Virus record (IMG/VR): IMGVR_UViG_3300036792_000267
Location: 64,001 to 128,000 of that record
Direction: 5' to 3' (one strand)
Source: a virus
DNA length: 64,000 bases
The position numbers were made by a program, and so were the translations under genes. Below the pieces are notes generated by a model. The model saw nothing but the letters and a program-made list of their open reading frames with translations. It had not been told where the DNA came from and ran no database searches. Below, piece after piece: positions 1-64,000 of this stretch. The first letter of the stretch is position 1. The number at the start of each line of letters is the position of its first letter.

Positions 1-16
1 CGTCATCGTCACCCTG

Positions 17-229
17 ATGGAGCCGGTCGGCGGGGTTCAGGAGGTCACCGTGCCGAGTGGTGACGTGACCGTCGCGGCCGAGGCCGGCAACCTCATCGGC
101 GTGCAGCTCAAGACCCCGGACGGGCGGCACCTGTTCATCAGTGCCGCCAACCTCGCCGGGATGATCGACGCCCCGGCCAGCGAGGACAAGGACAAGCCCG
201 CACGGCCCCCCAGGCAGCCAGGGAAGTAA
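17..229 (+). CDS. hypothetical protein
   Basis: ORF with high-GC3 codon usage directly upstream of portal; true start may lie left of the window. Confidence 0.6.
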   Translation: MEPVGGVQEVTVPSGDVTVAAEAGNLIGVQLKTPDGRHLFISAANLAGMIDAPASEDKDKPARPPRQPGK

Positions 230-248
230 GCCCCCCGATTAAGGGGTC

Positions 249-1853
249 ATGACTACACCAGGCGGCGGCCAGGGCTCCTACAGCGCCAGCGTGCAGCCGC
301 CTGGTGGCATGGGGGTCAGCAGCCAGGGTTACGGCCAGGAGGGCTACGTCCTTCAGGATGAGCAGTCGCTCGTCCGGCCGCCTGACGAGGCGCTTAACTT
401 CGCCACCGGCGTCCCGTATTTTCTACCCTTCGCAACCCCGTACCGGGATTCGTGGGAAGTCTTCCGCGACGACCCGGTGTCGATCCGCCAGCTGGTCACC
501 ATGCGCCGCCGCGACGGCCAGGCCAGGGCGCTGTACCGGCTGCTGACCAAGCCCCTGCTGAGCGCGATGAAGAACGCCGACGTGGTGCCTGCCGACGGCG
601 TGGTGGGCGGGGTCGAGGAAGCGCAGTTCTGCAAGGACCTGCTGTTCGCGCCGCGGGCGCAGGGCGGGATGACGCACAGCTTCGACAAGTTCGTCAAGCA
701 GATGCTGCTCGCGCTGTTCAACGGGTTCAGCGCCTGGGAGATGGTCTACTGGCGGCCGAAGACGGGGCCGAACAAGGGCAAGTGGACGCTGCGGAAGATC
801 GACTGGCGGCCGAGTGAGACGCTGACGTTCCTCCTTGACGGCCAGGGCGAGTTCAACGGCTTCCGGCAGCGCACGTTCTTCCAGGGCCGCACCATTGACG
901 TCAAGATCGAGAAAGAAACTGCGCTGTACTACGCGCACGAGGAAGCCGAACGCCCGTTCTACGGCGTATCGATGTTCGAAAGCGCCTTTTACCACTACGA
1001 CAAGAAGGAAAAGCTCTACTATATCGCGCACCTGGCTGCGCAAAGGGCCGCCGTGGGACTGCGCGTGGGCACGATGGTGCCGAATGCCGCAGCGGAAGAC
1101 AAGAACAACTTCATCCGCGCGCTTGCTCAGCTGGGGCTCGCGCAGTACATCGCGCTGCCCACCGCCGACTGGACGGTGCAGACGCTCAACGAGGCTGCGG
1201 CCCGCTTTGACTTCCTCGGGTTGATCAACCACCACAATTCGCAGATGTCAAAGAGCGTTCTCGCTCAGTGGTTCGACAATGAGCAGGGCGGCGGCCAGGG
1301 GGATAGCACACTGGTCGACTTCGGGAAGCAAGACGACGTGACCTATTTCCTCATGCTGGAAGGCATCCTGGAGGAAATGGCACAGGTCGTCACCGACCAC
1401 ATCTTCCCGCGCTTTGTCGACTGGAATTTCGGGTCGGGCAAGTACCCGCAGTTCAAGTGGGGCCCGCTGACCGAGGAGGCCAAGAGCGCGATCAAGGACG
1501 CGTTCCTCCAGCTGGCCGTTGCCGGCCAGCAGGCGAACGTCACGCCGGAGTTCATGCTGGCGCTGGAGCAGCGGGAGGCCACTGACTTCGGGTTCGACAT
1601 CGACTACGACAAGATCAAGGCCGAGCGCGAGAAGCAGCAGAAGCAGCTGCTTGACCAGCAGAAGAAGCAGGCGCAGCAGGCCCAGCAGCAGGCGCAGAAC
1701 CCGGTGCAGGCTGGGAAGGGCGGGTCGCAGCAGCAGCCGGTGGTGCACATCAAGGTGCCGGTCGGCTCGCAGACCTCGGCCACCGGCACGTCGGCGTCCT
1801 CTGGCGGCAGCGCGGTTGGCCAGACCACCAAGGGGAACGGGCTGGGCGGGTGA
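249..1853 (+). CDS. phage portal protein (Mu gp29/DUF935-like)
   Basis: 534 aa; ALFNGFSAWEMVY, PFYGVSMFESAF, HHNSQMSKSVLAQ, IFPRFVDWNFG motifs; first gene of head module. Confidence 0.85.
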   Translation: MTTPGGGQGSYSASVQPPGGMGVSSQGYGQEGYVLQDEQSLVRPPDEALNFATGVPYFLPFATPYRDSWEVFRDDPVSIRQLVTMRRRDGQARALYRLLTKPLLSAMKNADVVPADGVVGGVEEAQFCKDLLFAPRAQGGMTHSFDKFVKQMLLALFNGFSAWEMVYWRPKTGPNKGKWTLRKIDWRPSETLTFLLDGQGEFNGFRQRTFFQGRTIDVKIEKETALYYAHEEAERPFYGVSMFESAFYHYDKKEKLYYIAHLAAQRAAVGLRVGTMVPNAAAEDKNNFIRALAQLGLAQYIALPTADWTVQTLNEAAARFDFLGLINHHNSQMSKSVLAQWFDNEQGGGQGDSTLVDFGKQDDVTYFLMLEGILEEMAQVVTDHIFPRFVDWNFGSGKYPQFKWGPLTEEAKSAIKDAFLQLAVAGQQANVTPEFMLALEQREATDFGFDIDYDKIKAEREKQQKQLLDQQKKQAQQAQQQAQNPVQAGKGGSQQQPVVHIKVPVGSQTSATGTSASSGGSAVGQTTKGNGLGG

Positions 1854-2155
1854 GCGCGCACGATGCCATGGTGGCGCTCGCCCGCGACCTTATCGAGGAG
1901 ATTGCCGCCGGGCGCGCGGTCGAGCTGGCGGCCGGCATGGGGGTTCCCGGCCAGCCAGCCGCCCCCGACCCGTCGCTGCTGCCGAAGACCGCGCCGACGG
2001 GAGCCGCCGCCGTGTACCCGCAGCTCGGCCAGGCCCTGGTGACCCGGCCGGGCGACACCATCTCCGGGCTCGCCTACACGCACCTCACGCCTAACCCGCC
2101 ACCCGGTCAGCCCGGTCAGCCGCCGCGACCGGGGCAGCCGATTGCCGGGCAGTGA
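1850..2155 (+). CDS. hypothetical proline-rich protein
   Basis: GTGA overlap with portal stop. Confidence 0.6.
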   Translation: MSAHDAMVALARDLIEEIAAGRAVELAAGMGVPGQPAAPDPSLLPKTAPTGAAAVYPQLGQALVTRPGDTISGLAYTHLTPNPPPGQPGQPPRPGQPIAGQ

Positions 2156-2631
2156 GCGACGCCCGGCAGATGCAACAGACCGCCCCGTACCCTGATGAGC
2201 TGGCCTGCCTGGTTGAGTGCTTGTGCTACCGACGGCACCTGGGCTGGAGCGTGTGGCTGGAAGACGACTGCGTACGCGACCCGGCCTCAACGCACAGGGG
2301 GGAGTCGCGTGGCCTGACGCTGGTGGTGCAGCGGTGCGGGCCCAACACTTACCACCCCGAGCACATGATGACGGTTAACCACTACTTCCCGGTGCCACCC
2401 GCCTCTTACAAGCTCGCGTCGTGGCAGAGGTGGCTGTTCGACCGGCTGGGTGACGTGGACACCCATGAGCGCATGGAGGACTTCGCGGTTGCCGACCACC
2501 CTGGCAGCGCGAACATGACTCGTCCGTACAAGCCCAACCACGGCCCAGGTGAAGACCCGTATCGCGTGTGCGAGTTCACCACTGACGAGGCGCGGCGCAC
2601 GTCGTTCCGCGGGGACCTGAACCCCGAGTAG
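2152..2631 (+). CDS. hypothetical protein
   Basis: 159 aa ORF preceded by CCGAT-N9-GTG. Confidence 0.7.
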   Translation: MSDARQMQQTAPYPDELACLVECLCYRRHLGWSVWLEDDCVRDPASTHRGESRGLTLVVQRCGPNTYHPEHMMTVNHYFPVPPASYKLASWQRWLFDRLGDVDTHERMEDFAVADHPGSANMTRPYKPNHGPGEDPYRVCEFTTDEARRTSFRGDLNPE

Positions 2632-2632
2632 C

Positions 2633-3640
2633 GTGGCCTCGCTCGGGCAGGAGCTTGCCTCCGCTGTCCGCCAGTCGGTTGCCGAGGCGGCCGGCTACCT
2701 GGCGCTGGTCACCCGCAACAACCCCACGGGGACGGCCGAGGACCTGCTGCGCCGGCCTGACACTGACGCGGTGCTGCAGCAGGCCCTGGACGAGGCACGG
2801 GAGTCGGCCAGGGAAGTAGTCCAGCAGGCGTGGTACTCCGCAGGGGGCGTGACCGGCGAAGACGAGACGCTGGGTCACCTGCTGGACGATATCGGCCGGA
2901 TTTTCGGGAACCTAGCCCACCTGCGCGGCCTGGTACGGCACGCGCACGCGTCGGTTCCCCGGCGCCCGTTCACCCGCGGCGTGCACGCTCCAGGCGAGCA
3001 CCCGGACCAGCGCGCGGCCGAGGAGCGCGGTGACGCGGTGCGGGACGCGCTGCTTAACTGGGGCCGCCAGGCCGCGCTCCGTGCCCGGATGGCGGCGCAC
3101 ATGGCCGAGGGCACTGGGGCTGCCGCCGCGGTCCTGGCTGACGCGATCGAGCGCGAAGCCCAGGGGGAAAAGCTGCGCAAGCGGTGGCGGGCGCATACTG
3201 AGAGCCCGACATGCTGTCACTGGTGCCGCAAGCTGAACGGGGTGACGATTGGCCTGCGCGAGAGTTTCGCCCCGTTCCTGGGCGGCCCGGCCGTCATGCC
3301 GCAGTCGCGGCAGCGCCACGTGGCCTCCCCGGCCGGGGAGCGGAGGTACGGGCTGCCGGCAGGCGCCAGGATCGTCCTCACGCACCCGCCGCGCCCGTAC
3401 CACGGTAGGCTTCAGGGGCCGTTGCTCCATCCTTTCTGCAGGTGCTGGCTGGAAATCGTACGTACTGGCGACAAAGGTGACGTATCTCCTGATAGCGGGC
3501 CGGCCTCGGCCGGGTTCATCTCCGCGGATGACGTACGGGACATGCCCGAAGACGAGTACCAGGCCGACCTCGCGTTCATGGAGGCTGCCGTCCACGAGCT
3601 TGACCAAATGCTGAAAAGACTGGCTGAGGGCGGTGGCTGA
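2633..3640 (+). CDS. head morphogenesis protein (MuF/SPP1 gp7-like)
   Basis: K-x-W...CxWCxxLNG and PLLHPFCRC motifs; follows portal. Confidence 0.75.
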   Translation: MASLGQELASAVRQSVAEAAGYLALVTRNNPTGTAEDLLRRPDTDAVLQQALDEARESAREVVQQAWYSAGGVTGEDETLGHLLDDIGRIFGNLAHLRGLVRHAHASVPRRPFTRGVHAPGEHPDQRAAEERGDAVRDALLNWGRQAALRARMAAHMAEGTGAAAAVLADAIEREAQGEKLRKRWRAHTESPTCCHWCRKLNGVTIGLRESFAPFLGGPAVMPQSRQRHVASPAGERRYGLPAGARIVLTHPPRPYHGRLQGPLLHPFCRCWLEIVRTGDKGDVSPDSGPASAGFISADDVRDMPEDEYQADLAFMEAAVHELDQMLKRLAEGGG

Positions 3641-3866
3641 CAAGACACGCCAGTGGTTCGCGGACAGCAACGTCTCCTATGCCCTCGGGGTTCTCGCCTT
3701 GTTCGAGCACGCCCGCGAGCACCGGGTGCACTACATCTACGGGCCGCTCGACCTTCACTCCATGACCGACGGCGGGCTGACGGTCTCCGGCACCGAGCAA
3801 GAGCTTGAGCAGGCTGCCGCGGTGCTTGGCAACGTGCCCGGCCTGGTGGAGTACCAGCCCGATTAG
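3633..3866 (+). CDS. hypothetical protein
   Basis: overlaps upstream stop, typical codon usage. Confidence 0.6.
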   Translation: MADKTRQWFADSNVSYALGVLALFEHAREHRVHYIYGPLDLHSMTDGGLTVSGTEQELEQAAAVLGNVPGLVEYQPD

Positions 3867-3872
3867 CCGCAT

Positions 3873-4214
3873 GTGAGCGAATGGACGACCCGCGGCGAAG
3901 GCGAGTGGGCGGTGCGCGAGGAGCCTGCACCGGAAGAGGAAAGCAGCCCCCAGGCCGGCGCTGGCCCGGAGACTGCTGACATTGACGAGGACGCGGCCCC
4001 TGACGCTGACGGGTTACGAGGCGAAGGCGCGCGGGTCCTGGTTAACGAGCAGCCAGAACGTGGTTTCGCTGGCGGTTACCTCGGCTGGCTTGCTTCCGAT
4101 CCCTGTGCCGTTAGGGCCGCCGCCGTTTGCGAAGGACTTGTCCACTTGCCGTTCTCCTGCCGTAGAAATTTGCACGGTTCGCTGCAACGGAACTTATCCT
4201 GCACAGAACGCTAG
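3873..4214 (+). CDS. acidic hypothetical protein with in-frame TTA codons (3' end uncertain, possibly recoded)
   Basis: CCGAT-N9-GTG start; TTA in frame at 4014 and 4194; codon usage atypical after 4014. Confidence 0.5.
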   Translation: MSEWTTRGEGEWAVREEPAPEEESSPQAGAGPETADIDEDAAPDADGLRGEGARVLVNEQPERGFAGGYLGWLASDPCAVRAAAVCEGLVHLPFSCRRNLHGSLQRNLSCTER

Positions 4215-4233
4215 ACCCAAGTCAAGAGGAAGC

Positions 4234-4458
4234 ATGATCGCCAAGCTGAACGGGGACGTGCCGGGGGAAATCGCCGAGATCGCCGGGCATCTGCAGGCAG
4301 CCGGGCTGGATGACGCGGCGGCCAGGGTGCGCGAGGCCGCGGAGCTGGCCGGCACTGACCCCGGGCAGGCGCAGGACATCCTGCGGGAAGCCTCTGACGC
4401 CCTCATGGCGCAGGTGCCCGCCTACAGCCACCGGCGCAAGGTCCCTTCATCCGATTAG
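4234..4458 (+). CDS. hypothetical protein
   Basis: ATG 4234 after GAGGA; high-GC3 part of the 3982..4458 ORF. Confidence 0.55.
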   Translation: MIAKLNGDVPGEIAEIAGHLQAAGLDDAAARVREAAELAGTDPGQAQDILREASDALMAQVPAYSHRRKVPSSD

Positions 4459-4464
4459 GGGTGC

Positions 4465-5583
4465 ATGGCCGATGACCTGCGCTACATCGTGCCGGCCCCC
4501 GGTGGCGACACCTACGAGCCGGTCGCCGACGTCCCGGTAGCCCTCGCCCGTTCCCGCCGGGTCCAGGGGAAGCTGTTCGAGAAGCACATTCTCAACAAGG
4601 GCCCGCTGCTGCACCCGAAAACCGGCAAGGTCATCAACGTCGATGACGCGTTCGTCGCGACGATGCAGGCCAACTTCACCAAGGGCTACTGCGACATCGT
4701 GCAGCTCCCGCTCGCCAACGACCAGAACGAGCACGTGGAGGGCCCGGCCGCCAACCTGGGCGAGGTGGTCGGCATCAAGGAGCGCGGTGGCAAGGTCTAC
4801 GCGCTGGTAGACGCCCGCCAGGACGCCGACAAGTTCGGCAAGACCTACCTGGGCGCGAGCGCGTTCCTGTCGACCAACTACACCGACTCGGCCACCGGCA
4901 ACAAGGTGGGGCCGACGCTGCTTCACGTGGCGGTCACCAACCGGCCTTACGTCACCGGACTGGACGACTACAAGGAAGTCCTGGCCGCGTCAGCCGATAG
5001 CACGGGAGAAGTCGTCGTACTCACAGCCGTGCCGGAGGAAACCGTGCCGATGACCAGGGAAGAGCTGCTTGCCGCTCTGAAGAACGAGCACGGCATCGAC
5101 GTTGCCGCCCTGCAGGCGTCCGCTGCCGCGCCGCCCGCGCCGGACACCGCCGGGCTGACCGCCTCGGTGGTCCAGGCGCTGAAGGACGGCGGGTACGTGT
5201 CGCTGACCGTCGACCCGGGCCAGGTGAGCCTGGGCGACGTGACCGCCGCGGTGGTGGAGCTGGCCGCCGACAACAAGGGCCTGCGCGGCGAGGTGGACGA
5301 GCTGAAGCTGGCTGCCGCCACGACCGAGGTGGACAGCTACATCGGTACCGGGCGGCTGCTCCCGAAGGCGAAGAACGTGGCCATCCAGATGGCGCTGTCC
5401 AACCGCGACGGGCTGGACGCCATCCTCGCCCCCGCTGACCGCCCGTACGTGAAGCTCGACCAGCAGGTGGGGCTGTCCGGCCCGGACGGCGAGCAGCGGC
5501 AGGAGCAGGACATCGACGCCGAGGTGATGCGCCTGGCGGCGCAGCACAAGGAGTTCTTCACGCCGGACGGCACCCGGAACTAG
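4465..5583 (+). CDS. capsid maturation protease / scaffold (Mu gpI-like)
   Basis: YLGASAF...GPTLLHVAVTNRPYVTGL motif; coiled-coil C-terminus; position before decoration/capsid. Confidence 0.8.
   Translation: MADDLRYIVPAPGGDTYEPVADVPVALARSRRVQGKLFEKHILNKGPLLHPKTGKVINVDDAFVATMQANFTKGYCDIVQLPLANDQNEHVEGPAANLGEVVGIKERGGKVYALVDARQDADKFGKTYLGASAFLSTNYTDSATGNKVGPTLLHVAVTNRPYVTGLDDYKEVLAASADSTGEVVVLTAVPEETVPMTREELLAALKNEHGIDVAALQASAAAPPAPDTAGLTASVVQALKDGGYVSLTVDPGQVSLGDVTAAVVELAADNKGLRGEVDELKLAAATTEVDSYIGTGRLLPKAKNVAIQMALSNRDGLDAILAPADRPYVKLDQQVGLSGPDGEQRQEQDIDAEVMRLAAQHKEFFTPDGTRN
5044..5583 (+). CDS. probable nested scaffolding protein
   Basis: in-frame GTG 5044 with GGAGG at 5034-5038 and internal CCGAT at 4994. 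Confidence 0.5.
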   Translation: MPMTREELLAALKNEHGIDVAALQASAAAPPAPDTAGLTASVVQALKDGGYVSLTVDPGQVSLGDVTAAVVELAADNKGLRGEVDELKLAAATTEVDSYIGTGRLLPKAKNVAIQMALSNRDGLDAILAPADRPYVKLDQQVGLSGPDGEQRQEQDIDAEVMRLAAQHKEFFTPDGTRN

Positions 5584-5613
5584 CCGGGTTTTTCACCACG
5601 AGGAGCGCGGCAG

Positions 5614-6303
5614 ATGCCATCCAACGACTCGTTCGAGTTTGACTACCCGCCGGGTTACGTCAAGCCGACGCACGAGTACGGCCAGGGGTTCGGCGACGAG
5701 TTCCATGCTGAGGCGGTACAGGAACTCCTACTCAGCTATGCCGGGTTCACCCAGCGCGGTGTCACCCTGGCAGCCGGGCAGGGCGTACTGCCGACGGGCA
5801 CGATCATCGCCCGGCACACCGCCTCGGGGAAGTACTTCTCCTACCAGGCGGGCGCGACTGACGGGCGTCAGGTCCCGGTCGGCGTGCTGCGCGACGGGCG
5901 CGACACCGGCGGCCCCGGCGCGGCGAGCCTGTCGGCCTACAACTCCGGCACCAACGGGGTGAACCCGGACGCCATCACGCTGGTCGGCGGCGCGGTCATC
6001 TTCCCGGCGAGCCCGGGAGGCAAGACGGCCACTGACGCGCTCGGCAACATGGTCATCCGCGGCATCCTCAACGGCAACGTGGTCTCCGGCACCGACACGA
6101 CCAACATCATCAACGGCAGCGGGCTGGGCTCCGGCGCCGGCCAGGCGATGGTGCTGCTCGGCGCGCGCTACGTGCCCTACGGCGGCGCGGTCTCCGGCGC
6201 TTCCCTGGGTGCCCCGTTCCCTGGCGGCCCGATGGACGGCGTTCCCCCGTCGAACGCGGGCGTGGTGCCGACCGGCGTCGGGACCAACGCCTTCATCTTC
6301 TAG
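5614..6303 (+). CDS. head decoration protein (lambda gpD-like)
   Basis: GVTLAAGQGVLPTGTII...SGKY...DGRQVPVGVL motif; precedes capsid. Confidence 0.75.
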   Translation: MPSNDSFEFDYPPGYVKPTHEYGQGFGDEFHAEAVQELLLSYAGFTQRGVTLAAGQGVLPTGTIIARHTASGKYFSYQAGATDGRQVPVGVLRDGRDTGGPGAASLSAYNSGTNGVNPDAITLVGGAVIFPASPGGKTATDALGNMVIRGILNGNVVSGTDTTNIINGSGLGSGAGQAMVLLGARYVPYGGAVSGASLGAPFPGGPMDGVPPSNAGVVPTGVGTNAFIF

Positions 6304-6309
6304 TTCGGA

Positions 6310-6335
6310 AGGCCTGCTGCCCCGGCAGCAGGCCT
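6310..6335 (+). terminator. hairpin after decoration gene
   Basis: AGGCCTGCTGCC / GGCAGCAGGCCT inverted repeat. Confidence 0.6.
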
Positions 6336-6361
6336 CTCGCGTGCCAGCCGATAGCGACGGC

Positions 6362-6691
6362 GTGTGGGTAACCCGGGCAGACCTCAGGGCGCTGGAGCAG
6401 CGCCTTGACCAGAGGCTGTCTCAGATCGACGCCAAACTAGGAGCAGTCATGGCATCGCAGGACGACATCGACGCGGCGGTTGCGCAGATCAACACCACCA
6501 TGGGTGACCTGCAGGCGCAGTCGGCCGCCATTGGCACCGACGTGACCAACATCCAGGCCGCGCTGGCGGCCCTCCCGCAGAACGTGGACACCTCGGCCCT
6601 CAACGCCGCGGTTGCCTCGCTCGCGCAGAACCAGGCGAGCCTCGACTCGGCTGTGGGCGGCCTCAACAACGTGCTCCCGCCTGCCCCGTGA
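6362..6691 (+). CDS. coiled-coil hypothetical protein
   Basis: CCGAT-N9-GTG 6362; heptad-like sequence; possible second start ATG 6449 with AGGAG. Confidence 0.65.
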   Translation: MWVTRADLRALEQRLDQRLSQIDAKLGAVMASQDDIDAAVAQINTTMGDLQAQSAAIGTDVTNIQAALAALPQNVDTSALNAAVASLAQNQASLDSAVGGLNNVLPPAP

Positions 6692-6721
6692 TACTGCCAG
6701 CTGCGTAGTAAGCTGCCGTCG

Positions 6722-6764
6722 CCAGGCCCCCGGGACGCCCGTCCGCTGGGGGCCTGGTCCTTTT
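6722..6764 (+). terminator. intrinsic terminator between convergent genes
   Basis: CCAGGCCCCC / GGGGGCCTGG stem then TTTT. Confidence 0.6.
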
Positions 6765-7470
6765 AGGCGGCGGCCTCTAGCGCCATCCGGGCCTGGTGCC
6801 GCTCTATGTAGTCGGCTGCAGCCCGTAGCAAGTCGGGGTCGTCGTTGAACATGCCGAGAGCGACGTTGAGGTTCCGGCGGATTAGCCCGCGTAGGCATTT
6901 CCCGCAGCTCCGGTCACCGGGACAGCAACTGCGGTCGTGATCGACGGCGAGGGGGTAAACCTTGCCGGTGCGCTTGCTGACCGAGGTCTCAGGTCGGCCG
7001 CTGATCTCGCAGACGCCGGCCTGCTCAGCTAGTTTTTGGTCGTACCAGCCTGGCGGAAGGCTGTAGACACGATCTCGGTTCTTGGCCCCTTCGCCGTTTG
7101 CGCTGAGGCAGTCCCAGCATTTCCGGCGGTTCTGGTGAGTGGGGTTCACTCTGCAGGTGGCGCAGAGTTTCCCTTGCGCCCGGCAAGCTCCGCACTCGTT
7201 GCGCTCCTTGTCGCCGGGGCTCTTATCTCGCCCGCAGGTAACGCACTTGATTCGGCAGGCCGGGCAACGTTGAGCCTTTGCTCGGTTGTTGCCGCGGTAG
7301 GGCTGGCCGCATGATTCGCAGGGGCGTTCAGCTGTGGCGTATCCGCTGCGCTTACGGACTTTGGCGGCGGCGCACAGGGAGCAGTACGAGCTGAGGGCTC
7401 CTGATGGATAGCGGTGCCGTGGCCGCGTTTTGCAGGTCGGGCAGATGGGTTCGTTTCCGGAGACATTCAC
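6763..7470 (-). CDS. endonuclease VII-like homing endonuclease with zinc-ribbon repeats
   Basis: many CxxC; QAGVCEISG...LAVDHDRSCC...CLRGLI...N.ALG.FNDDPDLLRAAADYI. Confidence 0.85.
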   Translation of the reverse strand: MNVSGNEPICPTCKTRPRHRYPSGALSSYCSLCAAAKVRKRSGYATAERPCESCGQPYRGNNRAKAQRCPACRIKCVTCGRDKSPGDKERNECGACRAQGKLCATCRVNPTHQNRRKCWDCLSANGEGAKNRDRVYSLPPGWYDQKLAEQAGVCEISGRPETSVSKRTGKVYPLAVDHDRSCCPGDRSCGKCLRGLIRRNLNVALGMFNDDPDLLRAAADYIERHQARMALEAAA

Positions 7471-7646
7471 ATTCTCTACTACGTCTGGCCGACTTACCGA
7501 TTAGACGGGGCAAGCGCTCAGGCGTTAGGCCAGCCAGGTGGCTCCTCTACGAGGGAGCGGCGCAGGCCGGGCTCGGAACTTCGGGTCGCTGTGGAACTTA
7601 ACAGCACCTGCCGGCAATGGTCGGCTGACCGGAGGAGGTGAGCCCG

Positions 7647-8883
7647 ATCCCTGACATCAGTCTTTTGGAGCCCGTAGTGCTCCGAGGGGTCGTTTTAAGT
7701 TGAGAAGTTTGTAACGCCAGAAACGTTGCTGCTGCTCAACCGCCTGGACCAGACCCCGTGGCCCTTCCCGTCCGCCACCTGGGACGTGGTGAAGGGATCG
7801 AGAGCGGTCGCCAAGCCGAACGTGCCCAACTCTGAGGCGCACATCATCTCCCGGCTCGGCAGGAGCCAGGAAAGCGCGAGCTTCATCTACTTGCGCGAGA
7901 AGAAGGTCTTTGAGCCGACCACGCTGCACTGGCTGCGGACGCCGGGCGAGATCGCCCGCATCAACGCCGAGCGCGCGGTGCTGAGGGAGATCAACGACCT
8001 CAACCAGCGGTTCGACAACTTCGCCGAGTGGAGCGCCTGGCAAGCGCTGGGCGGCGCGATCCAGTACAACTACGGCGACGTCCAGGCCCTGGTGGACTAC
8101 AAGTTCCCGCGCAGCCACTTCGTCACCCCGGCCACGCCGTGGGTCACTAACACCGCGCTCGGCTACTACACCACCGGCGGCGCCACCGCGGCCGGCGCGG
8201 GAACCAACAGCGGCCAGCCGGGCCAGCCGACCACCCTGGGCCAGGCCCAGACCTCGCTGACCGCGGCCGGCGGCACCATCACCTACGCGACCCCGGTGTC
8301 GATCATCGAAGACGTGCGGTCGTGGAAGCGGCTGCTGGCCGTGCACGGCCGGGTGCCGGCGAAGGAAGTTTTCGCCACCAGCGTCACCATGGCCGGCCTG
8401 ATGGAAGCGTGGGTGTCCGCCACGCAGGCGTCTACCGTGTCGATCCCGGCGACCATGATGAGCGACCGGATGAAGGACGAATTTTACTCGACCGGCATCA
8501 TGACCGGCTTCATGGGCCTCGTCTGGACCACGGTGGAGCAGGTCTTCGAGTCCGACCTCGGCAACCTGACCTTCTTCGTGCCGGATGGCATGATCTACCT
8601 GGGCAACTACACCGACCAGCGGCCAGTGGAGGTCCTGGTCGGCCCGACTGCCGACGACGAGGCCCCCGAAGGTTTTACCGGAAAATATGCCAAGACCTGG
8701 AAGGAGAAGGACCCGTCCGCTCGTCAGTACCTGTTGGAGTGGCACATGCTCCCGATCATCACCAGGCCTGAGCAGATGCTGGTAGCCACCAACGTCATCT
8801 CTGCGGGCGGCAGCGTCACCGTCCCGGCCGGCTACTACAACGGCGGGGCCGGCACTGGCGGAAGCAACGCGCCGGTCGACTAG
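7647..8883 (+). CDS. major capsid protein (lambda gpE-like), interrupted by a 7-nt coding gap at 7695-7701
   Basis: GGAGGTG RBS then (ATC)PDISLLEPVVLRGVV, resuming in +1 frame EKFVTPETLLLLNRL; C-terminal KTWKEKDPSARQYLLEWHMLP typical of gpE-type capsids; alternative start GTG 7638. Confidence 0.85.
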
Positions 8884-8918
8884 CCTTGGCAGCAGCTCTC
8901 GCCGGAGCTGAGTTATAA

Positions 8919-8959
8919 GCAGAACGACCCTCGGGGACATAAACCGGGGGTCGTTCTGC
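8919..8959 (+). terminator. hairpin after capsid gene
   Basis: GCAGAACGACCCTCGG / CCGGGGGTCGTTCTGC 16-bp stem. Confidence 0.7.
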
Positions 8960-9119
8960 GTCCAGGCGTAGTAGTTACCGTGCCGTGGCACGAGGCCCAC
9001 CCCCTCGGACCCGGCACTGGCGACGAGGGAGGGCCGGGAGCACCGCTGGCCATTGCCTGGGTCTTGGCAGAGCCGCTGCCGTCCCTCCCGACTCGCGGGC
9101 AGCCGCCGATTGCCCCGGC

Positions 9120-9839
9120 ATGGCAGGACTGAGCGGCGAGCAGGCCGTTATCGACGTGGTGGCCGTGTCTGAGCGGCTGTGCCCGAGCACGGTCAGCTCC
9201 AACGAAACAGCCTCAAGATTGGAACTGCCGCCCGAAGCTCCAACAGAGATTGAGGCTCCCTGCGCGCTCGGGCACCCCAACCCGCCCGGTTCCCGGTTCT
9301 GCGGGGCGTGCGGGCTCCCGGCCGGCGCGGCCATTCCGGTGCGCGGCGAGCCCGTGCAGCCTAAGCCCGCCGGCATGCTGACCCCGGCCGAATTGGCTGA
9401 GCGGGAACGCCAGCACGCGGAGGCGGTCGCCGCCGCCGCCCGGTTCGAAAACGCGCCCCAGCAGTTCGTGCCGGCTGAGGGCGAGGCCGTGCTCATTCAC
9501 TTCGTGGCCGACGGGCTGACCGCGTTCGGCAGGCAGTGGTACCGCGGCCAGGAGCTGGCGATCGGCCCGGACCACCCGCGCTGGCCCGAGGCCCGGGGGT
9601 GGGTCACCCTGGACAAGTACGGGCAGATCGATCGATGGGGAGAGCAGAAGTTCGACTTCGGCCCGTGGCCCGGCCGCAAGAGCTACACCGATGCGGCGGG
9701 GTCGTTTGAGCAGCTGCGCAGCACTGACGCGGCGGGCAACAAGGTCACCTTCGCCGGCCCGTCTGAAGAGCAGCTGCGCGCCGCTGACGAGGCTGAGCGC
9801 AGGCGCGGCCGGGCAGTTCCCGCTCCGGCGATGATGTGA
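9120..9839 (+). CDS. zinc-ribbon domain protein
   Basis: CALGHPNPPGSRFCGACG; CCGAT-N9-ATG 9120. Confidence 0.7.
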   Translation: MAGLSGEQAVIDVVAVSERLCPSTVSSNETASRLELPPEAPTEIEAPCALGHPNPPGSRFCGACGLPAGAAIPVRGEPVQPKPAGMLTPAELAERERQHAEAVAAAARFENAPQQFVPAEGEAVLIHFVADGLTAFGRQWYRGQELAIGPDHPRWPEARGWVTLDKYGQIDRWGEQKFDFGPWPGRKSYTDAAGSFEQLRSTDAAGNKVTFAGPSEEQLRAADEAERRRGRAVPAPAMM

Positions 9840-9845
9840 GGCACC

Positions 9846-10190
9846 GTGACGTTCCCCGTAGGGCTGACCACGATCGAGGTCACTGGCCAGAACCTCCGCG
9901 ACTTCGGCGGCGGCTCGCTGTCCGGCACCGTAATTTTCACCGCCAGCGAGCCAGTCGCCGATCCGGCCGCTGAGGTGCTGCTGTTCGGCTCGGCTGCGTC
10001 CCAGGTGGTGGACGGGGTGCTGACGCCGGTCACGATCCCGACGACTGACTGCGTGTCGCCCGCCTTCACCTACACCATCTCGATGAAGCTGGACGAGCCC
10101 GACGCCAGCCCGTCGCCGTGGGCCGGGGTGTCCATCCCGCACACGCTGGGCGCGAGCGTCGACCTGGCCCAGCTGCTGGTGTCTGCATGA
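9846..10190 (+). CDS. hypothetical virion protein
   Basis: beta-rich 114 aa ORF in head-tail region. Confidence 0.6.
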   Translation: MTFPVGLTTIEVTGQNLRDFGGGSLSGTVIFTASEPVADPAAEVLLFGSAASQVVDGVLTPVTIPTTDCVSPAFTYTISMKLDEPDASPSPWAGVSIPHTLGASVDLAQLLVSA

Positions 10191-10765
10191 CCTGGCCCGT
10201 GCCCACCCCGGCGGAGCTGGCGAAGTACACCGGCCGGCCGCTGACCAGCTACACGAACTACGTCAACTCGGCGCTGCTGCAGGCGACCATGATGTTCACC
10301 ATCCTGGCCGAGCGGGGCGCCGACGACTACGCCGGGATGCAGCCAGACTTCCAGCAGCTCGCCAACATGGGCGTCATGGCGATGGCCGACTACCTGTACC
10401 TGCGCTGGCCTTACCAGCAGGTGATTGCCAGCCCGCTGCAGTCCGAGAACATCGGGTCTTACGAGTACAGCAAGCCGGTCGCTGAGCAGGCGCGCAACGC
10501 GCAGGCCATAGAGGTCACCGCCGAGCGCACCGGCGTGGACATGTTCGACCTGGCGGTGCGGCGGCTCGCCAGGCGCCAGGCGATGAACGGCGTCTTCTAC
10601 GGCCAGCTAACGGGTTTCGAGCATTACGGGCGCGACGACCTCGCCTACGTCAAGTTCGACCCGGAGGAAGGCCGCATGGTGCTTGTCGGGCCTGCAGATA
10701 GAGATCAGATTGATGTTCAATTCTTCTCAGTCTCAGCCGAGATGTTTCCAGCAGATCCATCATAA
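10187..10765 (+). CDS. head-to-tail adaptor (putative)
   Basis: ATGA overlap; SENIGSYEYS motif typical of adaptors; synteny. Confidence 0.65.
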   Translation: MTWPVPTPAELAKYTGRPLTSYTNYVNSALLQATMMFTILAERGADDYAGMQPDFQQLANMGVMAMADYLYLRWPYQQVIASPLQSENIGSYEYSKPVAEQARNAQAIEVTAERTGVDMFDLAVRRLARRQAMNGVFYGQLTGFEHYGRDDLAYVKFDPEEGRMVLVGPADRDQIDVQFFSVSAEMFPADPS

Positions 10766-10791
10766 CTAGCTGGACATGCTATTGTCGGTAC

Positions 10792-11481
10792 ATGGGGCGT
10801 GTGCCGACGAGGTTCGTTGAGGTAGGCCAGCGGTTTGGCCGGGGTACGGTCATCGACTCGGACGTGCGAGTTCCTTATGAGGCCCCGTCCGGATACAGCA
10901 AGAACTGGCGGTGCGCTCGGCTCCGGTGCGATTGTGGAACCGAGTACGTGGCCCAGATGGGCGCATTGTTCCGGGGTAAGCGCATCTCGTGCGGGTGCGC
11001 TCGGCGCAAGCAGCGCGACCCGGAGGCCGTGGCTCGACAACGCGCCACGCTTGAAGCACGGGGCAAGGTCACTGAGCATCCGCTCTACAGCACCTGGGCC
11101 AACATGATGCGGCGCTGCTACAAGGAGGCCAACGGCCAGTACCCCAACTACGGTGCGCGGGGCATCAAGGTTCATGAGTCGTGGCATGACAGTCGGACTT
11201 TCGTAGGCGACATCGATCGTCTGCTTGGCCCGCGCCCGAAGGGTTGCACGCTTGACCGGAAGGACAACGACGGCAACTACGAGCCGGGCAACGTGCAGTG
11301 GAGTACCGGCCCCGCGCAAAGCCGCAACACGCGCCGGGCGCTGACAGGCTCGGTCCGCTACCGGGGCAAGGGCCGGTGGGGGTTCCGCTTGAGTGCAGGC
11401 GGCTACTTTTCTGAGGCGGAAGCTTTGGCTGCCCAACGGCTAGCTATTGAGGCGCTGACCGAAGCCGGAGTGCTCCGTTAG
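10792..11481 (+). CDS. HNH homing endonuclease
   Basis: RCDCG...SCGC...YSTWANMMRRC...YGARGI...TLDRKDNDGNYEPGNVQW; TGcTATTGT 6 nt before ATG (leaderless). Confidence 0.9.
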   Translation: MGRVPTRFVEVGQRFGRGTVIDSDVRVPYEAPSGYSKNWRCARLRCDCGTEYVAQMGALFRGKRISCGCARRKQRDPEAVARQRATLEARGKVTEHPLYSTWANMMRRCYKEANGQYPNYGARGIKVHESWHDSRTFVGDIDRLLGPRPKGCTLDRKDNDGNYEPGNVQWSTGPAQSRNTRRALTGSVRYRGKGRWGFRLSAGGYFSEAEALAAQRLAIEALTEAGVLR

Positions 11482-11482
11482 C

Positions 11483-11515
11483 CTGTCCCCAGGTTGTGGA
11501 CAGGCTTGTGGACAA
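11483..11515. promoter_or_regulatory. three DnaA-box-like 9-mers
   Basis: CTGTCCCCA 11483, TGTGGACAG 11495, TGTGGACAA 11507 (reverse complement of actinobacterial TTGTCCACA), 3-nt spacers. Confidence 0.45.
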
Positions 11516-11539
11516 CCGGGCTGAGGCGTAACAGGGAGT

Positions 11540-11986
11540 ATGGCTGAATCCCGTCGTCGTCTGCTGGTCACCGGGTCACAGGACTGGGACGATTTCGCCA
11601 CCGTCCGGCGCGTGCTGAAGAAGCTGTGGGACTATGACCCGGATATCCTGCTGGTCAGCGGCGCGTGCCCGCGCGGGGCGGACCTGATGTGCGAGACGGT
11701 TTGGGACGAGTACCTGGGCGGCGGCGTAGAGCGCCACCCGGCGGACTGGTACCCGGACGGCCGGTACGACAACAGGGCCGGCATCCGCCGCAACGAGGAG
11801 ATGGTGCGCCTGGGCGTGTGGGGGTGCGTCGCCTTCGGGCGGTCCTGCGAGCGCGTCGCGTGCCGGGGGAAGCTCGCTGATGAGAAGTGGCCTTTCCACG
11901 TTACGCACGGCACGGAGCATTGCTCGCGCTACGCTGAGGCTCATGGCATTCCGGTGAAGAGGTTCACTCCGATCCTGGCGGTATGA
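11540..11986 (+). CDS. SLOG-family (DUF2493/YspA-like) protein
   Basis: LLVTGSQDW...LVSGACPRGAD...HPADW...AGIRRNEEMV...GT. Confidence 0.8.
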   Translation: MAESRRRLLVTGSQDWDDFATVRRVLKKLWDYDPDILLVSGACPRGADLMCETVWDEYLGGGVERHPADWYPDGRYDNRAGIRRNEEMVRLGVWGCVAFGRSCERVACRGKLADEKWPFHVTHGTEHCSRYAEAHGIPVKRFTPILAV

Positions 11987-12132
11987 ATGGTCCGGTGCAC
12001 GAGCGCGTTACGATTCAGGACGTCTGGGCCTTTATTGCCCCTGCAGGTTGGGCTACCCAGTGGTACTGGCCAGAGGGGGTTCACGGCAAGGTGTGGAACT
12101 TCTTTCACGGGCGCGGCTGGCAGGTGGTGTGA
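11983..12132 (+). CDS. small Trp-rich protein (49 aa, not in ORF track)
   Basis: CCGAT-N9-ATG 11983; MNGPVHERVTIQDVWAFIAPAGWATQWYW...; TGATG coupling to next gene. Confidence 0.55.
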   Translation: MNGPVHERVTIQDVWAFIAPAGWATQWYWPEGVHGKVWNFFHGRGWQVV

Positions 12133-12272
12133 TGGTTCACCGGGGAATCCCCGAGCACGGCTCCTGGTGGCGGCTCGGCCGCGACATGCTGTGGCTGGCC
12201 GTTCTCGCCGGGGCCGGCTCCGTGGTGTTCATCCTCGGTGACCTGGTGATCTACGGCCGGGTGAACTGGTGA
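12132..12272 (+). CDS. small membrane protein
   Basis: one hydrophobic segment; coupled to both neighbours. Confidence 0.55.
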   Translation: MVHRGIPEHGSWWRLGRDMLWLAVLAGAGSVVFILGDLVIYGRVNW

Positions 12273-12583
12273 CCAGGTACAGGGACCCGCTCCCGCCGGG
12301 AGTGCGGCAGAAGGTCGCGAAGATGTCGCTGGTGCTGCAGTACGCCGACGGCTATATCGCGGTCGTGCAGGGCGAGGACCTGTACGCCACGGCGACATTC
12401 CCGCTTGCCCTCGGGCCTGACGCCGAGGTGCAGGTCATCCGTGAGCTGTCTCTGGTGCCCTCGGTCTTCGAGACCAGGAAGCTGGTGCTGGAGGTCGACC
12501 TGGTGCCCGGCAAGCCGAGCCGTCCTGCCCTGCGCATGCAGTGCGCCTTTACCGACGAGGACCCGCCGATTCCCAGTGCGTGA
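12269..12583 (+). CDS. hypothetical protein
   Basis: GTGA overlaps on both sides. Confidence 0.6.
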   Translation: MTRYRDPLPPGVRQKVAKMSLVLQYADGYIAVVQGEDLYATATFPLALGPDAEVQVIRELSLVPSVFETRKLVLEVDLVPGKPSRPALRMQCAFTDEDPPIPSA

Positions 12584-13074
12584 CCACGCCGCAGCCTTAC
12601 CAGCCGTTCGCGCCTGGCCAGGGCATGCGGATCTTCTACAGCAGCACCTGCCAGGTGCTCCGCTCCAACTCCTCGCTCGACGTCGGCGGCGGCATGTCGT
12701 TCACCTGGGACCCGGTAACCGACGTGGTGGACCGTTACCTGAACACGCCGGGGATGCTGCAGTGCCGCCTTGACCTGACCTTCCTGCGGCCGGGCAAGGA
12801 CCAGCCCGCGCCCATCGTGGCCGGCCGCGCCCCGGACCGGGTGGGCGTCTGCTACTTCGACCTGGTGCCCGACGCCGAGGGCGCGTCGCAGGTGCGGGCC
12901 GGCGACCGCCTGCGGTGCGTGAGCGGCCCCATCTTCGGCACGTTCGAGATCCGGCTCATCCCCGACGTCGCGCAGTCCCTCATCGGCGCGCACCACATCG
13001 AGGTACAGGTTGTCGAGGTCAGCCAGATGCTCAAGCCGGGCACCTCGCCGACGCCCTTCGGGTCACCGGAGTGA
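12580..13074 (+). CDS. head-to-tail stopper (putative)
   Basis: VRAGDRL...HHIEVQVVE motif; CCGAT-N9-GTG. Confidence 0.65.
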   Translation: MTTPQPYQPFAPGQGMRIFYSSTCQVLRSNSSLDVGGGMSFTWDPVTDVVDRYLNTPGMLQCRLDLTFLRPGKDQPAPIVAGRAPDRVGVCYFDLVPDAEGASQVRAGDRLRCVSGPIFGTFEIRLIPDVAQSLIGAHHIEVQVVEVSQMLKPGTSPTPFGSPE

Positions 13075-13085
13075 GGAGGATCGAC

Positions 13086-13241
13086 ATGCGCTGGGGCGTG
13101 CACTGGGGGAAGCGCAAGGAGAACGGCGTCTGGCGGGCGTCAGTGCCACGTCGGCGCTTCATGTTTCGCGGGCACGACTCGCTGTTCATCGCGGCAGGCT
13201 GCTGGCGGCTGCGCCTGATGAAGCCGGGGTGGTGCCCGTGA
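13086..13241 (+). CDS. small basic hypothetical protein
   Basis: GAGGAGG RBS before ATG 13086. Confidence 0.5.
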   Translation: MRWGVHWGKRKENGVWRASVPRRRFMFRGHDSLFIAAGCWRLRLMKPGWCP

Positions 13242-13594
13242 GCGCGCCGTGGTGGCACCCGGAAGCCAACCCGCTGCGCGACATTCAAGAGGTTGCGCGT
13301 GAGCTGGAGCGGCAGTACGCGTCTGGTTTTAGTGCGCCGCAGCCTATGGGACTCCCTGAGCCCGTAGTGGTGGTAGCACCGCGCTTCAAGGAGGCGCTGA
13401 CGTGGGCGTGCCGGGAAAGGCTGGCGCGGAGGCGGTGGCACTGGGCCCGGCTGCCGGAGGAGCTGTACGGCCTGCTCGGCGGCACCGTCGTACTGGTCAA
13501 CAGCTCCAGGCTGGCGGGCGACCCGGGTGAGTGGTTCTCGGTGATGCAGGTCCTCGGCCGGACGGGCACGGTTATCCGGCAGGAAGTTACCTGA
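13238..13594 (+). CDS. hypothetical protein
   Basis: GTGA overlap; TGATG coupling downstream. Confidence 0.5.
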   Translation: MSAPWWHPEANPLRDIQEVARELERQYASGFSAPQPMGLPEPVVVVAPRFKEALTWACRERLARRRWHWARLPEELYGLLGGTVVLVNSSRLAGDPGEWFSVMQVLGRTGTVIRQEVT

Positions 13595-14019
13595 TGGCTG
13601 AGTATTTCGTGGTCTACCTGAACGGCGCGGGCGACGAGCTGGACCGGCTGGCCCGCGGCCCCGACGCGCAGACCATCGCGCGCATGGAGGCGGCGCTCAT
13701 GCTGGGCTACGCCATCACCGAGGGGCGGGTGCACGTCATCACCGGCGACCTGCTCGCCTCCGGCCACCCGGCCTCCAGCTTCGACAAGTACACCTGGTCA
13801 GGCGAGATCGACTACGACCGCTACCCGGGCATCTTCGAGCTGGCGCGCGGCGACGTCGCGACGAAGTACCACCCCTATCCGGGCAGGCACTACTTCTTCG
13901 ACCCGGGCGGGCACGAGTTCGAGAAGGGCGTGCGGCAGGCGTTCTGGGACTGGGTGACGGACGACAAGGGCGGCAAGGCTCCCGACGGCGGCCTGCCGTG
14001 GAAGTCCGGCGGCGATTAG
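13594..14019 (+). CDS. neck/tail completion protein (HK97 gp10-like)
   Basis: VHVITGDLLASG motif; synteny. Confidence 0.6.
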   Translation: MAEYFVVYLNGAGDELDRLARGPDAQTIARMEAALMLGYAITEGRVHVITGDLLASGHPASSFDKYTWSGEIDYDRYPGIFELARGDVATKYHPYPGRHYFFDPGGHEFEKGVRQAFWDWVTDDKGGKAPDGGLPWKSGGD

Positions 14020-14025
14020 CTGTGC

Positions 14026-14547
14026 ATGGATGACGTGGCGACCGGGAGTGTCAAGTACCTGTCCGGGTTCGCCGACGTCACCGCGCTGCTCGGCTCCTAC
14101 CCGCTGACCGACCCGCCCGGGTTCGCGGGCAAGCCCTGGCTGTTCAGCGACATGAACCAGGGCGTGCTCAAAGTCATGGAGGGCTCCTCGGCCGCGGCAG
14201 TGGTGTGCGCCGACTTCGGCGGCTGGGAGGTGCCGGTGCCCGGGTCCAGCGCCCGGTACCGGCGGCTGCGCGTGGATATCTGGATTGACCCGCAGCGCGA
14301 CGCCGGCATGAACGTCGCCGAGTCCTCCTCCGTGACCGCCAACCGCGGCCTGGCGGTGTTCAACGCCCTTCAGTACCGCCTCCACCGCCTTGACCCGGAC
14401 GCGGTGGTGTGGGGCGACCTGGTGACGGTTGGCTGCCAGCTGCTCACTGAGCCCGTCTTCCAGCCCATCGCCGACGGCGACTACCTGCTGCGCGGGACCG
14501 CCTACTACGGCGTGGAGTACAGCGGCTGGAGCGACGCGGCCGAATAG
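14026..14547 (+). CDS. tail terminator (putative)
   Basis: synteny; RLRVDIWID; GCGAT-N9-ATG. Confidence 0.55.
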   Translation: MDDVATGSVKYLSGFADVTALLGSYPLTDPPGFAGKPWLFSDMNQGVLKVMEGSSAAAVVCADFGGWEVPVPGSSARYRRLRVDIWIDPQRDAGMNVAESSSVTANRGLAVFNALQYRLHRLDPDAVVWGDLVTVGCQLLTEPVFQPIADGDYLLRGTAYYGVEYSGWSDAAE

Positions 14548-14616
14548 TTACCCAGGGTCGCGTCATTACCGCCGGCGCGGCGCGTGCAGTCACCGTAACC
14601 GCGAGGGGGAGGGCCC

Positions 14617-15834
14617 GTGCCAGCCGACCGGCCGTTGAAAATCCTGCTGAAGTCCCCGTTTAGCCAGTTTTCGGGGTACGGCATGGACGGCTTCAGCCTC
14701 GCCCGCGCGCTGCACCGCTGGGGGTGCGACGTCTACCTGCAGCCGACCTGGCTGGACGTGCCGGTCCCGCGCGATCTGCTGCCGCTGTTCGCCAAGGAGC
14801 TGCGCGCCCCGTTTGACCTGCTCATCAACCACTGGGACCCAAGCCACCTGTTCATCACCCCTGAGGCCCGCCAGTGCGCCCGGGTGGCCGTGGCCTGGAC
14901 CATGTGGGAGTTCGCCGGCGGGCCAGGGAAGAACGGCAAGGGTGTGTCCGGCCTGGTGCCGCACTGCGAGGCGCGCTCCACCCTGCGCAAGCGGCTCAAG
15001 TGGTTTGACCTGGTGCTCGGCTACGACCCGGTGAGCCTGGAGGCGATTGAGCCCTACATCCCGCCGAAGGTGCACAGCGGCGTGCTGCAGGGCGGCTACG
15101 ACGCCGGGGAGTGGAAGAAAACCGAGCGCGACTGGTTCAGCGAGCGGTTCGGGTTCATCATGCACGGGGCACTCAACGACCGCAAGCAGCCGTGGACGGC
15201 GATCGAGGCTTTCCAGGCGCTGAAGTTCGAGAAGGGCGCGGACTTCGAGGGGGCGACGCTGGCCCTGCACACCAGCGCGCCGGGCAAGCTGTGGCCCGAG
15301 CTGAACGAGCCGTTCAAGGCCACCAAGATCCGCGTGTTCGTGGACGCGTTCGACCGGCCCACGCTGGACGACTTCTACGCCGCCGGGCACTGCCTGCTCG
15401 CGCCGTCCCGCGGCGAGGGCAAGAACCTGCCCGCCCTGGAGTTCATGACGACTGGCGGGGTGGTGGCGGCCACCGACTTCGGCGGCCACAAGCAGTGGCT
15501 GAACGCCGACTACGCCTACCCGCTGGGCTATGACCTGAAGCCGACGTTCGATGACAAGCCCTGGGGCGCGCACGACGCCCGGGTGAGCGTGGAGCACCTG
15601 AAAGAGGTCATCTGGCACATCTACACCCACCGGGCCGAGGCCAGGCAGAAGGCCGAGCTGGCGTCCCGGGTCATCCCGCAGATGTGCGACTGGTCGGTAG
15701 TGGCGGAGAGCCTGTTCCGGCGCATCGGCGACCAGGTGGCCGGACCGGGGCCGGAGGTGGCCGCCCAGGCGTTCGCCTGCCGTCGCGAGCCGGAGCCCGG
15801 CCCGTCGGCTGCCATGCCCGGCTGGCACCAGTGA
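14617..15834 (+). CDS. GT-B (GT4-like) glycosyltransferase
   Basis: SGYG; RKQP; CLLAPSRGEGKNLPALEFMTTGGVVAATDFGG (E-x7-E). Confidence 0.85.
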   Translation: MPADRPLKILLKSPFSQFSGYGMDGFSLARALHRWGCDVYLQPTWLDVPVPRDLLPLFAKELRAPFDLLINHWDPSHLFITPEARQCARVAVAWTMWEFAGGPGKNGKGVSGLVPHCEARSTLRKRLKWFDLVLGYDPVSLEAIEPYIPPKVHSGVLQGGYDAGEWKKTERDWFSERFGFIMHGALNDRKQPWTAIEAFQALKFEKGADFEGATLALHTSAPGKLWPELNEPFKATKIRVFVDAFDRPTLDDFYAAGHCLLAPSRGEGKNLPALEFMTTGGVVAATDFGGHKQWLNADYAYPLGYDLKPTFDDKPWGAHDARVSVEHLKEVIWHIYTHRAEARQKAELASRVIPQMCDWSVVAESLFRRIGDQVAGPGPEVAAQAFACRREPEPGPSAAMPGWHQ

Positions 15835-16097
15835 CCGCCGTGGAGGAGATCGAGGTCCGCTGCCCGGTCCCGGTGCAATTGCCGAACGGGCACAGCCTGC
15901 CCGGCAGGCTGCTGATGAAGCTGCTGGTACGGGGCGAGTTCCCGTCGTTCGTGCACCCGGACAACCTTATTGAGCTGGCTTGCGACGAGTGCCGGGTGCA
16001 GTTGCGCAAGCGGGGTGTCAGCGTGAACCGGGTGCTGCACAGGTACGACCTCGCCGGGCAGCTTGTGGAGACACTGACTGACGGCGAGGTGATTTGA
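15831..16097 (+). CDS. hypothetical protein (CxxC)
   Basis: GTGA overlap with glycosyltransferase. Confidence 0.55.
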   Translation: MTAVEEIEVRCPVPVQLPNGHSLPGRLLMKLLVRGEFPSFVHPDNLIELACDECRVQLRKRGVSVNRVLHRYDLAGQLVETLTDGEVI

Positions 16098-16125
16098 ATG
16101 TAGCCTCACGACCGGAGGCGATTTA

Positions 16126-16584
16126 ATGAACGACCGGAGACTAAGGCTCGCTGACGAGGCCTCGGAAACCAGGCCGGAGGCCCTGCCCATCAAGCAGGTC
16201 AAGTGCCGGGCGGGCCACCACAAGTTCGCGATGGACGACTGGGAGCCGCCAGCTGCCATCCCCCGCGGGGTGAGCGTGATGTTCGCCAGCGAGGGCCGGT
16301 ACAAGCTGATGGAGCCGTGCCTGTCCTGCATGGCGGCGACCCGGGTGACTTACACGCACCCTGGCGGCGGCATCGACGGGTTCCTGAAATCCGGCATCGT
16401 CTACGGCTCCAACTGGGTGCGGATGGCCATGAGCCAGCCGCGCGGCCGGCGGGTCATGCGCGATGAGCGCTGCCGCCGCGGGGCGGCGCAGTTGCGGGAC
16501 TTCATCGGCCGGGCTGTCACGGACCTGGCTGAGCCTGATGACCCGCGGTCCGCGGTCGCCCCGGTGCAGTTCAGGAGCGTCTAG
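16126..16584 (+). CDS. hypothetical protein
   Basis: GGAGG RBS; CRAGHH/CLSC possible metal site. Confidence 0.6.
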   Translation: MNDRRLRLADEASETRPEALPIKQVKCRAGHHKFAMDDWEPPAAIPRGVSVMFASEGRYKLMEPCLSCMAATRVTYTHPGGGIDGFLKSGIVYGSNWVRMAMSQPRGRRVMRDERCRRGAAQLRDFIGRAVTDLAEPDDPRSAVAPVQFRSV

Positions 16585-17069
16585 TGCAGACGGTCGAGGT
16601 CAAGCTCTGGGACGACCTGCATCACCGGCAGGACAGGGAGAAGGTCCCCGCTGAGGTCCAGGTAGAACTGACGTACAGGACCGAGAAGGTTTCTAAGTGC
16701 GTCCGGCTGGACCTGACTGCCGCGCACGGTGATGAGCTGGCTAAGCTGCTCGCCCCCTACCTGGCGGCTGGCCAGTCCCCCGAGGCCGAGGACAGCGCGC
16801 GCGAGGTAAAAAGCGGCGGCAAGATCCGTCGCGGCCCTCCGGGCGGCCCTGGCGGGTCGGCGGCGCGGAAGTGGCGCGAGAACCTGCGCGCGTGGTCGGA
16901 CGGCCTGGGGCTGGTCAACCGGGATGACCCGGGCTACCCTGCCTGGCAGACCACTAGCGGCAAGCACTACTACCCGGCTGACCTGGAGGACGCGTTCATC
17001 CTGCACAAGGACGGGCACGAGGAAGAGGCGCTGGCGCTGGTCGCGAAGTTCAAGCCGCAGGCCGCTTAG
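16584..17069 (+). CDS. lsr2: Lsr2-like nucleoid-associated protein
   Basis: VEVKLWDDL...RLDLTAAHGDELAKLLAPYLAAG dimerisation domain; LRAW in C-terminal domain. Confidence 0.7.
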   Translation: MQTVEVKLWDDLHHRQDREKVPAEVQVELTYRTEKVSKCVRLDLTAAHGDELAKLLAPYLAAGQSPEAEDSAREVKSGGKIRRGPPGGPGGSAARKWRENLRAWSDGLGLVNRDDPGYPAWQTTSGKHYYPADLEDAFILHKDGHEEEALALVAKFKPQAA

Positions 17070-17078
17070 TTGGGCGGG

Positions 17079-17309
17079 ATGCGGTTCATGCCCGCGGGAG
17101 TGCACCGCGAGCGGCAGGGCGATGACTGGTACGTCATCTGGCTGGGCCCGGCCCGCGCCGAGGGCAGCATCGTCATCGGCCGGACTAAGCGGCTGAGACG
17201 GCACCTGTGGCACCGCTGCTTCCCTGAGTCAGGTGCCGCCTGCCGGGAAGTGAAAGGGCACGTAGCCGGCATCGAGTGGCTGCTGGAGGTGCACAGGCAG
17301 TCCGATTAG
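17079..17309 (+). CDS. hypothetical protein
   Basis: ORF filling gap between genes. Confidence 0.5.
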   Translation: MRFMPAGVHRERQGDDWYVIWLGPARAEGSIVIGRTKRLRRHLWHRCFPESGAACREVKGHVAGIEWLLEVHRQSD

Positions 17310-17315
17310 GCGGGC

Positions 17316-17906
17316 GTGCACTACCGAGCCGTGCCCGGCTGGCCAGCGCCCATTGTGGTAGCCCGGCCACGGCCAGGGGACTTCTGCTGCGTCCCCGTCA
17401 GCGGCCCGGTGGGCCTCGGCATCACCGTCGGCCAGTGGCTGGACGGCGACGCGTTCCAGTTCTACGACCACACCGAGATCTACATCGGCAAGGCGGATGC
17501 CGCCGGGCCCTACGGTTACACGGTCAGCGCCTACCCGGACGGCCACGGCAAGCGGCCCCTGCCCTGCCCGTCGTGGCAGCTGCCCGGCTCGCTGTGGTCA
17601 TCCGGGCTGGTCGACCTGACCGGCGCGCAGCGGACCGGCATCACCGCCTGGGCGATGGCGCACCAGGACACCACCTACTCGTTCCTGGACTACGGCGCGC
17701 TGGCGCTGCACGCGCTGCACGTCCCGGCCCCTGGCCTGCGCGAGTTCATAAAAAGCACCGGGCACATGATTTGCGGCCAGTGGACGGACGCGGGCTACCG
17801 CTTTGGCGGCGAGGTGCAGCTTTTCGATGACAAGCGCTGGGAGGGCTACGTCAAGCCAGGCGATTTGGCCAAGCTCCTGCAAGCCCGGCTCGTCCAGGCG
17901 GCTTAG
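17316..17906 (+). CDS. permuted papain-like (YiiX/NlpC-P60) amidase
   Basis: PRPGDF...HTEIYIG...YSF...MICGQW...YVKPGDL. Confidence 0.7.
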   Translation: MHYRAVPGWPAPIVVARPRPGDFCCVPVSGPVGLGITVGQWLDGDAFQFYDHTEIYIGKADAAGPYGYTVSAYPDGHGKRPLPCPSWQLPGSLWSSGLVDLTGAQRTGITAWAMAHQDTTYSFLDYGALALHALHVPAPGLREFIKSTGHMICGQWTDAGYRFGGEVQLFDDKRWEGYVKPGDLAKLLQARLVQAA

Positions 17907-17986
17907 CGGTTTCCCCTGCGGCCTCCGTGATCTTGGTGTTACCGTCGCGGAACCCGCACCTGACGCCAGCATGCCCGGGAGATGCC

Positions 17987-18535
17987 ATGTACGCACTGCC
18001 CCCCGCCACCGTTACCGTGCACCCCGGCGACACGCTGTCAGCCATCGCCGGCCGCGCCTGCGGCGACCCGGCCGACTACCTCGCCCTGGCCTACAACAAC
18101 GACGTGGCCAACCCTGACCTCATCTACGCCGGGCAGGTTTTCCAGGTGGCCTGCCAGGCCGCCGCCCAGGCCATCGCCGACCGCTATAACCTGCTCGGCA
18201 GTGCCCCGCAGCCTGTCCACTACGCGTCGCAGCCCAGCCAGGCACCGCAGCAGCCCGTGTCCCAGCCTGTGGTGACCTCGGTGTCCGGCACCATCGGCTC
18301 CAGCTCGATGCAGTCGTGCATCATCGCCCGCGAGTCCGGCGGCAACGCGCAGGCCGTGAACCCGTCTTCTGGCGCCGGGGGCCTCTACCAGTTCCTGCCG
18401 TCCACCTGGCAGGCTCTCGGGCACAGCGGCCTGCCCGAGAATGCTTCTGTCGCCGAGCAGAACCAGGCGTACGCGCAGGAGGTCGCGCAGGACGGCTACA
18501 GCGCGTGGACCGCGTACGACGGATGCACCCCTTGA
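17987..18535 (+). CDS. LysM + Rpf-like transglycosylase
   Basis: VHPGDTLSAIA...NPDLIYAGQ; CIIARESGGN...GLYQFLPSTW...ASVAEQ. Confidence 0.85.
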   Translation: MYALPPATVTVHPGDTLSAIAGRACGDPADYLALAYNNDVANPDLIYAGQVFQVACQAAAQAIADRYNLLGSAPQPVHYASQPSQAPQQPVSQPVVTSVSGTIGSSSMQSCIIARESGGNAQAVNPSSGAGGLYQFLPSTWQALGHSGLPENASVAEQNQAYAQEVAQDGYSAWTAYDGCTP

Positions 18536-18554
18536 CGTTTGCTAAACTGGAGGC

Positions 18555-19088
18555 GTGAGCAAGAGACTTCCCCCGCTTCCGGTAGGCGAGCGCTTCGGGC
18601 GCTGGACGGTGGCTGGCGAATCCTTCATGAAGGACGCCGGCCACCGTGCTGTCCCCTGTGCCTGTGCGTGCGGTACACGCCAGGATGTCCTCGTATTCAG
18701 CCTGCGTAACGGCACGTCCCAGAGCTGTGGCTGCCTCAAGCGTGAACAGGTGGCGACCCTGGCTCAGCGCACGCTCACGACTCACGGGCGTGCGGGTGGC
18801 GGCGGGGACCCGCTTTACCGGCTGTGGCGGAGGATCAACCGGCGGTGCTATGACCCGAACTCCACGCAGTACCGCTGGTACGGGGCCCGGGGCATCAGTG
18901 TGTGGGAGCCGTGGCGGCATGACGCCGGGGCGTTCATCGCATACATCGAACAGCACCTCGGCCCGCGTCCGGCAGGCATGTCGCTCGACCGTGAGGACAA
19001 CGACGGGAACTACGAGCCTGGCAACCTGCGCTGGGCTACTCAGTACGAACAGGTGCACAACAGCCGGAGAGTATTGAAGGCGGGTTAA
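18555..19088 (+). CDS. HNH homing endonuclease
   Basis: CACG...SCGC...RRC...YGARGI...SLDREDNDGNYEPGNLRWAT; TGcTAAACT 6 nt before GTG. Confidence 0.9.
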   Translation: MSKRLPPLPVGERFGRWTVAGESFMKDAGHRAVPCACACGTRQDVLVFSLRNGTSQSCGCLKREQVATLAQRTLTTHGRAGGGGDPLYRLWRRINRRCYDPNSTQYRWYGARGISVWEPWRHDAGAFIAYIEQHLGPRPAGMSLDREDNDGNYEPGNLRWATQYEQVHNSRRVLKAG

Positions 19089-19152
19089 GCACCCTCCGAT
19101 TGGAAGGGCGAGCCAGGAGTTTGGCTCGCCCTTCACCATGTCTGGAGGCAGC

Positions 19153-19950
19153 ATGCCACGGCAGGCAGGTAAGTACGGACGACTCCCCCCTGACCCCGGC
19201 CGCCGCCGGCTGACCCTGGAGAAGTACCTGGACTCGCGGGTCCAGCTGTCCCGGTCCGGGCTGCCCCCGGTGCCGCTGGCCGCTGACGTCGACCGCGCCA
19301 GCGCGGTGCAGGACTGGCCGGTGTACCTCAACAACGATCTGGGCGATTGCACGATCGCGGCGATCGGCCACATGTACGGCGCGTGGACCGAGTACGCGTC
19401 CAGGGCTGAGGCACTGTTCGCCGACGACCAGATTCAGGCGGTGTACTCGCGCGTCGGCGGTTACGTGCCCGGCGACCCGTCGACTGACAACGGGTGCGTC
19501 ATGCAGGACGTGCTCGCCGACCAGCAGTCCAACGGCATCACCGACCAGGCCGGCAAGCTTCACCAGGTGGCGGGCTACGCGGCGTTCGGCAACCCGGCTG
19601 ACGAGGTACTGCTCGGGCAGGTGCTCGACGTCTTCGGCACCGTGTACGTCGGCATCAACGTCCAGCAGCAGATGGAGACCGAGTTCGCCGGCCAGCAGCC
19701 GTGGACCTGGGACCCGGCCGCGGACACCATCGGCGGCCACGCTATCTGCCTGCAGCGCCGCCTCGGCAGCGGGAACGCGCCGCTTGAGTACGTCACCTGG
19801 GGCGCTCTCCAGCCGGCCACCACCAGCTTCCAGGCGAACGCCGCCGAAGAGGCGTGGGCGGTGGTGACGCAGGACTGGCTGCAGGCCAACGGCACCACCG
19901 TGGAGGGCCTGGACCTGCAGCAGCTGCTCGCGGACATGAGGCACGTCTGA
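19153..19950 (+). CDS. papain-like cysteine peptidase (putative lysin)
   Basis: NNDLGDCTIAA...GGHAI...YVTWG. Confidence 0.65.
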   Translation: MPRQAGKYGRLPPDPGRRRLTLEKYLDSRVQLSRSGLPPVPLAADVDRASAVQDWPVYLNNDLGDCTIAAIGHMYGAWTEYASRAEALFADDQIQAVYSRVGGYVPGDPSTDNGCVMQDVLADQQSNGITDQAGKLHQVAGYAAFGNPADEVLLGQVLDVFGTVYVGINVQQQMETEFAGQQPWTWDPAADTIGGHAICLQRRLGSGNAPLEYVTWGALQPATTSFQANAAEEAWAVVTQDWLQANGTTVEGLDLQQLLADMRHV

Positions 19951-19953
19951 GTC

Positions 19954-20481
19954 GTGAACGCGACCGCCATCGCCATCCTGGGCGTCGTGGGCGCGCTGCT
20001 GGGCGGCGGTGGCGCAGTCCTGGGCGTCCTCTACGCCAGGGCGCGCAACGCACGAGACGACCTGAAGGCGGAGGTCAAGGCGGCGGAGGCTGCCAAGGCC
20101 GAGCGGGACGCGACGCACGTACTCGCGCAGTCGGCGTATGCCCTGGCCGAAGCGGGACGCACGGAAGCCCGCGGGCTTCGCTCGGAGGTGACAGCTCAAG
20201 ACTCCCGGCTGGCCATCTTGGAATCCAAGATGGACGTCTTTTGGAGAAATGTGGCTTTCGACGTGAGCAAGATTCTGCACAGCCCGCACCCGGGGTGGGA
20301 AGAGCTGGATGCCCTGCTGGAGAAGTTCCAGGCTCGCGACATCACTGACCTGGAAATGGCCGACTTGGAGACCCAGCTGCGGGACATGGTTGAGGGCCGG
20401 TGGGTGCCGACCGAGGTAACGCGCGCGGACCAGGTGGCCGCGAGCCTGCTACTGCGGGCGATTGAGCAGACGAGGGTGTGA
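19954..20481 (+). CDS. membrane-anchored coiled-coil protein (holin-like)
   Basis: N-terminal TM helix plus coiled coil in lysis cassette. Confidence 0.55.
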   Translation: MNATAIAILGVVGALLGGGGAVLGVLYARARNARDDLKAEVKAAEAAKAERDATHVLAQSAYALAEAGRTEARGLRSEVTAQDSRLAILESKMDVFWRNVAFDVSKILHSPHPGWEELDALLEKFQARDITDLEMADLETQLRDMVEGRWVPTEVTRADQVAASLLLRAIEQTRV

Positions 20482-20484
20482 GTG

Positions 20485-20823
20485 ATGCCTGAAGCTGCCG
20501 CGCACAAGCTGCAAGACGTGGTTGACGACATAACCGGGTACAAGCGCCGGACCAGGTGGTGGAGGTGGGGCACGGCCCTGGTCGCCGTGGCCGCCGTCCT
20601 GCTGTACGTCCGGGTGCACCAGAGCCAGATAGACAACTGCGTAGCCGGCAACCAGACCAAGGTCCAGCAGGCGCAGTTGTGGGACACGCTGTTCGACCTG
20701 GCGGCCAAGGGGAGCACCGGGCCGCCGAGCGCGCAGACGCAGAAGCTGACGTCGGAGTTCCTGGGCGACGTCAAGGCTACTTACGCGCCTGTCGACTGCG
20801 CCGCGCGCTACCCGTTCTGGTGA
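20485..20823 (+). CDS. membrane protein (lysis cassette)
   Basis: single TM helix, two Cys in external domain. Confidence 0.55.
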   Translation: MPEAAAHKLQDVVDDITGYKRRTRWWRWGTALVAVAAVLLYVRVHQSQIDNCVAGNQTKVQQAQLWDTLFDLAAKGSTGPPSAQTQKLTSEFLGDVKATYAPVDCAARYPFW

Positions 20824-20857
20824 CAGCGCTCTGTTGTCCTTTCCGCGTATTAAAGGT

Positions 20858-21427
20858 ATGGGCAAAAGACTCGACATACCCGTAGGCACGAGATTCGGGA
20901 AGCTGGAAGTCATCGGAGAGGGCGAGCCGAAGGCGTACGGGAAGGACCGGCCGAGCCGCACACTGCGGTGCCGGTGCGAATGCGGGAACGTGGTGGACGT
21001 TACCGTGCGCAAGTTGGTGCACTTGGGCCAGATCTCGTGTAGTCGGTCGTGCGGTAACACCAAGCACGGGCTCGCGCGGCGCAGTACCAGGGACCCTATC
21101 TATAACTGCTGGCAGAGCATCTGGGCACGGACGAACAACCCGAAGGCGACCGGCTACAAGTACTGGGGCGGGCGCGGCATCAGGATGCACGAGCCCTGGA
21201 AAGACCCGGCAGTGTTCAAGGCCGAGGTGGAGGCCGAGATCGGCTTGCGCCCGAGCCAGGACATGAGCGTGGAGCGCATCGACGTTAACGGGCACTACGT
21301 GCCAGGGAACATTATGTGGCTGCCTAAGTCGAAGCAGCCCCTGAGCCGACGTCCTGTCTACAACAGCACGGACGTGGAGGCGATGCTGGCCGCGCACCAC
21401 TGTGCGTGCTGCTCGCGCACCCCTTAA
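20858..21427 (+). CDS. HNH homing endonuclease
   Basis: GTRFGKL...CRCECG...WGGRGI...SVERIDVNGHYVPGNIMW. Confidence 0.9.
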   Translation: MGKRLDIPVGTRFGKLEVIGEGEPKAYGKDRPSRTLRCRCECGNVVDVTVRKLVHLGQISCSRSCGNTKHGLARRSTRDPIYNCWQSIWARTNNPKATGYKYWGGRGIRMHEPWKDPAVFKAEVEAEIGLRPSQDMSVERIDVNGHYVPGNIMWLPKSKQPLSRRPVYNSTDVEAMLAAHHCACCSRTP

Positions 21428-21484
21428 AAGCACAACCGATTAAACCTCCCGAAGGCGCAACCGGCCATCGGGAGGTCTGTCGTT

Positions 21485-22144
21485 ATGCCGACTGCCAGCA
21501 ACACTTATGCCGGCACCCCGTTCGAGGGCTTTTCGCTGAGCCACGCCGCGATTCTCAACGGCTCTACCGGAGCTGAAGGTGCCACTGTCTACGGCGTGCG
21601 GAACGGCACGATCTCGACGGACCAGGGCAACTTCGAAAACACCGGCGACGACGTCGTGTTGTCCGAACACTTCTGGATAAATTTTGCGAATGTGACCATT
21701 GAAGAGGGTTATATCCCCTTCAGCACGATCGCCTACATCACCGGCACGACGGTCACCAGCTCCGGCGCAGCGGGCGCGGACTACTACGCCATCCCGCTGT
21801 GGACCCTGGCAAGCATGAACCAGGTGACCCAGCCGCTGGCTATCCGCGTGCCGTCCAAGGACGCCGGCGGACAGATCCGGACGCTGGACTTCATCCTGTA
21901 CCGCGTACAGTTCCAGCCGTTCAACTTCACCGGCCCGAGCTACAAGACGGGCCTGAGCTGCAGCATCGCGGGCCGCGCGCTGTTCAGCACTGTCAACGAG
22001 GTCGGCGCGTCGCTGCCTGCCGCTTACGGCGGCACCTCCGGCTCGGCCGGCACCGCCATCGGCCGCCTCGTGTCCCTGCCGGGCACTGAGACGGGCGCGT
22101 TCGTGCCGGAGCCGTTCGGGGCCGGCGGCGGGACGGTGGTCTGA
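21485..22144 (+). CDS. major tail (tube) protein
   Basis: 219 aa beta-rich; ENTGDD; upstream of chaperones and tape measure; GGGAGGT RBS. Confidence 0.75.
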   Translation: MPTASNTYAGTPFEGFSLSHAAILNGSTGAEGATVYGVRNGTISTDQGNFENTGDDVVLSEHFWINFANVTIEEGYIPFSTIAYITGTTVTSSGAAGADYYAIPLWTLASMNQVTQPLAIRVPSKDAGGQIRTLDFILYRVQFQPFNFTGPSYKTGLSCSIAGRALFSTVNEVGASLPAAYGGTSGSAGTAIGRLVSLPGTETGAFVPEPFGAGGGTVV

Positions 22145-22146
22145 CC

Positions 22147-22359
22147 GTGGCAGGCAGGCACCGCAGGAAGGGCGAGGACAAGGCCGCCGAGCCCCTGCCG
22201 GGCACGGCGGCCATGGGCCAGGGCCAGCCAGAGGCCGGGGTGGAAGCCCCGGACGAGGACATGCCCGAGCAGCCGGACAACGTGGTGACCGGCGGCGAGG
22301 CTCTGGAAGAGCAGCAGCGCAACCCCGACCTGGACGACAACAGCGGAGCCCGCCCGTAG
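22147..22359 (+). CDS. small acidic hypothetical protein
   Basis: follows tail tube gene. Confidence 0.55.
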   Translation: MAGRHRRKGEDKAAEPLPGTAAMGQGQPEAGVEAPDEDMPEQPDNVVTGGEALEEQQRNPDLDDNSGARP

Positions 22360-22493
22360 CTGCGTAAGCTGGCTGTTGGCTGAGGAAGGCCGAGAACGGC
22401 GCGCTTGGGCACAGGGGAGACCCTGAAGCGCGCCGTTCGCATGTCCGCCGATTGTCCCGGCATCAGCCCCGAGAGTCCCTGAGAGGACCCGTT

Positions 22494-23174
22494 ATGCCGG
22501 ATAACAGTGAACTGGATCGTATCGATCCACAGCCGGAGACGTGCAAGCTGTCCACCGGCTTCGAGGTCGACATCGTGCGGATGCGCACCCGCCAGTTCTT
22601 CCGCTTGCTGCGCGTGCTGACCCACGGGGCAGGCCCCGCGCTCACCCAGTCCGGGCTCGACTTCGCGGCCGGAGGCGAGGAGTTCACCCAGAAGCTGCTC
22701 ATGCTCGTGGTGATGTCCATCCCCGACGCCGAGCAGGAGGCCATCGGCTTCCTGGCGTCAATGTGCCGGCCGTCCGGCATCACGGACAAGGCTGCCTCCC
22801 AGCTGACCAAGCAGGAAAACGAGGCCAACCAGGCGCTGTGGACCCGGTTCAACGAGGAGCTGCACAACCCTGACCTGGAGGACACCCTCGACCTGGTTGA
22901 GATTATCGTCCGGCAGGAGTCGCCTGAGCTGCAGGCCCTGGGGAAAAAACTCCAGCGGACGTTCAAGATCTTCCAGGCGACGGGCCAGGACAGGGAGGCC
23001 CCGGAGCCGGAGGCGAGCCCGCAGGAGATCAACTCGCCGGAGCGTTCGCCTCAGCTTTCGACGTCCTCAGCCACGAGTACGGGTGGACCGACGAGTACGT
23101 CCTCGACCTCCCGGTCTGCCGGCTCCGGCAGTGCCTCGAAGCGGCGGGCGCACGCCGGAAGCGAGAGCAGCTAA
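22494..23174 (+). CDS. tail assembly chaperone (gpG-like)
   Basis: between tube and tape measure; S/T-rich tail overlapping a -1 frame ORF. Confidence 0.7.
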   Translation: MPDNSELDRIDPQPETCKLSTGFEVDIVRMRTRQFFRLLRVLTHGAGPALTQSGLDFAAGGEEFTQKLLMLVVMSIPDAEQEAIGFLASMCRPSGITDKAASQLTKQENEANQALWTRFNEELHNPDLEDTLDLVEIIVRQESPELQALGKKLQRTFKIFQATGQDREAPEPEASPQEINSPERSPQLSTSSATSTGGPTSTSSTSRSAGSGSASKRRAHAGSESS

Positions 23175-23506
23175 GCCGCCTGCGGCTGGCCGAATGGCAG
23201 GTGAAGATGGTGTGCCAGTTCATCGGCGCGCAGGCCATGGTGGACACCAAGGCGCACGGCGGCAAGAACCCGCTGGTGGAGCTGGCCGCATCCATCGACA
23301 TCTTCGGCGGCAAGTCCCCCGAGGAGCAGGAGCTTGACCGCATTCGCGGGCCGAAGGTGGCCGACTCGGTTGAGGACGACCCGCGGTTCGGCAAGGTGGC
23401 CGCCGACCCCGACGCCGGCGTGGAGGCCGCGAATGCGAGCGGTTCGTATGAGGCTTTCATGGCCATGATGGGCGGACCGCCGCCTATGCCGGGCCGCGGG
23501 GGGTGA
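22940..23506 (+). CDS. tail assembly chaperone extension (gpT-like, -1 frame)
   Basis: -1 frame open from GGGGAAAAAA at 22940 through FDVLSHEYGWTDEYVLDLP to TGA 23506; exact shift site uncertain. Confidence 0.6.
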   Translation, partial: GEKTPADVQDLPGDGPGQGGPGAGGEPAGDQLAGAFASAFDVLSHEYGWTDEYVLDLPVCRLRQCLEAAGARRKREQLSRLRLAEWQVKMVCQFIGAQAMVDTKAHGGKNPLVELAASIDIFGGKSPEEQELDRIRGPKVADSVEDDPRFGKVAADPDAGVEAANASGSYEAFMAMMGGPPPMPGRGG

Positions 23507-23528
23507 GGGCGTGGGCGTAGTAGTCAGC

Positions 23529-24230
23529 ATGGTACGTAATTCATCAATGCTGTCCGACGAGTCTTGGCTGCGCGAGCGCTACCTCGTTGACGAACTGTCC
23601 ACCACCGCCATTGCGGCGCTGGCCAACTGCTCTCAGGCCACGGTGTGCAACCGGCTGGCCGGGTACGGAATCCCGCGGCGTCCCCGAGGTCGCTTTACGC
23701 AGAGCCGGATCGACGCTGACGGCCGAGAGTGCACGGCTTGCGGTGACTACAAAGCGTGGAACGAGTACTCGCCTAGCAAGCCGACGCAGCCAGGCGGCCG
23801 GTACTCCGTCTGCAAGGTCTGCTGGAACGGCACGCGCGGTGGCGGCCCCGGTAACCGGAATGGCGAGTACCGTGCGTGGGCACTCAAGCGCATGGGCATC
23901 ACGCAAGCCGAGTACGACTGGCTGCTAGCCCTGCAGAAGGGCGTGTGCGCTCTCCATGGTGGCCCGGAGACTAGGAAGGGTGCGCTGTACCTTTCCGTCG
24001 ACCACGACCACAACTGCTGTCCGCCGGTAAAGGTCGGGCAGACCCGGTGCTGCAAGAAGTGCATCCGCGGCCTGCTCTGCCACGACTGCAACCACATGGT
24101 CGGCCTAGCTGAGAAGCTAGGTCAGGCGTGGCGGTTCCCTGATTACCTGGGCTCGCGCCCCTTCATGGGGAAGGGGGTGGTGCTCATGACGCCTTATTCT
24201 GAGCCTCTGAGCCACAGTTGTGGCTTATGA
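23529..24230 (+). CDS. endonuclease VII-like homing endonuclease with N-terminal HTH
   Basis: WLRERYL...IA...GIPRR; QKGVCALHG...LSVDHDH.CC...CIRGLLCHDCN. Confidence 0.85.
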   Translation: MVRNSSMLSDESWLRERYLVDELSTTAIAALANCSQATVCNRLAGYGIPRRPRGRFTQSRIDADGRECTACGDYKAWNEYSPSKPTQPGGRYSVCKVCWNGTRGGGPGNRNGEYRAWALKRMGITQAEYDWLLALQKGVCALHGGPETRKGALYLSVDHDHNCCPPVKVGQTRCCKKCIRGLLCHDCNHMVGLAEKLGQAWRFPDYLGSRPFMGKGVVLMTPYSEPLSHSCGL

Positions 24231-27200
24231 GGGACCAGAATACTGGTTAGATCGCTTTGGTATGTAATTTACAAGGCGATCGGTTTAACATTCAGGTGAC
24301 TTCGGCGACCTGATGCGGGACGCGGCGCAGGCTAAGGCCGCGCTGCAGGGGATGGGCGATGCGGCCAAGGCGGAGACCGCGGCCGAGGTGGCGGGCGCGA
24401 CCCAGGCCGCCGCCGCGCGCGGCAAGGGCATCACGTCCATCCAGCAGGAGACGCAGGCCCTTAACCAGCTCGCCAACGCCGCCAAGCAGACCAACGTCCA
24501 GCTGCTCTACGGCGGCCGGAATGACATGACCCAGCACCTGAGCGACCTGGCTCAGGAGCTGAACTACACCACCTTGCTCAACCGGCAGAAGTGGCTCGGC
24601 TTCTCCTCCGTCCAGCAGGCCATGTCGTACCGCCAGCAGATGTATAACCTGGCGCTGCTGGAGAACAAAGCGCACTTCGCCGGCTACCTGACCGCGGACC
24701 AGTACCTGGGCTTCCTGCAGCGCGAGACCGCCCAGACCGCGGCGCTGTCGGCCGCCATCCGCGACCGCAGCGCGGCCATCGGCGCCGAGACCCAGATGCT
24801 GCTCGCGCACGCCAACGCGCTGCAGGGCACCCACGCGACGGCAGGCAGCCTGGGCGAGGGCCTGAGCACGGTCAACGCCTACAACGTGGCGCTGGTCGGG
24901 CTGCCGGACACGGTGGTCACCAAGGCCGTCCTTGATGACAGCCAGGCGATGTCGCAGCTGGCTGCCTACCGCGCGGCGCTGACCTCGCTTCCCAACGCGG
25001 AGACCACCGACATCACCTCGGTTGCCACCCGGCTGGGCGGCGTCCCGCTGACGGGCGCGCGCCAGGCGGTGCCGGTCAGCGTCCGCCCCGAGATCGACTA
25101 CGCCGCGATCAACAAGATGCTGTCCCAGGCGGTCGCCGGGGCGCACCCGGAGGCGCTGCGCGCGCCGCTGGCCATCACCGGGTCGGGAGCGGCGGATTCC
25201 GCGCTGTCGGCCACGGCGGATTCCGCGCTGTCGGCCACGGCGGACGACGCCGGCGCGCTGTCGGCGTCCATGTCCGAGCTGAGCGACAAGGCGGCCATTT
25301 CCGCCGAGGCAATCAGCAAGTTCCAGGACTCCCTCGCGCTGGCCGCGGTCGACGCCCGCGCGCTGGAGCAGGGACTCGGGCGCCTGTCGGCCGCCGAGCA
25401 GCTGCTGTCTGAGGTTAACGCCCAGTTCGTGCCGCAGAAAGGCCGCAAGAAGGCGGCGGCTGCCGACCCGGCGCAGAACCTCGCTGACCTGTACGGGCTG
25501 CAGGACGTCGCCGGCGCGCTGCGCGAGGGCGCGATCTCCGACGCGCCGCGCGGCTACCCGCTGTCCGCCCCGGGCATGAAGATCATCCCGCCGACGCAGG
25601 CGGGAGAAGAAGACCTGTGGTCGGGGCTGTCCAAGTACATGCAGGGCGGCAAGGCCGCGGGGACTGCCACCGAGAAGGTTGCCGTCGAGGGCGGCCAGGA
25701 GGCCGAGGCGACCCTCGACAAGATCGCCGTCCAGATGGAGTGGCTGGACCATGAGGATGCCAAGCCGAAGCTAGAGCTGGAAGGCGGCCAGGAGGCGCTA
25801 GACGACGCCTACCACCTGGACGGCGTACTCGTCGGCCTGACTTACGAGCGCGCGGAGCCGGAAGTCGCCCTGCAAGGCGGAGCCGAGGCGCTGGGAGAAG
25901 TCACCGCCCTGGACGAGGGGCTGCACGAGATCCCGCACGAGACTGACACCGTCCTGGTGGTCGAGTCCTCCGGGGCCTCCAGCGAGGTCCGCGATTACAG
26001 CCGCGACATTGAGGACATCGAGCGTGAGGTGGGCACTCGCGCCGACTTCGAGGACACCGAGGCGGAGAGCGGGCTGTCGCGCTGGCTGACCGCCCTGGCT
26101 GCGGCGGTCCAGCACAAGTACGACTTCTACGCCAGCTTCAACGACGACGCGGCCAAGGCCGAGCTGGCCGGGTGGATCAGCGAGCTTGAGGCGGCACGCG
26201 CCGAGGAGAACCGCATCACCGCCGGCATGGGCGGTGCCTCCGGTGGCGGTGGCGGCGGAGGGCCGCCTGTTCCCCCTGCTGCCGCCGGCGACGCGCCCAA
26301 CCCGGATGACCGGGCGATGTGGGAGGCCGTCGCCGCCGAGATGGCCAAGGTAGACGCCCTCTTCAAGAACACCGGCCGTGACGCCGCTGCCGCCGGGGCC
26401 GCCGCGTCCAAGGCCGGCCGGGACGGCGCGCAGGCGGTCACCTCGATGGTGCTGCCGCTGACCAACGGCGCGCGCGGCTGGTTCGGCCTGCTCACCCAGG
26501 TCAACCTGTTCGGCGGCCTGCTGCCCGGCATCCTGGGCCACACCACGGCCCTGCACTTCGTCCTTGACGCGATCATCGAGACGATCGCCATCCTGCTGCC
26601 GGCCATCGTCACCATGGCAGCCGGGCTGACCGCGTTCGGCATCGCTGGCTACGACGCCGGCAAGGCGGTCTACGAGCGCCTGACGGCGATTCACACCGCG
26701 GCCGACGCCACCGGCCAGTCCATCCCGCCGCTGACCGGGAACCTGGAGAAGCTGCACGACACGGTGCGCCCGCAGGTCTGGCAGTTGTATGGCGACGCCA
26801 TCACCGTCGCGGGGGCGAAGTCCGGGCTCTTCAACCAGCTGGCCATCCAGACCGGGAACGTGGTCGACCGGCTGGCCGCGCGGCTGACGGTGGACCTGGT
26901 GCAGGGTGGCCAGGGGCTGAAGACGTTCCTGTCGGTCGGCGCGGAGAACCTGGCCAAGCTCGGCACCATCTTCGACAACCTCGGCAAGGCCCTGATGGCG
27001 TTCATCAAGGTCACCGAGGACACCCACATTGACCAGATTTTCCTGGCCATCTTCGTGGCGCTGTCCCAGTTCCTGGTGCTCATCACCAAGCTGCCCACCC
27101 CGTTGCTCGCCGCCGTGGTCGCGCTGCACGCGTTCTGGCTGTGGGGCGGCCTGCTGGCCACCGTGGTCCTGCAGATGCTCAACCCGCTGCGCTCGCTGGC

Positions 27201-30200
27201 ACTGGCGCTGGGCGCGGTCGACGCCGCCTCAGTGAACGGCGGCCTGGCCAGCCTGACCAAGGACGCGTCGGCCTGGCAGCGGCTGAAGGCCGGCCTGACC
27301 GACATCGCAGCCGGGTTCGGCGCACTGCCGGCCCGGTTCAGCCTGAGCAGCAAGGCGGCCGGCGAAGCTGAAGTCGCCTTCGATGACATGGGCAACGCGC
27401 TGGTGGCTACTGACGCGGAGATGGCGGCCGGCGCCACGTCCGGCGGCGGCCTGCTCTCGGTGCTCGGGCGGCTCGTCCCGGCCGGCGGCGCTGCCGCCGG
27501 GGCTGCCGCGCTGCTGGGCAGCGCGCTGGCCGCCGCCTACGTCTACCTGGCGCTGCTGCCCGACGCGACCCAGAAGTGGATCAACTCCCTCAACCAGACG
27601 CTGGCTAAGACCACCGCGTTCACTGTGGTCTCCGCGACGGTCGGTGACCTGGCGGCGGTCACCCAGCAACTGGCAAAGGCCCAGGCCGACGGGACAGGCA
27701 ACGCCTCTGAGCTGGCCGGGGCGCAGCGCGGCCTGTCCAGTGACCTGTCCAACGAGCTGGGGCACGTCGGGGCGGTGTCCAAGGCTTACGGCACCGACTT
27801 CCTGGGCGCGCTGGAGCTGCTGAACGCGGCCGGGGTGAAGACCTCCGACATCTTCTCCGCCCAGGGCAAGGCCTGGGAGGCGGACCTGCAGCAGGTCCAG
27901 GGCCTGGTGCAGGGCTACAAGGCGATGGGCCAGGGGCTGTCCGCGCTGCAGCAGGACGTCTCGGTCCAGCTGGTGACCACCAGCGACCAGGTAACCGCCA
28001 TGGGCAACCTGAACAAGGCCTGGGACGCCTGGACCAAGACCGTCGGCGGGGCCCCCAGCACGTTCATCGCCCTGGCCCAGGGCTTCGCCACGTTCAACAC
28101 GGATGCCGCGGCGGCCGGGGCCGCTATGACCGGGCTGAACGCGCCCAGCCTCACCCTGCAGAGCGACTTCCAGTCCAACTACAACAACGTCCAGGCGTTT
28201 TTCGACGCGTTCCGCAACGACCAGGCGCTCACCGGGGCGGGCGACTTCACCAAGTTCGTCAAGGACGCGGTAGCCAGCCTCATCCCGATGGCGGGTGGCT
28301 CCAAGGAGGCCGCCGCCCAGATCTCCGCCCTCGCCCAGGAGGCCGGCGGGCCGGCCACGACCAACATCAAGACGCTGCAGCAGTGGGTCGGCAACATCAA
28401 GGACCCGCTGCTGCAGATGTATAAGGCCAGCAATGACGCAGCGATCGGGGCCTCAAGCCTGAGCCAGGACGCGGCCCGGCTGACCTCCACCCTGCAGCAG
28501 CAGCTCAACCCGGCCATGGCATCGGCCATCTTCAACGCCCACGGCGGCCAGGCCGTCTTCAACGCGTTCGCCGACGCCCTGGCCAAGGGCGGGCCGAGCA
28601 GCGGCGCGACCATCACCGCGGCGCACAACGTGGCCCGCGAGCTGCTGGCGGTGTCCGGCTCCAGCGCTAACGCCAAGGCGAACTTCGTCGGGTTCACCGA
28701 GGCGATGGGGCTGAGCGCCAAGCAGGCTAACGCCCTGTGGGCCCAGGTCACCAAGATCCCGGCCAACGCCAGGACCACCTACACCCTGGACGCGGAGCAG
28801 GCGCTGCAGAAGGCGGAAAAGCTCTCCGCGGAGCTGCCGCACCTGACCGGCCAGAAGAAGCTCCAGGTTGAGGCAGAGGTCAAGGACCTGCAGTTGCAGG
28901 CCATGAACGACAAGCTCAAGGCCGCCAAGGGGGACGTCAGCGACCTCAACAACGCGAGCCTGAGCAAGCTGCGCGGCCAGCTCGCGTCCACCGCCGGCTC
29001 TGCGGCCGACCTCGTCAAGCCCGGCGAAGTCGACACCATCCTCAAGTCGTTCAAGGACGGCACGTTCTACGAGGTCACGTTCCTGGCGTGGATTCCGCAG
29101 GTCCAGCGCGCCCTGAACGTGGTGAACCACGATGTCGGGCAGTTTTTCGCTCATGACATCCCGGTGGCGTTCGGCGTCACCAGCCACGCCTTCGAGGCGG
29201 CGTGGGACGGGATGGTCAACTGGTTCACCCAGTCGGTGCCGCACGGGCTGGAGACGGCCTGGGGCACCGTGTCGTCGTTCTTCGACAAGGCGTTCACCCA
29301 CGACATCCCCGCGGCGTGGGACTCCGCCTGGGGCACCCTGGTCTCCCCGGTCACTCACGCGTTCGATGACGTGAAAACCTGGGTCTCCTCCAATTTCGAC
29401 ACCTGGTGGAAGACCCATGGCCAGGGCGTCATGGCCATCTGGGACACCTTGTGGGGGGAGATCTCCGGGGCGGCCATCAAGGCGTTCGACCTGGTAGAGA
29501 CCGGGGCCACCGGCTTCCGGCACGTCCTCACCGCCATCTTCACCAGCGGCCCCGTCAAGCAGGTCTGGTCCGGGTTCTCCGGTGCAGCCGCCGACACCTG
29601 GCATTTCATCGAGTCCCTGGCCACTGCCGCCTGGCAGATGGCGGTCGCCGGCGCGCGGGCCACCTGGAACGAGGTCGCCGCGCTAGGCAAGGCGGCCTGG
29701 GACCTGGTGGTCGCGGCGGCCAGGGCTGCCTGGGACATCATCTGGGCCCTGATCGGCGCCGAGGTCAAGTCCGCGGCAGCCATCGCGACCGCGTCGTTCA
29801 AGGTGCTGTGGGACCAGGTGGTCGCGCTGGCCAAGGTCGGCTGGGACACCATCGTCCTGATCATCAACGAGGTCATTGACCTCTTCACCGGGCACTGGGC
29901 CACGGCGTGGAAGGACCTGCAGGCGTACGGCATCCAGGTGTGGAACGCCGTCAAGACAGCCGGCATCCAGACGTGGAACGCGATCTCGACTGCGGCGACC
30001 CAGGTGTGGAACGCGATCTGGAACGCCGTCAAGACGGCTGCCACCCAGACCTGGAACGCGTTCAAGACCGGCGGCCAGCAGGCGTGGTCCGCGATCTGGC
30101 ACTCGCTGCAGGCCACGTTCATCAACCCGCTGGCGGCTTTCTTCACCTCCACCGTGCCCAAGTGGTGGGACAGCTTCGCGAACTTCGCGTCCTCTACCTG

Positions 30201-32589
30201 GACCAAGGTGTGGTCCGGCTTCCAGAAGAACGTCCTGCAGCCGATCGAGGGCTTCTTCACCTCGACACTGCCCAACGCCATGTGGAACTCCCTCAAGGGC
30301 GGGATTGACCACGTAATCTCCGGGCTGAACACGGTCATCGGCTGGATCAACGCGGTGACTTCGGTCGTGGGCGTGCACATCTCCCCGATCTCGATGCTCG
30401 CGGCCGGCGGCGTGGCCCCGCAGCGGATGGCGCACGGCAGCGTGCCGGGGACGGGCGACGAGGACGGCACGCACATCATCGCGATGGGCGGGGAGTACAT
30501 CCTGCGCAAGCCCGCCAGGATGGCCCTGCAGGCCGCCTACGGGCCCCAGTTCCTCGATGAGCTGAACCAGGCGGACTCCTGGCTGGGCTCGGGCTCGCGC
30601 GGCAGCACGGCCACCCAGCAGCGCCGTCCGGGCCGGTACGCGTCCGGTGGCATCCCGGTCATCTCCGACATCGGCAACTGGCTGGGCGACGCGGGCAGCG
30701 CCGTCGCCGGGGCCGCCTCCTCCGTCTGGCACGGCGTCGCCGACGCGGCCGGCGAGGTCGCCAAGTTCGGGGAGAAGGCCGTCTTCGACGCCATGTGGTC
30801 GGTCTCCGGCGCCCCGGCGGAGAAGGCGATGGAGGCGCTGGGCACGCCCGGTGACATGGGCGCGGCGTGGCTGCAGACCATCCACAACGGGGTGGAGAAC
30901 TACGTCACCGCCCAGACCGCCAAGGCGCAGGCGTCCAGCAAGTCGACCGGCTCCATCACCGGCGCCGGGGTGTCCAACTCCTCGGCCTACGCGGCCCTGC
31001 AGTCGGCGGCGGCCAAGAAGGGCTGGACCGGGGCCCAGTGGGCCGCGCTCAACGACGTGGAGATGGCCGAGGCAGGCTACAGCCTCACCGCCACCAACCC
31101 GAGCAGCGGCGCGTACGGCATGGCCCAGTTTATTAACGGACCGGGAGAGTACGCACAGTACGGCGGTAATTCGACAACAGCAGCGGGACAAGCGGTAGCG
31201 ATGGTAAATTACATCGCACAAAGATACGGAAATCCAGAGAGCGCATGGGCTCATGAGGTCGCGTACCACTGGTATGCCGCAGGCGGGCCGGTCATCGACG
31301 CCATCCGCGCCGTCACCGGCAACGTCAACGAGCAGGAGGCGATGGCCCTCGGCTCGTGGCTGCTGACCAGGATGAACCCGGCGGGTACCGCGCCGCACTA
31401 CAGCGAGTCCGGGGCCTGGCTGATTAACACCGCCAAGAACAAGGCCGTCACCCAGACGCAGGCGCTCAACGCCAACAACGCTGCCCGGTACCTCGCGCCG
31501 TACTACGCCAAGGCCATCCTCGGGTCCACCCCGGCGTCGTGGAAGGCGACCCCGGCGACCGCCGCACTCAAGGCCGACGCCGCCGTGGCCGCCGCTACCG
31601 GCACGCACTGGTCCACCCCGTCGGCCGCCACCCTCGCAGCCGGGTGGAACGCCGTGTCGACCGACCTGGGCCCGGCCGTCAAGCAGGTCACAGCGGCGGC
31701 CAGCACCAGTGACACCGCCGCCTACCAGGCTGCTGCCGCGCAGCTGTACCCCGACTGGGAGGGCGCGCTCAACCCCTGGAAGACGCTGAGCGCGCTCCAC
31801 CAGCCCAAGGGCGTATCGGCCCCGGACTGGGCGTCGTGGCTGGCCCAGCGCGCCGTCATCGCCAACCGGGTGAGCGTGGCCGGCAGCTACGTCGCGCCGC
31901 TGTTCGATGACCTGAAAGTCAACCCGCAGGAGCTGACCGCGGCCATGTGGTCGCACACCGACTCCAGCGTGCGGCGCTGGCAGGCGGCGATGGACGTGGC
32001 CGGCTGGGCCAAGTCCAAGGAGCCGGCGCTCTACAGCCCGATCCAGTCCAACCTGGCCAAGCTGGAGCCCGAGATCGTCAAGGCGGGCAACGCGTGGATC
32101 AACGTCTGGGGCACCACCCATACCCCGCCGCCGGGCGGAGGAGGCGGGTCCTCCGGCGGCGGAGGCGGAGGCACGATCGGCCCCGGCAGCGGCCCTGGTG
32201 GCAGCGCCGGGTCTACGGTCATCGACCTCGCCCCGCTCATCACTGGCGGCCCCAAGGTGGCCAACGCCGGGGATTACGGCTTCAACATTGCCGCGGGCGG
32301 CGGTGTCCCCGGCAATGTCGCGGCGATGTTCTCCGGCGGCATGGCCATGGCGGCTGGCGGGGTGGTGCCCAACCTGTTCGTGCCGGGCCTGTCGGCCAAC
32401 CTTTCGCGGCAGCTCACCGCCGCCACCTCCGGCCAGTTGCCGCGCACCCTGTCGGATGCGGCCGGCAACCGGGTGGGCCTGCAGGTCGAGAACCTGACGA
32501 TTTCCAATCCTGTTGCCGAAAAGCCGTCTGACTCCATCACCAGAGCCAGCAACAGGCTGGCATTCCTTGGCGGGAGGGGGATGGTCTGA
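24220..32589 (+). CDS. tape measure protein with lytic transglycosylase domain, two N-terminal coding gaps (24247-24260, 24285-24297)
   Basis: 2758 aa ORF from 24313; Trp-periodic repeats; EAGYSLTATNPSSGAYGMAQF SLT motif; reconstructed start MAYEGPEYW|YVIYKAIG|DFGDLMRDAA. Confidence 0.9.
25192..25239 (+). repeat. 24-nt tandem duplication in tape measure
   Basis: GCGGATTCCGCGCTGTCGGCCACG x2. Confidence 0.9.
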
Positions 32590-33452
32590 TGGTCGCTGCC
32601 CCAGTCGGCGCGTTCTTCCCCAACGAATTGTGGTACTGGAACGGAAACCCCCTCAATCAACCATATTGGAACATCGCCACGTTCGGGGGAAGCAGGTTCG
32701 GCCTGCCCACGCTGCGCGGCCAGGACTACGCAGTGCCTTACCGGGCCGGCCAGAGCTGGCGGGCCAAGTACCCCGATGAGCGCACCATCACGCTCACCAT
32801 GTGGACTGACAGCCAGATGTCGGCTAGCCAGTCTTACCCGGCAGGCGACCCGCGCCGGGCGTTCAACGACAACTGGCAGCAGTTGCGCGGGATGTTCTTC
32901 ACCCGCGGTTCCCAGGGCAGCGTGCAAGGCCAGCTCACCCGCAACTGGTTCCTGACGGTCAGCGGCTCGCCGGTCATGGTCCAGTCCACCGCCATGGCGG
33001 AGATCGCCGGCTCGATGGACCCGACGATGAACGGGCGGCTGAGTGCCGCGTTCTCCGTTGACCTGCTGCTGAACGACCCGTACTTCTACGGCGGCGCACG
33101 GAACCAGGCCACCTCCGGCGGCGGGGCGACTATTAACGCGCTGGGCGAGGGCGTGGTGGGCGAGGGCTACGCCAGCGCGGTCAACGCCTTCACGGTGAAG
33201 ATCACGACACCTTGCACCGTCACCAACTCCACCGCCGGGGTGAGCTTCACCCACACCGGGGCGGGCGTGGTGTCGTGGCCGGTCACGGTCGACGTGCTGC
33301 GCTACACCGCCACAGATAACGTCGGCAACAACGTGGTCGGCGGGCTGAGCCATGTCGGCAGCCGGATGTGGATGTGCCTGCTCACCGGCTCGAATACGAT
33401 CTCGGTCAGCGCCGGCACGGCCACGTTCAACTGGCACGACTGCTACGTCTGA
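32589..33452 (+). CDS. distal tail protein (Dit-like)
   Basis: follows tape measure; ERTITL...DPYFYG...GSNTI. Confidence 0.75.
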   Translation: MVAAPVGAFFPNELWYWNGNPLNQPYWNIATFGGSRFGLPTLRGQDYAVPYRAGQSWRAKYPDERTITLTMWTDSQMSASQSYPAGDPRRAFNDNWQQLRGMFFTRGSQGSVQGQLTRNWFLTVSGSPVMVQSTAMAEIAGSMDPTMNGRLSAAFSVDLLLNDPYFYGGARNQATSGGGATINALGEGVVGEGYASAVNAFTVKITTPCTVTNSTAGVSFTHTGAGVVSWPVTVDVLRYTATDNVGNNVVGGLSHVGSRMWMCLLTGSNTISVSAGTATFNWHDCYV

Positions 33453-33511
33453 CCAGCGTCCGATTACACCGCCCGAGAGTCCCCGCGAGGGCCGAGGGAG
33501 GTGCAGCTGCG

Positions 33512-34426
33512 GTGGTGCAGTGGCGTTATTACTCGAACGTAGCCGTGCAGGACACCACCGCCGCGGCGCTGTCCACCTCGGCCACCTCGATTGTCACCGG
33601 CTCCGGTGCCCCGCAGGGCTACCCGACCAGCTTCCCGTTCACGCTGTCGCTTGAACCCGGGACCGCCAACTTCGAGCTTGTCAGTGTCACCGCCGGCGCG
33701 GGCACCAGCGCCACCCCGTGGACGGTGACGCGCGGCTATGACGGCACCCTGGGCCGGACGCACGCGGCGGGCGTTAACCTGGTGCACAGCTGGAGCGCGG
33801 GTGACCTGACCGAGGCCGCCCAGCACTACGCGATGGGCTCGGGCAGCGGGGTGCACGGCCTGCCGGCGTCGGCGTGGGCGGGCAACGCGGCGGTCACCCT
33901 CAACGAGACCACGCTGGCCAACTCGACCACCAACGTCATCTCCTGGTCAGGCCTCCCGGCCACCTACCAGCACCTGCTCATCCTGGTGCAGGCCCGGCTG
34001 ACCGAGACCACCGCGCTGACCGACGACATCTCGCTGACGTTCAACGGCGACACCGGCGCGCACTACAGCTCGCTCACCATGTCGGCGACCAACACCTCCG
34101 GCTCGCTGGTGGGCCCGGCCGCGGCCACCGCGTTCGCCACGGCAAACATCCCCGCCTTCCGGGTGGCCGCCAGCCAGGGCGGGGCGCCGGCCAACGCCGG
34201 GTCGGGCTTCGCGTGGGTGCCCAACTACGCCAGCGCGGCCTTCAACAAGAACGTCCTCGCCTTCAGCGGGGCAGGCAACGGCACCTCCGCCATGGTTGAC
34301 GGGCGGCTGCGCTGGGGTTTCTGGAACCCGTCGGCGCAGGCTGCGGTCACCGCCGTGTCGCTCACCGCCCCGGCCGGGTCCAACTTCCTGACCGGCAGCA
34401 CCTTCGCCATCTACGGAGTCGGCTGA
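33512..34426 (+). CDS. minor tail protein
   Basis: WTVTRGYDGT; PATYQHL; GSTFAIYGV motifs; GGAGG at 33497. Confidence 0.7.
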   Translation: MVQWRYYSNVAVQDTTAAALSTSATSIVTGSGAPQGYPTSFPFTLSLEPGTANFELVSVTAGAGTSATPWTVTRGYDGTLGRTHAAGVNLVHSWSAGDLTEAAQHYAMGSGSGVHGLPASAWAGNAAVTLNETTLANSTTNVISWSGLPATYQHLLILVQARLTETTALTDDISLTFNGDTGAHYSSLTMSATNTSGSLVGPAAATAFATANIPAFRVAASQGGAPANAGSGFAWVPNYASAAFNKNVLAFSGAGNGTSAMVDGRLRWGFWNPSAQAAVTAVSLTAPAGSNFLTGSTFAIYGVG

Positions 34427-34629
34427 TGGCGACGGAGCGGATTGTCGACCTGGAGCGCCAGCGGTACGCCGACCGCGAGTTCGAGGGCCCGCTGCCTGTG
34501 TCCGGGTCCCTGGAGGAGGCGCAACGGGCGAGCCGGCAGCGCCTTGCCCTGGCCAGGCTGCGTGCCAGCGCGGCTCAGCACCACGAGCTGGCCAGGGACA
34601 TCCTCATCCTCCTGGGGCTGGACGAATGA
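34426..34629 (+). CDS. hypothetical protein
   Basis: TGATG coupling. Confidence 0.55.
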   Translation: MATERIVDLERQRYADREFEGPLPVSGSLEEAQRASRQRLALARLRASAAQHHELARDILILLGLDE

Positions 34630-34775
34630 GCGAGCCGGTGACCGTGACCGATTACGACGAGTGCCAGGTGACCGAGGGGCTTGAGCTGGGCCTGCAGGGC
34701 CGCGGCCTCGTTCCCTACCCGGCCGTTCCGGGGCCGCCCCCGCGCCCGGTGCCGAGCGAGGAGGAAGCGCAGTGA
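34626..34775 (+). CDS. small hypothetical protein (49 aa, not in ORF track)
   Basis: ATGA/GTGA overlaps; MSEPVTVTDYDECQVTEGL... Confidence 0.5.
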   Translation: MSEPVTVTDYDECQVTEGLELGLQGRGLVPYPAVPGPPPRPVPSEEEAQ

Positions 34776-35407
34776 CGCACCGGGAGTTCGCGGCGGTACA
34801 GACGGGCCTGGTCATCCGCAAGTGGGACGCGAGCCAGACAGAGTGGGTTGTCCGCAGGGAGCGGGGGGACGCCGCCGTCGGCCTGATGCGTGCCGGCCGC
34901 AACGTCAGTGTCTCGCCGGAGACATTCGCGCGCTACAGCGTGGAGCCGTATGAGACCTGGCAGCAGGAGAACGTCAACAACATCCTGCAGGCCGGGTGGG
35001 TGGCGCTGCTCGGCGGCATCGCCGGCACGTCCATCACCACCAAGTACTCCGCCTCAGTCGGCCGCATCGGGGTGGGGGACTCCACCACGGCGGTCGCCTA
35101 CACGCAGACCGACCTGCAGGCGAGCACCAACAAGTACTACCAGCTGGTCTCCGGCGCTCCCGCCATCTCCACCGGCAGCTCCCCGCCCACCCTGGTCTTC
35201 GCCGCCACGTTCGGCACCGGCAACGGCAACTTCGCGTGGAACGAGTTCATCACCGACGAGGGCACGGCGAGCAACGCCGGCCCGGTGGTGGCGGTCTGCC
35301 TCAACCGGGGCCAGGTCGCCATGGGCACCAAGGCCAGCGGCCAGACGTGGACGGCGACCGAGACCATCAGCTTCGGCTACCCGAGTGCTTCCGGCGTGGT
35401 CGTCTAG
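34772..35407 (+). CDS. minor tail protein
   Basis: RIGVGDSTTA...FAATFGTGNGNFAWNE...LNR...GTKASGQTW. Confidence 0.7.
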   Translation: MTHREFAAVQTGLVIRKWDASQTEWVVRRERGDAAVGLMRAGRNVSVSPETFARYSVEPYETWQQENVNNILQAGWVALLGGIAGTSITTKYSASVGRIGVGDSTTAVAYTQTDLQASTNKYYQLVSGAPAISTGSSPPTLVFAATFGTGNGNFAWNEFITDEGTASNAGPVVAVCLNRGQVAMGTKASGQTWTATETISFGYPSASGVVV

Positions 35408-35454
35408 CTCCCCCCGGGCTGCGCCTTACCGCGCCTGAAGGGAGGTAACCGCGG

Positions 35455-38400
35455 GTGGCTCCCTCAGTCGTTCAGGCGCTGGCCGTTTCCAACTCCCTGA
35501 CGGGCACGCTCGGCACGCCGACCACGGCAGGTAACTGCCTGGTCTACGTCATAATTACCGAGACCGGCACTAACGTCACCATGACGGTGACGGGTGCCAC
35601 CCTCGGCGGGTCGGCAGGAAACTTCGCGCAGGCGATCTCCAAGCAGTCAGGGTTCGCCAGCAGCGCCACCCAGTTCGTAGCCATCTGGGTTGACCGGAAC
35701 TGCGCGGGCGGGCAGACGGCGGTGGCCGTCGCCGGGACCAACCTGAACATCGGCGCTGGTACTGACAACGGCTACGTCGTCCTGGAGATCGCTGGCCTGG
35801 ACACCAGCAGCCCGGTGGACACCACGGCCCAGGCCAGCAACGCCGCCACTACGGGCACCGCCCTGTCCACCGGCTCGACCGGCACCACGGCGCAGGCGTC
35901 TGAGATCGCGGTCGGCGGCCTGTCCGGCTTCAACTCCCTGTCCTCCTACACCAGCGGCTACACGACCAGCGGCATCTCCGGTGGATTCAACACCGCCGGG
36001 TACAAGGTCTTGTCCGCCACGGGTACCCAGTCCTTCGGGTGCAACCAGTCGGCCACCGGCCCGTGGGCCGCCGCCGTCATCACGCTGAAAGCCGCGTCCG
36101 GAACGGTCCCGGTAGCGCAGGCTGACGTCGCGGGCGCTGCTGACGTCCTGGGTGCCAGTGCCGCCGCGCCCATTGCCGACGTCGCGGGCGCGGCGGAATC
36201 GATTGTCATCACCGTCCCGGCTGCGGATACTGCGGGAGCTGCTGACGTCCTGGCCGCTAACGCAGCCGCGCCGCAGGCCGACGCGGCGGGCGCCGCGGAC
36301 TCGGTGGTCATCGGGGTTCCCCCTGCTGACGCTGCGGGCGCCACGGACTCGGTGGCCATCTCCATCCCCGCCCCGCAGGCCGACGCGGCGGGCGCGGCCG
36401 ACTCGCTTTCCGTCGCCGTCATCGCGCCGATGACGGATGCCGGCGGCGCGAAAGACGCCGCCGCTAACATCACCCCCACGCCAGCCGACGCCGGCGGGGC
36501 GAAAGACGCCCTGACGGCTAACGCTGCCGTCCCGGCGAGGGATGCCGGCGGCGCAGCCGACGCCCTCGGCTACCTGGTGGGCGTCGCGCCGGGGGACGCG
36601 GCCGGCGCGACGGAAGCGGTGTCCGTTGTCGTCGGCATCACCGTGCGCGACGAGGCTGGCGCAGTTGACGCTACCGGGGTGGTGGGGGCGGGCACCGGGC
36701 CGACTGGCTTCGGGTCCGCCTTGCCGGCGTCGGTTCTCAACGCCTACACCGGGCCGGGCTACCAGGGCGGCCCGTCTGGTGCGGGGTCGATCGCCCCGAG
36801 CGCGCTGGGCAACGGCTGGGAGATCAACGTCCGGTCGGCGGCCGACTACACCACGCTGCTCGCGGTCATCCCCGGCTCGATGCTTGTGAACTGGCAGTTC
36901 GCCCGGATGCTCAACGACATCGGCTCGGGCACGGCGGTGCTCAACCAGGACGACCCGTGGTGGGAGCAGGTGACGCTGCCGGGCGGGCTGGCAACGGAGA
37001 CGCTGCTTGACGACGAGTGCCTGTGGCAAGTGTGGAAAGACGGGGTGTGCCGCTTCGAGTTCTTCGGGGAGACCATCACCGAGCAGCTGGTTGACGGCTC
37101 CGAGCAGCGCCAGGTCACCGTCACCGGGCCAGGCACGCTCACCTCGCTGAAGTGGGCCATGGTCGCCCCGCAGGGCTTCCCCGACATCGTGCTCAAGCTG
37201 GACGGCCTGCTGGACGCCTTCGATGAGGTCGACAACGCCGGCAACCCGGTGCTGGACACCAACATCTGGACCACGGCCTCGCCCGCCAGCGATGTCTACA
37301 TCACGCCGATCGCGGTCATCTACAACTACCCGACCGGGGCCGGCTACGCGCTGTCCACGCTGTACCCGTCGGGCTCGCTCACCCTGTCCGCCACGCCGGG
37401 GACCACTTACCTGGGGGCCAGCCCGTACGACGCCACGGACACCCTCATCAGCGTGGAGATCTCGCCTATCGGGGTGAGCGGCAGTTCCACCGACACCACC
37501 ACCCCGACCACTTACGGCACCGGGCTCGACGGGTCCGAGCTGACCCAGTTCTATATCCAGTCCAACTTCAACAGCAGCAACTACGCGATGATCGGCCTGT
37601 CCGCGACCGCCTTCTACGCCCAGCTGGGGTCCGGCGGCCAGGTGCAGACCAAGATCCTGCCTGCTTACGACACCCAGAGTCACGGCAACTGGATGATTAC
37701 CGAGCAGGCCGGCTCGGGCGGCGGCCCCGGGACCTTCTACTTCTGGACGTCGACTGACGGCCAGAACTGGGTCCTCCAGTGGCAGGTAGTGCACAGCTGG
37801 GACGCCACCAACGTGACGTTCTTCGTCACTGCCACCTACTCCACGGCAGGCAAGCAGACAGTTCAGATTTCCAACCTGAACTCTAACGTCACCACCCCGA
37901 GCTACCAGGGCTCGATCTACCTGGGCGAGCCCATGATGGGGGTCTGGCTCGACCAGTTCAGCCAGGCGCAGCGGCGCGGCACCATCCCGTTCGTCACCTC
38001 CACCGTCACCGCCGCCGCCGACAGCTTCGGCCGGGCGTGGAACGACACCGAGAACGTGCAGGCCACCAACGGCACTGACCTGTACTCGTTCCTCCAGGGC
38101 GCGACCGCGGTAGTCGACGCGGACTTCGTGATGAACCCCGGCTTCCAGCTTGTTGTGGGGGTGCCTGCCGCCGGCGAGGTCGCCGTTGGCGTGGACCGCT
38201 CGGGCTACCTCATCTTCCGCGAGGGCTATGACATCCAGGCCAGGCAGCGCACCCGCGCGCGTGACCAGATCGCCACCCTCATCGGCGGGGAGAACAGCGA
38301 CGGCCACGAGATCTCGGCTTACAGCCCGGCGTTCATCACCGAGTGGGGGCAGCGCGAGGCGTGGTTCCAGACCTCGGCCCAGGTCGACCCGGTCTCGATG

Positions 38401-40881
38401 GCCTACGCCACCGCCGCCAGCCTCGCGGAGAACGAGACCGAGGTGGTCAGCTGGACGTTCCAGTTGCTGCCCAACGTGCCGGGCAAGACGGTCTTCGACA
38501 ACTTCGACGTCGGCGACTGGGTGGGGCTAGAGCGCCCCGATTTCTCTGCCGTCGACACGGTGCGCGTGGTCGGCATCGCGGTGCAGTGCGACAGCTCCGG
38601 CGCCGAGACGCACGAGCTGACCTTCCAGAGCTACATCCAGTGGCTCGCCGAGCAGCTCACCTACCTGGCCAACAAGCTGGGCGGCGCGTTCGTCAACACC
38701 CTGGGCACTACGCCGGTCGCCCCGTCCAAGTACGGCACTGGCCAGGTCCCCACCTACTTCACCCCGGCCGCCACGCTGTCCGGCCTCGCCGACGTGTCCT
38801 CCACGGCGGGCACCGCCCAGGGCACCGCGCCGCTGGTCTACAACCCGGCCACCGGCCAGTACCAGCACGCCGGCTCCACCGACCCGGTGACCGGGCAGAC
38901 GATCCCGGTCACGGTGGCCACCCCGTCAGGCTCGGCCACCCTGGGCGACACCTCCGTGGTGGTCAACACCGGCAACGGCTCGACCACGGTGGGCCTGCAG
39001 GGCGACGGCACGGTGGCCACCGTCGCCACCGGGGGGTCCGCGCCGAGTGTGCCTGACGTGCCGGCCGTGGCCGGCATCGTGCAGGGCCTGGTGGTGAGCT
39101 GGGACGGCCTGCTGTCTGGCGCGCTGCCGCTGTCCAGCTTCTCCCACGTGGCTGTTTACGTCGGCACCACCAGCGGGTTCACCCCGTCCACATCCAACCA
39201 GGCTGGCTCGCTCAGCCAGGCGGGCGCGCTGAGCGTCGGGAACCTGACCGCCGGGTCCACCTACTACGTGAAGCTGGCCGCGCTCAGCAACTCGGGTGTC
39301 TCCTCGCCCCCCACCACCGGGATTACCGGCGTGCCCGGCACGGTGCCGACCTCGCTGCTCACCGGCCAGCTGCCGGCCAGCCTGCTGGGCAACAGCGCCG
39401 GCAACGCGCTCAACCCCAACCCGTACTTCAACGGCGGGGACCTGACCGGGTGGTTCGTCACCAACGGCACGGTGAGCGCCGCCGCGCCGCCGTCGGGAGC
39501 GCCGGGCGGCGCCCAGTTCGCAGCCCAGGTCTCCTCCACGTCCGCGAACTGCCTGCTGTCAGGTTCGCCTGACCCGTTCCCGGTCACGCCCGGCCAGCCG
39601 TACGTGATGACGGCCTGGGTCTACAACCCGGGCGGGACGTCGACCACGGTGGCCATCGGCTTCAACTGGGCGTCGGGCACCACCACGGTCAGCGTCGCGC
39701 CGGGCACGTGGGTGCCGCTCACCACCGTGCAGACCTGTCCGGGCGGGGTGACCAGCGCCTACCAGGTCATCGGCCCCACGGTTTCCGGCAAGACCATCTG
39801 GATACTGGGAGCCGTTGCCGCGGGCCAGGTGCCCGGCCAGCTCATCGCGGCGAACTCGGTGGCCGCGCAGCAGATCGCGGCGAACACCATCACCGCCGCG
39901 CAGATCGCCGCCAACACCATCACCGCAGCGCAGATCGCGGCGAACACCATCACCGCCAGCCAGATCGCCGCATCGACCATCACCGCAGCGCAGATCCTGG
40001 CATCGACCATCACCGCCAGCCAGATCGCGGCAGGCACCATCACCGCTGCCCAGATCGCAGCGAACACCATCACCGCCAGCCAGATCGCGGCGGGCACGGT
40101 CACCGCCACCCAGATTGCGGCGGGCATCGTGCTGGCCGGGGTGGTGAACGGCACCACCATCACGGGCTCCCAGTTTGTCGCCTTCGGGAGCACCGGCGAG
40201 ATCCTCGTTTACGCAGGCACGCCGGCATCAGGCAACCTCATCATGAGCGTGTCCGCCAACGCCGGCTCGGATGGCTTCTCGAACCCGTATAGCGCCGGCG
40301 TCTACGTCTACAACTCCAGTGGCGGCGCGATCGGCCTCACGGCGGCGGCCAACACCGCGCTGCAGCTGACGCCCGGCGTCACCCCGGCGGCGGTGACGGG
40401 CACCGCGCAGCTGTTCGCTAACTCCGGCGGACACGCCGTCGTGCAGGACGGCGGGGACGCCCAGGCCTACCAGATTCAGCGTCGCTCGCTGGTCGCCGGC
40501 TCTAACTCGGGGGCGCTGACTACCCCGTCCACTGTCTTCTCCACCATCTTCGGGCCGGCGCAGTACCGGGTGCACGGCCAGTGGTACGTCAACGCGACGT
40601 CCGGCGCGGTGTTCATGTGCAAGGTGATCGGCTCGGGGACCCTCGCCGGCATCGTCGGCGTCACCATCGCGGAAGGCGGCTCGTTTTCAGCCTGCGTGAC
40701 AGGCGGCCCCAACTCCAACATCGTCATTGCCGCCACGCTGGGCACGGCCACCTACCTGGTCACCCTGGACGGGGTGTTCGGCCAGACGGTCACCGGCCTG
40801 GTGGACTTCCAGGCCGGGTCTAACACCGGGACCAGCCTGGTGGTGGCCCAGTACTCATTCCTGGAAGTGATGCCTGTCTAG
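35455..40881 (+). CDS. large tail tip / fibre protein
   Basis: 1808 aa; DAAGA repeats, hub-like region, FN3-like (LTAGSTYYVKL), carbohydrate-binding-like (NPYFNGGDLTGW), decapeptide repeats. Confidence 0.75.
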   Translation: MAPSVVQALAVSNSLTGTLGTPTTAGNCLVYVIITETGTNVTMTVTGATLGGSAGNFAQAISKQSGFASSATQFVAIWVDRNCAGGQTAVAVAGTNLNIGAGTDNGYVVLEIAGLDTSSPVDTTAQASNAATTGTALSTGSTGTTAQASEIAVGGLSGFNSLSSYTSGYTTSGISGGFNTAGYKVLSATGTQSFGCNQSATGPWAAAVITLKAASGTVPVAQADVAGAADVLGASAAAPIADVAGAAESIVITVPAADTAGAADVLAANAAAPQADAAGAADSVVIGVPPADAAGATDSVAISIPAPQADAAGAADSLSVAVIAPMTDAGGAKDAAANITPTPADAGGAKDALTANAAVPARDAGGAADALGYLVGVAPGDAAGATEAVSVVVGITVRDEAGAVDATGVVGAGTGPTGFGSALPASVLNAYTGPGYQGGPSGAGSIAPSALGNGWEINVRSAADYTTLLAVIPGSMLVNWQFARMLNDIGSGTAVLNQDDPWWEQVTLPGGLATETLLDDECLWQVWKDGVCRFEFFGETITEQLVDGSEQRQVTVTGPGTLTSLKWAMVAPQGFPDIVLKLDGLLDAFDEVDNAGNPVLDTNIWTTASPASDVYITPIAVIYNYPTGAGYALSTLYPSGSLTLSATPGTTYLGASPYDATDTLISVEISPIGVSGSSTDTTTPTTYGTGLDGSELTQFYIQSNFNSSNYAMIGLSATAFYAQLGSGGQVQTKILPAYDTQSHGNWMITEQAGSGGGPGTFYFWTSTDGQNWVLQWQVVHSWDATNVTFFVTATYSTAGKQTVQISNLNSNVTTPSYQGSIYLGEPMMGVWLDQFSQAQRRGTIPFVTSTVTAAADSFGRAWNDTENVQATNGTDLYSFLQGATAVVDADFVMNPGFQLVVGVPAAGEVAVGVDRSGYLIFREGYDIQARQRTRARDQIATLIGGENSDGHEISAYSPAFITEWGQREAWFQTSAQVDPVSMAYATAASLAENETEVVSWTFQLLPNVPGKTVFDNFDVGDWVGLERPDFSAVDTVRVVGIAVQCDSSGAETHELTFQSYIQWLAEQLTYLANKLGGAFVNTLGTTPVAPSKYGTGQVPTYFTPAATLSGLADVSSTAGTAQGTAPLVYNPATGQYQHAGSTDPVTGQTIPVTVATPSGSATLGDTSVVVNTGNGSTTVGLQGDGTVATVATGGSAPSVPDVPAVAGIVQGLVVSWDGLLSGALPLSSFSHVAVYVGTTSGFTPSTSNQAGSLSQAGALSVGNLTAGSTYYVKLAALSNSGVSSPPTTGITGVPGTVPTSLLTGQLPASLLGNSAGNALNPNPYFNGGDLTGWFVTNGTVSAAAPPSGAPGGAQFAAQVSSTSANCLLSGSPDPFPVTPGQPYVMTAWVYNPGGTSTTVAIGFNWASGTTTVSVAPGTWVPLTTVQTCPGGVTSAYQVIGPTVSGKTIWILGAVAAGQVPGQLIAANSVAAQQIAANTITAAQIAANTITAAQIAANTITASQIAASTITAAQILASTITASQIAAGTITAAQIAANTITASQIAAGTVTATQIAAGIVLAGVVNGTTITGSQFVAFGSTGEILVYAGTPASGNLIMSVSANAGSDGFSNPYSAGVYVYNSSGGAIGLTAAANTALQLTPGVTPAAVTGTAQLFANSGGHAVVQDGGDAQAYQIQRRSLVAGSNSGALTTPSTVFSTIFGPAQYRVHGQWYVNATSGAVFMCKVIGSGTLAGIVGVTIAEGGSFSACVTGGPNSNIVIAATLGTATYLVTLDGVFGQTVTGLVDFQAGSNTGTSLVVAQYSFLEVMPV
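36121..36680 (+). repeat. DxAGAxD peptide repeats
   Basis: about ten imperfect 16-18 aa units. Confidence 0.75.
39841..40140 (+). repeat. 30-nt tandem repeats (QIAANTITAA x10)
   Basis: units start every 30 nt from 39841. Confidence 0.9.
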
Positions 40882-40905
40882 GGGCAGGCTGCCGATCACC
40901 CGGGC

Positions 40906-41199
40906 ATGACTGTCGGACGCCAGACCACCAGCAGCGAATACGACCAGCTCATTACCAGTGTCGCCGTGCAGGTGCGCAACGCCATGCGGGCCGCTGCCAA
41001 CCTGTCTCAGCAGGTGAACGGCCAGGGAGCCGGGCTGGCAGCCCTGGAAGCCTCCGGGTACAACGCCGACGACGCGGCGACCGCGCTGTCCGCCATCGGC
41101 TACCTGAACACCCCGGCTCAGCTGTACTTCGGGGCAGCGACGCAGCCGTCTGCGTTTGACTTCGACCAGGAACTCAGCCAGTACTGGGGCGGGCAGTAG
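40906..41199 (+). CDS. hypothetical protein (after tail fibre)
   Basis: CCGAT-N9-ATG. Confidence 0.7.
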   Translation: MTVGRQTTSSEYDQLITSVAVQVRNAMRAAANLSQQVNGQGAGLAALEASGYNADDAATALSAIGYLNTPAQLYFGAATQPSAFDFDQELSQYWGGQ

Positions 41200-41815
41200 C
41201 CGGCTCGGCAGTCGCCCCGGAGTGGACCATCTGCTCCCACTCTGACAGGTTTTTCAGCAGCTCATCGACCTGGCCGCCGAGGCCGGCGCGCATGGTGCCC
41301 GCCAGCCCGGCGAGGAAGTCCGCCTGCTTGCGGGCCTCGGCGGTCGCCGAGTCGATGATGCGCGCCTTCTCGGCCGTGCCCTCCTCGGCAGCCTGGCGGA
41401 GGACGTCGGCGGCCTGCTGGCGGGCGTGCTCGGTCATCTGCCCGATGTCGCGGCGCGCGTCGGTGACGACGCGCCGGGCTTCCTCCTGCGCGTCGGCGAC
41501 CAGCTGGTCGGCGTGCTGCTGGGCGACGGACAGGATGCTGATTGCCCGCTCGCCGTTCGCCGCGGCCGGGTGCGGCCCGGTGGTCCGGTTGCCGAGCAGC
41601 CCGGTCAGCCGCTTGATCTCGCGCAGGAACTCCTCGCGCTCGGTGTGCATGTCGTCCAGTGCCCGGTGCACCATCTCCAGCTCACTGCAGACTCGGGCGC
41701 GGAACGCCTCGACCTCGGCGGGCCGGTAACCGCCCAGTACCTGTGACGGGAAATGAGCCTGGCGCACCTCGTCGCCGGTAATCCTCGGGCCGCCGAGCAG
41801 GCTGGTCCCTCCCAT
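41174..41815 (-). CDS. divIVA: DivIVA/Wag31-like protein
   Basis: ITGDEVRQAHF...GGYRPAEVEAF; AISILSVAQQHADQLVADAQEEA coiled coil. Confidence 0.75.
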   Translation of the reverse strand: MGGTSLLGGPRITGDEVRQAHFPSQVLGGYRPAEVEAFRARVCSELEMVHRALDDMHTEREEFLREIKRLTGLLGNRTTGPHPAAANGERAISILSVAQQHADQLVADAQEEARRVVTDARRDIGQMTEHARQQAADVLRQAAEEGTAEKARIIDSATAEARKQADFLAGLAGTMRAGLGGQVDELLKNLSEWEQMVHSGATAEPATARPSTG

Positions 41816-41950
41816 ATGTACGTCCCTCCCCTGCCTGCTGCAATTGCAGGCACAAGTCGGGAGGCTACACCTGTCAGACGGTCCAGGTAGTTACTTGCCC
41901 TAATGCAAGTACATGTACCTAAGCCGGTGACAGGCGACGATTGCCCGGCC

Positions 41951-42604
41951 ATGACCTCCATCTCCGGCAGCGACGGCATCCGCTGGCACCCTGTGTGCAC
42001 GATCGAGAAGTACTCTGCTGACCAGGTGCGCTACGCCCGGGAGCGTGGCGAGCTGCCGTGGCTGAAGCAGTTCACCCTGCCCCCGCGGGCGGCGCTGTCC
42101 GGCGACCTGATGCGCATGCTGTTCCGCGAGCCCGAGGGCGGCACCGTCCGCGACGAGGGCAACGGCACGACGGTGAATGGCACCGCCAACCTGGCGCTGC
42201 TGCTCACCGGTGCCGGCGGGCACCCGCTGGCACCGGGCCGGGCGGTGTTCGGGGTGGGCGGGGAGGACACCGAGTTCAGCCGCGAGCACGTGCACCTGAG
42301 CCCGGCCGGCGGCGAGGAGCCGGGCACCACCTGGTACCGGCCGATGGACCCCGGCTACCCGCTGGTTGTCCGGCCGGGGATCGTGGAGGGCCAGGCCACG
42401 TTCCTTGAGCACGAGGCCTGCTTCGAATGGCACGAGTGGTGCTGGGGGACCGGGCCGGGCAGGCCGGCGGCGCACCACTCGCTGCGCGGTTGCTACGGCG
42501 GCGAGCAGCCGGTCATGATGAACCGCAAGGCTCACCCGGCCGGCTACGGGATGAAGGACCCGGGGGTGGCCTGGTGCTTCCGGACTGAAATTCACCTAAA
42601 GTGA
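41951..42604 (+). CDS. divergent paralog of minor tail protein 34772..35407
   Basis: IEKYSADQ / FGVG / ATF...FEWHE / MNR...GMK align by eye; ACGAT-N9-ATG. Confidence 0.6.
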   Translation: MTSISGSDGIRWHPVCTIEKYSADQVRYARERGELPWLKQFTLPPRAALSGDLMRMLFREPEGGTVRDEGNGTTVNGTANLALLLTGAGGHPLAPGRAVFGVGGEDTEFSREHVHLSPAGGEEPGTTWYRPMDPGYPLVVRPGIVEGQATFLEHEACFEWHEWCWGTGPGRPAAHHSLRGCYGGEQPVMMNRKAHPAGYGMKDPGVAWCFRTEIHLK

Positions 42605-42642
42605 CGTGGTACGAGGCGCAGTGATTGCTCTATCCTTGAGTG

Positions 42643-42714
42643 AAGGCCCCCGGGTCAGTCAGGCGACGTGTCCGTTCGAGCGAAGTTGGTACTGGTCTCA
42701 CCCCGGGGGCCTTT
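42643..42714 (+). ncRNA. candidate antisense sRNA
   Basis: TATCCT -10 at 42631; closing stem AAGGCCCCCGGG/CCCGGGGGCCTT; loop complementary to 42730-42772. Confidence 0.5.
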
Positions 42715-42991
42715 GCTATGCTCCGGCACGAGACCAGTACAAAACTTCAGCTCGACATCGGCACTGTCGCCTTTTGCATTTTGAACGGGCAGACCGCCTT
42801 CCTGTCGGCGCTTGTGCTGGTGGAGAAGCCCTGGGGCAGCTCTCCCCATGCGGACGGCGACAGACAGCCGGGGCACGGGCCGCCACCCTCGAACTTTTTT
42901 CGAGTTCTGGGGTAGGGGGCGAGCCATGCCCCGGCATGACAATAACGGCCCCTGTGTGCCCGGTGCGGTAACGTCAGTGTCCGGAGGTGAG

Positions 42992-43313
42992 CGTGCCAGT
43001 TGACCCTGACTTGTCGCTGCCAGGCCTGGCCGCGCGGGTGCGGCAGTTTCTCGGCCACATTGAGGACATGAGCGACGATGAGCGGGTGTTCCTGCTCGGC
43101 GCGTTCGAGGGGGCGGTGGCCCGGCAGCAGCATGACCTGGACAGCGACGAGGCGCAGGCTGCGGTGGGCCGCTCGGTGGCGGCGCTGGAGGAGGACTGCT
43201 CGCAGGCCTGGCCCGGCTGCGTTCGCGGCGGCCTTGTCTGCGACTGCCGGCTGCGGGCGGTGCGCGCGGTCAACGCCCTGAAAATGCACCTGTCGCCCAG
43301 CGCGGGAAAATAA
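42992..43313 (+). CDS. hypothetical protein
   Basis: GGAGGTG RBS; Cys cluster; start GTG approximately 42993. Confidence 0.55.
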
Positions 43314-43341
43314 AGAACTCCGGGCCGCGGCCCGGAGTTCT
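43314..43341. terminator. bidirectional hairpin between convergent genes
   Basis: AGAACTCCGGGCC / GGCCCGGAGTTCT. Confidence 0.7.
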
Positions 43342-43364
43342 CGTGTCCGCACGACACGCACATG

Positions 43365-44105
43365 CTACGGCTCGATGTCGGCCTCCACCACCTGGCCGGG
43401 CGGCAGGATGAACTCGGTGTAGGCGAGCAGCTTCTCCCCGGCCCGCCAGCCGCTCACCCCGGCGAGCACGTAGGCACCGGCCTCCAGCCCCAGTGCCGGC
43501 AGCTCCCGCCGGTCGTCTTTCGCCTGCCGGCACTCGAATGCGACGCCCCCGGTCAGGCTGTCCGGGTCGATGCCGGCCCGGACGGCGATGAGGTGAGCTG
43601 CCCCCTTCGGGTCGGGCAGCGGCGCCCGCTCGCCCAGCTCGGGCACCCTGATGAACCAGTACGGGGAAACCCAGGTGACGCTCAGCATGTGCGGGCTGCC
43701 GTCGGCCAGGGCGGTGACCTCCTCGCGGCGGATGACGGTGGCCCCGCGCTCGGGCAGGTCCAGCATCGGCACGATGTAGTCCGGCGCGTCGACCAGGCCG
43801 GCCGCGGTGACGGTCACCACCTCGGAGGCCGGCGCGATGTCCAGCCGCATCCGCTGCTGCGGTGACAGCGCCGCCCGCGGCTTGTCCACGTAGGTGCCGG
43901 ACGGGTCGGTGCGCACCAGCCGCTCGGCCAGGTGCAGGTGGGCAACCGCCTGCTGGGCCACGGTGGGCGCCACCACCCACTCGGCGGCAATCGCCCTCAC
44001 CGACGGCAGCAGGTCACCCTCGCGCAGCGCCCCGCTCAGGATTTCTTCCTTGTAGTGCTCGGCGATCTGCTGCCAGAGCGGCTTGTTCCGCTGGGCTCGG
44101 GGCAC
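43365..44105 (-). CDS. GntR/HutC-family repressor with UTRA domain (KorSA/TraR-like)
   Basis: PLWQQIAEHYKEEILSGALREGDLLPSVRAIAAEW; divergent from transfer genes. Confidence 0.85.
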   Translation of the reverse strand: MPRAQRNKPLWQQIAEHYKEEILSGALREGDLLPSVRAIAAEWVVAPTVAQQAVAHLHLAERLVRTDPSGTYVDKPRAALSPQQRMRLDIAPASEVVTVTAAGLVDAPDYIVPMLDLPERGATVIRREEVTALADGSPHMLSVTWVSPYWFIRVPELGERAPLPDPKGAAHLIAVRAGIDPDSLTGGVAFECRQAKDDRRELPALGLEAGAYVLAGVSGWRAGEKLLAYTEFILPPGQVVEADIEP

Positions 44106-44125
44106 GGTGGCCTCCTGTTATTCGG

Positions 44126-44210
44126 ACGGTACGGGTACGCCTCGAATTTTACGCGCCTGCCGTCCAGTTCAGCGGAACATATTGCGTACCTGTACCGTTC
44201 ACCGTACAGT
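44126..44210. promoter_or_regulatory. divergent promoter region with inverted operator pair
   Basis: ACGGTACGGGTACGC 44126 vs GCGTACCTGTACCGT 44184 (14/15 inverted); TTGCGT-N17-TACAGT at 44182-44210. Confidence 0.65.
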
Positions 44211-44259
44211 GAGGGAATCGCAGTGATTCCACTGGAGACCGGCGGAGGGTCGCAGGGAG

Positions 44260-44523
44260 ATGAGCAAGGGCACAGAGGCAGCAGGGGACCGGCTGGTCCG
44301 GTGGTCGGACGCTGCCCTTGAACTCGGCGTGTCCGTCGACACCCTGGAGGCATGGCTGGAGGACGGGATCGTGCCGTTGCGGCGTACCCCCGGGCTGCGG
44401 CTCACCTGGCGGTCGTGGGTGGACGCGGTGCTGGCCCCCAGCGAGCCGGGCACTGACGGCGACATCGCCAAGGTGACCGCCGCCTGGTGGGCGGCCCGCC
44501 GCCCGCTGGGGGAGGTGGCATGA
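44260..44523 (+). CDS. excisionase-like HTH protein
   Basis: DAALELGVSVDTLEAWLEDG...RTPG. Confidence 0.7.
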   Translation: MSKGTEAAGDRLVRWSDAALELGVSVDTLEAWLEDGIVPLRRTPGLRLTWRSWVDAVLAPSEPGTDGDIAKVTAAWWAARRPLGEVA

Positions 44524-45386
44524 TGCGCGAGTTTTCTGCTGCTGTGATTACGGCGGTCCGCGAGCGCGCCTCCGCGCTGGTCATCGGGCTGTCGCTGGCG
44601 ACCGTGGCACTGACCACGGGCTTCATTTCCTACACCCACATCAGCGCGCTGACCATCCACGAGCACCAGAGCTGGAAGAGCGCGCACCTGTACCCGCTGA
44701 CCGTGGACGGCCAGATCGCCATCGGCTCGGTCATCCTCATGGAGATGAAGGGCAAGCACCGCTGGTGGGGCCTGGTCGGCTTCCTGCCGGGCCTGGTCGA
44801 GTCCCTGGTGGCCAACTGGGCGAGCGGCTGGCAGGGCCACAACCTGGGCGCGGCCCTGTGGTCCACGGTCCCCGCGCAGGCGTTCGCCTGCTCCACGTTC
44901 CTGTTCGAGATGTGGCTGCGGTACCGCCGCCGGGCGCAGCCGTCCGCGGTCACGGAATCCGGTGACGCGGCGCCGCCCCGCACCGCTACGCTGCTCGCTG
45001 AGTCTTCCCCGCAGGCACCCGGGCCCGCCGCACCCGCGGCCCAGGAAGCCGCCCCGGTGGACGTGCACCTGCACGCCGCGCCGGCGGGAGCGCCGTGGGG
45101 CCTGGTGAGCCCCGCGGCTGCTCCCCTGCCTGTCCCGTCGTTCGCCGTCCCGGTGGCGGGGCCGTTCATGACGCTGGCCAGCCGGCCGAAGCCGGCCCGC
45201 CCGCGCCGCCCGCAGGCGGTGCCGGGCGAGAACGACGAGCGGCTGCCGCTGCCGCAGGACCCGGCGGAGCTGCGCGCGCTGGTCAACTCGATGAGCCGCA
45301 ACGCCCTGTGGCAGGGCTACCGGGTCTCCAAGCACGGCGCGGACAAGCTCCGCGATGACTACCTGGACGAGAGGGAGGTGGCCTGA
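44520..45386 (+). CDS. DUF2637-like membrane protein (Spd-like spread protein)
   Basis: four TM segments; ISYTHI...AHLYPLTVDG...ESLVAN; Pro-rich linker and C-terminal HTH-like end. Confidence 0.7.
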   Translation: MMREFSAAVITAVRERASALVIGLSLATVALTTGFISYTHISALTIHEHQSWKSAHLYPLTVDGQIAIGSVILMEMKGKHRWWGLVGFLPGLVESLVANWASGWQGHNLGAALWSTVPAQAFACSTFLFEMWLRYRRRAQPSAVTESGDAAPPRTATLLAESSPQAPGPAAPAAQEAAPVDVHLHAAPAGAPWGLVSPAAAPLPVPSFAVPVAGPFMTLASRPKPARPRRPQAVPGENDERLPLPQDPAELRALVNSMSRNALWQGYRVSKHGADKLRDDYLDEREVA

Positions 45387-45387
45387 C

Positions 45388-47439
45388 ATGCCGTCGACCG
45401 ACACCACGCCGACCATTAAGCAGCAGGCCAGGCACGCCCGCAGCGAGACGCTGAGCGTGCTGGTCCGCATGGGCGTGCCGTGGGCCGTCTTCCTCGCGCT
45501 GACCGTCATGGGCAACGTGCTCTACATCGCGCTCGGCAAGTTCGTGGACCACGGGGAGTACATCGGGCTGACCGCCGCGCTGCTGCTGGCCTCCGGCATC
45601 GGCACGGCGGCGTTCGACATGCACCTGCGCCGCCACCGGATGTCGGCGGTCGGCCGCCTCATCGGCCCGGTCACCATCGGCGCTGGCGCCGCGATGGGCG
45701 GCGCGTTCCTGCTGGCCGGGTACTGGGTGCCGCTGGTGCTGGCGTGGGCGTTCGGCGGCATCTCCGGCTCGATCGGCTGGGACGCCTGGCTGCACCACGC
45801 CGCCCACCATGACCTGTCCGTCGGGTTCGGCGCGGCGACGGAGAAGGCGGGCCTGGGCACCGCGCGGGTGCTGCCCGCGACGGCCTCTGCCCGCAAGCCG
45901 GGTGACGCCCCGGCCAGGCCAGGGCGCAAGAGGGGCACGCCCGCCCGCCGCGTCCTGTCGGGCACGGTGGCGCTGGAGGGCGGCGAGGTCACCCCGGCCG
46001 ACGCCGCCGAGCGCGCCGCCAACCTGGAGGGCGCGCTCGGCTTCCCGCCGGGCGCGCTGGGCCTCACCCAGAACTTCCGGCAGGCCGGCTTCGCCGACTA
46101 CACCGTCTCCGACCCGGCGGTGCTCGCCGAGCCGTGGGCCTGGCCGGGCCCGAGCGCGCCCGGGGCGGGCATGGACACCTCGTTCCGGCTGGCGGTGCGC
46201 CAGGACGGCGAGCCGTGGCTGGTGAACTTCGTGCCGGTCTTCCACACCCGGGGGACCGGGATGACCGGCACCGGCAAGACGATGAGCTGGCTGTGGAACC
46301 GGCTGGCGGAGGGGGTGACCCGCGAGGGCTACGCCGCGGTCGCGGTGGACGTGACGAAGATGTGGCAGTTCCTCGGTCCCGTCCGGGCCGGCCTGCACGC
46401 CGCCGCGGTCGACCCGCCCTCCGCGCTGAAGCTGTTCGCGGCGCTGGAGCGGGTGCGGGTGGCCCGCCTGGACTACCTGGCGAAAAACCACATGACCGAG
46501 TGGACGATGGGCTGCGGCCTGTCTTACCTGGACATCGCGCTGGAGGAGCTGGGCGAGATCCTGAAGGCACTCGCCGAGGCGTCCAAGGCGAGTGCCCGCG
46601 CGCCGTTCGGCGGCCAGGACCGCGGTCGGGCGACGGCGTTCGACATGGACACCTGGTTCACCAACGTCCGCTCCGGCCGCTCCACCGGGATGAGCTGGAA
46701 CACCTCCAACCAGACCGGCAAGCACTCCAGCTTCCCGACCGACGTGCGCGGCAACTTCCACTCGCTCACCTTCGGGCTGGACGACGCCAACGACGTGAAG
46801 ATGGCACTGTCCGACCGGCAGATGCGGGCCGGGGTCCGCCCCACCCTGTGGGGCAGCAGCCAGCCGGGCACGGCGGTGGCCGACTTCGAGGGGATGACCG
46901 AGCACGAGGCAGCCATGCCGGTGCGGTTCTTCGACTGGGGCAAGTCCCCGGCGGCCGGCCACGCCATCGCCGCCTACATGGAAGGCTGGGAGGCGGCCGG
47001 CCGGCCGTGGGACGACGTGACCGGCGAGGCGTTCGAGGCTGAGCCGGCCGACCCGGCCAGCTACGGGCTGCCCGGCCCCGGCGGCACGCTGCCCGGCCCC
47101 GGCCGGCCGCGCAAGGACTCGACGGTGGTGGCCGGGCCGTGGAAGGGGGCCGCCCCCGGCCCGGCCGTCCACCCGCAGGACGAGGAGGCCATCAGGGCCG
47201 AGCGGGCGCTGTGGCAGCTGCTGCTGAAGATGTACGCCGAGGGAACCGACGTGACGGGGGCGCACGAGATCATGACCCGCAAGGAGTTCGCGGCCACGGT
47301 GAACCGCTCGCGCGGGTGGATCTACACCGCGATGAAGGGCTTCGCCAACACCGGTCAGGCGCAGGCGCTGACCGGCGGGACCCGCCAGCAGTGGCGGATC
47401 GTCCCGCAGGCGCAAGTGCAGGCCGAGGGCGAGGACTGA
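45388..47439 (+). CDS. traB: TraB-like FtsK/SpoIIIE conjugal DNA translocase
   Basis: N-terminal TMs; Walker A GMTGTGKT; Walker B-like LDIALEE; RSTGMS; C-terminal wHTH NRSRGWIY. Confidence 0.8.
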   Translation: MPSTDTTPTIKQQARHARSETLSVLVRMGVPWAVFLALTVMGNVLYIALGKFVDHGEYIGLTAALLLASGIGTAAFDMHLRRHRMSAVGRLIGPVTIGAGAAMGGAFLLAGYWVPLVLAWAFGGISGSIGWDAWLHHAAHHDLSVGFGAATEKAGLGTARVLPATASARKPGDAPARPGRKRGTPARRVLSGTVALEGGEVTPADAAERAANLEGALGFPPGALGLTQNFRQAGFADYTVSDPAVLAEPWAWPGPSAPGAGMDTSFRLAVRQDGEPWLVNFVPVFHTRGTGMTGTGKTMSWLWNRLAEGVTREGYAAVAVDVTKMWQFLGPVRAGLHAAAVDPPSALKLFAALERVRVARLDYLAKNHMTEWTMGCGLSYLDIALEELGEILKALAEASKASARAPFGGQDRGRATAFDMDTWFTNVRSGRSTGMSWNTSNQTGKHSSFPTDVRGNFHSLTFGLDDANDVKMALSDRQMRAGVRPTLWGSSQPGTAVADFEGMTEHEAAMPVRFFDWGKSPAAGHAIAAYMEGWEAAGRPWDDVTGEAFEAEPADPASYGLPGPGGTLPGPGRPRKDSTVVAGPWKGAAPGPAVHPQDEEAIRAERALWQLLLKMYAEGTDVTGAHEIMTRKEFAATVNRSRGWIYTAMKGFANTGQAQALTGGTRQQWRIVPQAQVQAEGED

Positions 47440-47468
47440 CAGCGGTGCCCGCCGCGCGTAACAGGTGC

Positions 47469-48737
47469 ATGAGCAAGACCGCGCAGGAGGAAGCAATGAC
47501 CCCCCAGTACCAGACGCTGGCTGAGCTGAAGCAGGCCGTGGACGCCGGCGAGGTCGCCGGCACGATGACCCTGGACAACGACGAGGCGTTCTTCTACGCC
47601 GACGGGGTGTGCGTGTTCCGCGTTCACCCGTATGACCTGCTGCGCCAGTCCCTGGACCTGCTCGCCGTCCCGCACCAGGAGGCGTGATGCGAGTGACCCG
47701 GATCAGGCGCACCCGCTACCTGGCGCTGGCAATGCCGGGTGACCTGCGCGCTGGGCACCGCGTGAGGATAACCGCCGCCCACGGGGACCGGCTGGTGCAC
47801 GCGGAGAACTCGGCCCGTGTCTCCCCCGGCCTGGTAAGGCTCACGGTGACGGAGATGAGCTTCCGGGGCTTCTCCGACGTGGCCGTTCCCGGGGGACGCC
47901 GCCAGTCGTGCGGGAAATGCGGGGTGACCTGGCTGGGTAACCCGGGCAGCCCGTGCTGGTCCTGCGGCTCGTTCCTTGCCGGGCACCGCAGTGCGGGGGA
48001 AGCGTGAGCGGGACCCCCGGCCGCAGGATGCAGGCGGCCCTCGCCTACGTGGCGGCCCACCCGGGCTGCTCCAAGTCCGACGCGGTGCGCGACCTGGGCG
48101 GCATCCCGCTGCGCCTGACCCCGGTGGACCGCTTGATTCGCCTGGGCTGGGTGCGGGCAGAGGCAGTTGCCCCCGGCAAGGGCTACCAGTTGTACGTGAC
48201 CGAGCAGGGACGGGAGGCGGGAGCGCGGTGAGGTGCGCGCGCTGCGGTAAGCCCCTGTACCAGGACGCGGACGGCTGGTACAGCCAGGTCACCGTGACTG
48301 ACGACGAGGTGCCGGGCCTCGCATTCGCGGACCGCGTGCACGAGTGCGACGGGAAGCCTCATGACGTGGTGAGTGAGTCGCTGGACGTGAACCCCCGGCC
48401 GATGGAGGTCGCCGCCGCGTGGCTGCCCGCCGGGTGCCGGGTCAGCCTGCGAGGCAGGGACATCCCCAACCCGGACCTGGAGAACCCCCGGTACGTGGTG
48501 GCCGGCTGGCACGAGGTGTCCGGCGGCGCGCTCATCTGCGTGTACGGGGGCTGGCAGGGCATCCGTAACGGGCAGCGCAAGGATTCTCGCCCGGTGTGGG
48601 ACGAGGCCGCGACGTTCCTGCGGCAGGCTGCCCGGCAGGACAAGGGCCCGGTCGCCGTCTACGTGGCGATCGAGTCGCGGGAGAAGTACGGGCGGGCGTA
48701 CCTGGTCGCGGTGCGGGTCCGGAGCGCAGCCCGGTGA
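47469..48737 (+). other. four small coupled hypothetical genes (47469-47687, 47684-48007, 48004-48231, 48228-48737)
   Basis: GTGA overlaps; zinc-finger-like CxxC in two, wHTH-like in 48004. Confidence 0.55.
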
Positions 48738-49097
48738 GCCCGTCAGCGGGGGCCCGTCAGGGGAAACTGCGTACCGGATGTGAACCGTGTACGGGCTACA
48801 CGCGGTGTACGAGGTACGCAAAGCCGAAGGCCAAACCACAAAGTGACCGGATGACACTGACAGTAACCGCCCCGGAGGGCCCCCCGGCTCCCCGCACCCT
48901 CGGGAGCAGCCCCAGGAGGGCCGCAGCGGCCCCGGGAGGGCACGGGGAGGCCCGCGTGCGCGCGAGGGGCGCGCTGTGGCCGCAGGGCGGCTCTGCGCGC
49001 CGTACATCGTGCGCTGAGGGGGGTCATGAACCGCAGGATATCCTGAGCCTGAGCGCCCGTCTCCCGGGCGTACTGCGGCCAGGAGGTCAACCGGGCT

Positions 49098-49274
49098 ATG
49101 ACGACGCGTACCGCGCGGCTGTGGGCCGTCCTGGCGGGCCTGGCAGCGATCGTAGTGAGCACCCTGGCAGGCACCGTGCTCTCCGAGGTGCTGGCGGGGA
49201 TTGCCTGCATCCTCCTTGCGGCCTTCCTGGTGGCCCTCGACGGCCTGCGGAAACGCGGCCACACCCGCCGCTAG
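49098..49274 (+). CDS. small two-TM membrane protein (58 aa, not in ORF track)
   Basis: AGGAGG upstream; MTTRTARLWAVLAGLAAIVV... Confidence 0.5.
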   Translation: MTTRTARLWAVLAGLAAIVVSTLAGTVLSEVLAGIACILLAAFLVALDGLRKRGHTRR

Positions 49275-49567
49275 CCGCAGGATGCGCGAAAAATACCCTG
49301 CCGTGCCGAATTTATTCTTCAGTCCTCACGGCCCCGAGCCGAAGATTCTTCGGCTGGGTACCCCGTCAGCCCGCGCCGGGTGCGTGTCAGGGTGATTGTG
49401 GTTGCCGCGCTGACCGGCTGACAGTGATTGCGCAGGTCAGCGGGCTGTGCTGTCGCGCGCTAAACGGAGGTTCAGCGCTGGCCGGGCCCCGTCTTCCTGG
49501 TTGCCGGCCCGTGAGCCCGGTTAACTTCTCGCAGGTCACTGAGTTGTACCTGAAACGGAGGGTCCCC

Positions 49568-50041
49568 GTGCCCAACTGGTTCCGCCGTGCCCGCGAGGCG
49601 CAGCGTGAGGTTACCCCGCTGGCCATGTACCGCGCCGGGCTGGTCGACTGGCCGGGGCCGGAGGTCACCCCGCTGGAGATGTACGGCGCGAAGCGCTCGC
49701 CTGACTTCTCCGGCTGGTGGGTGTACGCGCTCGCCGACAAGGAGGGGCGCGTGTGGCGTGCCGGGCAGTCGTCCCGCCTGTGGTCCCGCTGGCGCGACTA
49801 CTTCTACACCTACGGCGAGCGGTTCACCGCGTCGGACAAGTGGCTCATCCCGGTGGCGAACGAGGCCGAGGCCGACCTCATCGAGCTGGTGCTGATCCAC
49901 TTCTACGATCCTGAGTGCAACACCAAGGGGCGGCGCGCTGACCTGGAGGCCAAGGTCAGGGCGTGGGGGCGCGGCACCCAGCAGTACAAGCGCGGCGAAG
50001 GGTGGCCTGATCGTCTTGACCAGAAGCAAGTAACCCCCTAG
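49568..50041 (+). CDS. GIY-YIG-like nuclease
   Basis: WVYALADKEGRVWRAGQS..L..R...E..LI..Y.P.CN; GGAGGGT RBS. Confidence 0.7.
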   Translation: MPNWFRRAREAQREVTPLAMYRAGLVDWPGPEVTPLEMYGAKRSPDFSGWWVYALADKEGRVWRAGQSSRLWSRWRDYFYTYGERFTASDKWLIPVANEAEADLIELVLIHFYDPECNTKGRRADLEAKVRAWGRGTQQYKRGEGWPDRLDQKQVTP

Positions 50042-50052
50042 ACTTGAGTCAA
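50016..50052 (+). promoter_or_regulatory. sigma70-type promoter with two degenerate operators
   Basis: TTGACC-N17-TAGACT; TTGACCAGAAGCAA and TAGACTTGAGTCAA. Confidence 0.7.
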
Positions 50053-50079
50053 GCAACCGAGATTCGGGGAGGCACTTAC

Positions 50080-52000
50080 ATGGCAGACCAGCCCAGGCAG
50101 GGCGCCGCGCGGCTGACCCCTGCTGACCTGACCCTGCTGAGCAGGCAGAACGCGTCTTACGCCCGGACCGCCCGCGCAGCTGGCTGCCCGCGGATCGCTG
50201 CGCGGGCTGCTAAGGCCGCGGTCTACTACCGGGACCGGAGGGCAGCCCCCTCCCGGGACGCCCGCGCGATGAGGGGGCGAGCGGCGTGAGGCGCAAGCTC
50301 GCCGTCGTCTTCGCCGCGGTCGTCCTGCTGGTCCTCTACCTGCACCGCTCCGTCGTCCACCAGGTCTGCGTGGACACGGCCCTCGGGCTGGCCTGCCTGG
50401 CCGGCCTCTGCCTGGCCGTGGCCGTCACGGTGCGCGCAGCCGGCCGCAAGCCGGTCCAGCCGGCCAGGAAGCGGGCAGTCGTCCAGCCGGCCGCGGTTGA
50501 GCGGCCGAGGGCCAGCCGGCCAGGCGACCCGTGCGCCGAGGCGTGCGGCCGGCCGGCCACCCGGATGTTCGAGCGGTGGCCGGTCTGCGAGAACTGCGGC
50601 GGCCGGCTGGACGCGGCAGCCGCGTGCGCGGCCGGCCGCAGGCTCGCCCCCGAGCCGGCCGAAGACGACATCCCGCACCTGACCCAGCCGCCGGTCATCC
50701 CCGCCGGGGAGACCATCGGCACCATCGACATGAGCGACTTCGAGAAGAGGGCATCGTGACTGACTTCTCCGCACTGGACCGCGCCGACGACTTCGTGTAT
50801 GCGGTGGGCCGTTGGATCGGCAACCGCGCCGCTGCCGTCGGCCTGGGTGCGTGGAACACCGCGCCCGAGCACGCGCCGCAGCGTGCCCGGGCTGCGCGCC
50901 TGATGGACCGCGCCGCCCTTCGCGTCGGCGCCGAGGTGCGCCGCCTGGAGGAGCGCGGCGGCACTGACCACCGTGACTCCATCGCCCACCTGCACAAGCG
51001 CAACCAGGCGCGGGACCTGGCGTCCCGCGCCGCCCGTTAGGAGAAACCGTGACCGGACTCATTGTCGCCATTATCGTCATCGCCCTGGTCGTCCACCTGA
51101 CTGGCGGGCTGTTCCACCATGCCCGCTACCGCCGCGGCGGGCACCGCCTCAACATCGGCTGGTCGCTGCGGCGCGGGTGGTGGGCGGACACCCGCATCTT
51201 CGGCGGCAGCTACTACCACCGCCTGTAGGAGGCACGGGCCATGCCAGTCACTGACGAGGACATCGCCTCGCTGCTTTGCGACGCGGTCGCCATCATCGAC
51301 AACGTGCTGCCTGTTACCGGCAGCCCCGAACTCACCATTGAGGACACCCTGAACATGCGCGCTGCCGCCCTTCCCGTGGTACTGACCACGCTGCTGGGCC
51401 GGCAGTAGCCATGCAGGCCCTGCGAGCCGTAGCCGTCACCCTGCTGTCGATGCTGGCAGCGGCGCTGGCGGCTACAGCCGTCTTCGCGGTCGCTGACCGC
51501 TCCTGGTACGCGGCGGTGGCTTACGGGATCGACGCTCTTGCCGCCGCCCTGGCGGTGGCGCTGCTGTTCCGTGCCTACGTGCGGCACTCACCACGACACA
51601 AGGGAAGGCACGAATGAGCATCATCGGTTACGTCCGCTGGCGGCGGAGTCCGGCGGGGCGCGAGGCCTACCGCGCCTACGCGCAGGGCCGCAAGGCTGTC
51701 GACCAGGCGGCCAGGACCGCGGGGTTCTGGGCCCGGAAGCGCGAGGCGCGCGCGTACCGTCGCGAGCACCCGCCTTACAACTCCCGCAGGGCCCGCCAGG
51801 CGCGGGCTGACGCGGCGCTCCGCCGGGCGCGCGAGGCCCCGCTCATGGTGCCGTCGCAGGTCACCGACCAGTGGTCCGACGGGCGCCAGCGGGTGACCGA
51901 CTACGACACCCGCACCGGGCGCAAGATCCGCGTGCACACGACCCGCAGCCGCGCCAGGGACGCTGACGGCATGCGGCCGAGGCAGCACCGCACCCGCTAG
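50080..52000 (+). other. operon of small hypothetical/membrane genes (50080-50289, 50286-50759, 50756-51040, about 51048-51227, 51241-51408, 51411-51617, 51614-52000)
   Basis: contiguous or overlapping ORFs with RBSs; several hydrophobic. Confidence 0.5.
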
Positions 52001-52053
52001 GGATAGACTTTCATTACTTTACTCAAGACAAGCCAACGGGTAGAGTGAGAGCT

Positions 52054-52671
52054 ATGGCAACCGCGACCGCACCGGGCTACCGGACCAGCTACACCGTCAA
52101 GGCGCGCTCGCGTGCCGGAGAGCACGAGTTTCTTTCGTGCTCCCTTGTGGCATCTCGTGTCCTGGCTGTGGCTATTCCGCTGACGCAAGGCAAGACAGCG
52201 TTCATCGACCCTGAAGATGCCGCCCTGGTAGGTGTGTATGGCTGGGCTGCTCAGCGTCGTGAGAACAACCTCTGGTACGCCATCGCTTACGTCCGGGGAA
52301 GTGCCGCGAACGGCGGGACCGCGCGCTACGTCTACATGCACGCGCTGGTCAGCGGTGCGAGCCGGCCGGATCACATTGACCGTAACGGCTTGAACAACAC
52401 CAAGATCAATTTGCGTGTCGCCAACGGCGCGCAGAACAACGCCAACCAGGGCAAGCGGCAGGGCTGCTCCTCCCGGTTCAAGGGCGTGACCTACGTCGCG
52501 CGGACCGGCAAGTGGGCAGCCCAGCTGCACAGCGGCGGGCGCAAGCACCATCTCGGTTACTTCACTGAGGAAGAGGAGGCTGCTCGTGTCTACGATGACG
52601 CTGCCGTCCAGAAGTTCGGTGAGTTCGCGGCAACAAACGCCATGCTTGGCCTGCTCCCCGAGGAAGGCTGA
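52054..52671 (+). CDS. HNH-AP2 homing endonuclease
   Basis: IPLTQGKTAFID...YMHALV...DHIDRNGLNNTKINLR...SSRFKGV...HLGYF.EEEAARVYD; TTTACT-N17-TAGAGT upstream. Confidence 0.9.
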   Translation: MATATAPGYRTSYTVKARSRAGEHEFLSCSLVASRVLAVAIPLTQGKTAFIDPEDAALVGVYGWAAQRRENNLWYAIAYVRGSAANGGTARYVYMHALVSGASRPDHIDRNGLNNTKINLRVANGAQNNANQGKRQGCSSRFKGVTYVARTGKWAAQLHSGGRKHHLGYFTEEEEAARVYDDAAVQKFGEFAATNAMLGLLPEEG

Positions 52672-52675
52672 GCCT

Positions 52676-53608
52676 GTGGAGGGAACGACCCACGCGGCCA
52701 CCGGGCTGCTGCTGGGGGCGGGCATCGGCCTGCTGACCACCGGCCCCCTGCGCGGCACCGGCACGGTCCACGACCTGGCCATAGCGCACGCTGTCGGCCG
52801 TGACCTGCTGTTCGGCGCGGTGACCGCGGGCATGGCCCTGCTGCCCGACGCCGACCACCCGGACGCCACGTTTGCCTACTCGGCTGGCGCGGTGAGCCAC
52901 GGCATCAGCCACCTGGTGGCAGTCGCCTTCGGCGGGCACCGGCAGGGCATGCACTCGCTGGTCGGCATCGCGTTCTGGTCGGCCGCCGCCGAGGCGTGCG
53001 CCGTGTGGTGGCCCAACCGCTGGGCGCTCGGCTTCCTGGCCGCGTTCATCGCCATCTGCGTGGTCGCCGGCCTGAAGGCAACCGGGTTCATGCGCCACGG
53101 CGGGCGCGGCCACAGGTCGCGCGGCGGCGGGCTGCGCCGCGCGCTCGCCGGGTGCGGCATCGCCGCCCTGGCGGTCACCTACGCCCGCGCTGACCTGTGG
53201 TGGCTGGTGGCGCTGGGCATGGCGCTGCATATCCTCGAAGACGAGTTCACCGGCCACGGCTGCGCGCTGCTGTGGCCCATCTCGCGTAAGCGGTTCGGCG
53301 GTGACGGCAGGCAGCCGGCGGGCAGCCGCCGCGCTCTCGCCCGCAAGCCCCGGTCCGGTTACAGCGAGGCCCGTGACCGCGCGCTCCGCCCGGTTGCCGC
53401 GTCCCCTGCCCGTAAGCCCCGGCTGGCTGCGGTCAAGCCGACGTGCCCCGCGTGCTGGATGGGCGAGTGCAGCGAGTGCAAGGACCGCGGGTGCGGCTGC
53501 CCTGAGCAGGGACCGGACGTGCACCAGCTGCGGCCGAAGCGCCGTGCGGCAGTGCCCGCGACGGCTGAGCCGCTACCGCCGCCGGAGGAAGATATTCCCC
53601 CCTATTAG
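52676..53608 (+). CDS. membrane-bound metal-dependent hydrolase (YdjM-like)
   Basis: GTTHAATG...LLPDADHP...HRQGMHSL...HILED..T..G..LLWP. Confidence 0.8.
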   Translation: MEGTTHAATGLLLGAGIGLLTTGPLRGTGTVHDLAIAHAVGRDLLFGAVTAGMALLPDADHPDATFAYSAGAVSHGISHLVAVAFGGHRQGMHSLVGIAFWSAAAEACAVWWPNRWALGFLAAFIAICVVAGLKATGFMRHGGRGHRSRGGGLRRALAGCGIAALAVTYARADLWWLVALGMALHILEDEFTGHGCALLWPISRKRFGGDGRQPAGSRRALARKPRSGYSEARDRALRPVAASPARKPRLAAVKPTCPACWMGECSECKDRGCGCPEQGPDVHQLRPKRRAAVPATAEPLPPPEEDIPPY

Positions 53609-53609
53609 C

Positions 53610-53672
53610 TTGACTGGAGTCAAGCGCTCACGTATGCTGGCAAGCACAGGCAACCGAGTGAAGGGCAGGCAC
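53610..53672 (+). promoter_or_regulatory. operator/promoter/start cassette 1
   Basis: TTGACTGGAGTCAA; TTGACT-N17-TATGCT; GAAGGGCAGGCAC-GTG. Confidence 0.85.
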
Positions 53673-53897
53673 GTGAAGATCTTCCACCTGGAGCGCGAGG
53701 GTGTGCACTACGACGAGGCTGTGGGGTTCGTGGTCATTGCCCGTGACCTGGACCAGGCACGCGAGTACGCGTGCGGTCAGGCGGGCGACGAGGGCGCGAA
53801 CGCCTGGTACCGGCCGGACGTCAAAGTCGCGGTCATCGGCCGGTCCGCAGCCGGCGAGCAGGCCCGGGTTGTCTTGCGGGACTTCCACGCGGGCTAA
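53673..53897 (+). CDS. hypothetical protein
   Basis: own promoter and terminator. Confidence 0.7.
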   Translation: MKIFHLEREGVHYDEAVGFVVIARDLDQAREYACGQAGDEGANAWYRPDVKVAVIGRSAAGEQARVVLRDFHAG

Positions 53898-53906
53898 CCC
53901 CTGAGC

Positions 53907-53952
53907 GAGCGGGCGCCTGCCTTCCACCCCGAGGACAGGCGCCCGCTCTTTT
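53907..53952 (+). terminator. intrinsic terminator
   Basis: GAGCGGGCGCCTG / CAGGCGCCCGCTC then TTTT. Confidence 0.8.
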
Positions 53953-53954
53953 GC

Positions 53955-54013
53955 TTGACCAGAGTCAAGCTGTAGCCTACGATGTAGCCAGAAGCCAACT
54001 GGAGGGCAGGCAC
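53955..54013 (+). promoter_or_regulatory. operator/promoter/start cassette 2
   Basis: TTGACCAGAGTCAA; TTGACC-N17-TACGAT; GAGGGCAGGCAC-ATG. Confidence 0.85.
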
Positions 54014-55470
54014 ATGGCAATGACACCAGAGCAGATGCAGCGCCTTGAGCGGGACGCCTCGCTCATGGCGGTCGCGCACTCGCTGACCGCGGCCGAGCGG
54101 GTGCTGTTCCTCGGCAAGGTCGCGCGCCGGTACCCGCGCCTCCTGGGTGCGGACGTGGCCGACGTGCTCGATTTCACCAACGACTACGACGAGTTCCTTG
54201 ACCAGACCGAGCCGTTTTTCGAGCGGTTCGACGCGCAGATGCCGGACGTGCCGGGTGTCATCTTCGCGGCGCACGTCATCATCGTGATGGGCTGGAAGCT
54301 GACCCCCGGCCGGGTGTGGTCCCTCCTGCAGCGCGCCGGCGCGGTCGACGCGCCGCGTTACCCCGAGGTCGAGGTGGGCCTGTGGGTGCACGAGCACGAT
54401 CTTGGGGGAGGGCCGTGCACCGCCGACGCGAATGAAGCGCTGCTCAGGGCCCGCGCTGAGCAGGGCCTGCGCGCAGCAGGAATTTCCGAGAGTGAGATAA
54501 CGGAGTTCCGTGAGTCGGTGCGCCTGCGGCCGGGCAGCCTGACCCTGCAGCTGGGACTGCAGTGGAACGTGGCCGACATCGCGAAGTGGGTGACCTTGGT
54601 GGACCGCTTCACCGAGATGCCGCGCAAGGTCTACGACCCTATCCATGACCTGGCGGTGGTGCTGCACTGGGCGTCCGCTGAGCCGGGTGACCCGGATGAC
54701 CAGGCGCTGGCCAACCTCCGCTCGCACCTGGACATGCGCGCGCCCGAGACGATCGAGGCCAGCCTTAACTCGTTCTTCGGCAAGGAGGCCTGACATGGAA
54801 GACAAGCAGCACAAGGGCCCGGGTCACGGCGACGTGGACCTCAGCCTGGCCGCCGTCACCCCGGACGGCGACCAGTACTACCGCTCGTGGACGATTTGCG
54901 AGTGCTCGGGGCTGTACCAGCGCCTGGATACCATCCTGGGCCCGCCGCAGCAGGAGAGCGTGGTGCCCGCGGAGGTGGTGCGCGCTACCGCCGCGGCGGT
55001 GCTGGCCGTGCCGGGGGCTGTGCGTTTTCTCGGTACGGAGGGCAACTGACGTGCACTGGATCAAGTTCACTACCTGCGAGATGGCCTACGGGCGCGACCA
55101 CGGCTACCTGGTCATCCGCGAGGAGTCGGGGGTGCGGCTCGGCCGCTTCTCCATCGACGCCGGCGCCCGTAACCTGCACGCCGTGGTCGCGCGGGAGGTG
55201 CTGGCGAGCGCCCTTGTCTTCCCGCTGGGCCGCGGGCCCGGCCGCCCTGGCGGTGACCCGGAGCTTGACGCCCTGGTGGCGTCGGCCAAGGTGTACGCCG
55301 AGCGGTTCGAGGCGGGGGAGAGCATGGTGGGCCCCGACTGGCGCGGCCGGGCCTGGCAGCATGATGACCAGGCAAAGCCGGACCCTAATGCCGGCCGCTG
55401 CCCTGGCCCCGGCGGGTGCCTCCCCGACGAGCCCTGCATCTACCGTGGCGACGACTGCGCGCCTCGCTGA
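54014..55470 (+). other. three hypothetical genes (54014-54793, 54795-55049, 55051-55470)
   Basis: contiguous high-GC3 ORFs. Confidence 0.65.
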
Positions 55471-55488
55471 GCGGAATAGTTCTTCTGC

Positions 55489-55552
55489 TTGACTCCAGTC
55501 AAGACAATGGGTAACCTGGTGCCGTAAGCACTACTGAAGGGCAGGCACCCCG
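55489..55552 (+). promoter_or_regulatory. operator/promoter/start cassette 3
   Basis: TTGACTCCAGTCAA; TTGACT-N17-TAACCT; GAAGGGCAGGCACCCCG-ATG. Confidence 0.85.
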
Positions 55553-57831
55553 ATGACTGAGATCGAGACGCTTTCCGAGGACGCCATCGTCGTCCTGGCC
55601 GCGCTGCGCGACGCGTCCACCATCCGCCGCGAGCCGACCGCCGCGCACCCGAGCGGCTACCAGCGCTTTTTCACCGTCACCAACCTGGTGTCCGACGGGC
55701 TGCTATTCGGCGGGGACCTGCGCAACATGCGCGGCATCGCCGCCCTGGACAAGACCGCGCGCGGTCTCTACAAGAAGGGCCTGGTGCACGCGCAGACCTT
55801 GCACACGCGCCGCTACTACGCGCTGACCGACGCCGGGGAGGCGCTGCTGGCCAGGATCGAGAAGGAGGCCGGCGTTGACGGCCTGGTGGCCGCGGAGATC
55901 GAGCACCGCAAGGCCCGTGCCGAGGCCGAGGCCGCGCAGGCCCGTGCCCGCGACGCCATGGAGGCGCTGAGGCTGGCCCGCAAGGCGGCCGGAGCGCGCT
56001 ATTCGCTGGAGTCGCTGTTGGACGCGCGCCGCGAGCACCCGCTGAGCAGGAGGTAAGACGATGCCTAAGCAGTACGAGGACTACACCACCGGCCCGGACG
56101 GCGACGAGCACCACCCGGCTTTCGGCCTGGTCGCCCTTCACCGGATCAGCGCCAGCCCTGGCGCGGACCTGTTCCAGTCGGACGTCCGGCACCCGGAGTA
56201 CATGCGGGTCACGGTTCACGAGGCCACTCGCAAGCGCGACGGGTACCGCGACTGGGTGCACCCGGAGCGGGTGGTCTGCGAGATCAGCCTTTCGATGGCG
56301 CAGTTCGCATCGTTCGTGGCCAGCACCGGCCAGGGCAGCGGGGTCCCGTGCACGATCGAGTGGACCACCGCCGGCACGCACGAGCCGGGAGACCGGCCGG
56401 GGCTTCTGCCGGCACCGCGGCTCTCGCTCACCCATGACGAGGTGCGGGCGGCGGCGCACGAGGCGTTCAGGGGCATCAAGGCGGCCGAGTCGGCGTACTG
56501 GAACGCGGTGGACAACAAGGCACCGGCTGCGGAGCGCAAGCAGCTCCGGGCGAAGCTGAGTGCCGCGATCCGCAACGCCGAGCCGAACGTGGAGTACGCG
56601 GCCAAGACGCTGGACGAGCACGCCGGGGCCGTGGTGGAGCAGTCCCGCACCGACGTTGAGACCATGGTCTTTGAGGCGGCTAAGCGGGCTGGCATCGAGC
56701 CGGAGGCGATCGTCCGCGCCATCACCGATGGGTCGTGACACCGTGAAGTGGCCCTGGCGTAAGCTCGCACCCCGGCTGCCTGCCCGGAGGTGGTTCGCGG
56801 ACGATGACGGCACCTTCTACCGCAACTGCCCGCTCATCGACGCTGAGCGGGACGAGGTGATGGCGTGGCCGCTGCTCACGCCGGGCAAGTTCGGGGCCTT
56901 GGAGGCCGAGTGGCGCGAGACGTTCAAGGCTGGCGTGCAGCGTAAGGCTGCGCTTGACCCTGGTGACGTGGTGGTCACCCCCGCGCCGTTCCGCGAGGCG
57001 TATCCGCATCACCCGGGCTTGTGGGTGCTTGACGATGACTGACCGGGTTACGCGGGTGTACCGCCTGGACATTCAATATCCCGAGGGGAGCGACGCCCCC
57101 GGGTGGGTGCCCGCGTGCTGGCCTGAGTTCCTGGCGAACATCAAGGACAAGGCGCAGCGCCGTGCGTTGCGCCGCCGCGGGTTCCGCTGGCCGCGCGAGC
57201 ACCTGTACCTGTCGGCGTCGGGCGCGTGGTCGCGTGCCTGGCTGCTCATGTCGTTCGGCGCGGAGGTCTACGTGGAGGCGTCCGACCCGGTGACCTGGCC
57301 CGAGTGGCAGGACTCCAGCGCCAACGGGCGCGGCTGGGAGAGCGGCAGCACGGCGGCGCGCTGGGCGCCTCCGGAGCCGGAGGTAAGCGCAGCGGATGTC
57401 TTCCGCGAGCAGGCCGCCGGCTTCTGGGCTGCTTACTTCGAGGGCAAGGGGCCACCAGCCGACCGGGGGGCACTACAAGCTGAGGGAGAATCCTGATGTT
57501 CCGGAGGAAGACGGCACCTGAGCCGGAGCGCAGCCCGCACCCGGACCCGCGTGTTGAGGCGCAGCTGCAGCACGTCCTGGCCTTGTACGCCTCAGCTCAC
57601 CGGACTGAGGAACGCCTGGCGGACATCGCGGCGGAGCAGAAACTGCTTGACCAGAAAGCCCGTGCCTATGCCGACGAGCCTGGCACGTCGAAGCGACTGG
57701 CGGAGCAGTCAGGCCGGCTGCGTGCCGAGCGCGCGGAGCTGGAGGCGTTCATCGGCCAGGTGCACGAGGACATTACTTCCCGGCTGGTGAGCCTGGGGAA
57801 CGACGCCCTGTACCTGCACGCGGCATCGTGA
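55553..57831 (+). other. five hypothetical genes (55553-56056 wHTH-like, 56061-56738, 56728-57042, 57035-57496, 57496-57831)
   Basis: coupled ORFs; YYALTDAG wHTH-like end in the first. Confidence 0.65.
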
Positions 57832-57844
57832 GTTAGTTATTTGC

Positions 57845-57906
57845 TTGACTGTAGTCAAGACACCCCGTAGACTGGTGCTGTAACCAACCGAAGGGCAGGC
57901 ACCCCG
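57845..57906 (+). promoter_or_regulatory. operator/promoter/start cassette 4
   Basis: TTGACTGTAGTCAA; TTGACT-N17-TAGACT; GAAGGGCAGGCACCCCG-ATG. Confidence 0.85.
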
Positions 57907-59494
57907 ATGACCGAGAACACCGCCGCTGACATGGCGCAGCTCCGCGAGCACGTGATTGAGGCCCGCGAGTCCGCGCAGTTCCTGGCGGTCGCGTACGGCG
58001 ACAGCGGGAGCGAAACGGGCGCGGCGAACGTCGAGGGCCAGGTGAAGGCCTATAACGACGTGCTGCGCATGATCGACCGTTACGTGCTGCAGCCGGGCGA
58101 GCGCCGCGCGGCCAACGGCGTCGTCATCGGCTCGGGCGCGCGCCCGGACATCCCGCGCTTCGGCGCCGACGAGACCGACAACGACTACCCGCCAGAGGCT
58201 CCGGAATGAGCGGCGTCTCGGTTCAGGTGGGCCCGCGGTCGGTCGGCGAGCGCTGTGCGGCCTGGGGACTGGCAATCGCGCGGGACAGGTTCATGACCGT
58301 CCTGGTGGTTGCCGCTGTCGTGTTCGAGGCTGTTCTGGTCACGGTCATCATGCTGGCCAATGCTGCGGCGCGCGACTCCGGGCCCGCGGTCTTCACCCCG
58401 CCGACGGCGTTCTGCCCGGCAGGCCAGTACGTAACAAGTATCAGCGCGTCCGGGTGGCCGGTCTGCGTTCCCGGCCACTAGAAGGGCAGGCGCATGGCAC
58501 TGAACGACGAGGATCTGCTGAAGCTCGTGAGTGAGCTGAACAGCGACTACAACGAGGACGTCGGCGAGTTCGGCGGTTACGTGACGTACAGCATCGACGC
58601 CGGCGTGCTCACGGTGAAGGCCCAGATGGCCACCGACGCGGACGGCCAGCAGCCCCTGGAGGCTACGGAGCGGTCCTGGCGGCTGGTTCCCGTACGTCCG
58701 GGTGGCGAGTGAAATGCTGAAGATCACCTTCGCCCTTGACCAGGAGAATGACGGCATTGAGATCAGGCACGACGGCAGGCAGGTCTTCTGGGACAACGCG
58801 CCGGACGGCTGGACCTCGTACTTCCAGGTCATGCCGTGCGGCGTGCCCGTGCTGCTGGACTACGACAACGGCGACCCCCGCGAGCCGGACGACCGCGACT
58901 ACCCGCAAGGCGAGGGCACTGACTCGCGCCTCAAGCGCTGGCTGGTCGACAACGGCACCGACCCGCGTATCCGCGAGATCGAGTACGACGAGGACGACCA
59001 GCCGCTCACCGCGGCTGAGGACGTCACCATGTCTGGCGCGGACCTGCATTCCCTGCTGCTTCAGGTGGCCGAGCGGATGTACTGGTACGGCGCGGATGAC
59101 GTCGTTGAGCGGCACGGCATCCGGTGATCCTCACCTTGTTCGAGGCTGCGCTGTCGGCCTGCGTGGCCGCGTGGCTCAAGATCTGCGAGAGCCTGCCTGA
59201 CCTGCTTGCGGTCATCTTCCTCGCCCGCGTGGGCCTGACCCTGGCGCGTGTCCGGTGAGCGGCGGCCTGACCCCGGGCGAGAGGGTGGCGGCCGGGCGCG
59301 CGTTCGCTGACGTGCACGACTGGGCGGGCAGCGCCTGGCGCAGCCTTGAGTCAGTGGTGGTGCCGCCGACCCGCGCGAGCGTGCTGGCGAGCGTCGATGA
59401 GCTGGCGAAGCGCCTGGAGGAGATTCGGCTGCAGCTGGACATGCCCGAACTTCCTTCGGCTAACTGGCAGTCTGCCGGAACCGGGTGGGTGTAG
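57907..59494 (+). other. small hypothetical genes (57907-58209, 58206-58481, 58494-58712, 58702-59127, 59255-59494)
   Basis: coupled ORFs; GAAGGGCAGGC before 58494. Confidence 0.6.
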
Positions 59495-59496
59495 TC

Positions 59497-59724
59497 GTGG
59501 CCACCGACACCGGCAGCTACCTGCGCAAGCTCAAACAGCGCGGCTACACGGTGCCCGAGCGCAGGGACGGCCAGGGACACCGGCAGGTCTGGCACGGTAA
59601 CACGCTGGTGGCCACCATCTCGGTCTCCAATCCGGGCGGCCGGGGGTTCGCCAACCTGAAGGCTGAAATCCGCCGGTACGAGCAAAACAAGCCGACCAGG
59701 AAGACACGACAGAGGAGAACCTGA
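59497..59724 (+). CDS. HicA-like small basic protein
   Basis: YLRKLKQRGYTV...GHRQV...ANLKAEIRR pattern; no HicB seen. Confidence 0.5.
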   Translation: MATDTGSYLRKLKQRGYTVPERRDGQGHRQVWHGNTLVATISVSNPGGRGFANLKAEIRRYEQNKPTRKTRQRRT

Positions 59725-60029
59725 TGGAAGAGCCGAAGCCAGAGGACTACCTGTTCCTGCCCGTCGACCAGGTGGCCGCGCCCGTCAAGGGCGTTTACTT
59801 CCAGCGCTATGCCGACGCTTGGTGGGCCGTTCACCCGGACAAGGGCCTGGTCTTCTACAACCCGCGACGCGGTGACGGCCGGCGCAGGCACAGCTACTGG
59901 GGTGCCCCGCAGTGCAATACCGATGAGCGCATTGCCCGCGGGGTCTCGCGCGACCACCTCCCGTTCCCCGTGGAGGTCCGCAAGTTTCCGGTGGTCTTTG
60001 TCCAGGTCAACATCAGCGACTACGCTTAA
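59724..60029 (+). CDS. hypothetical protein
   Basis: GGAGAA RBS, TGATG coupling. Confidence 0.65.
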   Translation: MEEPKPEDYLFLPVDQVAAPVKGVYFQRYADAWWAVHPDKGLVFYNPRRGDGRRRHSYWGAPQCNTDERIARGVSRDHLPFPVEVRKFPVVFVQVNISDYA

Positions 60030-60033
60030 TAGC

Positions 60034-60093
60034 TTGACCCGAGTCAAGCCACAGCCTAGACTGCCCGTAGGCAACCGAGCGAAGGGCGGGCAT
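60034..60093 (+). promoter_or_regulatory. operator/promoter/start cassette 5
   Basis: TTGACCCGAGTCAA; TTGACC-N17-TAGACT; GAAGGGCGGGCAT-ATG. Confidence 0.85.
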
Positions 60094-61543
60094 ATGAGCG
60101 GTACCAGGGAAGTGTGTGCGAGGAACTGCGGCAGTCGCAGCGCCATGTGGTTCTACCACGGCGAGTGGGTCTGTGACCGCTGCTACAAGGCCGAGGAGTT
60201 CAGGCCGGGTCACTGGAACACCGGCGACCAGATGCATTTTCTCGGGCTGTGCAACGACTGCGACGCGCGCTACGCGGCGGCCATGTCACTGGAGAAGGCC
60301 GAGCAGTGGTACCGCTCCGGCCACTTCAGCCAGGACGTCTACGAGGCCTACACCCACGTGTGGGCGACGTCGGCGTACCACTACAGCTCGCTAGGTGACA
60401 ACTCGCGGCGCTCGCCGGTTATCCCCGAGGTCGTGCGCCTGGTCGCCATCATGCGCGGCGAGCTGGCCTTGCGGGTGACCGTGAAGCGGAAGGGGACGCA
60501 TGCTCACCACTGAGCAGCTAGACGAGACCGAACGGCGGTACCTGCCTGCCGACCAGCAGAAGTGCCGGGTCTGCGGCGCTTCCCTGGTGTTTTCTTCTAG
60601 CGGGGACCGCTTCGGGGGCGGCTCGCGCTACAACTGCTCCAGCGACGACGCGAGCCCGCTGCGCAGTACGCTGCCGTTGCGTGAGCGCCTGGAGCACTGG
60701 GACCGGAGCACCTGGTATGACCGCGGGGACGTGAACATGCTCGTTGTCGAGCTGGTGCGGGCGTACCGCGAGCTGGAGCCGCGGGCGGCCTGCCCGTGCT
60801 TCGACGCGGCCATGGAGGAGCGCTTGAGGAATGACTGAGCCGAAGGAAGTTAGCCGCCTGGCCGAATCCCTGCGCGTGCTGGGATTCGGCCCGTTCGTGT
60901 TCGTGAGTGGCACGCCCGGCGGCGCGTGGGAGGTGGGCGTCGAGGGCGGTCACGTTCGTGCGGCGGCGGGCTTCGAGTTCCGCAACGGCCGGACCAGGCG
61001 CACTGACGGGACCATGGTCATCGACGGGAAGCCCGCGCCCCTGGCTGAGGACCTGGACGACCTGCGGCGCATTTGGGATGAGCACGAGGGGGGCGTGGCT
61101 GCCCCGCCGACCCCCCTGTAGCCCTGGTGGAGATTTCCGACCCCGGCAGTCAGCCGGTGCCGCACATGGTCAGCTTCACCGCGGACAACATGAGGCGCGC
61201 AGCTGAGGCCGGGGCCGGGTTCGAGGTCCGCGTAGGCACTTCGGGCGCGCACTGGGTCCTTGGCATCGACCTGCCGGGCGGCGACGGCCTGCGGATCGTG
61301 TTTACCCGCTACCGGCGGGTGTGGGACCTGGACAGGGGCCAGTCCGTACAGGTCATTGTCGGCGGCGAGGACAGGTCAGCGCAGGCAGGCGGCGACGTCG
61401 AGGCGGCGATGGCCCTGCTGGCGGGCGGTTCTGCCTCCCCTCCGGCCGATTCGCCTCCTGGCAGGTCGGCAGTCGGCCGGCGCGAGTCCTCGCGGCCCAC
61501 TACCGGGGTAGCCACGCGGCGGATGGTGGTAATCCGCGAATGA
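60094..61543 (+). other. four hypothetical genes (60094-60513, 60500-60838, 60831-61121, 61127-61543)
   Basis: overlapping ORFs, CxxC motifs in first two. Confidence 0.6.
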
Positions 61544-61579
61544 CATCTAGACGGACAGTAGCCGGTCAGTTACTCTCAG

Positions 61580-62212
61580 GTGGTGGACGAATCGGTCGCA
61601 TCCCTGGCAGACCCCTCCCTCCGGGGGTTTATCCGCGAGATCCGGCGTATTCTCGTCCATCCTGACCTGGGCCTGGACCAGAAGCTCATCGCCGTGGCGG
61701 GCGCGGCGGACGAGCTGGCCCCTCCCCCGGGTCCCTCCCCGGCAACCCGGCTGGCCCTGATGCTGCGGCGCGGCGGTAAGCCGTTCACGCTGCTGGCCGC
61801 CGGGGTCGCCGGGGAGGAAGTCCGCGTGAAGCTTGACCGCCAGGAGACCCGGCCGCCGAACGACCGGGAGTGGCGGCTGCTGTCGCGACCCGGGCAGGTG
61901 CAGAGCCGGGCTGGCTCCCTGTACCTGCCCGGGTCCGGCCTGGTGGTGGCGGAGGTGACTTCCGTGGTGGTGCCGTTCCGCCTGGACGCCTACGCGCGCG
62001 CCGAGCTGAAGGCGGGGAAGGTGCCGCTGGGCGCGGTGCTCGCGGCCCTGCCGGGGGCACGCCGGGAGCCGCTGGAAGTCCGCGAGACCTGCGCCGGCCG
62101 GGTGCTGTCGGCAGCGCGGATGCACGCGGGCGGCTGGCCGGTGGCGCTGGCTACGGAGTCCGTCACGCCCGAGTTCATCGCCCTACTTGACTCAAGTCAA
62201 GCCATCGCCTAA
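61580..62212 (+). CDS. chorismate-lyase/UTRA-fold-like protein
   Basis: R...L...VVAEVTSVV...RL...L..G.VPLGAVL...RE...ATE pattern. Confidence 0.5.
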   Translation: MVDESVASLADPSLRGFIREIRRILVHPDLGLDQKLIAVAGAADELAPPPGPSPATRLALMLRRGGKPFTLLAAGVAGEEVRVKLDRQETRPPNDREWRLLSRPGQVQSRAGSLYLPGSGLVVAEVTSVVVPFRLDAYARAELKAGKVPLGAVLAALPGARREPLEVRETCAGRVLSAARMHAGGWPVALATESVTPEFIALLDSSQAIA

Positions 62213-62250
62213 GCTTGGCCGTACAGGCAGCCAAGCGAAGGGCAGGCACG
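62187..62250 (+). promoter_or_regulatory. operator/promoter/start cassette 6
   Basis: TTGACTCAAGTCAA; TTGACT-N17-TAAGCT; GAAGGGCAGGCACG-ATG. Confidence 0.85.
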
Positions 62251-62649
62251 ATGGCAGACATCAAGCGGATCAACACGAGGGCGCAGCTACAGGAGCTGGC
62301 CAGTGAGCTGGGCGTGCTCCCCGACTGGCACGAGCCGAACCAGAGCGGCGTTGACGCCCTGGTGAGCGGCCACATGCTCGACAACGCGGGCTTCTGGGGC
62401 GTGGGCGGGACGGGCACCCTTCCGTCGGCCTACCAGGAGCTGTGGGTCACCATCACGCAGAAGAGCGACTACGACGGCAACGCCATCGCGGTGGCCGAGG
62501 TCAACCTCGCGATGCTGCTGGCCTGGTCGTGCGGCTACGAGGAAGAGCCGCGTCGGGCCACCGGGGGGACCACGACGGCACGACCCGGCAGCCAGGAGGC
62601 TTCCGACGTCTACCGCAGTCACCGTAACCGCCTGCGCGGCGGTAAGTAG
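62251..62649 (+). CDS. hypothetical protein
   Basis: ATG after cassette 6. Confidence 0.7.
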   Translation: MADIKRINTRAQLQELASELGVLPDWHEPNQSGVDALVSGHMLDNAGFWGVGGTGTLPSAYQELWVTITQKSDYDGNAIAVAEVNLAMLLAWSCGYEEEPRRATGGTTTARPGSQEASDVYRSHRNRLRGGK

Positions 62650-62688
62650 CCGCTTGACCGCAGTCGAGTCGGCGCGCACACTGGCGGT

Positions 62689-62812
62689 GATAAGCCCGCT
62701 TCACGCAATTCCCCGAGGAGGCCGCGCACACGCCAGGCACAACTGAATCCCTAAGACACGAAACATCCCCGGTAACAGCCCCGTGGCCTTCTGCCCGCGG
62801 GGCTGTTACTTT
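62689..62812 (+). ncRNA. candidate small RNA
   Basis: TTGACC-N17-CACACT promoter with operator variant; 15-bp terminator stem 62772-62809 + TTT; no credible ORF. Confidence 0.5.
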
Positions 62813-62850
62813 GCCGTGCGGCGGCCACCGCGCGCCGCTACGATGCGGCC

Positions 62851-63624
62851 ATGCCTGATGACCCGTTCGCCGCGCTGTACGCCGAGCACCTGCCGGCCGC
62901 GCGGCGCCTGGCCCTGGCCCTGGTGCCCGCCGACGCGGCCGAGGACATCGTGGCGGAGGCGTTCACGCGGGTGCTGGCGCGGCAGCTGGCGGGCGGCGGG
63001 CCTGACGGCGCGTTCCGCCCCTACCTGCTGGCTGCGGTGCGCAACCTGGCGCGAGACTGGCTGGCCGAGCGGCGCCGCGTCGCCCCCTCGCCGATCGACC
63101 CTCGCGCGCACCGGGTGCCAGGCGCCGGCGAGCTGGTGACCGCGGCCGAGGAGGCGGCGATGACCCGCCGGGCGTTCGAGTCCCTGCCCGGCCGCTGGCG
63201 CGCGGTGCTGTGGCAGACCGAGGTGGAGGGGCGCACGCCGGGCGAGCTGGCGCAGGTCTCCGGCATGACCCCCAACGCCGTGGCGCAGCTGGCGGCGCGG
63301 GCGCGCATCGGCCTGGCGCTGGCGTGGCACCGCGAGCGGGGCACGCAGGAGCGCATCACCGGGCCGGCCCCTGCGCTGGTTCGGCTGGCGGAGCGGAAAT
63401 ACCGGAAGACGCTTGACACGAGTCAAGCCGATAGCTTAGACTGTGACTACAGCAAGCGGAACGGACCAGAGGGCAGGCACCCGATGTACGCAGGCGAGTA
63501 CTACGCAGACGGCGACAACTACTACCCCGGCTCCGATGACGACGAGCTGAGCCCGTTCGACCAGGCGATGAGCCAGCTGGCCGTGCAGGCCGCGCGCATC
63601 GCGCAGTTCGAGCAGGGCAACTAG
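62851..63624 (+). CDS. ECF-type RNA polymerase sigma factor
   Basis: FAALYAEH...AEDIVAEAF...AFRPYL...RNLARD (region 2); AFESLPGRWRAVLWQTEVEG...ELA...NAV..L..RARIGL (region 4); TACGAT 6 nt before ATG. Confidence 0.85.
   Translation: MPDDPFAALYAEHLPAARRLALALVPADAAEDIVAEAFTRVLARQLAGGGPDGAFRPYLLAAVRNLARDWLAERRRVAPSPIDPRAHRVPGAGELVTAAEEAAMTRRAFESLPGRWRAVLWQTEVEGRTPGELAQVSGMTPNAVAQLAARARIGLALAWHRERGTQERITGPAPALVRLAERKYRKTLDTSQADSLDCDYSKRNGPEGRHPMYAGEYYADGDNYYPGSDDDELSPFDQAMSQLAVQAARIAQFEQGN
63413..63483 (+). promoter_or_regulatory. operator/promoter/start cassette 7
   Basis: TTGACACGAGTCAA; TTGACA-N18-TAGACT; GAGGGCAGGCACCCG-ATG. Confidence 0.8.
63484..63624 (+). CDS. small acidic protein (in frame with sigma C-terminus)
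   Basis: own promoter and start cassette; MYAGEYYADGDNYYPGSDDD... Confidence 0.6.
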   Translation: MYAGEYYADGDNYYPGSDDDELSPFDQAMSQLAVQAARIAQFEQGN

Positions 63625-63627
63625 GCC

Positions 63628-64000
63628 CCGGCGGGCCGCCGACAACCTAAGCCCAAGCCAGTACCTGCCTGCGGGCGGGGTGCGGACATTGGCGGTGAGG
63701 CGGCCCGGCGGACAACTCCACAGAGACTTGGGGGCAACGGGACCCTGCAAGGCCAACGCCCTGCGTTGTGTCAAGATCGCAACTTGGCGTCCTCGCGGGC
63801 TGGGGTCGGAAACCGATGGCCGTTGTCCCCTAAAACTCCCCGGGCTGTTGTATCGAGTACCTGGCGAACGCGTGAGCGACACAGGCAGGATTAAGTTCCA
63901 GCCTTTGGCAACACCGCTACGGACCAGCGAAACACGCGGCAGCCCGGGGGTTAGGCGGAGGGTAACCCCTGGCGGTTCTGGGTTACCTGAGTGCACCCTC
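63628..64000 (+). ncRNA. large structured non-coding RNA, class unknown, truncated by window edge
   Basis: long helices 63632-40/63699-707, 63731-40/63820-30, 63838-50/63937-49, 63961-68/63980-87; GNRA-type loops; no + strand ORF. Confidence 0.55.

Follow-up and report, generated by a model that had tools for sequence, protein, structure and literature searches.

TTA-led gaps in the capsid and tape measure genes of an uncultured soil phage: probable ribosome hopping beside homing-endonuclease genes

The reading frames of the major capsid and tape measure genes in an uncultured phage from soil (GC 68%; clade genome size ~150 kb) are broken near the gene starts by short inserts led by TTA, which ribosomes most likely hop over. 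The window analyzed here comprises 64,000 nt (positions 64,001 to 128,000 of IMG/VR record IMGVR_UViG_3300036792_000267), with its features listed in Table 1. Recoding across three gaps must occur for these two essential proteins to be produced, and UUA-triggered translational bypassing, like that proposed for the phiHau3 phage terminase, would be the mechanism of best fit, short of proof. We place a probability of about two in three on the combined reading, in which hopping is opened by UUA and the gaps are parts of homing-endonuclease cassettes.

Table 1. Split genes, gaps, and endonuclease genes in the window.
Feature	Position (nt)	Strand	Remarks
Endonuclease VII-family (HNH-like) free-standing homing endonuclease gene	6763–7470	-	PF02945, E 1.8e-7
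Major capsid gene, segment 1	7638–7694	+	GTG start (or ATC 7647) to take-off GTT 7692–7694; encodes (MSP)IPDISLLEPVVLRGVV; aligns to Magritte and IMG/VR capsid N-termini
Capsid coding gap, 7 nt	7695–7701	+	TTA 7695–7697, A 7698, landing codon GTT 7699–7701
Major capsid gene, segment 2	7702–8883	+	GAG 7702 onward; EKFVTPETLLLL... to stop; lambda gpE-type fold family
Endonuclease VII-family homing endonuclease gene	23511–24230	+	PF02945, E 6e-12; stop overlaps tape measure codons 3–4
Tape measure, segment 1	24220–24246	+	GTG start to take-off TGG 24244; MAYEGPEYW; matches uninterrupted N-termini of L086, L088, L091, and L093
Tape measure gap A, 14 nt	24247–24260	+	TTA 24247, GATCGCTT, landing codon TGG 24258–24260; missing in five relatives
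Tape measure, segment 2	24261–24284	+	YVIYKAIG; last codon is take-off GGT 24282
Tape measure gap B, 13 nt	24285–24297	+	TTA 24285, ACATTCA, landing codon GGT 24295–24297; missing in five relatives
Tape measure, segment 3	24298–32589	+	DFGDLMRDAAQAK... to stop; from ORF listing and alignment to relatives

The first-pass annotation had described one site in the capsid gene and two in the tape measure gene of the form codon X, TTA, spacer, codon X, and the letters are as it gave them. The gene starts were corrected to GTG 7638, possibly ATC 7647, for the capsid gene and to GTG 24220, overlapping the end of an endonuclease ORF, for the tape measure gene. Past the capsid take-off codon, frame 0 encodes L and S before a TGA at 7701, and the +1 frame is closed by a TAA; in the tape measure gene, frame 0 terminates at TAA 24265 after gap A and at TGA 24297 after gap B. 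The accompanying claim that decoding TTA leads to an early stop holds in the window but fails in four relatives (L006, L007, L089, and L090). Skipping the gaps gives ...LRGVV/EKFVTPE in the capsid protein and MAYEGPEYW/YVIYKAIG/DFGDLMRD in a joined tape measure protein of 2780 aa, and these junctions yield sequence conserved in homologues, bearing out the claim that hopping restores sensible proteins.

The capsid ORF matched PF03864 (E 1e-22), with the profile entered only at position 32 when read from 7726, and is 47.6% identical to the major capsid protein of the Microbacterium phage Magritte. The start of the Magritte protein (PEISLLQPTVLRGVV-ERFTAPETM) corresponds to frame 0 of the window (PDISLLEPVVLRGVV) followed by its +1 frame (EKFVTPETL), the window being 7 nt longer. 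GVVEKF is uninterrupted in about 70 of the 79 IMG/VR capsid relatives, and insert variants at this site read TTA-G-GTC (L006), TTA-CCGG-GTT (L052 and L055), and TTA-GCGG-GTC (L081). Among the insert-carrying genomes, segment 1 showed 93 synonymous versus 8 non-synonymous codon differences (summed over pairwise comparisons); between the window and L081, 10 of 15 codons differ and every change is silent. A Shine-Dalgarno-like GAGGGG lies upstream of the capsid take-off codon, and the 5′ stem-loop predicted ahead of it is no stronger than that in insert-free relatives.

The tape measure gene was recognized by its size and by its place after an overlapping ORF pair (22452–23337), and the first 1000 aa read from 24313 matched no Pfam family. 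Five relatives open without interruption as MAYEGPEYW(Y/N)VIYKA(I/V)GDF..., exactly the junction peptide that had been predicted, and uninterrupted capsid and tape measure relatives lack precisely the 7, 14, and 13 nt expected. Segment 1 shows only synonymous changes among the window, L082, and L087. The window, L082, and L083 share a 14-nt gap A, while that of L087 is 13 nt long (TTA GATCGCC TGG), so the frame within it is not conserved; a single TGG-to-TGG hop would cover both lengths, whereas frameshifting would need opposite directions. Gap A also pairs with 24272–24281 in a predicted hairpin, and variants in the gap B region read TTA-ACATCCA-GGC (L087), GGA-TTA-GCTC-GGT (L084), and GGT-TTA-CCCA-GGT (L085).

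Counted over this phage and its relatives, inserts occur at six codon positions spread over three genes, none more than about 20 codons from the start; they amount to at least 11 alleles of apparently independent origin, every one opened by an in-frame TTA. The landing codon is identical to the take-off codon or Y-synonymous at 13 of the 16 listed sites, such that the same tRNA could read both (GAC for GUY, GCC for GGY), and a +1 slip at the TTA runs into TAA or TAG at 12 of 16. The proposal of UUA bypassing with matched codons stands insofar as TTA is invariant, matching is the rule, and the sites are built identically to those of phiHau3, while hopping as the means of recoding is a step that we infer from sequence alone. 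A matched landing codon is missing in two relatives, namely L007 (GGT...CGC) and L090 (a 4-nt TTAG). Gap length is 3n+1 at 15 of the 16 listed sites and in both phiHau3 gaps, which counts against a pure hop, as this does not predict such lengths. The almost exclusively synonymous change in the broken-off 5′ segments shows that they are translated and joined.

In-frame TTA is nearly absent from the genome, as previously noted by manual scan: at most 11 occur in 39,687 called codons (~48 expected from positional composition; 104 and 136 in the other two frames), most of them frame or start miscalls. The phage encodes 37 tRNAs, including those that would hop (Val-GAC, Gly-GCC, Trp-CCA, and His-GUG), tRNA-Leu with CAA, GAG, and CAG anticodons but not UAA, and tRNAs for the other rare A-ending codons AUA and AGA.

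In the proposed mechanism, peptidyl-tRNA would sit on the take-off codon (GUU, UGG, or GGU) as UUA, nearly unused by the phage and unread by its own tRNAs, enters the A site. During the resulting pause, the peptidyl-tRNA would unpair, the mRNA would slide 7–14 nt, and the same tRNA would re-pair with the identical landing codon, with decoding restarting one codon on to give the protein made by gap-free relatives. Such bypassing would have to be efficient to supply hundreds of capsid protein copies, which, with the low product levels published for phiHau3, counts against hopping.

Exactly three PF02945 genes occur genome-wide, one directly upstream of each of three TTA-gapped genes, the third of which encodes a PD-(D/E)XK nuclease outside the window; relatives of this nuclease gene have neither endonuclease nor gap. 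The ~800-nt block around the capsid-side endonuclease (6697–7496) and the tape measure-side block (23497–24257) are both missing in relatives without the endonuclease, the former having no counterpart in L017. Every tape measure locus with an endonuclease gene or remnant is gapped, including that of L087, which keeps its gaps beside a remnant, and all five gap-free loci lack the endonuclease. In L045, the capsid gene has an endonuclease VII gene upstream of it and is interrupted at the gap position (GGCGTGGT^TGAGAAG) by an ORF-less group I intron. Insert-bearing capsids are scattered across the capsid tree, and L052 and L053 are 95–100% identical in DNA outside a ~560-nt foreign patch comprising an endonuclease remnant, leader, first codons, and insert, past which identity is lowered in a gradient over ~450 nt. 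The link has exceptions: no insert accompanies the 72%-identical endonuclease of L075 or several more distant endonuclease VII genes located ahead of capsid genes, and inserts occur without an endonuclease in L006, L084, L085, and apparently L089, the upstream ORFs of which contained none.

Together, the endonuclease adjacency, the L045 intron, and the recombined patch indicate homing-endonuclease cassettes. An endonuclease VII-family gene would have inserted just upstream of each target gene, and the gap slightly downstream would split the cleavage target of the endonuclease, protecting the carrier genome as an intron would and as T4 gene 60 is shielded from MobA by its 50-nt gap. Essential genes would keep only inserts that ribosomes can hop, which would explain why the hungriest codon comes first and a copy of the take-off codon last.

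The first-pass annotation had instead read the gaps as an evolved switch that would confine head and tail protein synthesis to times when bldA-type tRNA-Leu(UAA) is scarce, so that the phage senses host development. The near-exclusive use of UUA at the gaps and the phage tRNA set described above favor this idea, already in print for the terminase of phiHau3 (PMC10732093), and gaps in head, tail, and nuclease genes would coordinate control. However, the host of the nearest cultured relative is Microbacterium rather than a sporulating streptomycete, close relatives manage without gaps, and five further U34 tRNAs are missing, so the absence of Leu-UAA is not unique. Moreover, gap presence at each locus goes with the endonuclease genes and not with phage lineage, and the gaps lie close to the start, by the endonuclease insertion point, as homing but not regulation predicts. 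We consider a switch unlikely as the reason for the gaps. The observations point to their being parts of homing-endonuclease cassettes, an arrangement that the first-pass annotation had not raised at this point, as the simpler reason, under which low UUA decoding is a requirement of the mechanism and need not reflect an evolved sensor, although a switch can coexist with a cassette origin.

Still less likely, in our view, is a +1-type recoding, in which the ribosome takes four bases at once (UUA and the base after it), or shifts +1 after decoding UUA, and translates the remaining 0–3 gap codons, so that the proteins would have 1–4 extra residues. The 3n+1 lengths favor such a step, the leftover gap codons include no stop, and L090 and L007, poorly explained by hopping, would fit. 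It cannot, however, cross the 14-nt gap A of the window, L082, and L083, and the 1-nt indel within gap A between functional relatives shows the internal frame to be unconstrained. The matched landing codons at most sites would be left without reason, and ARAGORN gave every one of the 37 phage tRNAs a three-base anticodon, with none flagged as four-base. In phiHau3, moreover, an in-gap +1-frame stop did not reduce recoding, and the junction peptide has no extra residue.

That the gaps are never passed, being assembly errors, defective genomes, or dead pieces upstream of starts at TTG 7726 and ATG 24313, is very improbable. The data are metagenome assemblies throughout and ORFs with start codons exist 3′ of the gaps, but the inserts, or variants of them at identical or neighboring codons, recur in contigs from other samples, the capsid N-arm is conserved family-wide, no ribosome-binding site is recognizable before TTG 7726 while GGAGGAGG stands before segment 1, and neither pseudogenes nor downstream starts are compatible with the purifying selection on the segments that precede and separate the gaps. 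Least probable of all is gap removal from the RNA (tiny introns, editing, or polymerase realignment) followed by ordinary translation: the L045 intron means that RNA-level removal does occur at the capsid position within the clade, but we know of no mechanism that splices out 4–14 nt, an Rfam search of the window gave no match, and an invariant in-frame TTA with matched codons is a feature of translation, not of splicing.

Bypassing opened by UUA over the gaps, the reading that we prefer, has its closest counterpart in the terminase genes of phiHau3, StrepC.1, and an S. catenulae prophage, where it crosses inserts of 7–10 nt (Smith et al. 2013; Antonov et al. 2023, PMC10732093). The phiHau3 sites (GGC-TTA-CTCC-GGT and TCT-TTA-ACGG-TCC) share the arrangement of an in-frame sense codon, TTA, short spacer, and same or Y-synonymous codon in a new frame, and bypassing there is supported by mass spectrometry of a UAA variant in E. 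coli and a +1-stop mutant, with published product levels being low (PMC10732093). Both cases involve high-GC actinophages that avoid TTA elsewhere and have insert-free homologues. In contrast, the genes affected here, in a separate, uncultured clade of ~150-kb phages, are those of the major capsid, tape measure, and PD-(D/E)XK nuclease, the gaps span 4–14 nt with two in series within 17 codons, all near the start, and many natural alleles exist. Endonuclease VII genes lie alongside, whereas the phiHau3 terminase has no adjacent endonuclease (nearest HNH gene 1.4 kb upstream) and homing is not mentioned in PMC10732093.

In RF2 (prfB)-type +1 frameshifting, a slow A-site codon is likewise involved, and a Shine-Dalgarno-like run lies upstream of some TTA sites; however, these sites have no slippery P-site codon, their +1 frame is mostly shut, and one gap needs a +2/-1 shift. 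What has reportedly been called 'collaborative homing' by Zeng, Bonocora and Shub in 2009 pairs a free-standing homing endonuclease with an endonuclease-less group I intron, much as in L045, but the interruption in the window would be removed in translation and not by splicing. The programmed bypass elements (byps) of Magnusiomyces capitatus mitochondria, reported by Lang et al. 2014, are also numerous and mobile, break the frames of essential genes, and combine matched take-off and landing codons with an A-site codon that is poorly decoded, but they measure 27–55 nt, belong to a eukaryotic organelle, and are reportedly not linked to endonuclease genes.

The T4 gene 60 phage system combines a 50-nt bypass with a MobA homing endonuclease cassette (Huang 1988; Bonocora et al. 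2011; Manning and Atkins 2022 preprint), the gap stopping MobA self-cleavage and remaining after endonuclease loss, as reported in Bonocora 2011. Here too, a free-standing HNH-superfamily endonuclease adjoins an essential gene with a matched-codon untranslated gap, the distribution is patchy and recombinational, and the gap outlasts endonuclease decay (a remnant in L087, none in L084 and L085). By contrast, the gaps are 4–14 nt, UUA stands in place of UAG (some gene 60 relatives also have a hungry sense codon in place of the stop), and the endonuclease does not split its target gene into two ORFs. We found no conserved take-off stem-loop or in-gap Shine-Dalgarno at the TTA gaps, and the long nascent-peptide signal of gene 60 is impossible here, as only 9–21 residues have been made at take-off. 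The endonuclease carries a Pfam endonuclease VII domain, any homology to MobA being hypothetical, and cleavage protection is a putative function. TTA gaps adjoining homing-endonuclease genes connect the two known kinds of phage ribosome hopping.

The genome from which the window derives is 151,377 bp long with 68% GC and direct terminal repeats, and the window forms its middle 64 kb. The gene content of the window is that of the structural module of a tailed phage, comprising a Mu-type portal, a Mu-I-like protease/scaffold, a lambda gpD-like decoration protein, a major capsid protein of the lambda gpE family, and a 2,758-codon ORF at the tape measure position. The nearest, and sole, cultured relative found was the Microbacterium phage Magritte (47.6% capsid identity). 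The tape measure protein had no match in the phage collection, bacterial assemblies gave no clue to the host, and no known RNA families or tRNAs were detected within the window.

The first-pass annotation had noted one gap in the capsid gene and two in the tape measure gene, each opening with TTA and flanked by a repeated codon, and predicted that homologues would lack exactly these nucleotides. Both points were confirmed. Re-reading the sequence gave the same bases in the two genes, and about 70 of 79 IMG/VR capsid loci read GVVEKF unbroken. The capsid N-terminus of the Magritte phage reads PEISLLQPTVLRGVV-ERFTAPETMTML; in the window, PDISLLEPVVLRGVV is followed in one frame by L, S and a stop, and EKFVTPETLLLL lies in the +1 frame with a stop before it, leaving exactly 7 nt extra in the window compared to Magritte. 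With 7726, the first start listed, taken as the beginning of the capsid ORF, the Pfam match sets in only at model position 32, in keeping with a missing N-terminus. Likewise, five tape measure relatives begin MAYEGPEYW(Y/N)VIYKA(I/V)GDFGDLMRD uninterrupted, and the window gene, read from the GTG at 24220 with 14 nt and then 13 nt skipped, yields the N-terminal sequence of these relatives. Both tape measure gaps are common to the window and two relatives (L082 and L083); in L087, gap A takes a 13-nt form and the landing codon of gap B (the codon at which reading would resume) is GGC. A third gapped gene, encoding a PD-(D/E)XK nuclease, lies outside the window, where CAT TTA G CAT separates its first 21 codons from the remainder; the related loci L095 and L096 read ...SWSR(I/L)(R/K)(N/L)H DECPAKG unbroken and have no endonuclease gene. 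A decayed duplicate of the nuclease 5′ end (DNGTLRLSWSP...), with its own TTA at genome 39228, is located upstream of the inserted endonuclease gene.

Gapped genes, junctions and associated features (bare coordinates refer to the window, "genome" to the whole record; L numbers denote IMG/VR relative loci)
Feature	Location	Junction or strand	Remarks
Capsid gap	7695-7701	GTT TTA A GTT	7 nt; take-off codon 7692-7694
Tape measure gap A	24247-24260	TGG to TGG	14 nt
Tape measure gap B	24285-24297	GGT to GGT	13 nt
Capsid, L006		GTT TTA G GTC	
Capsid, L052 and L055		GTT TTA CCGG GTT	
Capsid, L081		GTT TTA GCGG GTC	
Capsid, L007		GGT TTA ACCCCGC	One codon earlier
Tape measure, L084		GGA TTA GCTC GGT	Site B only
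Tape measure, L085		GGT TTA CCCA GGT	Site B only
Tape measure, L089		GGT TTA ACCT GGC	Three codons further on
Tape measure, L090		Bare TTAG after AAG	
PD-(D/E)XK nuclease gene and decayed duplicate of its 5′ end	Genome 39138-39269 + 39752-40589 (L094:3138-3269 + 3752-4589)		Outside window; TTA gap at genome 39815
Endonuclease VII-domain ORF	6763..7470	Minus strand	Before capsid gene
Endonuclease VII-domain ORF	23511..24230		Just before tape measure gene
Third endonuclease VII gene	Genome 39220..39792		Directly upstream of PD-(D/E)XK nuclease gene
Endonuclease VII gene, L045	L045:1732-2556	Minus strand	Upstream of capsid gene
37-tRNA gene cluster	Genome 56197-62595		Just before window; most codon families, including rare AUA and AGA

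An in-frame TTA opens every insert, i.e., the 16 tabulated sites (three in the window and 13 in relatives) and the nuclease site, which was counted separately; the same holds for the published sites in the phiHau3 phage. Together, these sites fall at six codon positions in three genes and amount to 11 or more alleles that appear independent of one another. At 13 of the 16 sites, the landing codon equals the take-off codon or is its Y-ending synonym, both being read by the same tRNA, and all three window pairs are identical (GTT/GTT, TGG/TGG, and GGT/GGT); the exceptions are L084 (GGA to GGT) and the unmatched L007 and L090. The near absence of in-frame TTA, claimed earlier from a manual scan, held genome-wide, with at most 11 cases in 39,687 codons against ~48 expected, most of the 11 being miscalls, compared to 104 and 136 in the other two frames. 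Two TTAs counted in that scan (4014 and 4194) are probably not codons, as they lie in a weakly coding stretch whose containing ORF scores negative. This stretch (3873-4230, ~350 nt) holds six TTA triplets and sits between the ORF 3633..3866 and a likely small gene from ~4232. The tRNA cluster carries leucine tRNAs including CAA, GAG, and CAG, and is without Leu-UAA, Leu-UAG, Val-UAC, Ala-UGC, and Ser-UGA; it does supply Val-GAC, Gly-GCC, Trp-CCA, and His-GUG, the tRNAs that would hop.

Judged on these sequence features, the most likely recoding mechanism is UUA-triggered hungry-codon bypassing, given the TTA openers, the matched landings, a blocked +1 frame, an indel inside gap A, the avoidance of TTA, the tRNA set, and the likeness to the phiHau3 sites. 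An alternative is a four-base reading of UUAN. This would predict gap lengths of 3n+1, as seen at 15 of the 16 sites and in phiHau3 (4, 7, 10 or 13 nt), a rule that hopping does not predict, and would also accommodate L090 and L007; however, it accounts for neither the 14-nt gap nor the matching of landing codons. Under a +1 model, the junction peptides would be GVVLVEK and AIGLHSGDFGDLMR. Classical programmed +1 or -1 frameshifting, which calls for a slippery site and an open new frame, does not fit the sites: a plain +1 slip at the TTA runs into TAA or TAG at 12 of the 16 sites, and gap A would need -1 in the window and +1 in L087, where a single kind of hop, from TGG to TGG, would suffice for the two. 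That these forms of gap A (14 nt and 13 nt) differ by a 1-nt indel also indicates that the gap's interior is not decoded.

Two further explanations would deny recoding altogether. The upstream pieces could be dead remnants, with the real starts at 7726 and 24313, but this is ruled out by the near-purely synonymous change within them. Among insert-bearing genomes, differences in the 15 codons before the capsid gap are nearly all synonymous (93 synonymous versus 8 non-synonymous, summed over pairs), with the window and L081 differing at 10 of 15 codons without a single protein change, and the two short tape measure segments show 59 synonymous versus 14 non-synonymous codon differences over pairs. 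The segments are therefore parts of functional proteins and the two downstream positions are not real starts; to judge by this substitution pattern, the separated 5′ pieces of the capsid and tape measure genes must be translated. Assembly error is excluded on comparison of the contigs, because those bearing inserts derive from separate samples and are not identical in sequence.

The whole genome was also scanned for other matched TTA gaps, with 25 coding codons required to either side, a design blind to sites close to gene starts. Nothing convincing emerged; the best match (genome 15469, GCG...GCG) proved to be a normal junction of two genes overlapping in TTATG. At this position and at genome 14762 and 43411, all outside the window, an in-frame TTA overlaps the ATG of the next gene, resembling TGATG stop-start overlaps; in the latter two cases, the upstream reading frame continues well past the TTA. 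The capsid start also varies: in the window (7638-7649) and in six relatives (L003, L006, L011, L013, L016, and L050), ATT or ATC stands where most relatives have ATG or GTG, and in this subset a GTG always lies three codons upstream, only ~2 nt past a GGAGG run. Upstream of the capsid gene, a GC-rich hairpin (GCAGGCCGGGC...GTCGCTG, window 7500-7560) is kept in nearly all capsid relatives, with or without the endonuclease gene, and may be a terminator or processing site. In the tape measure gene, a 10-bp hairpin is predicted at 24250-24281, in which gap A (GAUCGCUUUG) pairs with the codons immediately preceding take-off B (CAAGGCGAUC). It is kept in three sequences, with one pair being U.G in the window, U-A in L082, and C-G in L087, and could help drive the second hop, three sequences being too few for proof.

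The endonuclease VII domain is typical of actinophage homing endonucleases. The whole genome contains exactly three genes with this domain (PF02945), and all three adjoin the three gapped genes. Compared to endonuclease-free relatives, the window carries foreign blocks at 6697-7496 and 23497-24257. All tape measure loci with an endonuclease gene (the window, L082, L083, and L090) or its remnant (L087) are gapped, and all five loci lacking gaps are without the endonuclease; L084 and L085 are gapped without an endonuclease, as apparently is L089, in whose upstream ORFs none was found. Among capsid relatives the association is imperfect, with L075 carrying a 72%-identical endonuclease and no insert. 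Insert-bearing capsids are scattered over the capsid tree (a quick maximum-likelihood tree from which L081 was left out, its sequence being too short), each amid insert-free relatives. L052 (insert) and L053 (none) have virtually identical capsid proteins, and their flanking DNA is 95-100% identical. They differ by a ~560-nt unrelated patch covering the insert together with an endonuclease remnant, the leader, and the first codons; beyond it, identity is lowered along a gradient that reaches ~450 nt into the capsid gene. Homing with co-conversion leaves such a pattern.

One capsid relative, L045 (IMGVR_UViG_3300047160_003855), carries a ~260 nt interruption at the position of the TTA gap (within L045:2668-2990). 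The interruption matches the group I intron model RF00028 over its full length (1-253; 40.6 bits, E 2e-8), but the score falls short of the 50 bits that Rfam sets for gathering. It is ORF-less; exon 1 ends ...GGC GTG GT, i.e., in U, the putative intron ends in G, exon 2 starts T GAG AAG, and joining the exons gives GVVEK. Within alignment ambiguity, this putative intron lies at the very phosphodiester bond where the TTA gaps are found, so the capsid junction occurs in three states: uninterrupted, with a putative intron, or with a mini-gap.

An 'inverted bldA switch', in which virions are made only when UUA is poorly decoded, was proposed for the window by the first-pass annotation and had already been published as a hypothesis for phiHau3 (PMC10732093). 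In our view, the gaps can be explained without regulation, since the link to endonuclease genes holds locus by locus, and all gaps lie beside endonuclease insertion points; if bypassing depends on low UUA decoding, the mechanism itself would account for this. Putative endonuclease-cassette immunity, in which the gap would keep the cassette's own endonuclease from cutting, is the more likely biological meaning of the gaps, over developmental sensing. In a further reading, which we rate at a probability of about 0.5, soil actinophages would hold a second, independently evolved class of homing-endonuclease cassette, in which a 4-14 nt hungry-codon 'translational intron' does the job of a group I intron, both alternating at the same capsid nucleotide. 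Since synthesis of the major capsid protein would rely on hopping, hopping would have to be efficient under this cassette reading, with UUA near-unassigned during infection.

Programmed ribosome hopping is among the rarest of recoding events. The clade adds putative hopping sites in the most abundant virion protein, the tape measure protein, and a nuclease, and its more than 12 natural alleles (gap lengths of 4, 7, 10, 13, and 14 nt, synonymous landing codons, and two serial hops) offer a ready-made mutant set for deriving hopping rules. Gene callers will truncate such essential genes; annotation of high-GC phages should look near endonuclease genes for an in-frame codon that is followed by TTA and a short spacer and then repeated.

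The case for UUA-triggered hopping has so far come from three terminase genes with partial experimental support only (PMC10732093). The phiHau3 terminase gaps (GGC TTA CTCC GGT and TCT TTA ACGG TCC) equal those of the window in site structure; a junction peptide without extra residues was reported for these gaps in E. coli with UAA replacing UUA, and a +1-stop mutant was reported to be unaffected (PMC10732093). The gaps described here belong with this type of site, in new genes and a new phage clade. Unlike the gapped genes here, the phiHau3 terminase has no adjacent endonuclease gene, so the cassette link, which is not described in the literature for UUA gaps, does not carry over directly to that published example.

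The layout of gaps and endonucleases parallels that of T4 gene 60/mobA, where a gap of 50 nt protects against cutting by the cassette's own MobA and persists once the endonuclease is lost (Bonocora 2011); the cassette has been described as unique, and some of its relatives use a hungry codon instead of a stop. The gaps here are shorter (4-14 nt) and open with a sense codon, whereas that of gene 60 opens with a stop codon after take-off. Only 9-21 residues are made before take-off, so the nascent-peptide signal of gene 60 cannot apply. No distinctive take-off stem-loop of the gene 60 type was found at the capsid site, nor was a conserved Shine-Dalgarno seen within the gaps; a 5′ stem-loop ending at the capsid take-off codon was rejected as a specific signal because insert-free relatives fold equally well. 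Given these differences, the element is not a sequence homologue of the T4 gene 60/mobA family; by analogy, it would work like a member of it. The clade also offers a connection between the two known phage hopping systems, in that the short UUA gaps look like the gene 60 gap's answer, i.e., surviving a homing endonuclease without an intron.

Follow-up and report, generated by a model that had tools for sequence, protein, structure and literature searches.

The DNA analysed here, called the window below, is the stretch of 64,000 nucleotides between positions 64,001 and 128,000 of the IMG/VR virus record IMGVR_UViG_3300036792_000267, which is itself 151,377 bp long, has direct terminal repeats, is 100% complete according to CheckV and has a GC content of 68%. 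The window contains a Mu-like protease/scaffold gene (4465-5583) and a gene for an HDPD lambda-D-type decoration protein (5614-6303), both upstream of the capsid gene that is the subject of this analysis. Also ahead of the capsid gene, divergent to it and on the minus strand, lies an intact, free-standing gene of the Endonuclease VII family (6763..7470; 235 aa, homing-endonuclease-like; Pfam PF02945, E 1.8e-7), one of three such genes in the genome; its start is 225 nt away from the insert described below, and a genome search match to this nuclease at positions 70802-71071 of the record has an open frame without stops.

The capsid gene, of the Phage_cap_E family, is split across two frames at 7692-7704 by a 7-nt block, GTT-TTAAGTT-GAG (the letters at 7683-7710 read CGA GGG GTC GTT TTA AGT TGA G AAG TTT). 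Its first part follows a very strong Shine-Dalgarno sequence, GGAGGAGGTGA (7631..7641, plus strand), placed 8 nt ahead of ATC 7647. This exon 1 (7647..7694, plus strand) comprises the ATC start and 15 further codons, encoding (M)PDISLLEPVVLRGVV, the last of them being GTT 7692-94, the putative take-off codon; the start aligns with an ATG, GTG, TTG, ATT or ATC of relatives, and the exon as a whole runs codon by codon alongside those that begin with ATG, GTG, ATT or ATC. There follow the 7 nt TTAAGTT that would be bypassed (7695..7701, plus strand), consisting of the candidate hungry codon TTA 7695-97, a spacer A at 7698 and the presumed landing codon GTT 7699-701, and then the capsid body (7702..8883, plus strand), with 393 codons and a stop beginning at the resume codon GAG 7702. 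Read straight through, the upstream frame gives (V)SPIPDISLLEPVVLRGVVLS and ends at TGA 7701-03, which sits two codons past TTA, so that normal decoding of UUA soon leads to termination; counted from ATC 7647, this product has 18 aa. The body frame opens only past TAA 7696-98, which shuts the +1 frame, and reads VEKFVTPETLLLLNRL and onwards to the stop at 8881-83. A skip of 7 nt would join the two parts as ...LRGVV-EKFVTPET... and yield a protein of 16 + 393 = 409 aa. From 7699 up to TTG 7726 there is no ATG, GTG or TTG, and TTG 7726, the start from which the gene caller has put the capsid on record as a 385-aa protein (P0002), has no GGAGG-like site ahead of it. An earlier sequence-only reading had placed the four codons of the hop at these same positions, had given 409 and 18 aa as the hopped and unhopped products and had remarked that TTG 7726 lacks a ribosome-binding site, all of which agrees with the letters and with our reading of both frames.

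The ORF at 7726-8883, taken with its open extension to 7699, matches Phage_cap_E (PF03864) with an E value of 9.6e-23 and 81 bits, against a Pfam cut-off of 22.9, and the body is 48% identical to the major capsid protein of Microbacterium phage Magritte and 93% identical to that of the related phage L198. Judged by its sequence, the gene is that of a lambda-gpE-type major capsid protein.

The 7-nt insert is real DNA. It is present, with 0 differences and 0 gaps, in Logan contigs of three soil runs (X1, X2 and X3; three samples from three studies) that cover at least 7605-7756, and the depth in X1, which is probably the source of the record, is 151. No insert-free form of the site is listed among the contigs of these runs, which could miss rare variants, and no RNA runs carrying the stretch are listed. 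An assembly error was rejected as the origin of the insert because it is identical in the contigs of all three runs. Transcriptional slippage on the TTTT run was likewise rejected, as the loss of one T gives GTT TAA and the gain of two gives TTT TAA, both of them stops.

When all 775 TTA triplets of the genome, on either strand, were scanned, the capsid site proved to be the only X-TTA-N-X site that joins two coding frames; no other TTA site with this effect emerged, and the remaining ones near gene ends were ordinary overlapping starts. The sequence-only reading had further suggested that the tape-measure gene is gated likewise, which was not borne out: the candidate site, GGT-TTA-...-GGT at 24282-24297, lies in non-coding DNA, an AT-rich stretch without coding signal that is bordered on one side by an Endonuclease VII gene (23511-24230) and on the other by ATG 24313, where an uninterrupted ORF of 2758 aa begins, and it was rejected. 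The stretch with 'five TTA elements' at 4011-4209 showed no clear coding periodicity.

With 0.45 occurrences per 1000 codons, TTA is the rarest sense codon among those tallied (20 in 44,563 codons of a rough gene set, several of the 20 being doubtful). ARAGORN finds 37 phage tRNAs, among them Val-GAC and those for other rare A/T-rich codons (Ile-UAU, Lys-UUU and Arg-UCU); tRNA-Leu-UAA is absent from the 37. On a contig of L198 there is a DUF397 gene, of a family that occurs largely in Streptomyces-like actinomycetes; a search of the window's own genome with the DUF397 profile was uninformative, since it gave no match there and none in the control genomes either. Taken together, the high GC content, the Microbacterium phage relative and the DUF397 gene of L198 point to a probable host among the Actinomycetota.

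Insert-free relatives and a series of TTA-led alleles

The site was compared across more than 60 related phages, drawn from 79 IMG/VR loci and from contigs reached via protein hits. Magritte, a distant relative, is the only cultured one in the phage GenBank collection; its annotated major capsid protein starts MPEISLLQPTVLRGVVERFTAPET, with GVV-EKF contiguous. The same contiguity, ...LRGVV EKF..., is found in 47 distinct insert-free alleles, and the closest relative, L198, also lacks the 7 nt. Once TTAAGTT is removed from the window, the N-terminus becomes identical to that of the relative's protein P0005 across 45 residues. Full-length relatives start (M/V/I)PDISLLEPVVLRGVVEKFVTPET, with EKF at residue 17 and a constant length, and none of 120 listed proteins has additional residues between GVV and EKF, the length of LRGVVEKF being invariant; over more than 100 homologues the N-terminal 24 residues are nearly invariant. 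Two outcomes that the earlier reading had set against its own proposal, homologues beginning near LLLNRLDQ and reads lacking the insert, thus did not materialize, the relatives starting at the N-terminus just given and the independent assemblies of the three runs keeping the insert. The junction that it had predicted, GVV-EKF, is the very sequence found contiguous in Magritte and in the 47 insert-free alleles, which supports its reading of a capsid hop, a step that we infer.

At the nucleotide level, the codons around the insert have diverged strongly and almost only at silent positions. A patch of about 30 codons (7653..7740, plus strand) is highly divergent in a purely synonymous manner, with third positions enriched in A/T. 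Over codons 1-30, the window and its insert-free sister L198 differ by 19 synonymous and 0 non-synonymous changes, the insert-bearing L052 and its insert-free sister L051 by 18 and 0, and L004 and its insert-free sister L009 by 21 and 1, i.e. by 58 synonymous versus 1 non-synonymous in the three pairs together; past the patch there are only some 3 synonymous differences per 15 codons. Within exon 1 the comparison with L198 gives 10 synonymous and 0 non-synonymous differences. Codons 7702-7725, which lie beyond TAA and before the first possible start, TTG 7726, also differ from L198 only synonymously, which argues against both internal initiation and a dead gene. The pattern indicates that both flanks are under purifying selection in the very frames that a hop would join.

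Relatives with an insert extend the picture. Including that of the window, there are nine distinct TTA-led alleles, 7 or 10 nt long and at three positions within 6 nt, to be counted with the caveat that they are related by descent and were partly found via truncated gene calls, so that statistics on them do not come from independent samples. Three blocks measure 7 nt: TTAAGTT between GTT and GAG in the window, TTAGGTC between GTT and GAA in L004, and TTAGGCC between GTT and GAG in L211. The others measure 10 nt. Three of them also stand between GTT and GAG, namely TTACCGGGTT in L052/L054, TTAGCGGGTC in L080 and L203, and TTAGCGGGTT in L212. That of L214, TTAACGGGTC, is found one codon earlier, after GGC GTT and before GTG GAG, and two codons earlier stand those of L006 (TTAACCCCGC, after GGT and before GTC GTC) and L204 (TTACCCCCGC, after GGT and before GTC GTG). 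Every block shifts the frame by +1, begins with TTA and has a T-ending codon in front of it, which is GTT in 7/7 of the V-type alleles. The landing triplet is GTT or GTC in 6/9, both codons being read by tRNA-Val-GAC, and non-cognate in the remaining 3/9, where GTT is paired with GCC (L211) or GGT with CGC (L006 and L204; 2/3 positions match). These non-cognate landers may reflect loose pairing on landing, a different way of working, or alleles that are defective. In the capsid tree the insert alleles are scattered, each beside insert-free sisters.

Little else unites the nine. Folds of seven alleles gave no common RNA structure, a GGGG/CCCC hairpin with UUA in its loop being confined to L006 and L204. 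A purine run, GAGGGG (7684-89), stands 2 nt ahead of GTT in the window, and similar runs are seen in most alleles. The insert alleles whose upstream region was read carry AGGAGGTG (GGGAGGTG in L203) at ideal spacing to the start, and this AGGAGGTG 8-mer occurs in no insert-free allele. Such a strong ribosome-binding site fits either compensation for an inefficient hop, for which it is only suggestive, or transfer together with a cassette, the two being indistinguishable here. As for further alleles, a strict pattern scan of viral contigs returned only the known ones, a looser scan only unrelated AT-rich phages, and a scan of metagenome contigs one unrelated chance match.

Homing endonuclease genes and introns at the capsid junction

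The Endonuclease VII gene next to the capsid gene recurs among the insert carriers. Orthologues with 65-84% identity occupy the same place in L203, L204, L080, L212 and L214, and L052 retains a 42-aa remnant. Among distinct alleles with enough upstream sequence, a sample that is partly biased and whose members share descent, a type-A Endonuclease VII gene precedes the capsid gene in 6/9 of those with an insert versus 1/47 of those without (Fisher p 1.7e-5). The exceptions are L070, with the nuclease and no insert, and L004 and L211, with an insert and no nuclease. L198 has a small PadR-like gene in place of the nuclease. On a separate contig, that of protein P0098, an Endonuclease VII gene was likewise seen upstream.

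Two further relatives, L044 and L205, carry much larger inserts, of 264 and 272 nt, at the same capsid junction. In both, the Rfam model for group I introns is matched along its full length (E 1e-7, with a score under the gathering threshold), and in both phages Endonuclease VII genes directly follow the capsid gene. Conserved capsid sequence has thus been interrupted independently four times or more within a span of about 7 nt.

A proposed hop over the insert and other readings

How might the two frames be joined into one protein? We propose that the capsid gene is read by programmed translational bypass, to which we assign a probability of roughly three in four. Initiation at ATC 7647, behind its very strong Shine-Dalgarno sequence, would be followed by translation of 16 codons, whereupon the ribosome would stall with peptidyl-tRNA-Val on GUU 7692-94 in the P site and UUA in the A site. 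The premise of the stall is that UUA, the rarest sense codon, is not decoded by any of the phage's 37 tRNAs and that the host's tRNA-Leu-UAA is scarce, the latter being an assumption. During the stall the peptidyl-tRNA-Val, whose anticodon GAC is wobble-paired to GUU, would release the mRNA, which would slide by 7 nt until the tRNA re-pairs at GUU 7699-701; decoding would restart at GAG 7702 to produce the 409-aa protein in its normal form, joined as ...LRGVV-EKF.... Where UUA is decoded instead, the ribosome would stop two codons on and release the 18-aa peptide. We infer both the hop itself and its efficiency, and the latter weighs against the proposal, given that each virion requires hundreds of copies of the capsid protein and that known short hungry-codon hops are inefficient.

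A shift of frame would be the most obvious substitute for a hop. A simple slip at the stall site cannot work, owing to TAA 7696-98 in the +1 frame, but a +1 shift could be imagined at the end of the insert, where, after decoding of UUA and AGU, the presence of UGA 7701-03 in the A site would provoke a prfB-like move to GAG, perhaps helped by the Shine-Dalgarno-like GAGGGG, to give GVV-LS-EKF. That TGA terminates the zero frame right where the two frames meet, in the window as in L052 and L212, and that this purine-rich motif lies so close ahead of the GTT codon, speak in favour of such a shift. It would, however, demand efficient decoding of the rarest codon, and the tRNA-Ser on AGU is unable to re-pair with GUU, the only open position, so that neither the +1 frame closed by TAA nor the impossible re-pairing of AGU to GUU resembles a prfB-type site. 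Furthermore, the block does not end in a stop in L004, L080, L203, L211 and L214, which leaves no +1 shift site common to all alleles; among the natural homologues there is none that accommodates additional residues between GVV and EKF; and a +1 shift would give the landing triplet no reason to be GTY in as many as six of the nine. We therefore regard this route as quite improbable, and the eight other TTA-led alleles of 7 or 10 nt, with their mostly cognate landings, appear to fit a hop better. It is no more probable that there is no recoding at all, i.e. that the capsid protein starts at TTG 7726 without its first 24 residues and that the upstream frame makes the 18-aa peptide or nothing. 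Gene callers do pick this TTG, and the ORF behind it is open and holds the whole Pfam match, but the TTG has no ribosome-binding site, whereas a very strong one precedes ATC 7647, and the 16 upstream codons as well as the 8 codons at 7702-7725 have been kept with only synonymous changes relative to L198, which would be unexpected if they were untranslated and which is matched by the near invariance of these residues among the homologues. Even less credit is due to a broken capsid gene, be it that of a defective phage, a lethal mutation rescued by co-infecting relatives, or an assembly artefact. Admittedly, the genome is derived from a metagenome, without an isolate, and minor insert-free variants are invisible in contigs. 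Yet the sequence is identical in three runs, at considerable depth in one of them, the genome is complete with its terminal repeats, the design recurs in eight other alleles from different lineages, whose flanks are intact and whose N-terminal peptide is perfectly preserved, and random frameshift mutations would not all start with TTA behind a T-ending codon.

A different kind of doubt concerns not the hop but its purpose. The hop may be real and regulatory, tying capsid synthesis to the charged tRNA-Leu-UAA of the host (bldA in Streptomyces), with the result that virions would be made only in vegetative cells, as has been proposed for phiHau3 (for details, see below). The anatomy of the site is the same as that of the phiHau3 terminase sites, the phage brings decoders for other rare A/T-rich codons and none for UUA, and a relative's contig bears a DUF397 gene, all of which would suit this purpose. 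On the other hand, this is a large phage with a cluster of 37 tRNAs, most of its relatives, including the closest, manage without the insert, the presence of the insert tracks the neighbouring homing nuclease and not phylogeny, and the same site holds an intron in other relatives. A regulatory role is thus unlikely in our view, if clearly less so than the three readings that dispense with the hop, and it would not exclude immunity to the nuclease.

Comparison with known systems, and implications

In the literature consulted, natural bypassing is documented for T4 gene 60 and its relatives and for yeast mitochondrial byps, with partial evidence for three Streptomyces phage terminase genes. It is the last of these that the capsid site resembles most in its layout. 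The phiHau3 terminase gene contains two 10-nt UUA-led blocks, and the prophages StrepC.1 and that of S. catenulae contain 7-nt blocks (Antonov et al. 2023, PMC10732093, following Smith et al. 2013); the evidence consists of the full-length product in Streptomyces and of a bypass junction peptide identified by mass spectrometry in E. coli, with UAA replacing UUA, and such blocks were present in only 3/100 terminase genes surveyed (PMC10732093). In common with these, the capsid case shows a TTA-led block, 7 or 10 nt long, that breaks the frame of an essential virion-assembly gene in a high-GC actinophage, flanks that are adjacent in block-free relatives, a zero frame that stops soon past TTA, matching take-off and landing codons (GTT/GTT in the window) and a junction too conserved to accommodate extra residues. 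By contrast with the terminases, the product is a major capsid protein, required in far larger amounts, and the carriers belong to an unrelated lineage of ~150-kb phages with large tRNA sets; the site lies just 16 codons from the start and is known from nine natural alleles at three adjacent positions; and the inserts are associated with a neighbouring Endonuclease VII homing gene, some relatives having a group I intron in their place. In the literature on UUA bypass we found neither a published capsid case nor a published link between a UUA gap and a homing nuclease. Given the shared anatomy, the capsid gene would therefore join the phiHau3-type UUA-bypass class and constitute a new setting for it.

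The link to a homing nuclease recalls T4 gene 60, whose 50-nt bypass lies within a cassette of the MobA homing endonuclease and whose gap gives the carrier immunity to the nuclease it encodes (Huang 1988; Bonocora 2011; Manning & Atkins preprint 10.1101/2022.08.31.505936). In both systems a non-coding gap interrupts a conserved essential gene that adjoins a homing endonuclease gene, the flanks at the gap are divergent, the spread among relatives is patchy, and the peptidyl-tRNA takes off from and lands on a matching codon, as it is presumed to do in the capsid gene. The gaps differ in length, 7-10 nt against 50, and Endonuclease VII has no sequence relation to the MobA family. The signals of gene 60, namely a UAG stop after the take-off GGA within a hairpin and a nascent-peptide signal, have no counterpart here, where a sense UUA follows a nascent chain of only 16 residues. 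Moreover, nuclease immunity is a role of the T4 gap and a putative one of the capsid insert.

In E. coli reporters, according to the studies cited in PMC10732093 (Weiss 1987; Gallant & Lindsley 1998; Lindsley 2005) and as far as they are described there, starvation for the A-site tRNA at 'hungry' codons lets the peptidyl-tRNA slide a few nucleotides to a cognate codon without special signals. Those reporters were synthetic laboratory constructs that hopped at a low level, whereas a natural phage would need the capsid hop for every subunit. Another point of comparison is cyanophage psbA, reportedly a case of collaborative homing between a group I intron and a free-standing endonuclease, in which the nuclease cleaves the conserved gene where it is uninterrupted and an insertion there confers immunity. 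The group I introns that L044 and L205 carry at the capsid junction, with Endonuclease VII genes nearby, are akin to that arrangement; the interruption in the window, unlike that in psbA, would be removed at translation and not by RNA splicing.

The recoded flanks and the clustering of interruptions underlie the likeness to the T4 mobA/gene 60 cassette. By interrupting the target of the nuclease in conserved capsid sequence, the insert would act as the 50-nt gap of gene 60 does towards MobA. In our estimate the chances are about even that the insert, together with the recoded flanks and the strong ribosome-binding site, moves as a unit with the Endonuclease VII homing gene beside it. One can go further and imagine, somewhat more tentatively, that TTA mini-inserts are mobile 'translational introns' that form a general class among high-GC actinophages. 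Endonuclease VII would cut ...GTN GTN GAG AAG TT... in naive phages and convert them to carriers not only of the nuclease but also of a recoded patch of 30 codons, a maximal ribosome-binding site and a TTA-led gap of 7-10 nt. This gap would destroy the target and be skipped by the ribosome, it and a group I intron could replace each other at the site, and UUA hopping would have to be efficient enough for the most abundant virion protein.

Genes of this design are easily missed, since gene callers truncate or mis-start them, as is seen from the 385 aa counted from TTG 7726 in the window and from the junk N-terminus in L204; annotation pipelines for high-GC phages must accordingly be given a rule that covers TTA-led gaps as well as ATT/ATC starts. 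The allelic series itself, with nine gap designs at three positions, cognate and near-cognate landings, insert-free sisters and an intron at the same site, offers material from which the rules of take-off and landing may be worked out. If the proposal is true, the dependence of a capsid gene on UUA hopping would be proof that hops of this kind can sustain a high output, and phiHau3-type gaps would, through the link to the homing nuclease, share with the T4 gap an origin in selfish DNA, which could explain their existence without any recourse to regulation.

The insert site in related capsid genes

In two relatives, a group I intron (Rfam RF00028; L044:2737-3000 and L205:about 905-1216) splits the capsid gene inside the second Val codon, at the same site as the TTA insert, the TTA-led block at which a ribosome hop is proposed; the match to RF00028 covers the whole model with an E-value of 1e-7, its score being below the gathering score. 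In the G-type alleles, where take-off is from GGT and the block lies two codons earlier than in the window, the take-off region contains a hairpin (L006:218-263; L204:about 1180-1225) of the form GGGG(U)/(A)CCCC, with UUA held in the loop and with one pair fewer in L204. The landing triplet of these alleles, CGC, is non-cognate to tRNA-Gly.

Nuclease and tail genes

An Endonuclease VII gene stands immediately 3' of the capsid gene in many relatives. The window's own second gene of this family (Pfam, E-value 6e-12) occupies 23511-24230 on the plus strand, with the tail-chaperone genes on one side and the tape-measure ATG (24313) on the other, its final sense codon being TTA. The sequence that follows it (24231-24312) is AT-rich and non-coding, and it is within this stretch that the sequence-only reading had placed a tape-measure 'hop', which is therefore not upheld. 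The tail assembly chaperone gene contains a slippery run, CTGGGGAAAAAACTC (22940-22955), predicted to be its programmed -1 frameshift site, of the usual G/GT type.

The 229-aa ORF at 10792-11481 (plus strand) may be a further mobile gene of nuclease-like character; it has a lower GC3 of 0.77, gave no match in a Pfam search and has homologues scattered among the relatives (L017, L018, L046 and L047). Chained hops had also been proposed at 4011-4209, 5' of a small gene with a start near 4235; this region contains five TTA triplets, shows no clear codon periodicity and looks non-coding.

Capsid leader, codon usage and start codon

The capsid leader (7480-7630), comprising CCGATTAGAC...GGCGGCGCAGGCCGGGCTCGG...CGGGTCGCTG, is conserved at the nucleotide level in L004, L006, L070, L080, L198, L203 and L204, relatives both with and without the insert, and may act as a late promoter or form RNA structure as a 5' UTR. 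Towards its 3' end the capsid gene has a second patch of A/T-ending codons (8670-8790), many positions of which are G or C in the contigs of relatives.

The capsid start codon itself is ATT or ATC in many members of the lineage, namely in the window (ATC, 7647-7649) and in L003, L004, L010, L012, L015, L044, L049, L198, L206, L210 and L211, where it aligns with the ATG, GTG or TTG of other members; gene callers consequently choose wrong upstream or downstream starts.

Follow-up and report, generated by a model that had tools for sequence, protein, structure and literature searches.

Two TTA-led inserts at the start of a soil phage tape measure gene and their likely reading by serial translational bypassing

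The gap-free start of the tape measure gene described here comprises 22 codons, and in this soil phage it is split by two inserts, each led by TTA. On comparison with relatives, we consider it likely that ribosomes read the gene by UUA-triggered translational bypassing, in two serial events; the bypass itself and its efficiency are deduced from nucleotide sequences. The region lies in a stretch of 64,000 nt (hereafter the window), corresponding to positions 64,001–128,000 of the IMG/VR virus record IMGVR_UViG_3300036792_000267, and coordinates of the region are those of the window.

Layout of the tape measure 5′ end

The start of the gene is arranged as follows:

24220–24246, + strand: coding segment 1, a GTG start and eight codons (MAYEGPEYW), ending in take-off codon 1 (TGG, 24244–24246)
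24247–24260, + strand: coding gap 1, with TTA (24247–24249) as the A-site codon, a spacer to 24257 and the landing TGG (24258–24260)
24261–24284, + strand: coding segment 2, TAT GTA ATT TAC AAG GCG ATC GGT (YVIYKAIG), ending in take-off codon 2 (GGT, 24282–24284)
24285–24297, + strand: coding gap 2, with TTA (24285–24287) as the A-site codon, a spacer to 24294 and the landing GGT (24295–24297)
24298–32589, + strand: coding segment 3, beginning with GAC TTC GGC GAC CTG (DFGDL), in frame with ATG 24313 and the 2758-aa ORF

Gap 1 corresponds to a 14-nt shift, with 11 nt between the TGG copies and TAA 24265 as the 0-frame stop; gap 2 corresponds to a 13-nt shift, with 10 nt between the GGT copies and TGA 24297–24299 as the stop of the unhopped frame. 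This layout, TGG/TTA/TGG followed by GGT/TTA/GGT with gaps of 14 and 13 nt, had been reported in a sequence-only reading of the window and proved exact to the base. The same reading correctly placed the end of straight read-through: from GTG 24220 the frame is closed by TAA 24265. After hop 1 without hop 2, it is closed by TGA 24297. The joined protein would comprise 9 + 8 + 2763 = 2780 aa and start with MAYEGPEYWYVIYKAIGDFGDLMRDA. Matches of the 2758-aa ORF to PHROG 4200, 1272, and 58 (E 1e-20 to 1e-13) identify it as a tail length tape measure; searched against Pfam-A, the protein matched no family. A tail assembly chaperone gene (PHROG match) is located upstream, at 22452–23174.

In the proposed mechanism, translation would start at GTG 24220 and yield MAYEGPEYW. 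The ribosome would then stall at the almost unused A-site codon UUA, with Trp-tRNA bound to UGG in the P site. After release of the peptidyl-tRNA, the mRNA would slide by 14 nt, and re-pairing at the next UGG would be followed by YVIYKAIG. Hop 2 would proceed with Gly-tRNA on GGU and UUA in the A site, with re-pairing at the GGU 13 nt downstream. The predicted product of 2780 aa would carry the N-terminus that is encoded uninterrupted in relatives.

In-frame TTA was found in 7 of 16,422 codons of long ORFs, all of them at the ends of genes or where coding potential is weak. The phage encodes 37 tRNAs, including Trp-CCA and Gly-GCC; tRNA-Leu(UAA) is absent from it and from five relatives. As none of these six genomes carries this tRNA, its carriage was rejected as a discriminator between gapped and intact genomes. 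The presumed UUA "hunger" is read from codon avoidance only, and a steep dependence of the gene on UUA decoding is possible.

We also determined how often the bare motif X-TTA-X (shift of 4–16, not a multiple of 3) arises by chance. It occurs 51 times in the window vs. 52.2 ± 7.3 in Markov shuffles, and motif pairs no more than 60 nt apart were observed twice vs. 1.2 expected in the same comparison. Since the bare motif is at chance level, the evidence for bypassing comes from comparison with relatives.

Intact and interrupted relatives

The intact set consisted of eight loci (L006, L008 = L016, L009, L012, L014, L020, L023, and L041). In all eight, exactly 66 nt (22 codons) run in one frame from the start to the Met of MRDA and encode MAYEGPEYWYVIYKAIGDFGDL. 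The start is mostly preceded by the SD-like GGAGGTGA or a variant of it, and in P0002 the gene caller independently placed it at MAYEGPEYW. Rather than starting at MRDAAQ, the intact homologs thus encode the predicted 22-residue upstream extension in one frame, which strongly supports the earlier proposal that two serial hops rebuild the 2780-aa protein. The condition named in the sequence-only reading as refuting it, homologous tape measures that begin at MRDAAQ, is not what these homologs show.

The interrupted set comprised 13 loci (12 distinct), with inserts of 4–16 nt at six codon positions. In each of the 13, and at all six positions, an in-frame TTA is the first codon to depart from the conserved peptide, and most inserts terminate in a copy or a synonym of the codon before TTA. 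Excision of the gaps restores the same peptide at the same length as in the intact loci, with no stop and no extra indel. Variable sites at the first, second, and third codon positions number 7/6/18 in the interrupted loci with gaps removed vs. 8/6/14 in the intact ones, and pairwise codon differences are synonymous in 626 cases vs. 193 non-synonymous. Nearly all differences in segment 1 between gap-bearing loci are synonymous; in the 24 nt of segment 2, loci with both gaps show four synonymous third-position changes and a GGT to GCT change that is matched at the landing codon. These patterns indicate that the peptide is under purifying selection in all three frames. Some of the synonymous variation could predate the gaps and have been inherited by recombination from intact alleles, a view against which the 24-nt inter-gap segment argues on the basis of only five changes.

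It is unlikely that the protein instead starts at ATG 24313 and that the 93 nt upstream, joined to nothing, are a degenerate remnant or a leader containing short regulatory frames. This ATG is invariant in 19 of 20 loci, no SD was found within 12 nt of GTG 24220 (the closest strong one, at 24170–24182, serves ATG 24186), and transfer of cassettes into varied backbones could bring in ready-made synonymous diversity. Against such a start, all three upstream pieces keep their peptide in the 13 interrupted loci, and the inter-gap changes are synonymous, at third positions. In addition, L019 reads DFGDLKKGA and has no ATG at the position of 24313, so the downstream start is unusable in this locus. 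As to the remark of the sequence-only reading that ATG 24313 lacks a clear RBS, the SD-like AGGTGA (24294–24299) lies 13 nt upstream, but it represents Gly-Asp codons and is present in intact relatives too. The gaps are moreover better conserved than their flanks, which is unexpected for junk: TTAGGCC is identical in L015 and L018, and the first 30 aligned nt of the gene in these loci share 73–83% identity with their nearest intact relatives. Finally, the similarly gapped capsid gene of this genome has no in-frame ATG or GTG start until TTG 7726. With the tape measure start placed at GTG 24220, a shorter product may still be made by internal initiation at ATG 24313, as suggested by its conservation and the preceding AGGTGA.

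At sites Y8, W9, G17, and G20, the landing codon is the same as the take-off codon or synonymous with it. The two codons also covary, since residue 17 is Ala in L019 and GCT stands there at take-off and landing alike. Variants of the gap 2 site are GGT/TTAACATCCA/GGC, GGT/TTAATCCCCA/GGT, GGT/TTACCCA/GGT, GGA/TTAGCTC/GGT, and GCT/TTAACAC/GCT (take-off/insert/landing). Gaps at site W9 are always of the form TGG...TGG, with a shift of 13 nt in L007 and L024, 14 nt in the window, L002, and L003, and 16 nt in L019. As these shifts fall into both frame classes (13/16 vs. 14), the frame appears to be set by the landing codon and not by a fixed frameshift. In L011 and L015/L018, the landing triplets (TAG, GCC) and the take-off codon do not match, which means that cognate re-pairing is not the whole rule.

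These observations bear on the very improbable explanation that programmed −1 and +1 ribosomal frameshifts occur inside the inserts, whose parts would then be translated and add residues. Shifts of 14 and 13 nt are indeed equivalent to −1 and +1, and for the inserts of 4 and 7 nt (L011, L015/L018, L021) decoding of TTA plus a +1 shift is equally simple. However, no slippery heptamer was found in gap 1 or gap 2, the +1 frame at site 2 begins with TAA right after GGT, and the gaps at W9 would require −1 in the window and +1 in L007, L024, and L019. Frameshifting also leaves no role for matched, covarying take-off and landing codons. In phage phiHau3, the junction peptide lacks gap-encoded residues and a stop in the +1 frame of the gap did not reduce recoding (PMC10732093).

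The source being a metagenome assembly, the inserts might be artefacts, or inactivating mutations in a dead genome; we give this explanation almost no weight. Independently assembled sequences from different samples share these gaps although their flanks have diverged (window, L002, L003, L007, L019, L024), the record represents a complete genome (151 kb, with terminal repeats), and three essential genes in it bear the same type of insert.

A hairpin between the two gaps

Bypassing as proposed above may be assisted by RNA structure. The feature concerned is the following:

24250–24281, + strand: predicted 10-bp RNA hairpin, with the 5′ arm GAUCGCUUUG at 24250–24259 and the 3′ arm CAAGGCGAUC at 24272–24281

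The 5′ arm is made up of gap 1 sequence and the beginning of landing codon 1, and the 3′ arm stops one base before take-off codon 2. The predicted stability of −15 to −16.6 kcal/mol, seen in all five gap-1 loci, was reached by 0–2 of 500 gap-only shuffles. Pairing is kept by substitutions in relatives: U.G to U-A in L002, U.G to C-G in L007/L024, and G-C to A-U, changed on both sides, in L019. Local folds at the single gaps were not better than shuffles (z −0.6 to −1.0). The hairpin may help by forming behind the ribosome and favoring forward sliding; a forward-driving role of such mRNA pairing has been proposed (10.1101/2024.12.09.627546).

Adjoining nuclease genes and possible origin of the inserts

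The gene directly upstream of the tape measure gene overlaps its start:

23511–24230, + strand: Endonuclease VII-family gene, 239 aa (Pfam PF02945, E 6e-12; PHROG endonuclease VII)
24170–24230, + strand: probable initiation/coupling region, with the SD-like GAAGGGGGTGGTG (24170–24182) and ATG 24186

The nuclease gene is inserted between a 101-aa gene (23201–23506) and the tape measure gene. TTA (24225–24227) is the final sense codon of the nuclease gene, whose stop TGA (24228–24230) overlaps the tape measure start. ATG 24186 opens 14 codons in the nuclease frame, the last of which, GGC TTA TGA, run across that start. L007 and L024 have lost the body of the nuclease gene and retain ~100 nt of its 3′ end. 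In none of the eight intact loci was the Endonuclease VII gene present; there, the tape measure gene is directly adjoined by the 101-aa gene family or by small ORFs.

Three genes of this genome are gapped, namely those for the tape measure, the major capsid protein, and a PD-(D/E)XK nuclease. Each of the three Endonuclease VII genes present lies next to a gene whose first ~20 codons are interrupted by a TTA gap. For a genome-wide hop search we used a codon log-odds model, which replaced a GC3-based TTA scan that was swamped by antisense frames. Applied to the whole genome, it recovered hop 2 and missed the gap sites of the capsid and nuclease genes, because few codons precede them. Two other hits were discarded: the candidate at genome position 15469 is a TTATG overlap at a gene junction with no hop, and for that at 45871 (TGG...TGG, shift 20) the long ORF is already open in the landing frame.

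Among relatives, a nuclease gene or its remnant lies directly upstream at 8 of the 12 distinct interrupted loci vs. none of the eight intact ones; in L010 it is an HNH nuclease. A ninth interrupted locus, L018, carries an inserted 235-aa ORF upstream; neither this ORF nor the 183-aa ORF of L022 matched a Pfam or PHROG family. No nuclease was found upstream at interrupted loci L004, L005, L021, and L022. L011 and L015 are 99–100% identical over 900 nt from codon ~17 onward, but their nucleases belong to different lineages, their gaps lie at different sites, and the first 60 nt of the gene differ, which indicates that nuclease and gap are swapped as one cassette between otherwise identical backbones. 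From this association, the mobile cassette would combine the gene for a homing-type nuclease with the initial ~50 nt of the tape measure gene, gaps included. By analogy with T4 gene 60/MobA, the gaps probably persist by breaking the target site of the nuclease while leaving the protein unbroken.

These data do not support the sequence-only suggestion that multiplied hops provide the low copy number needed by a tape measure. Close relatives make the same protein with zero or one gap, the gene for the major capsid protein, the most abundant in the virion, is TTA-gapped as well, and the association of gaps with homing-type nuclease genes indicates a selfish-cassette origin.

A wider interpretation, which we advance tentatively and to which we assign slightly less than even chances, is that UUA-led inserts are immunity scars of homing-nuclease cassettes (Endonuclease VII, HNH, and at least one other ORF) in large soil actinophages. 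Each cassette would comprise the nuclease, the initiation region, and the first ~50 nt of the gene with a target-destroying insert; hungry-codon bypassing would have been recruited repeatedly (six positions within 22 codons, three genes per genome), with the hairpin coupling the hops and, possibly, with a third hop. The latter may lead from the C-terminal frame of the nuclease into the tape measure gene, in the window from GGC 24222 to GGA 24232, giving the N-terminus MTPYSEPLSHSCG-PEYW. Candidate codons for it in relatives are the perfect pairs GGC/GGC (L015) and GAG/GAG (L011). If true, the immunity-scar interpretation would bring the T4 gene 60/MobA and phiHau3 paradigms together.

To our knowledge, programmed translational bypassing is among the rarest departures from standard decoding, and natural examples are few: T4 gene 60, the byps of yeast mitochondria, and the phiHau3 terminase. 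The byps of Magnusiomyces capitatus, ~27–55 nt long, lie in mitochondrial genes, and hops in Escherichia coli are low-level and occur in engineered sequences. These byps and the E. coli hungry- and stop-codon hops resemble the present case in that the peptidyl-tRNA re-pairs at a matching downstream codon, the A-site codon is slow or unassigned, and inserts are many per genome; byps and the E. coli reporter hops are mentioned in PMC10732093.

UUA-mediated bypassing was proposed for the large terminase of Streptomyces phage phiHau3 and of the StrepC.1 and S. catenulae prophages (Antonov et al., 2023, PMC10732093; Smith et al., 2013, as cited there), with mass-spectrometric and reporter support that is only partial (PMC10732093). 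We checked the phiHau3 layout, which is GGC/TTACTCC/GGT and TCT/TTAACGG/TCC, both with a shift of 10. Both phages are high-GC actinophages in which an in-frame UUA right after the last conserved codon precedes a short stretch of non-coding sequence, the landing codon repeats the take-off codon or is a synonym of it, and the gene carries two serial gaps, with uninterrupted homologs conserving the junction; take-off follows Trp and Gly residues in both systems. In contrast to the terminase of phiHau3, the genes affected here are those for the tape measure, the capsid, and the PD-(D/E)XK nuclease, in an unrelated 151-kb lineage. The gaps in phiHau3 are ~100 codons apart with shifts of 7–10 nt, whereas here they are 24 nt apart within the first 17 codons, with shifts of 4–16 nt, and a hairpin joins gap 1 to take-off 2. 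The phiHau3 gaps adjoin no nuclease gene, the sole HNH gene of the neighborhood being 1.4 kb upstream of that for the terminase.

In T4, the gene 60 bypass and the MobA homing endonuclease form a cassette in which the bypass protects the target (Bonocora et al., 2011, as cited in bioRxiv 10.1101/2022.08.31.505936). As there, take-off and landing codons are matched, the bypass lies close to the start of the gene, with a free-standing homing-type nuclease just upstream, the cassette sits in otherwise near-identical backbones, and the bypass is retained where the nuclease has decayed or disappeared (remnants in L007/L024, none in L004, L005, L021, and L022). Unlike gene 60, with its 50-nt gap, stop codon in the A site, and long nascent-peptide signal, the present genes have gaps of 4–16 nt (13–14 nt in the window), a rare sense codon in the A site, and nine residues before hop 1. 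The nuclease, MobA in T4, is here of the Endonuclease VII family (HNH in L010), and protection from cleavage is proposed by analogy only.

The lineage described here constitutes a natural mutagenesis series for UUA-type bypassing, with six positions, shifts of 4–16 nt, and matched and unmatched landings. It also offers take-off/landing covariation, a hairpin with compensatory changes, and intact alleles as controls, and it suggests an origin of the inserts in protection from adjacent homing nucleases, which links two models treated separately in the literature and set in contrast in PMC5009743. As gene callers truncate or split these essential genes, their true starts are missed in metagenomic phage annotation.

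Near-identity and protein searches of cultured phages returned no relative of the tape measure, and no prophage relative was found among bacterial and archaeal genomes, scanned at one per species. For the capsid protein, the nearest cultured match was that of Microbacterium phage Magritte (48%).

The split start of the tape measure gene

The window (bases 64001-128000) belongs to an IMG/VR phage genome that is complete at 151,377 bp, carries terminal repeats and has 68% G+C. Its 2758-aa ORF encodes a tail length tape measure protein (PHROG families), to which cultured phages gave no match; the genes upstream of it include one for a tail assembly chaperone. The sequence-only reading had proposed that translation reaches this ORF by two serial hops, and its coordinates for both proved exact to the base:

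Coding segment 1, plus strand: GTG 24220 to TGG 24244, encodes MAYEGPEYW
Gap 1, plus strand: TTA 24247 directly after TGG 24244; second TGG at 24258
Coding segment 2, plus strand: eight codons YVIYKAIG, the last GGT 24282
Gap 2, plus strand: TTA 24285 directly after GGT 24282; second GGT at 24295
Coding segment 3, plus strand: after GGT 24295, GAC TTC GGC GAC CTG, then ATG 24313 and the 2758-aa ORF

Without any hop the frame from GTG 24220 ends at TAA 24265, and with hop 1 but not hop 2 it ends at TGA 24297. Counted over the whole window, the bare motif (a codon, TTA, the codon again) turns up 51 times vs. 52 expected; with no excess, it is by itself no evidence.

GTG 24220 lacks a dedicated Shine-Dalgarno (SD) sequence. 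A strong SD further upstream (24170-24182) belongs to ATG 24186, whose frame is that of the nuclease gene and closes with GGC TTA TGA across the tape measure start. This overlap could reflect termination-reinitiation coupling or a third hop, for which candidate codons are a perfect GGC/GGC pair in related locus L015 and GAG/GAG in L011.

Further upstream, the chaperone ORF (22452-23174) is overlapped by an ORF in a different frame (22897-23337; region 22452-23337). Such overlap is the usual layout of G/GT-type programmed frameshifting.

Intact and interrupted relatives

Searching IMG/VR together with JGI soil metagenomes yielded 20 related 5′ ends, and a protein search one more. In all eight intact loci (L006, L008=L016, L009, L012, L014, L020, L023, L041) exactly 66 nt separate the start codon from the MRDA methionine. 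They encode MAYEGPEYWYVIYKAIGDFGDL in a single frame, and in most cases the start is preceded by SD-like GGAGGTGA or a variant. This is the N-terminal peptide that the sequence-only reading had reconstructed; the intact homologues carry it upstream in one frame and do not start at MRDAAQ. The other 13 loci are interrupted, and in every one an in-frame TTA is the first codon off the conserved peptide.

Table. Interruptions by site (residue and position in the conserved 22-codon start): loci; take-off codon/spacer/landing codon; shift (nt, take-off to landing codon)
Y8: L021, L022; TAT/T/TAC; 4
W9: window, L002, L003; TGG/TTAGATCGCTT/TGG; 14
W9: L007, L024; TGG/TTAGATCGCC/TGG; 13
W9: L019; TGG/TTAGCCAATCGCC/TGG; 16
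V11: L015, L018; GTT/TTAG/GCC; 7
K14: L011; AAG/T/TAG; 4
G17: window; GGT/TTAACATTCA/GGT; 13
G17: L007; GGT/TTAACATCCA/GGC; 13
G17: L024; GGT/TTAATCCCCA/GGT; 13
G17: L004; GGT/TTACCCA/GGT; 10
G17: L005; GGA/TTAGCTC/GGT; 10
G17: L019; GCT/TTAACAC/GCT; 10
G20: L010; GGT/TTAACCT/GGC; 10

In L011 and L015/L018 the landing triplet differs from the take-off codon, despite a 10-mer, TTAGGCCATT, common to their inserts.

Deleting the gaps in silico gave the same 22 codons in 13/13 interrupted loci. Variable sites by codon position numbered 7/6/18 in interrupted vs. 8/6/14 in intact loci, and pairwise codon differences were 626 synonymous vs. 193 non-synonymous. Among the five loci with both gaps, the 24-nt inter-gap piece differs by four synonymous third-position changes and by GGT to GCT, a take-off change matched at the landing codon; such variation is not easily imported by recombination. 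L019 has Lys-Lys-Gly-Ala in place of MRDA and thus lacks the downstream ATG as a fallback start.

Probable reading across the gaps

Ribosomal frameshifting might also join the frames, but the homologous W9 gaps shift by 13, 14 or 16 nt and one frameshift direction cannot fit them all. Re-pairing at the next TGG can account for all three shifts. Translational bypassing is the best-supported mechanism for the tape measure start, and probably the correct one.

Antonov et al. (2023; PMC10732093) recount a 2013 proposal that the terminase of Streptomyces phage phiHau3 is read across two 10-nt UUA-led gaps, and present evidence in its favour. The full-length protein was made in S. coelicolor, mass spectrometry detected a junction peptide in E. 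coli, where UAA stood in for UUA, and a +1-frame stop inside the gap did not reduce recoding. We checked the phiHau3 sequence (GGC/TTACTCC/GGT and TCT/TTAACGG/TCC) and found the same layout as in the tape measure gaps. The literature searched gave no account of UUA bypassing in a tape measure gene and none tying it to nucleases. The present case would extend phiHau3-type bypassing to a further gene and a further phage lineage, and would newly connect it with homing-nuclease cassettes.

A hairpin is predicted between gap 1 (24250-24259) and the Lys-Ala-Ile codons (24272-24281), with the last base of its 3′ arm directly preceding take-off codon 2. It was predicted in 5/5 loci with gap 1 (-15 to -16.6 kcal/mol); gap-only shuffling reached equal energy in just 0-2/500 trials, and three changes among loci, one of them two-sided (L019), keep or improve pairing. 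The hairpin would form only once the ribosome had slid ~13 nt beyond take-off 2, and might thereby favour forward movement, as proposed for T4 (10.1101/2024.12.09.627546). Candidate hairpins directly adjoining the take-off codon are predicted for the capsid site and for phiHau3 g7/g8 as well.

Other gapped genes, TTA codons and proposed nuclease cassettes

The major capsid gene (Phage_cap_E) is interrupted as well (GTT 7692/TTAA/GTT 7699, 7-nt shift; region 7629-7730), while five relatives (L036-L040) read MPDISLLEPVVLRGVV-EKFVTPE uninterrupted. The sequence-only reading had explained serial hops by the low copy number that a tape measure needs; that the gene for the virion's most abundant protein is gapped too speaks against this. 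The capsid start codon is apparently ATC 7647, where relatives have ATT or GTG, and it follows GGAGGAGGTG; an ATY start, if so, would be unusual for a capsid gene. A PD-(D/E)XK nuclease gene is interrupted at genome position 39812 (CAT/TTAG/CAT).

With a codon model built from 34 long ORFs, seven in-frame TTAs were counted in 16,422 codons, all of them at gene ends or in 5′ stretches with a weak coding signal. Just upstream of the window, 37 clustered tRNA genes (genome 56197-62595) cover most codon families and include Trp-CCA, Gly-GCC, Gly-UCC and three Leu species; Leu-UAA and Leu-UAG are absent among the 37. This also holds for five related genomes, gapped or intact alike. The hop scan also flagged TGG/TTA.../TGG at genome 45871 (window -18129; 20-nt shift), probably by chance, since the open frame around it, 1020 codons long, occupies the landing frame even before the hop.

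The genome holds exactly three Endonuclease VII genes, each adjoining one gapped gene:

23511-24230: Endonuclease VII family gene, directly upstream of the tape measure gene
6763-7470, minus strand: ~170 nt upstream of the capsid gene, which lies on the opposite strand
Genome 39190-39792 (L042:291-890, a locus of the same genome): directly upstream of the PD-(D/E)XK gene

At the tape measure junction, L002/L003, L011, L015 and L019 likewise carry an Endonuclease VII gene, L007 and L024 a ~100-nt remnant of one, and L010 an HNH gene. L018 has a 235-aa ORF (L018:576-1280) at the same spot; with no family in Pfam or PHROG, it may represent an unrecognised homing nuclease family. No insertion was found at the junction in L004, L005 or L021/L022, nor in 8/8 intact loci. 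In a tree built from the 190 residues that follow, gap states are scattered among intact alleles. From codon ~17 on, L011 matches L015 at 99-100% identity over 900 nt, yet at only 67-80% over the first 60 nt; their nucleases are of different lineages (46% identity) and their gap sites differ too. This indicates that nuclease and gapped 5′ end travel as one unit, resembling the T4 gene 60/MobA cassette, where, as stated in 10.1101/2022.08.31.505936, the bypass insert guards against the nuclease and persists after its loss.
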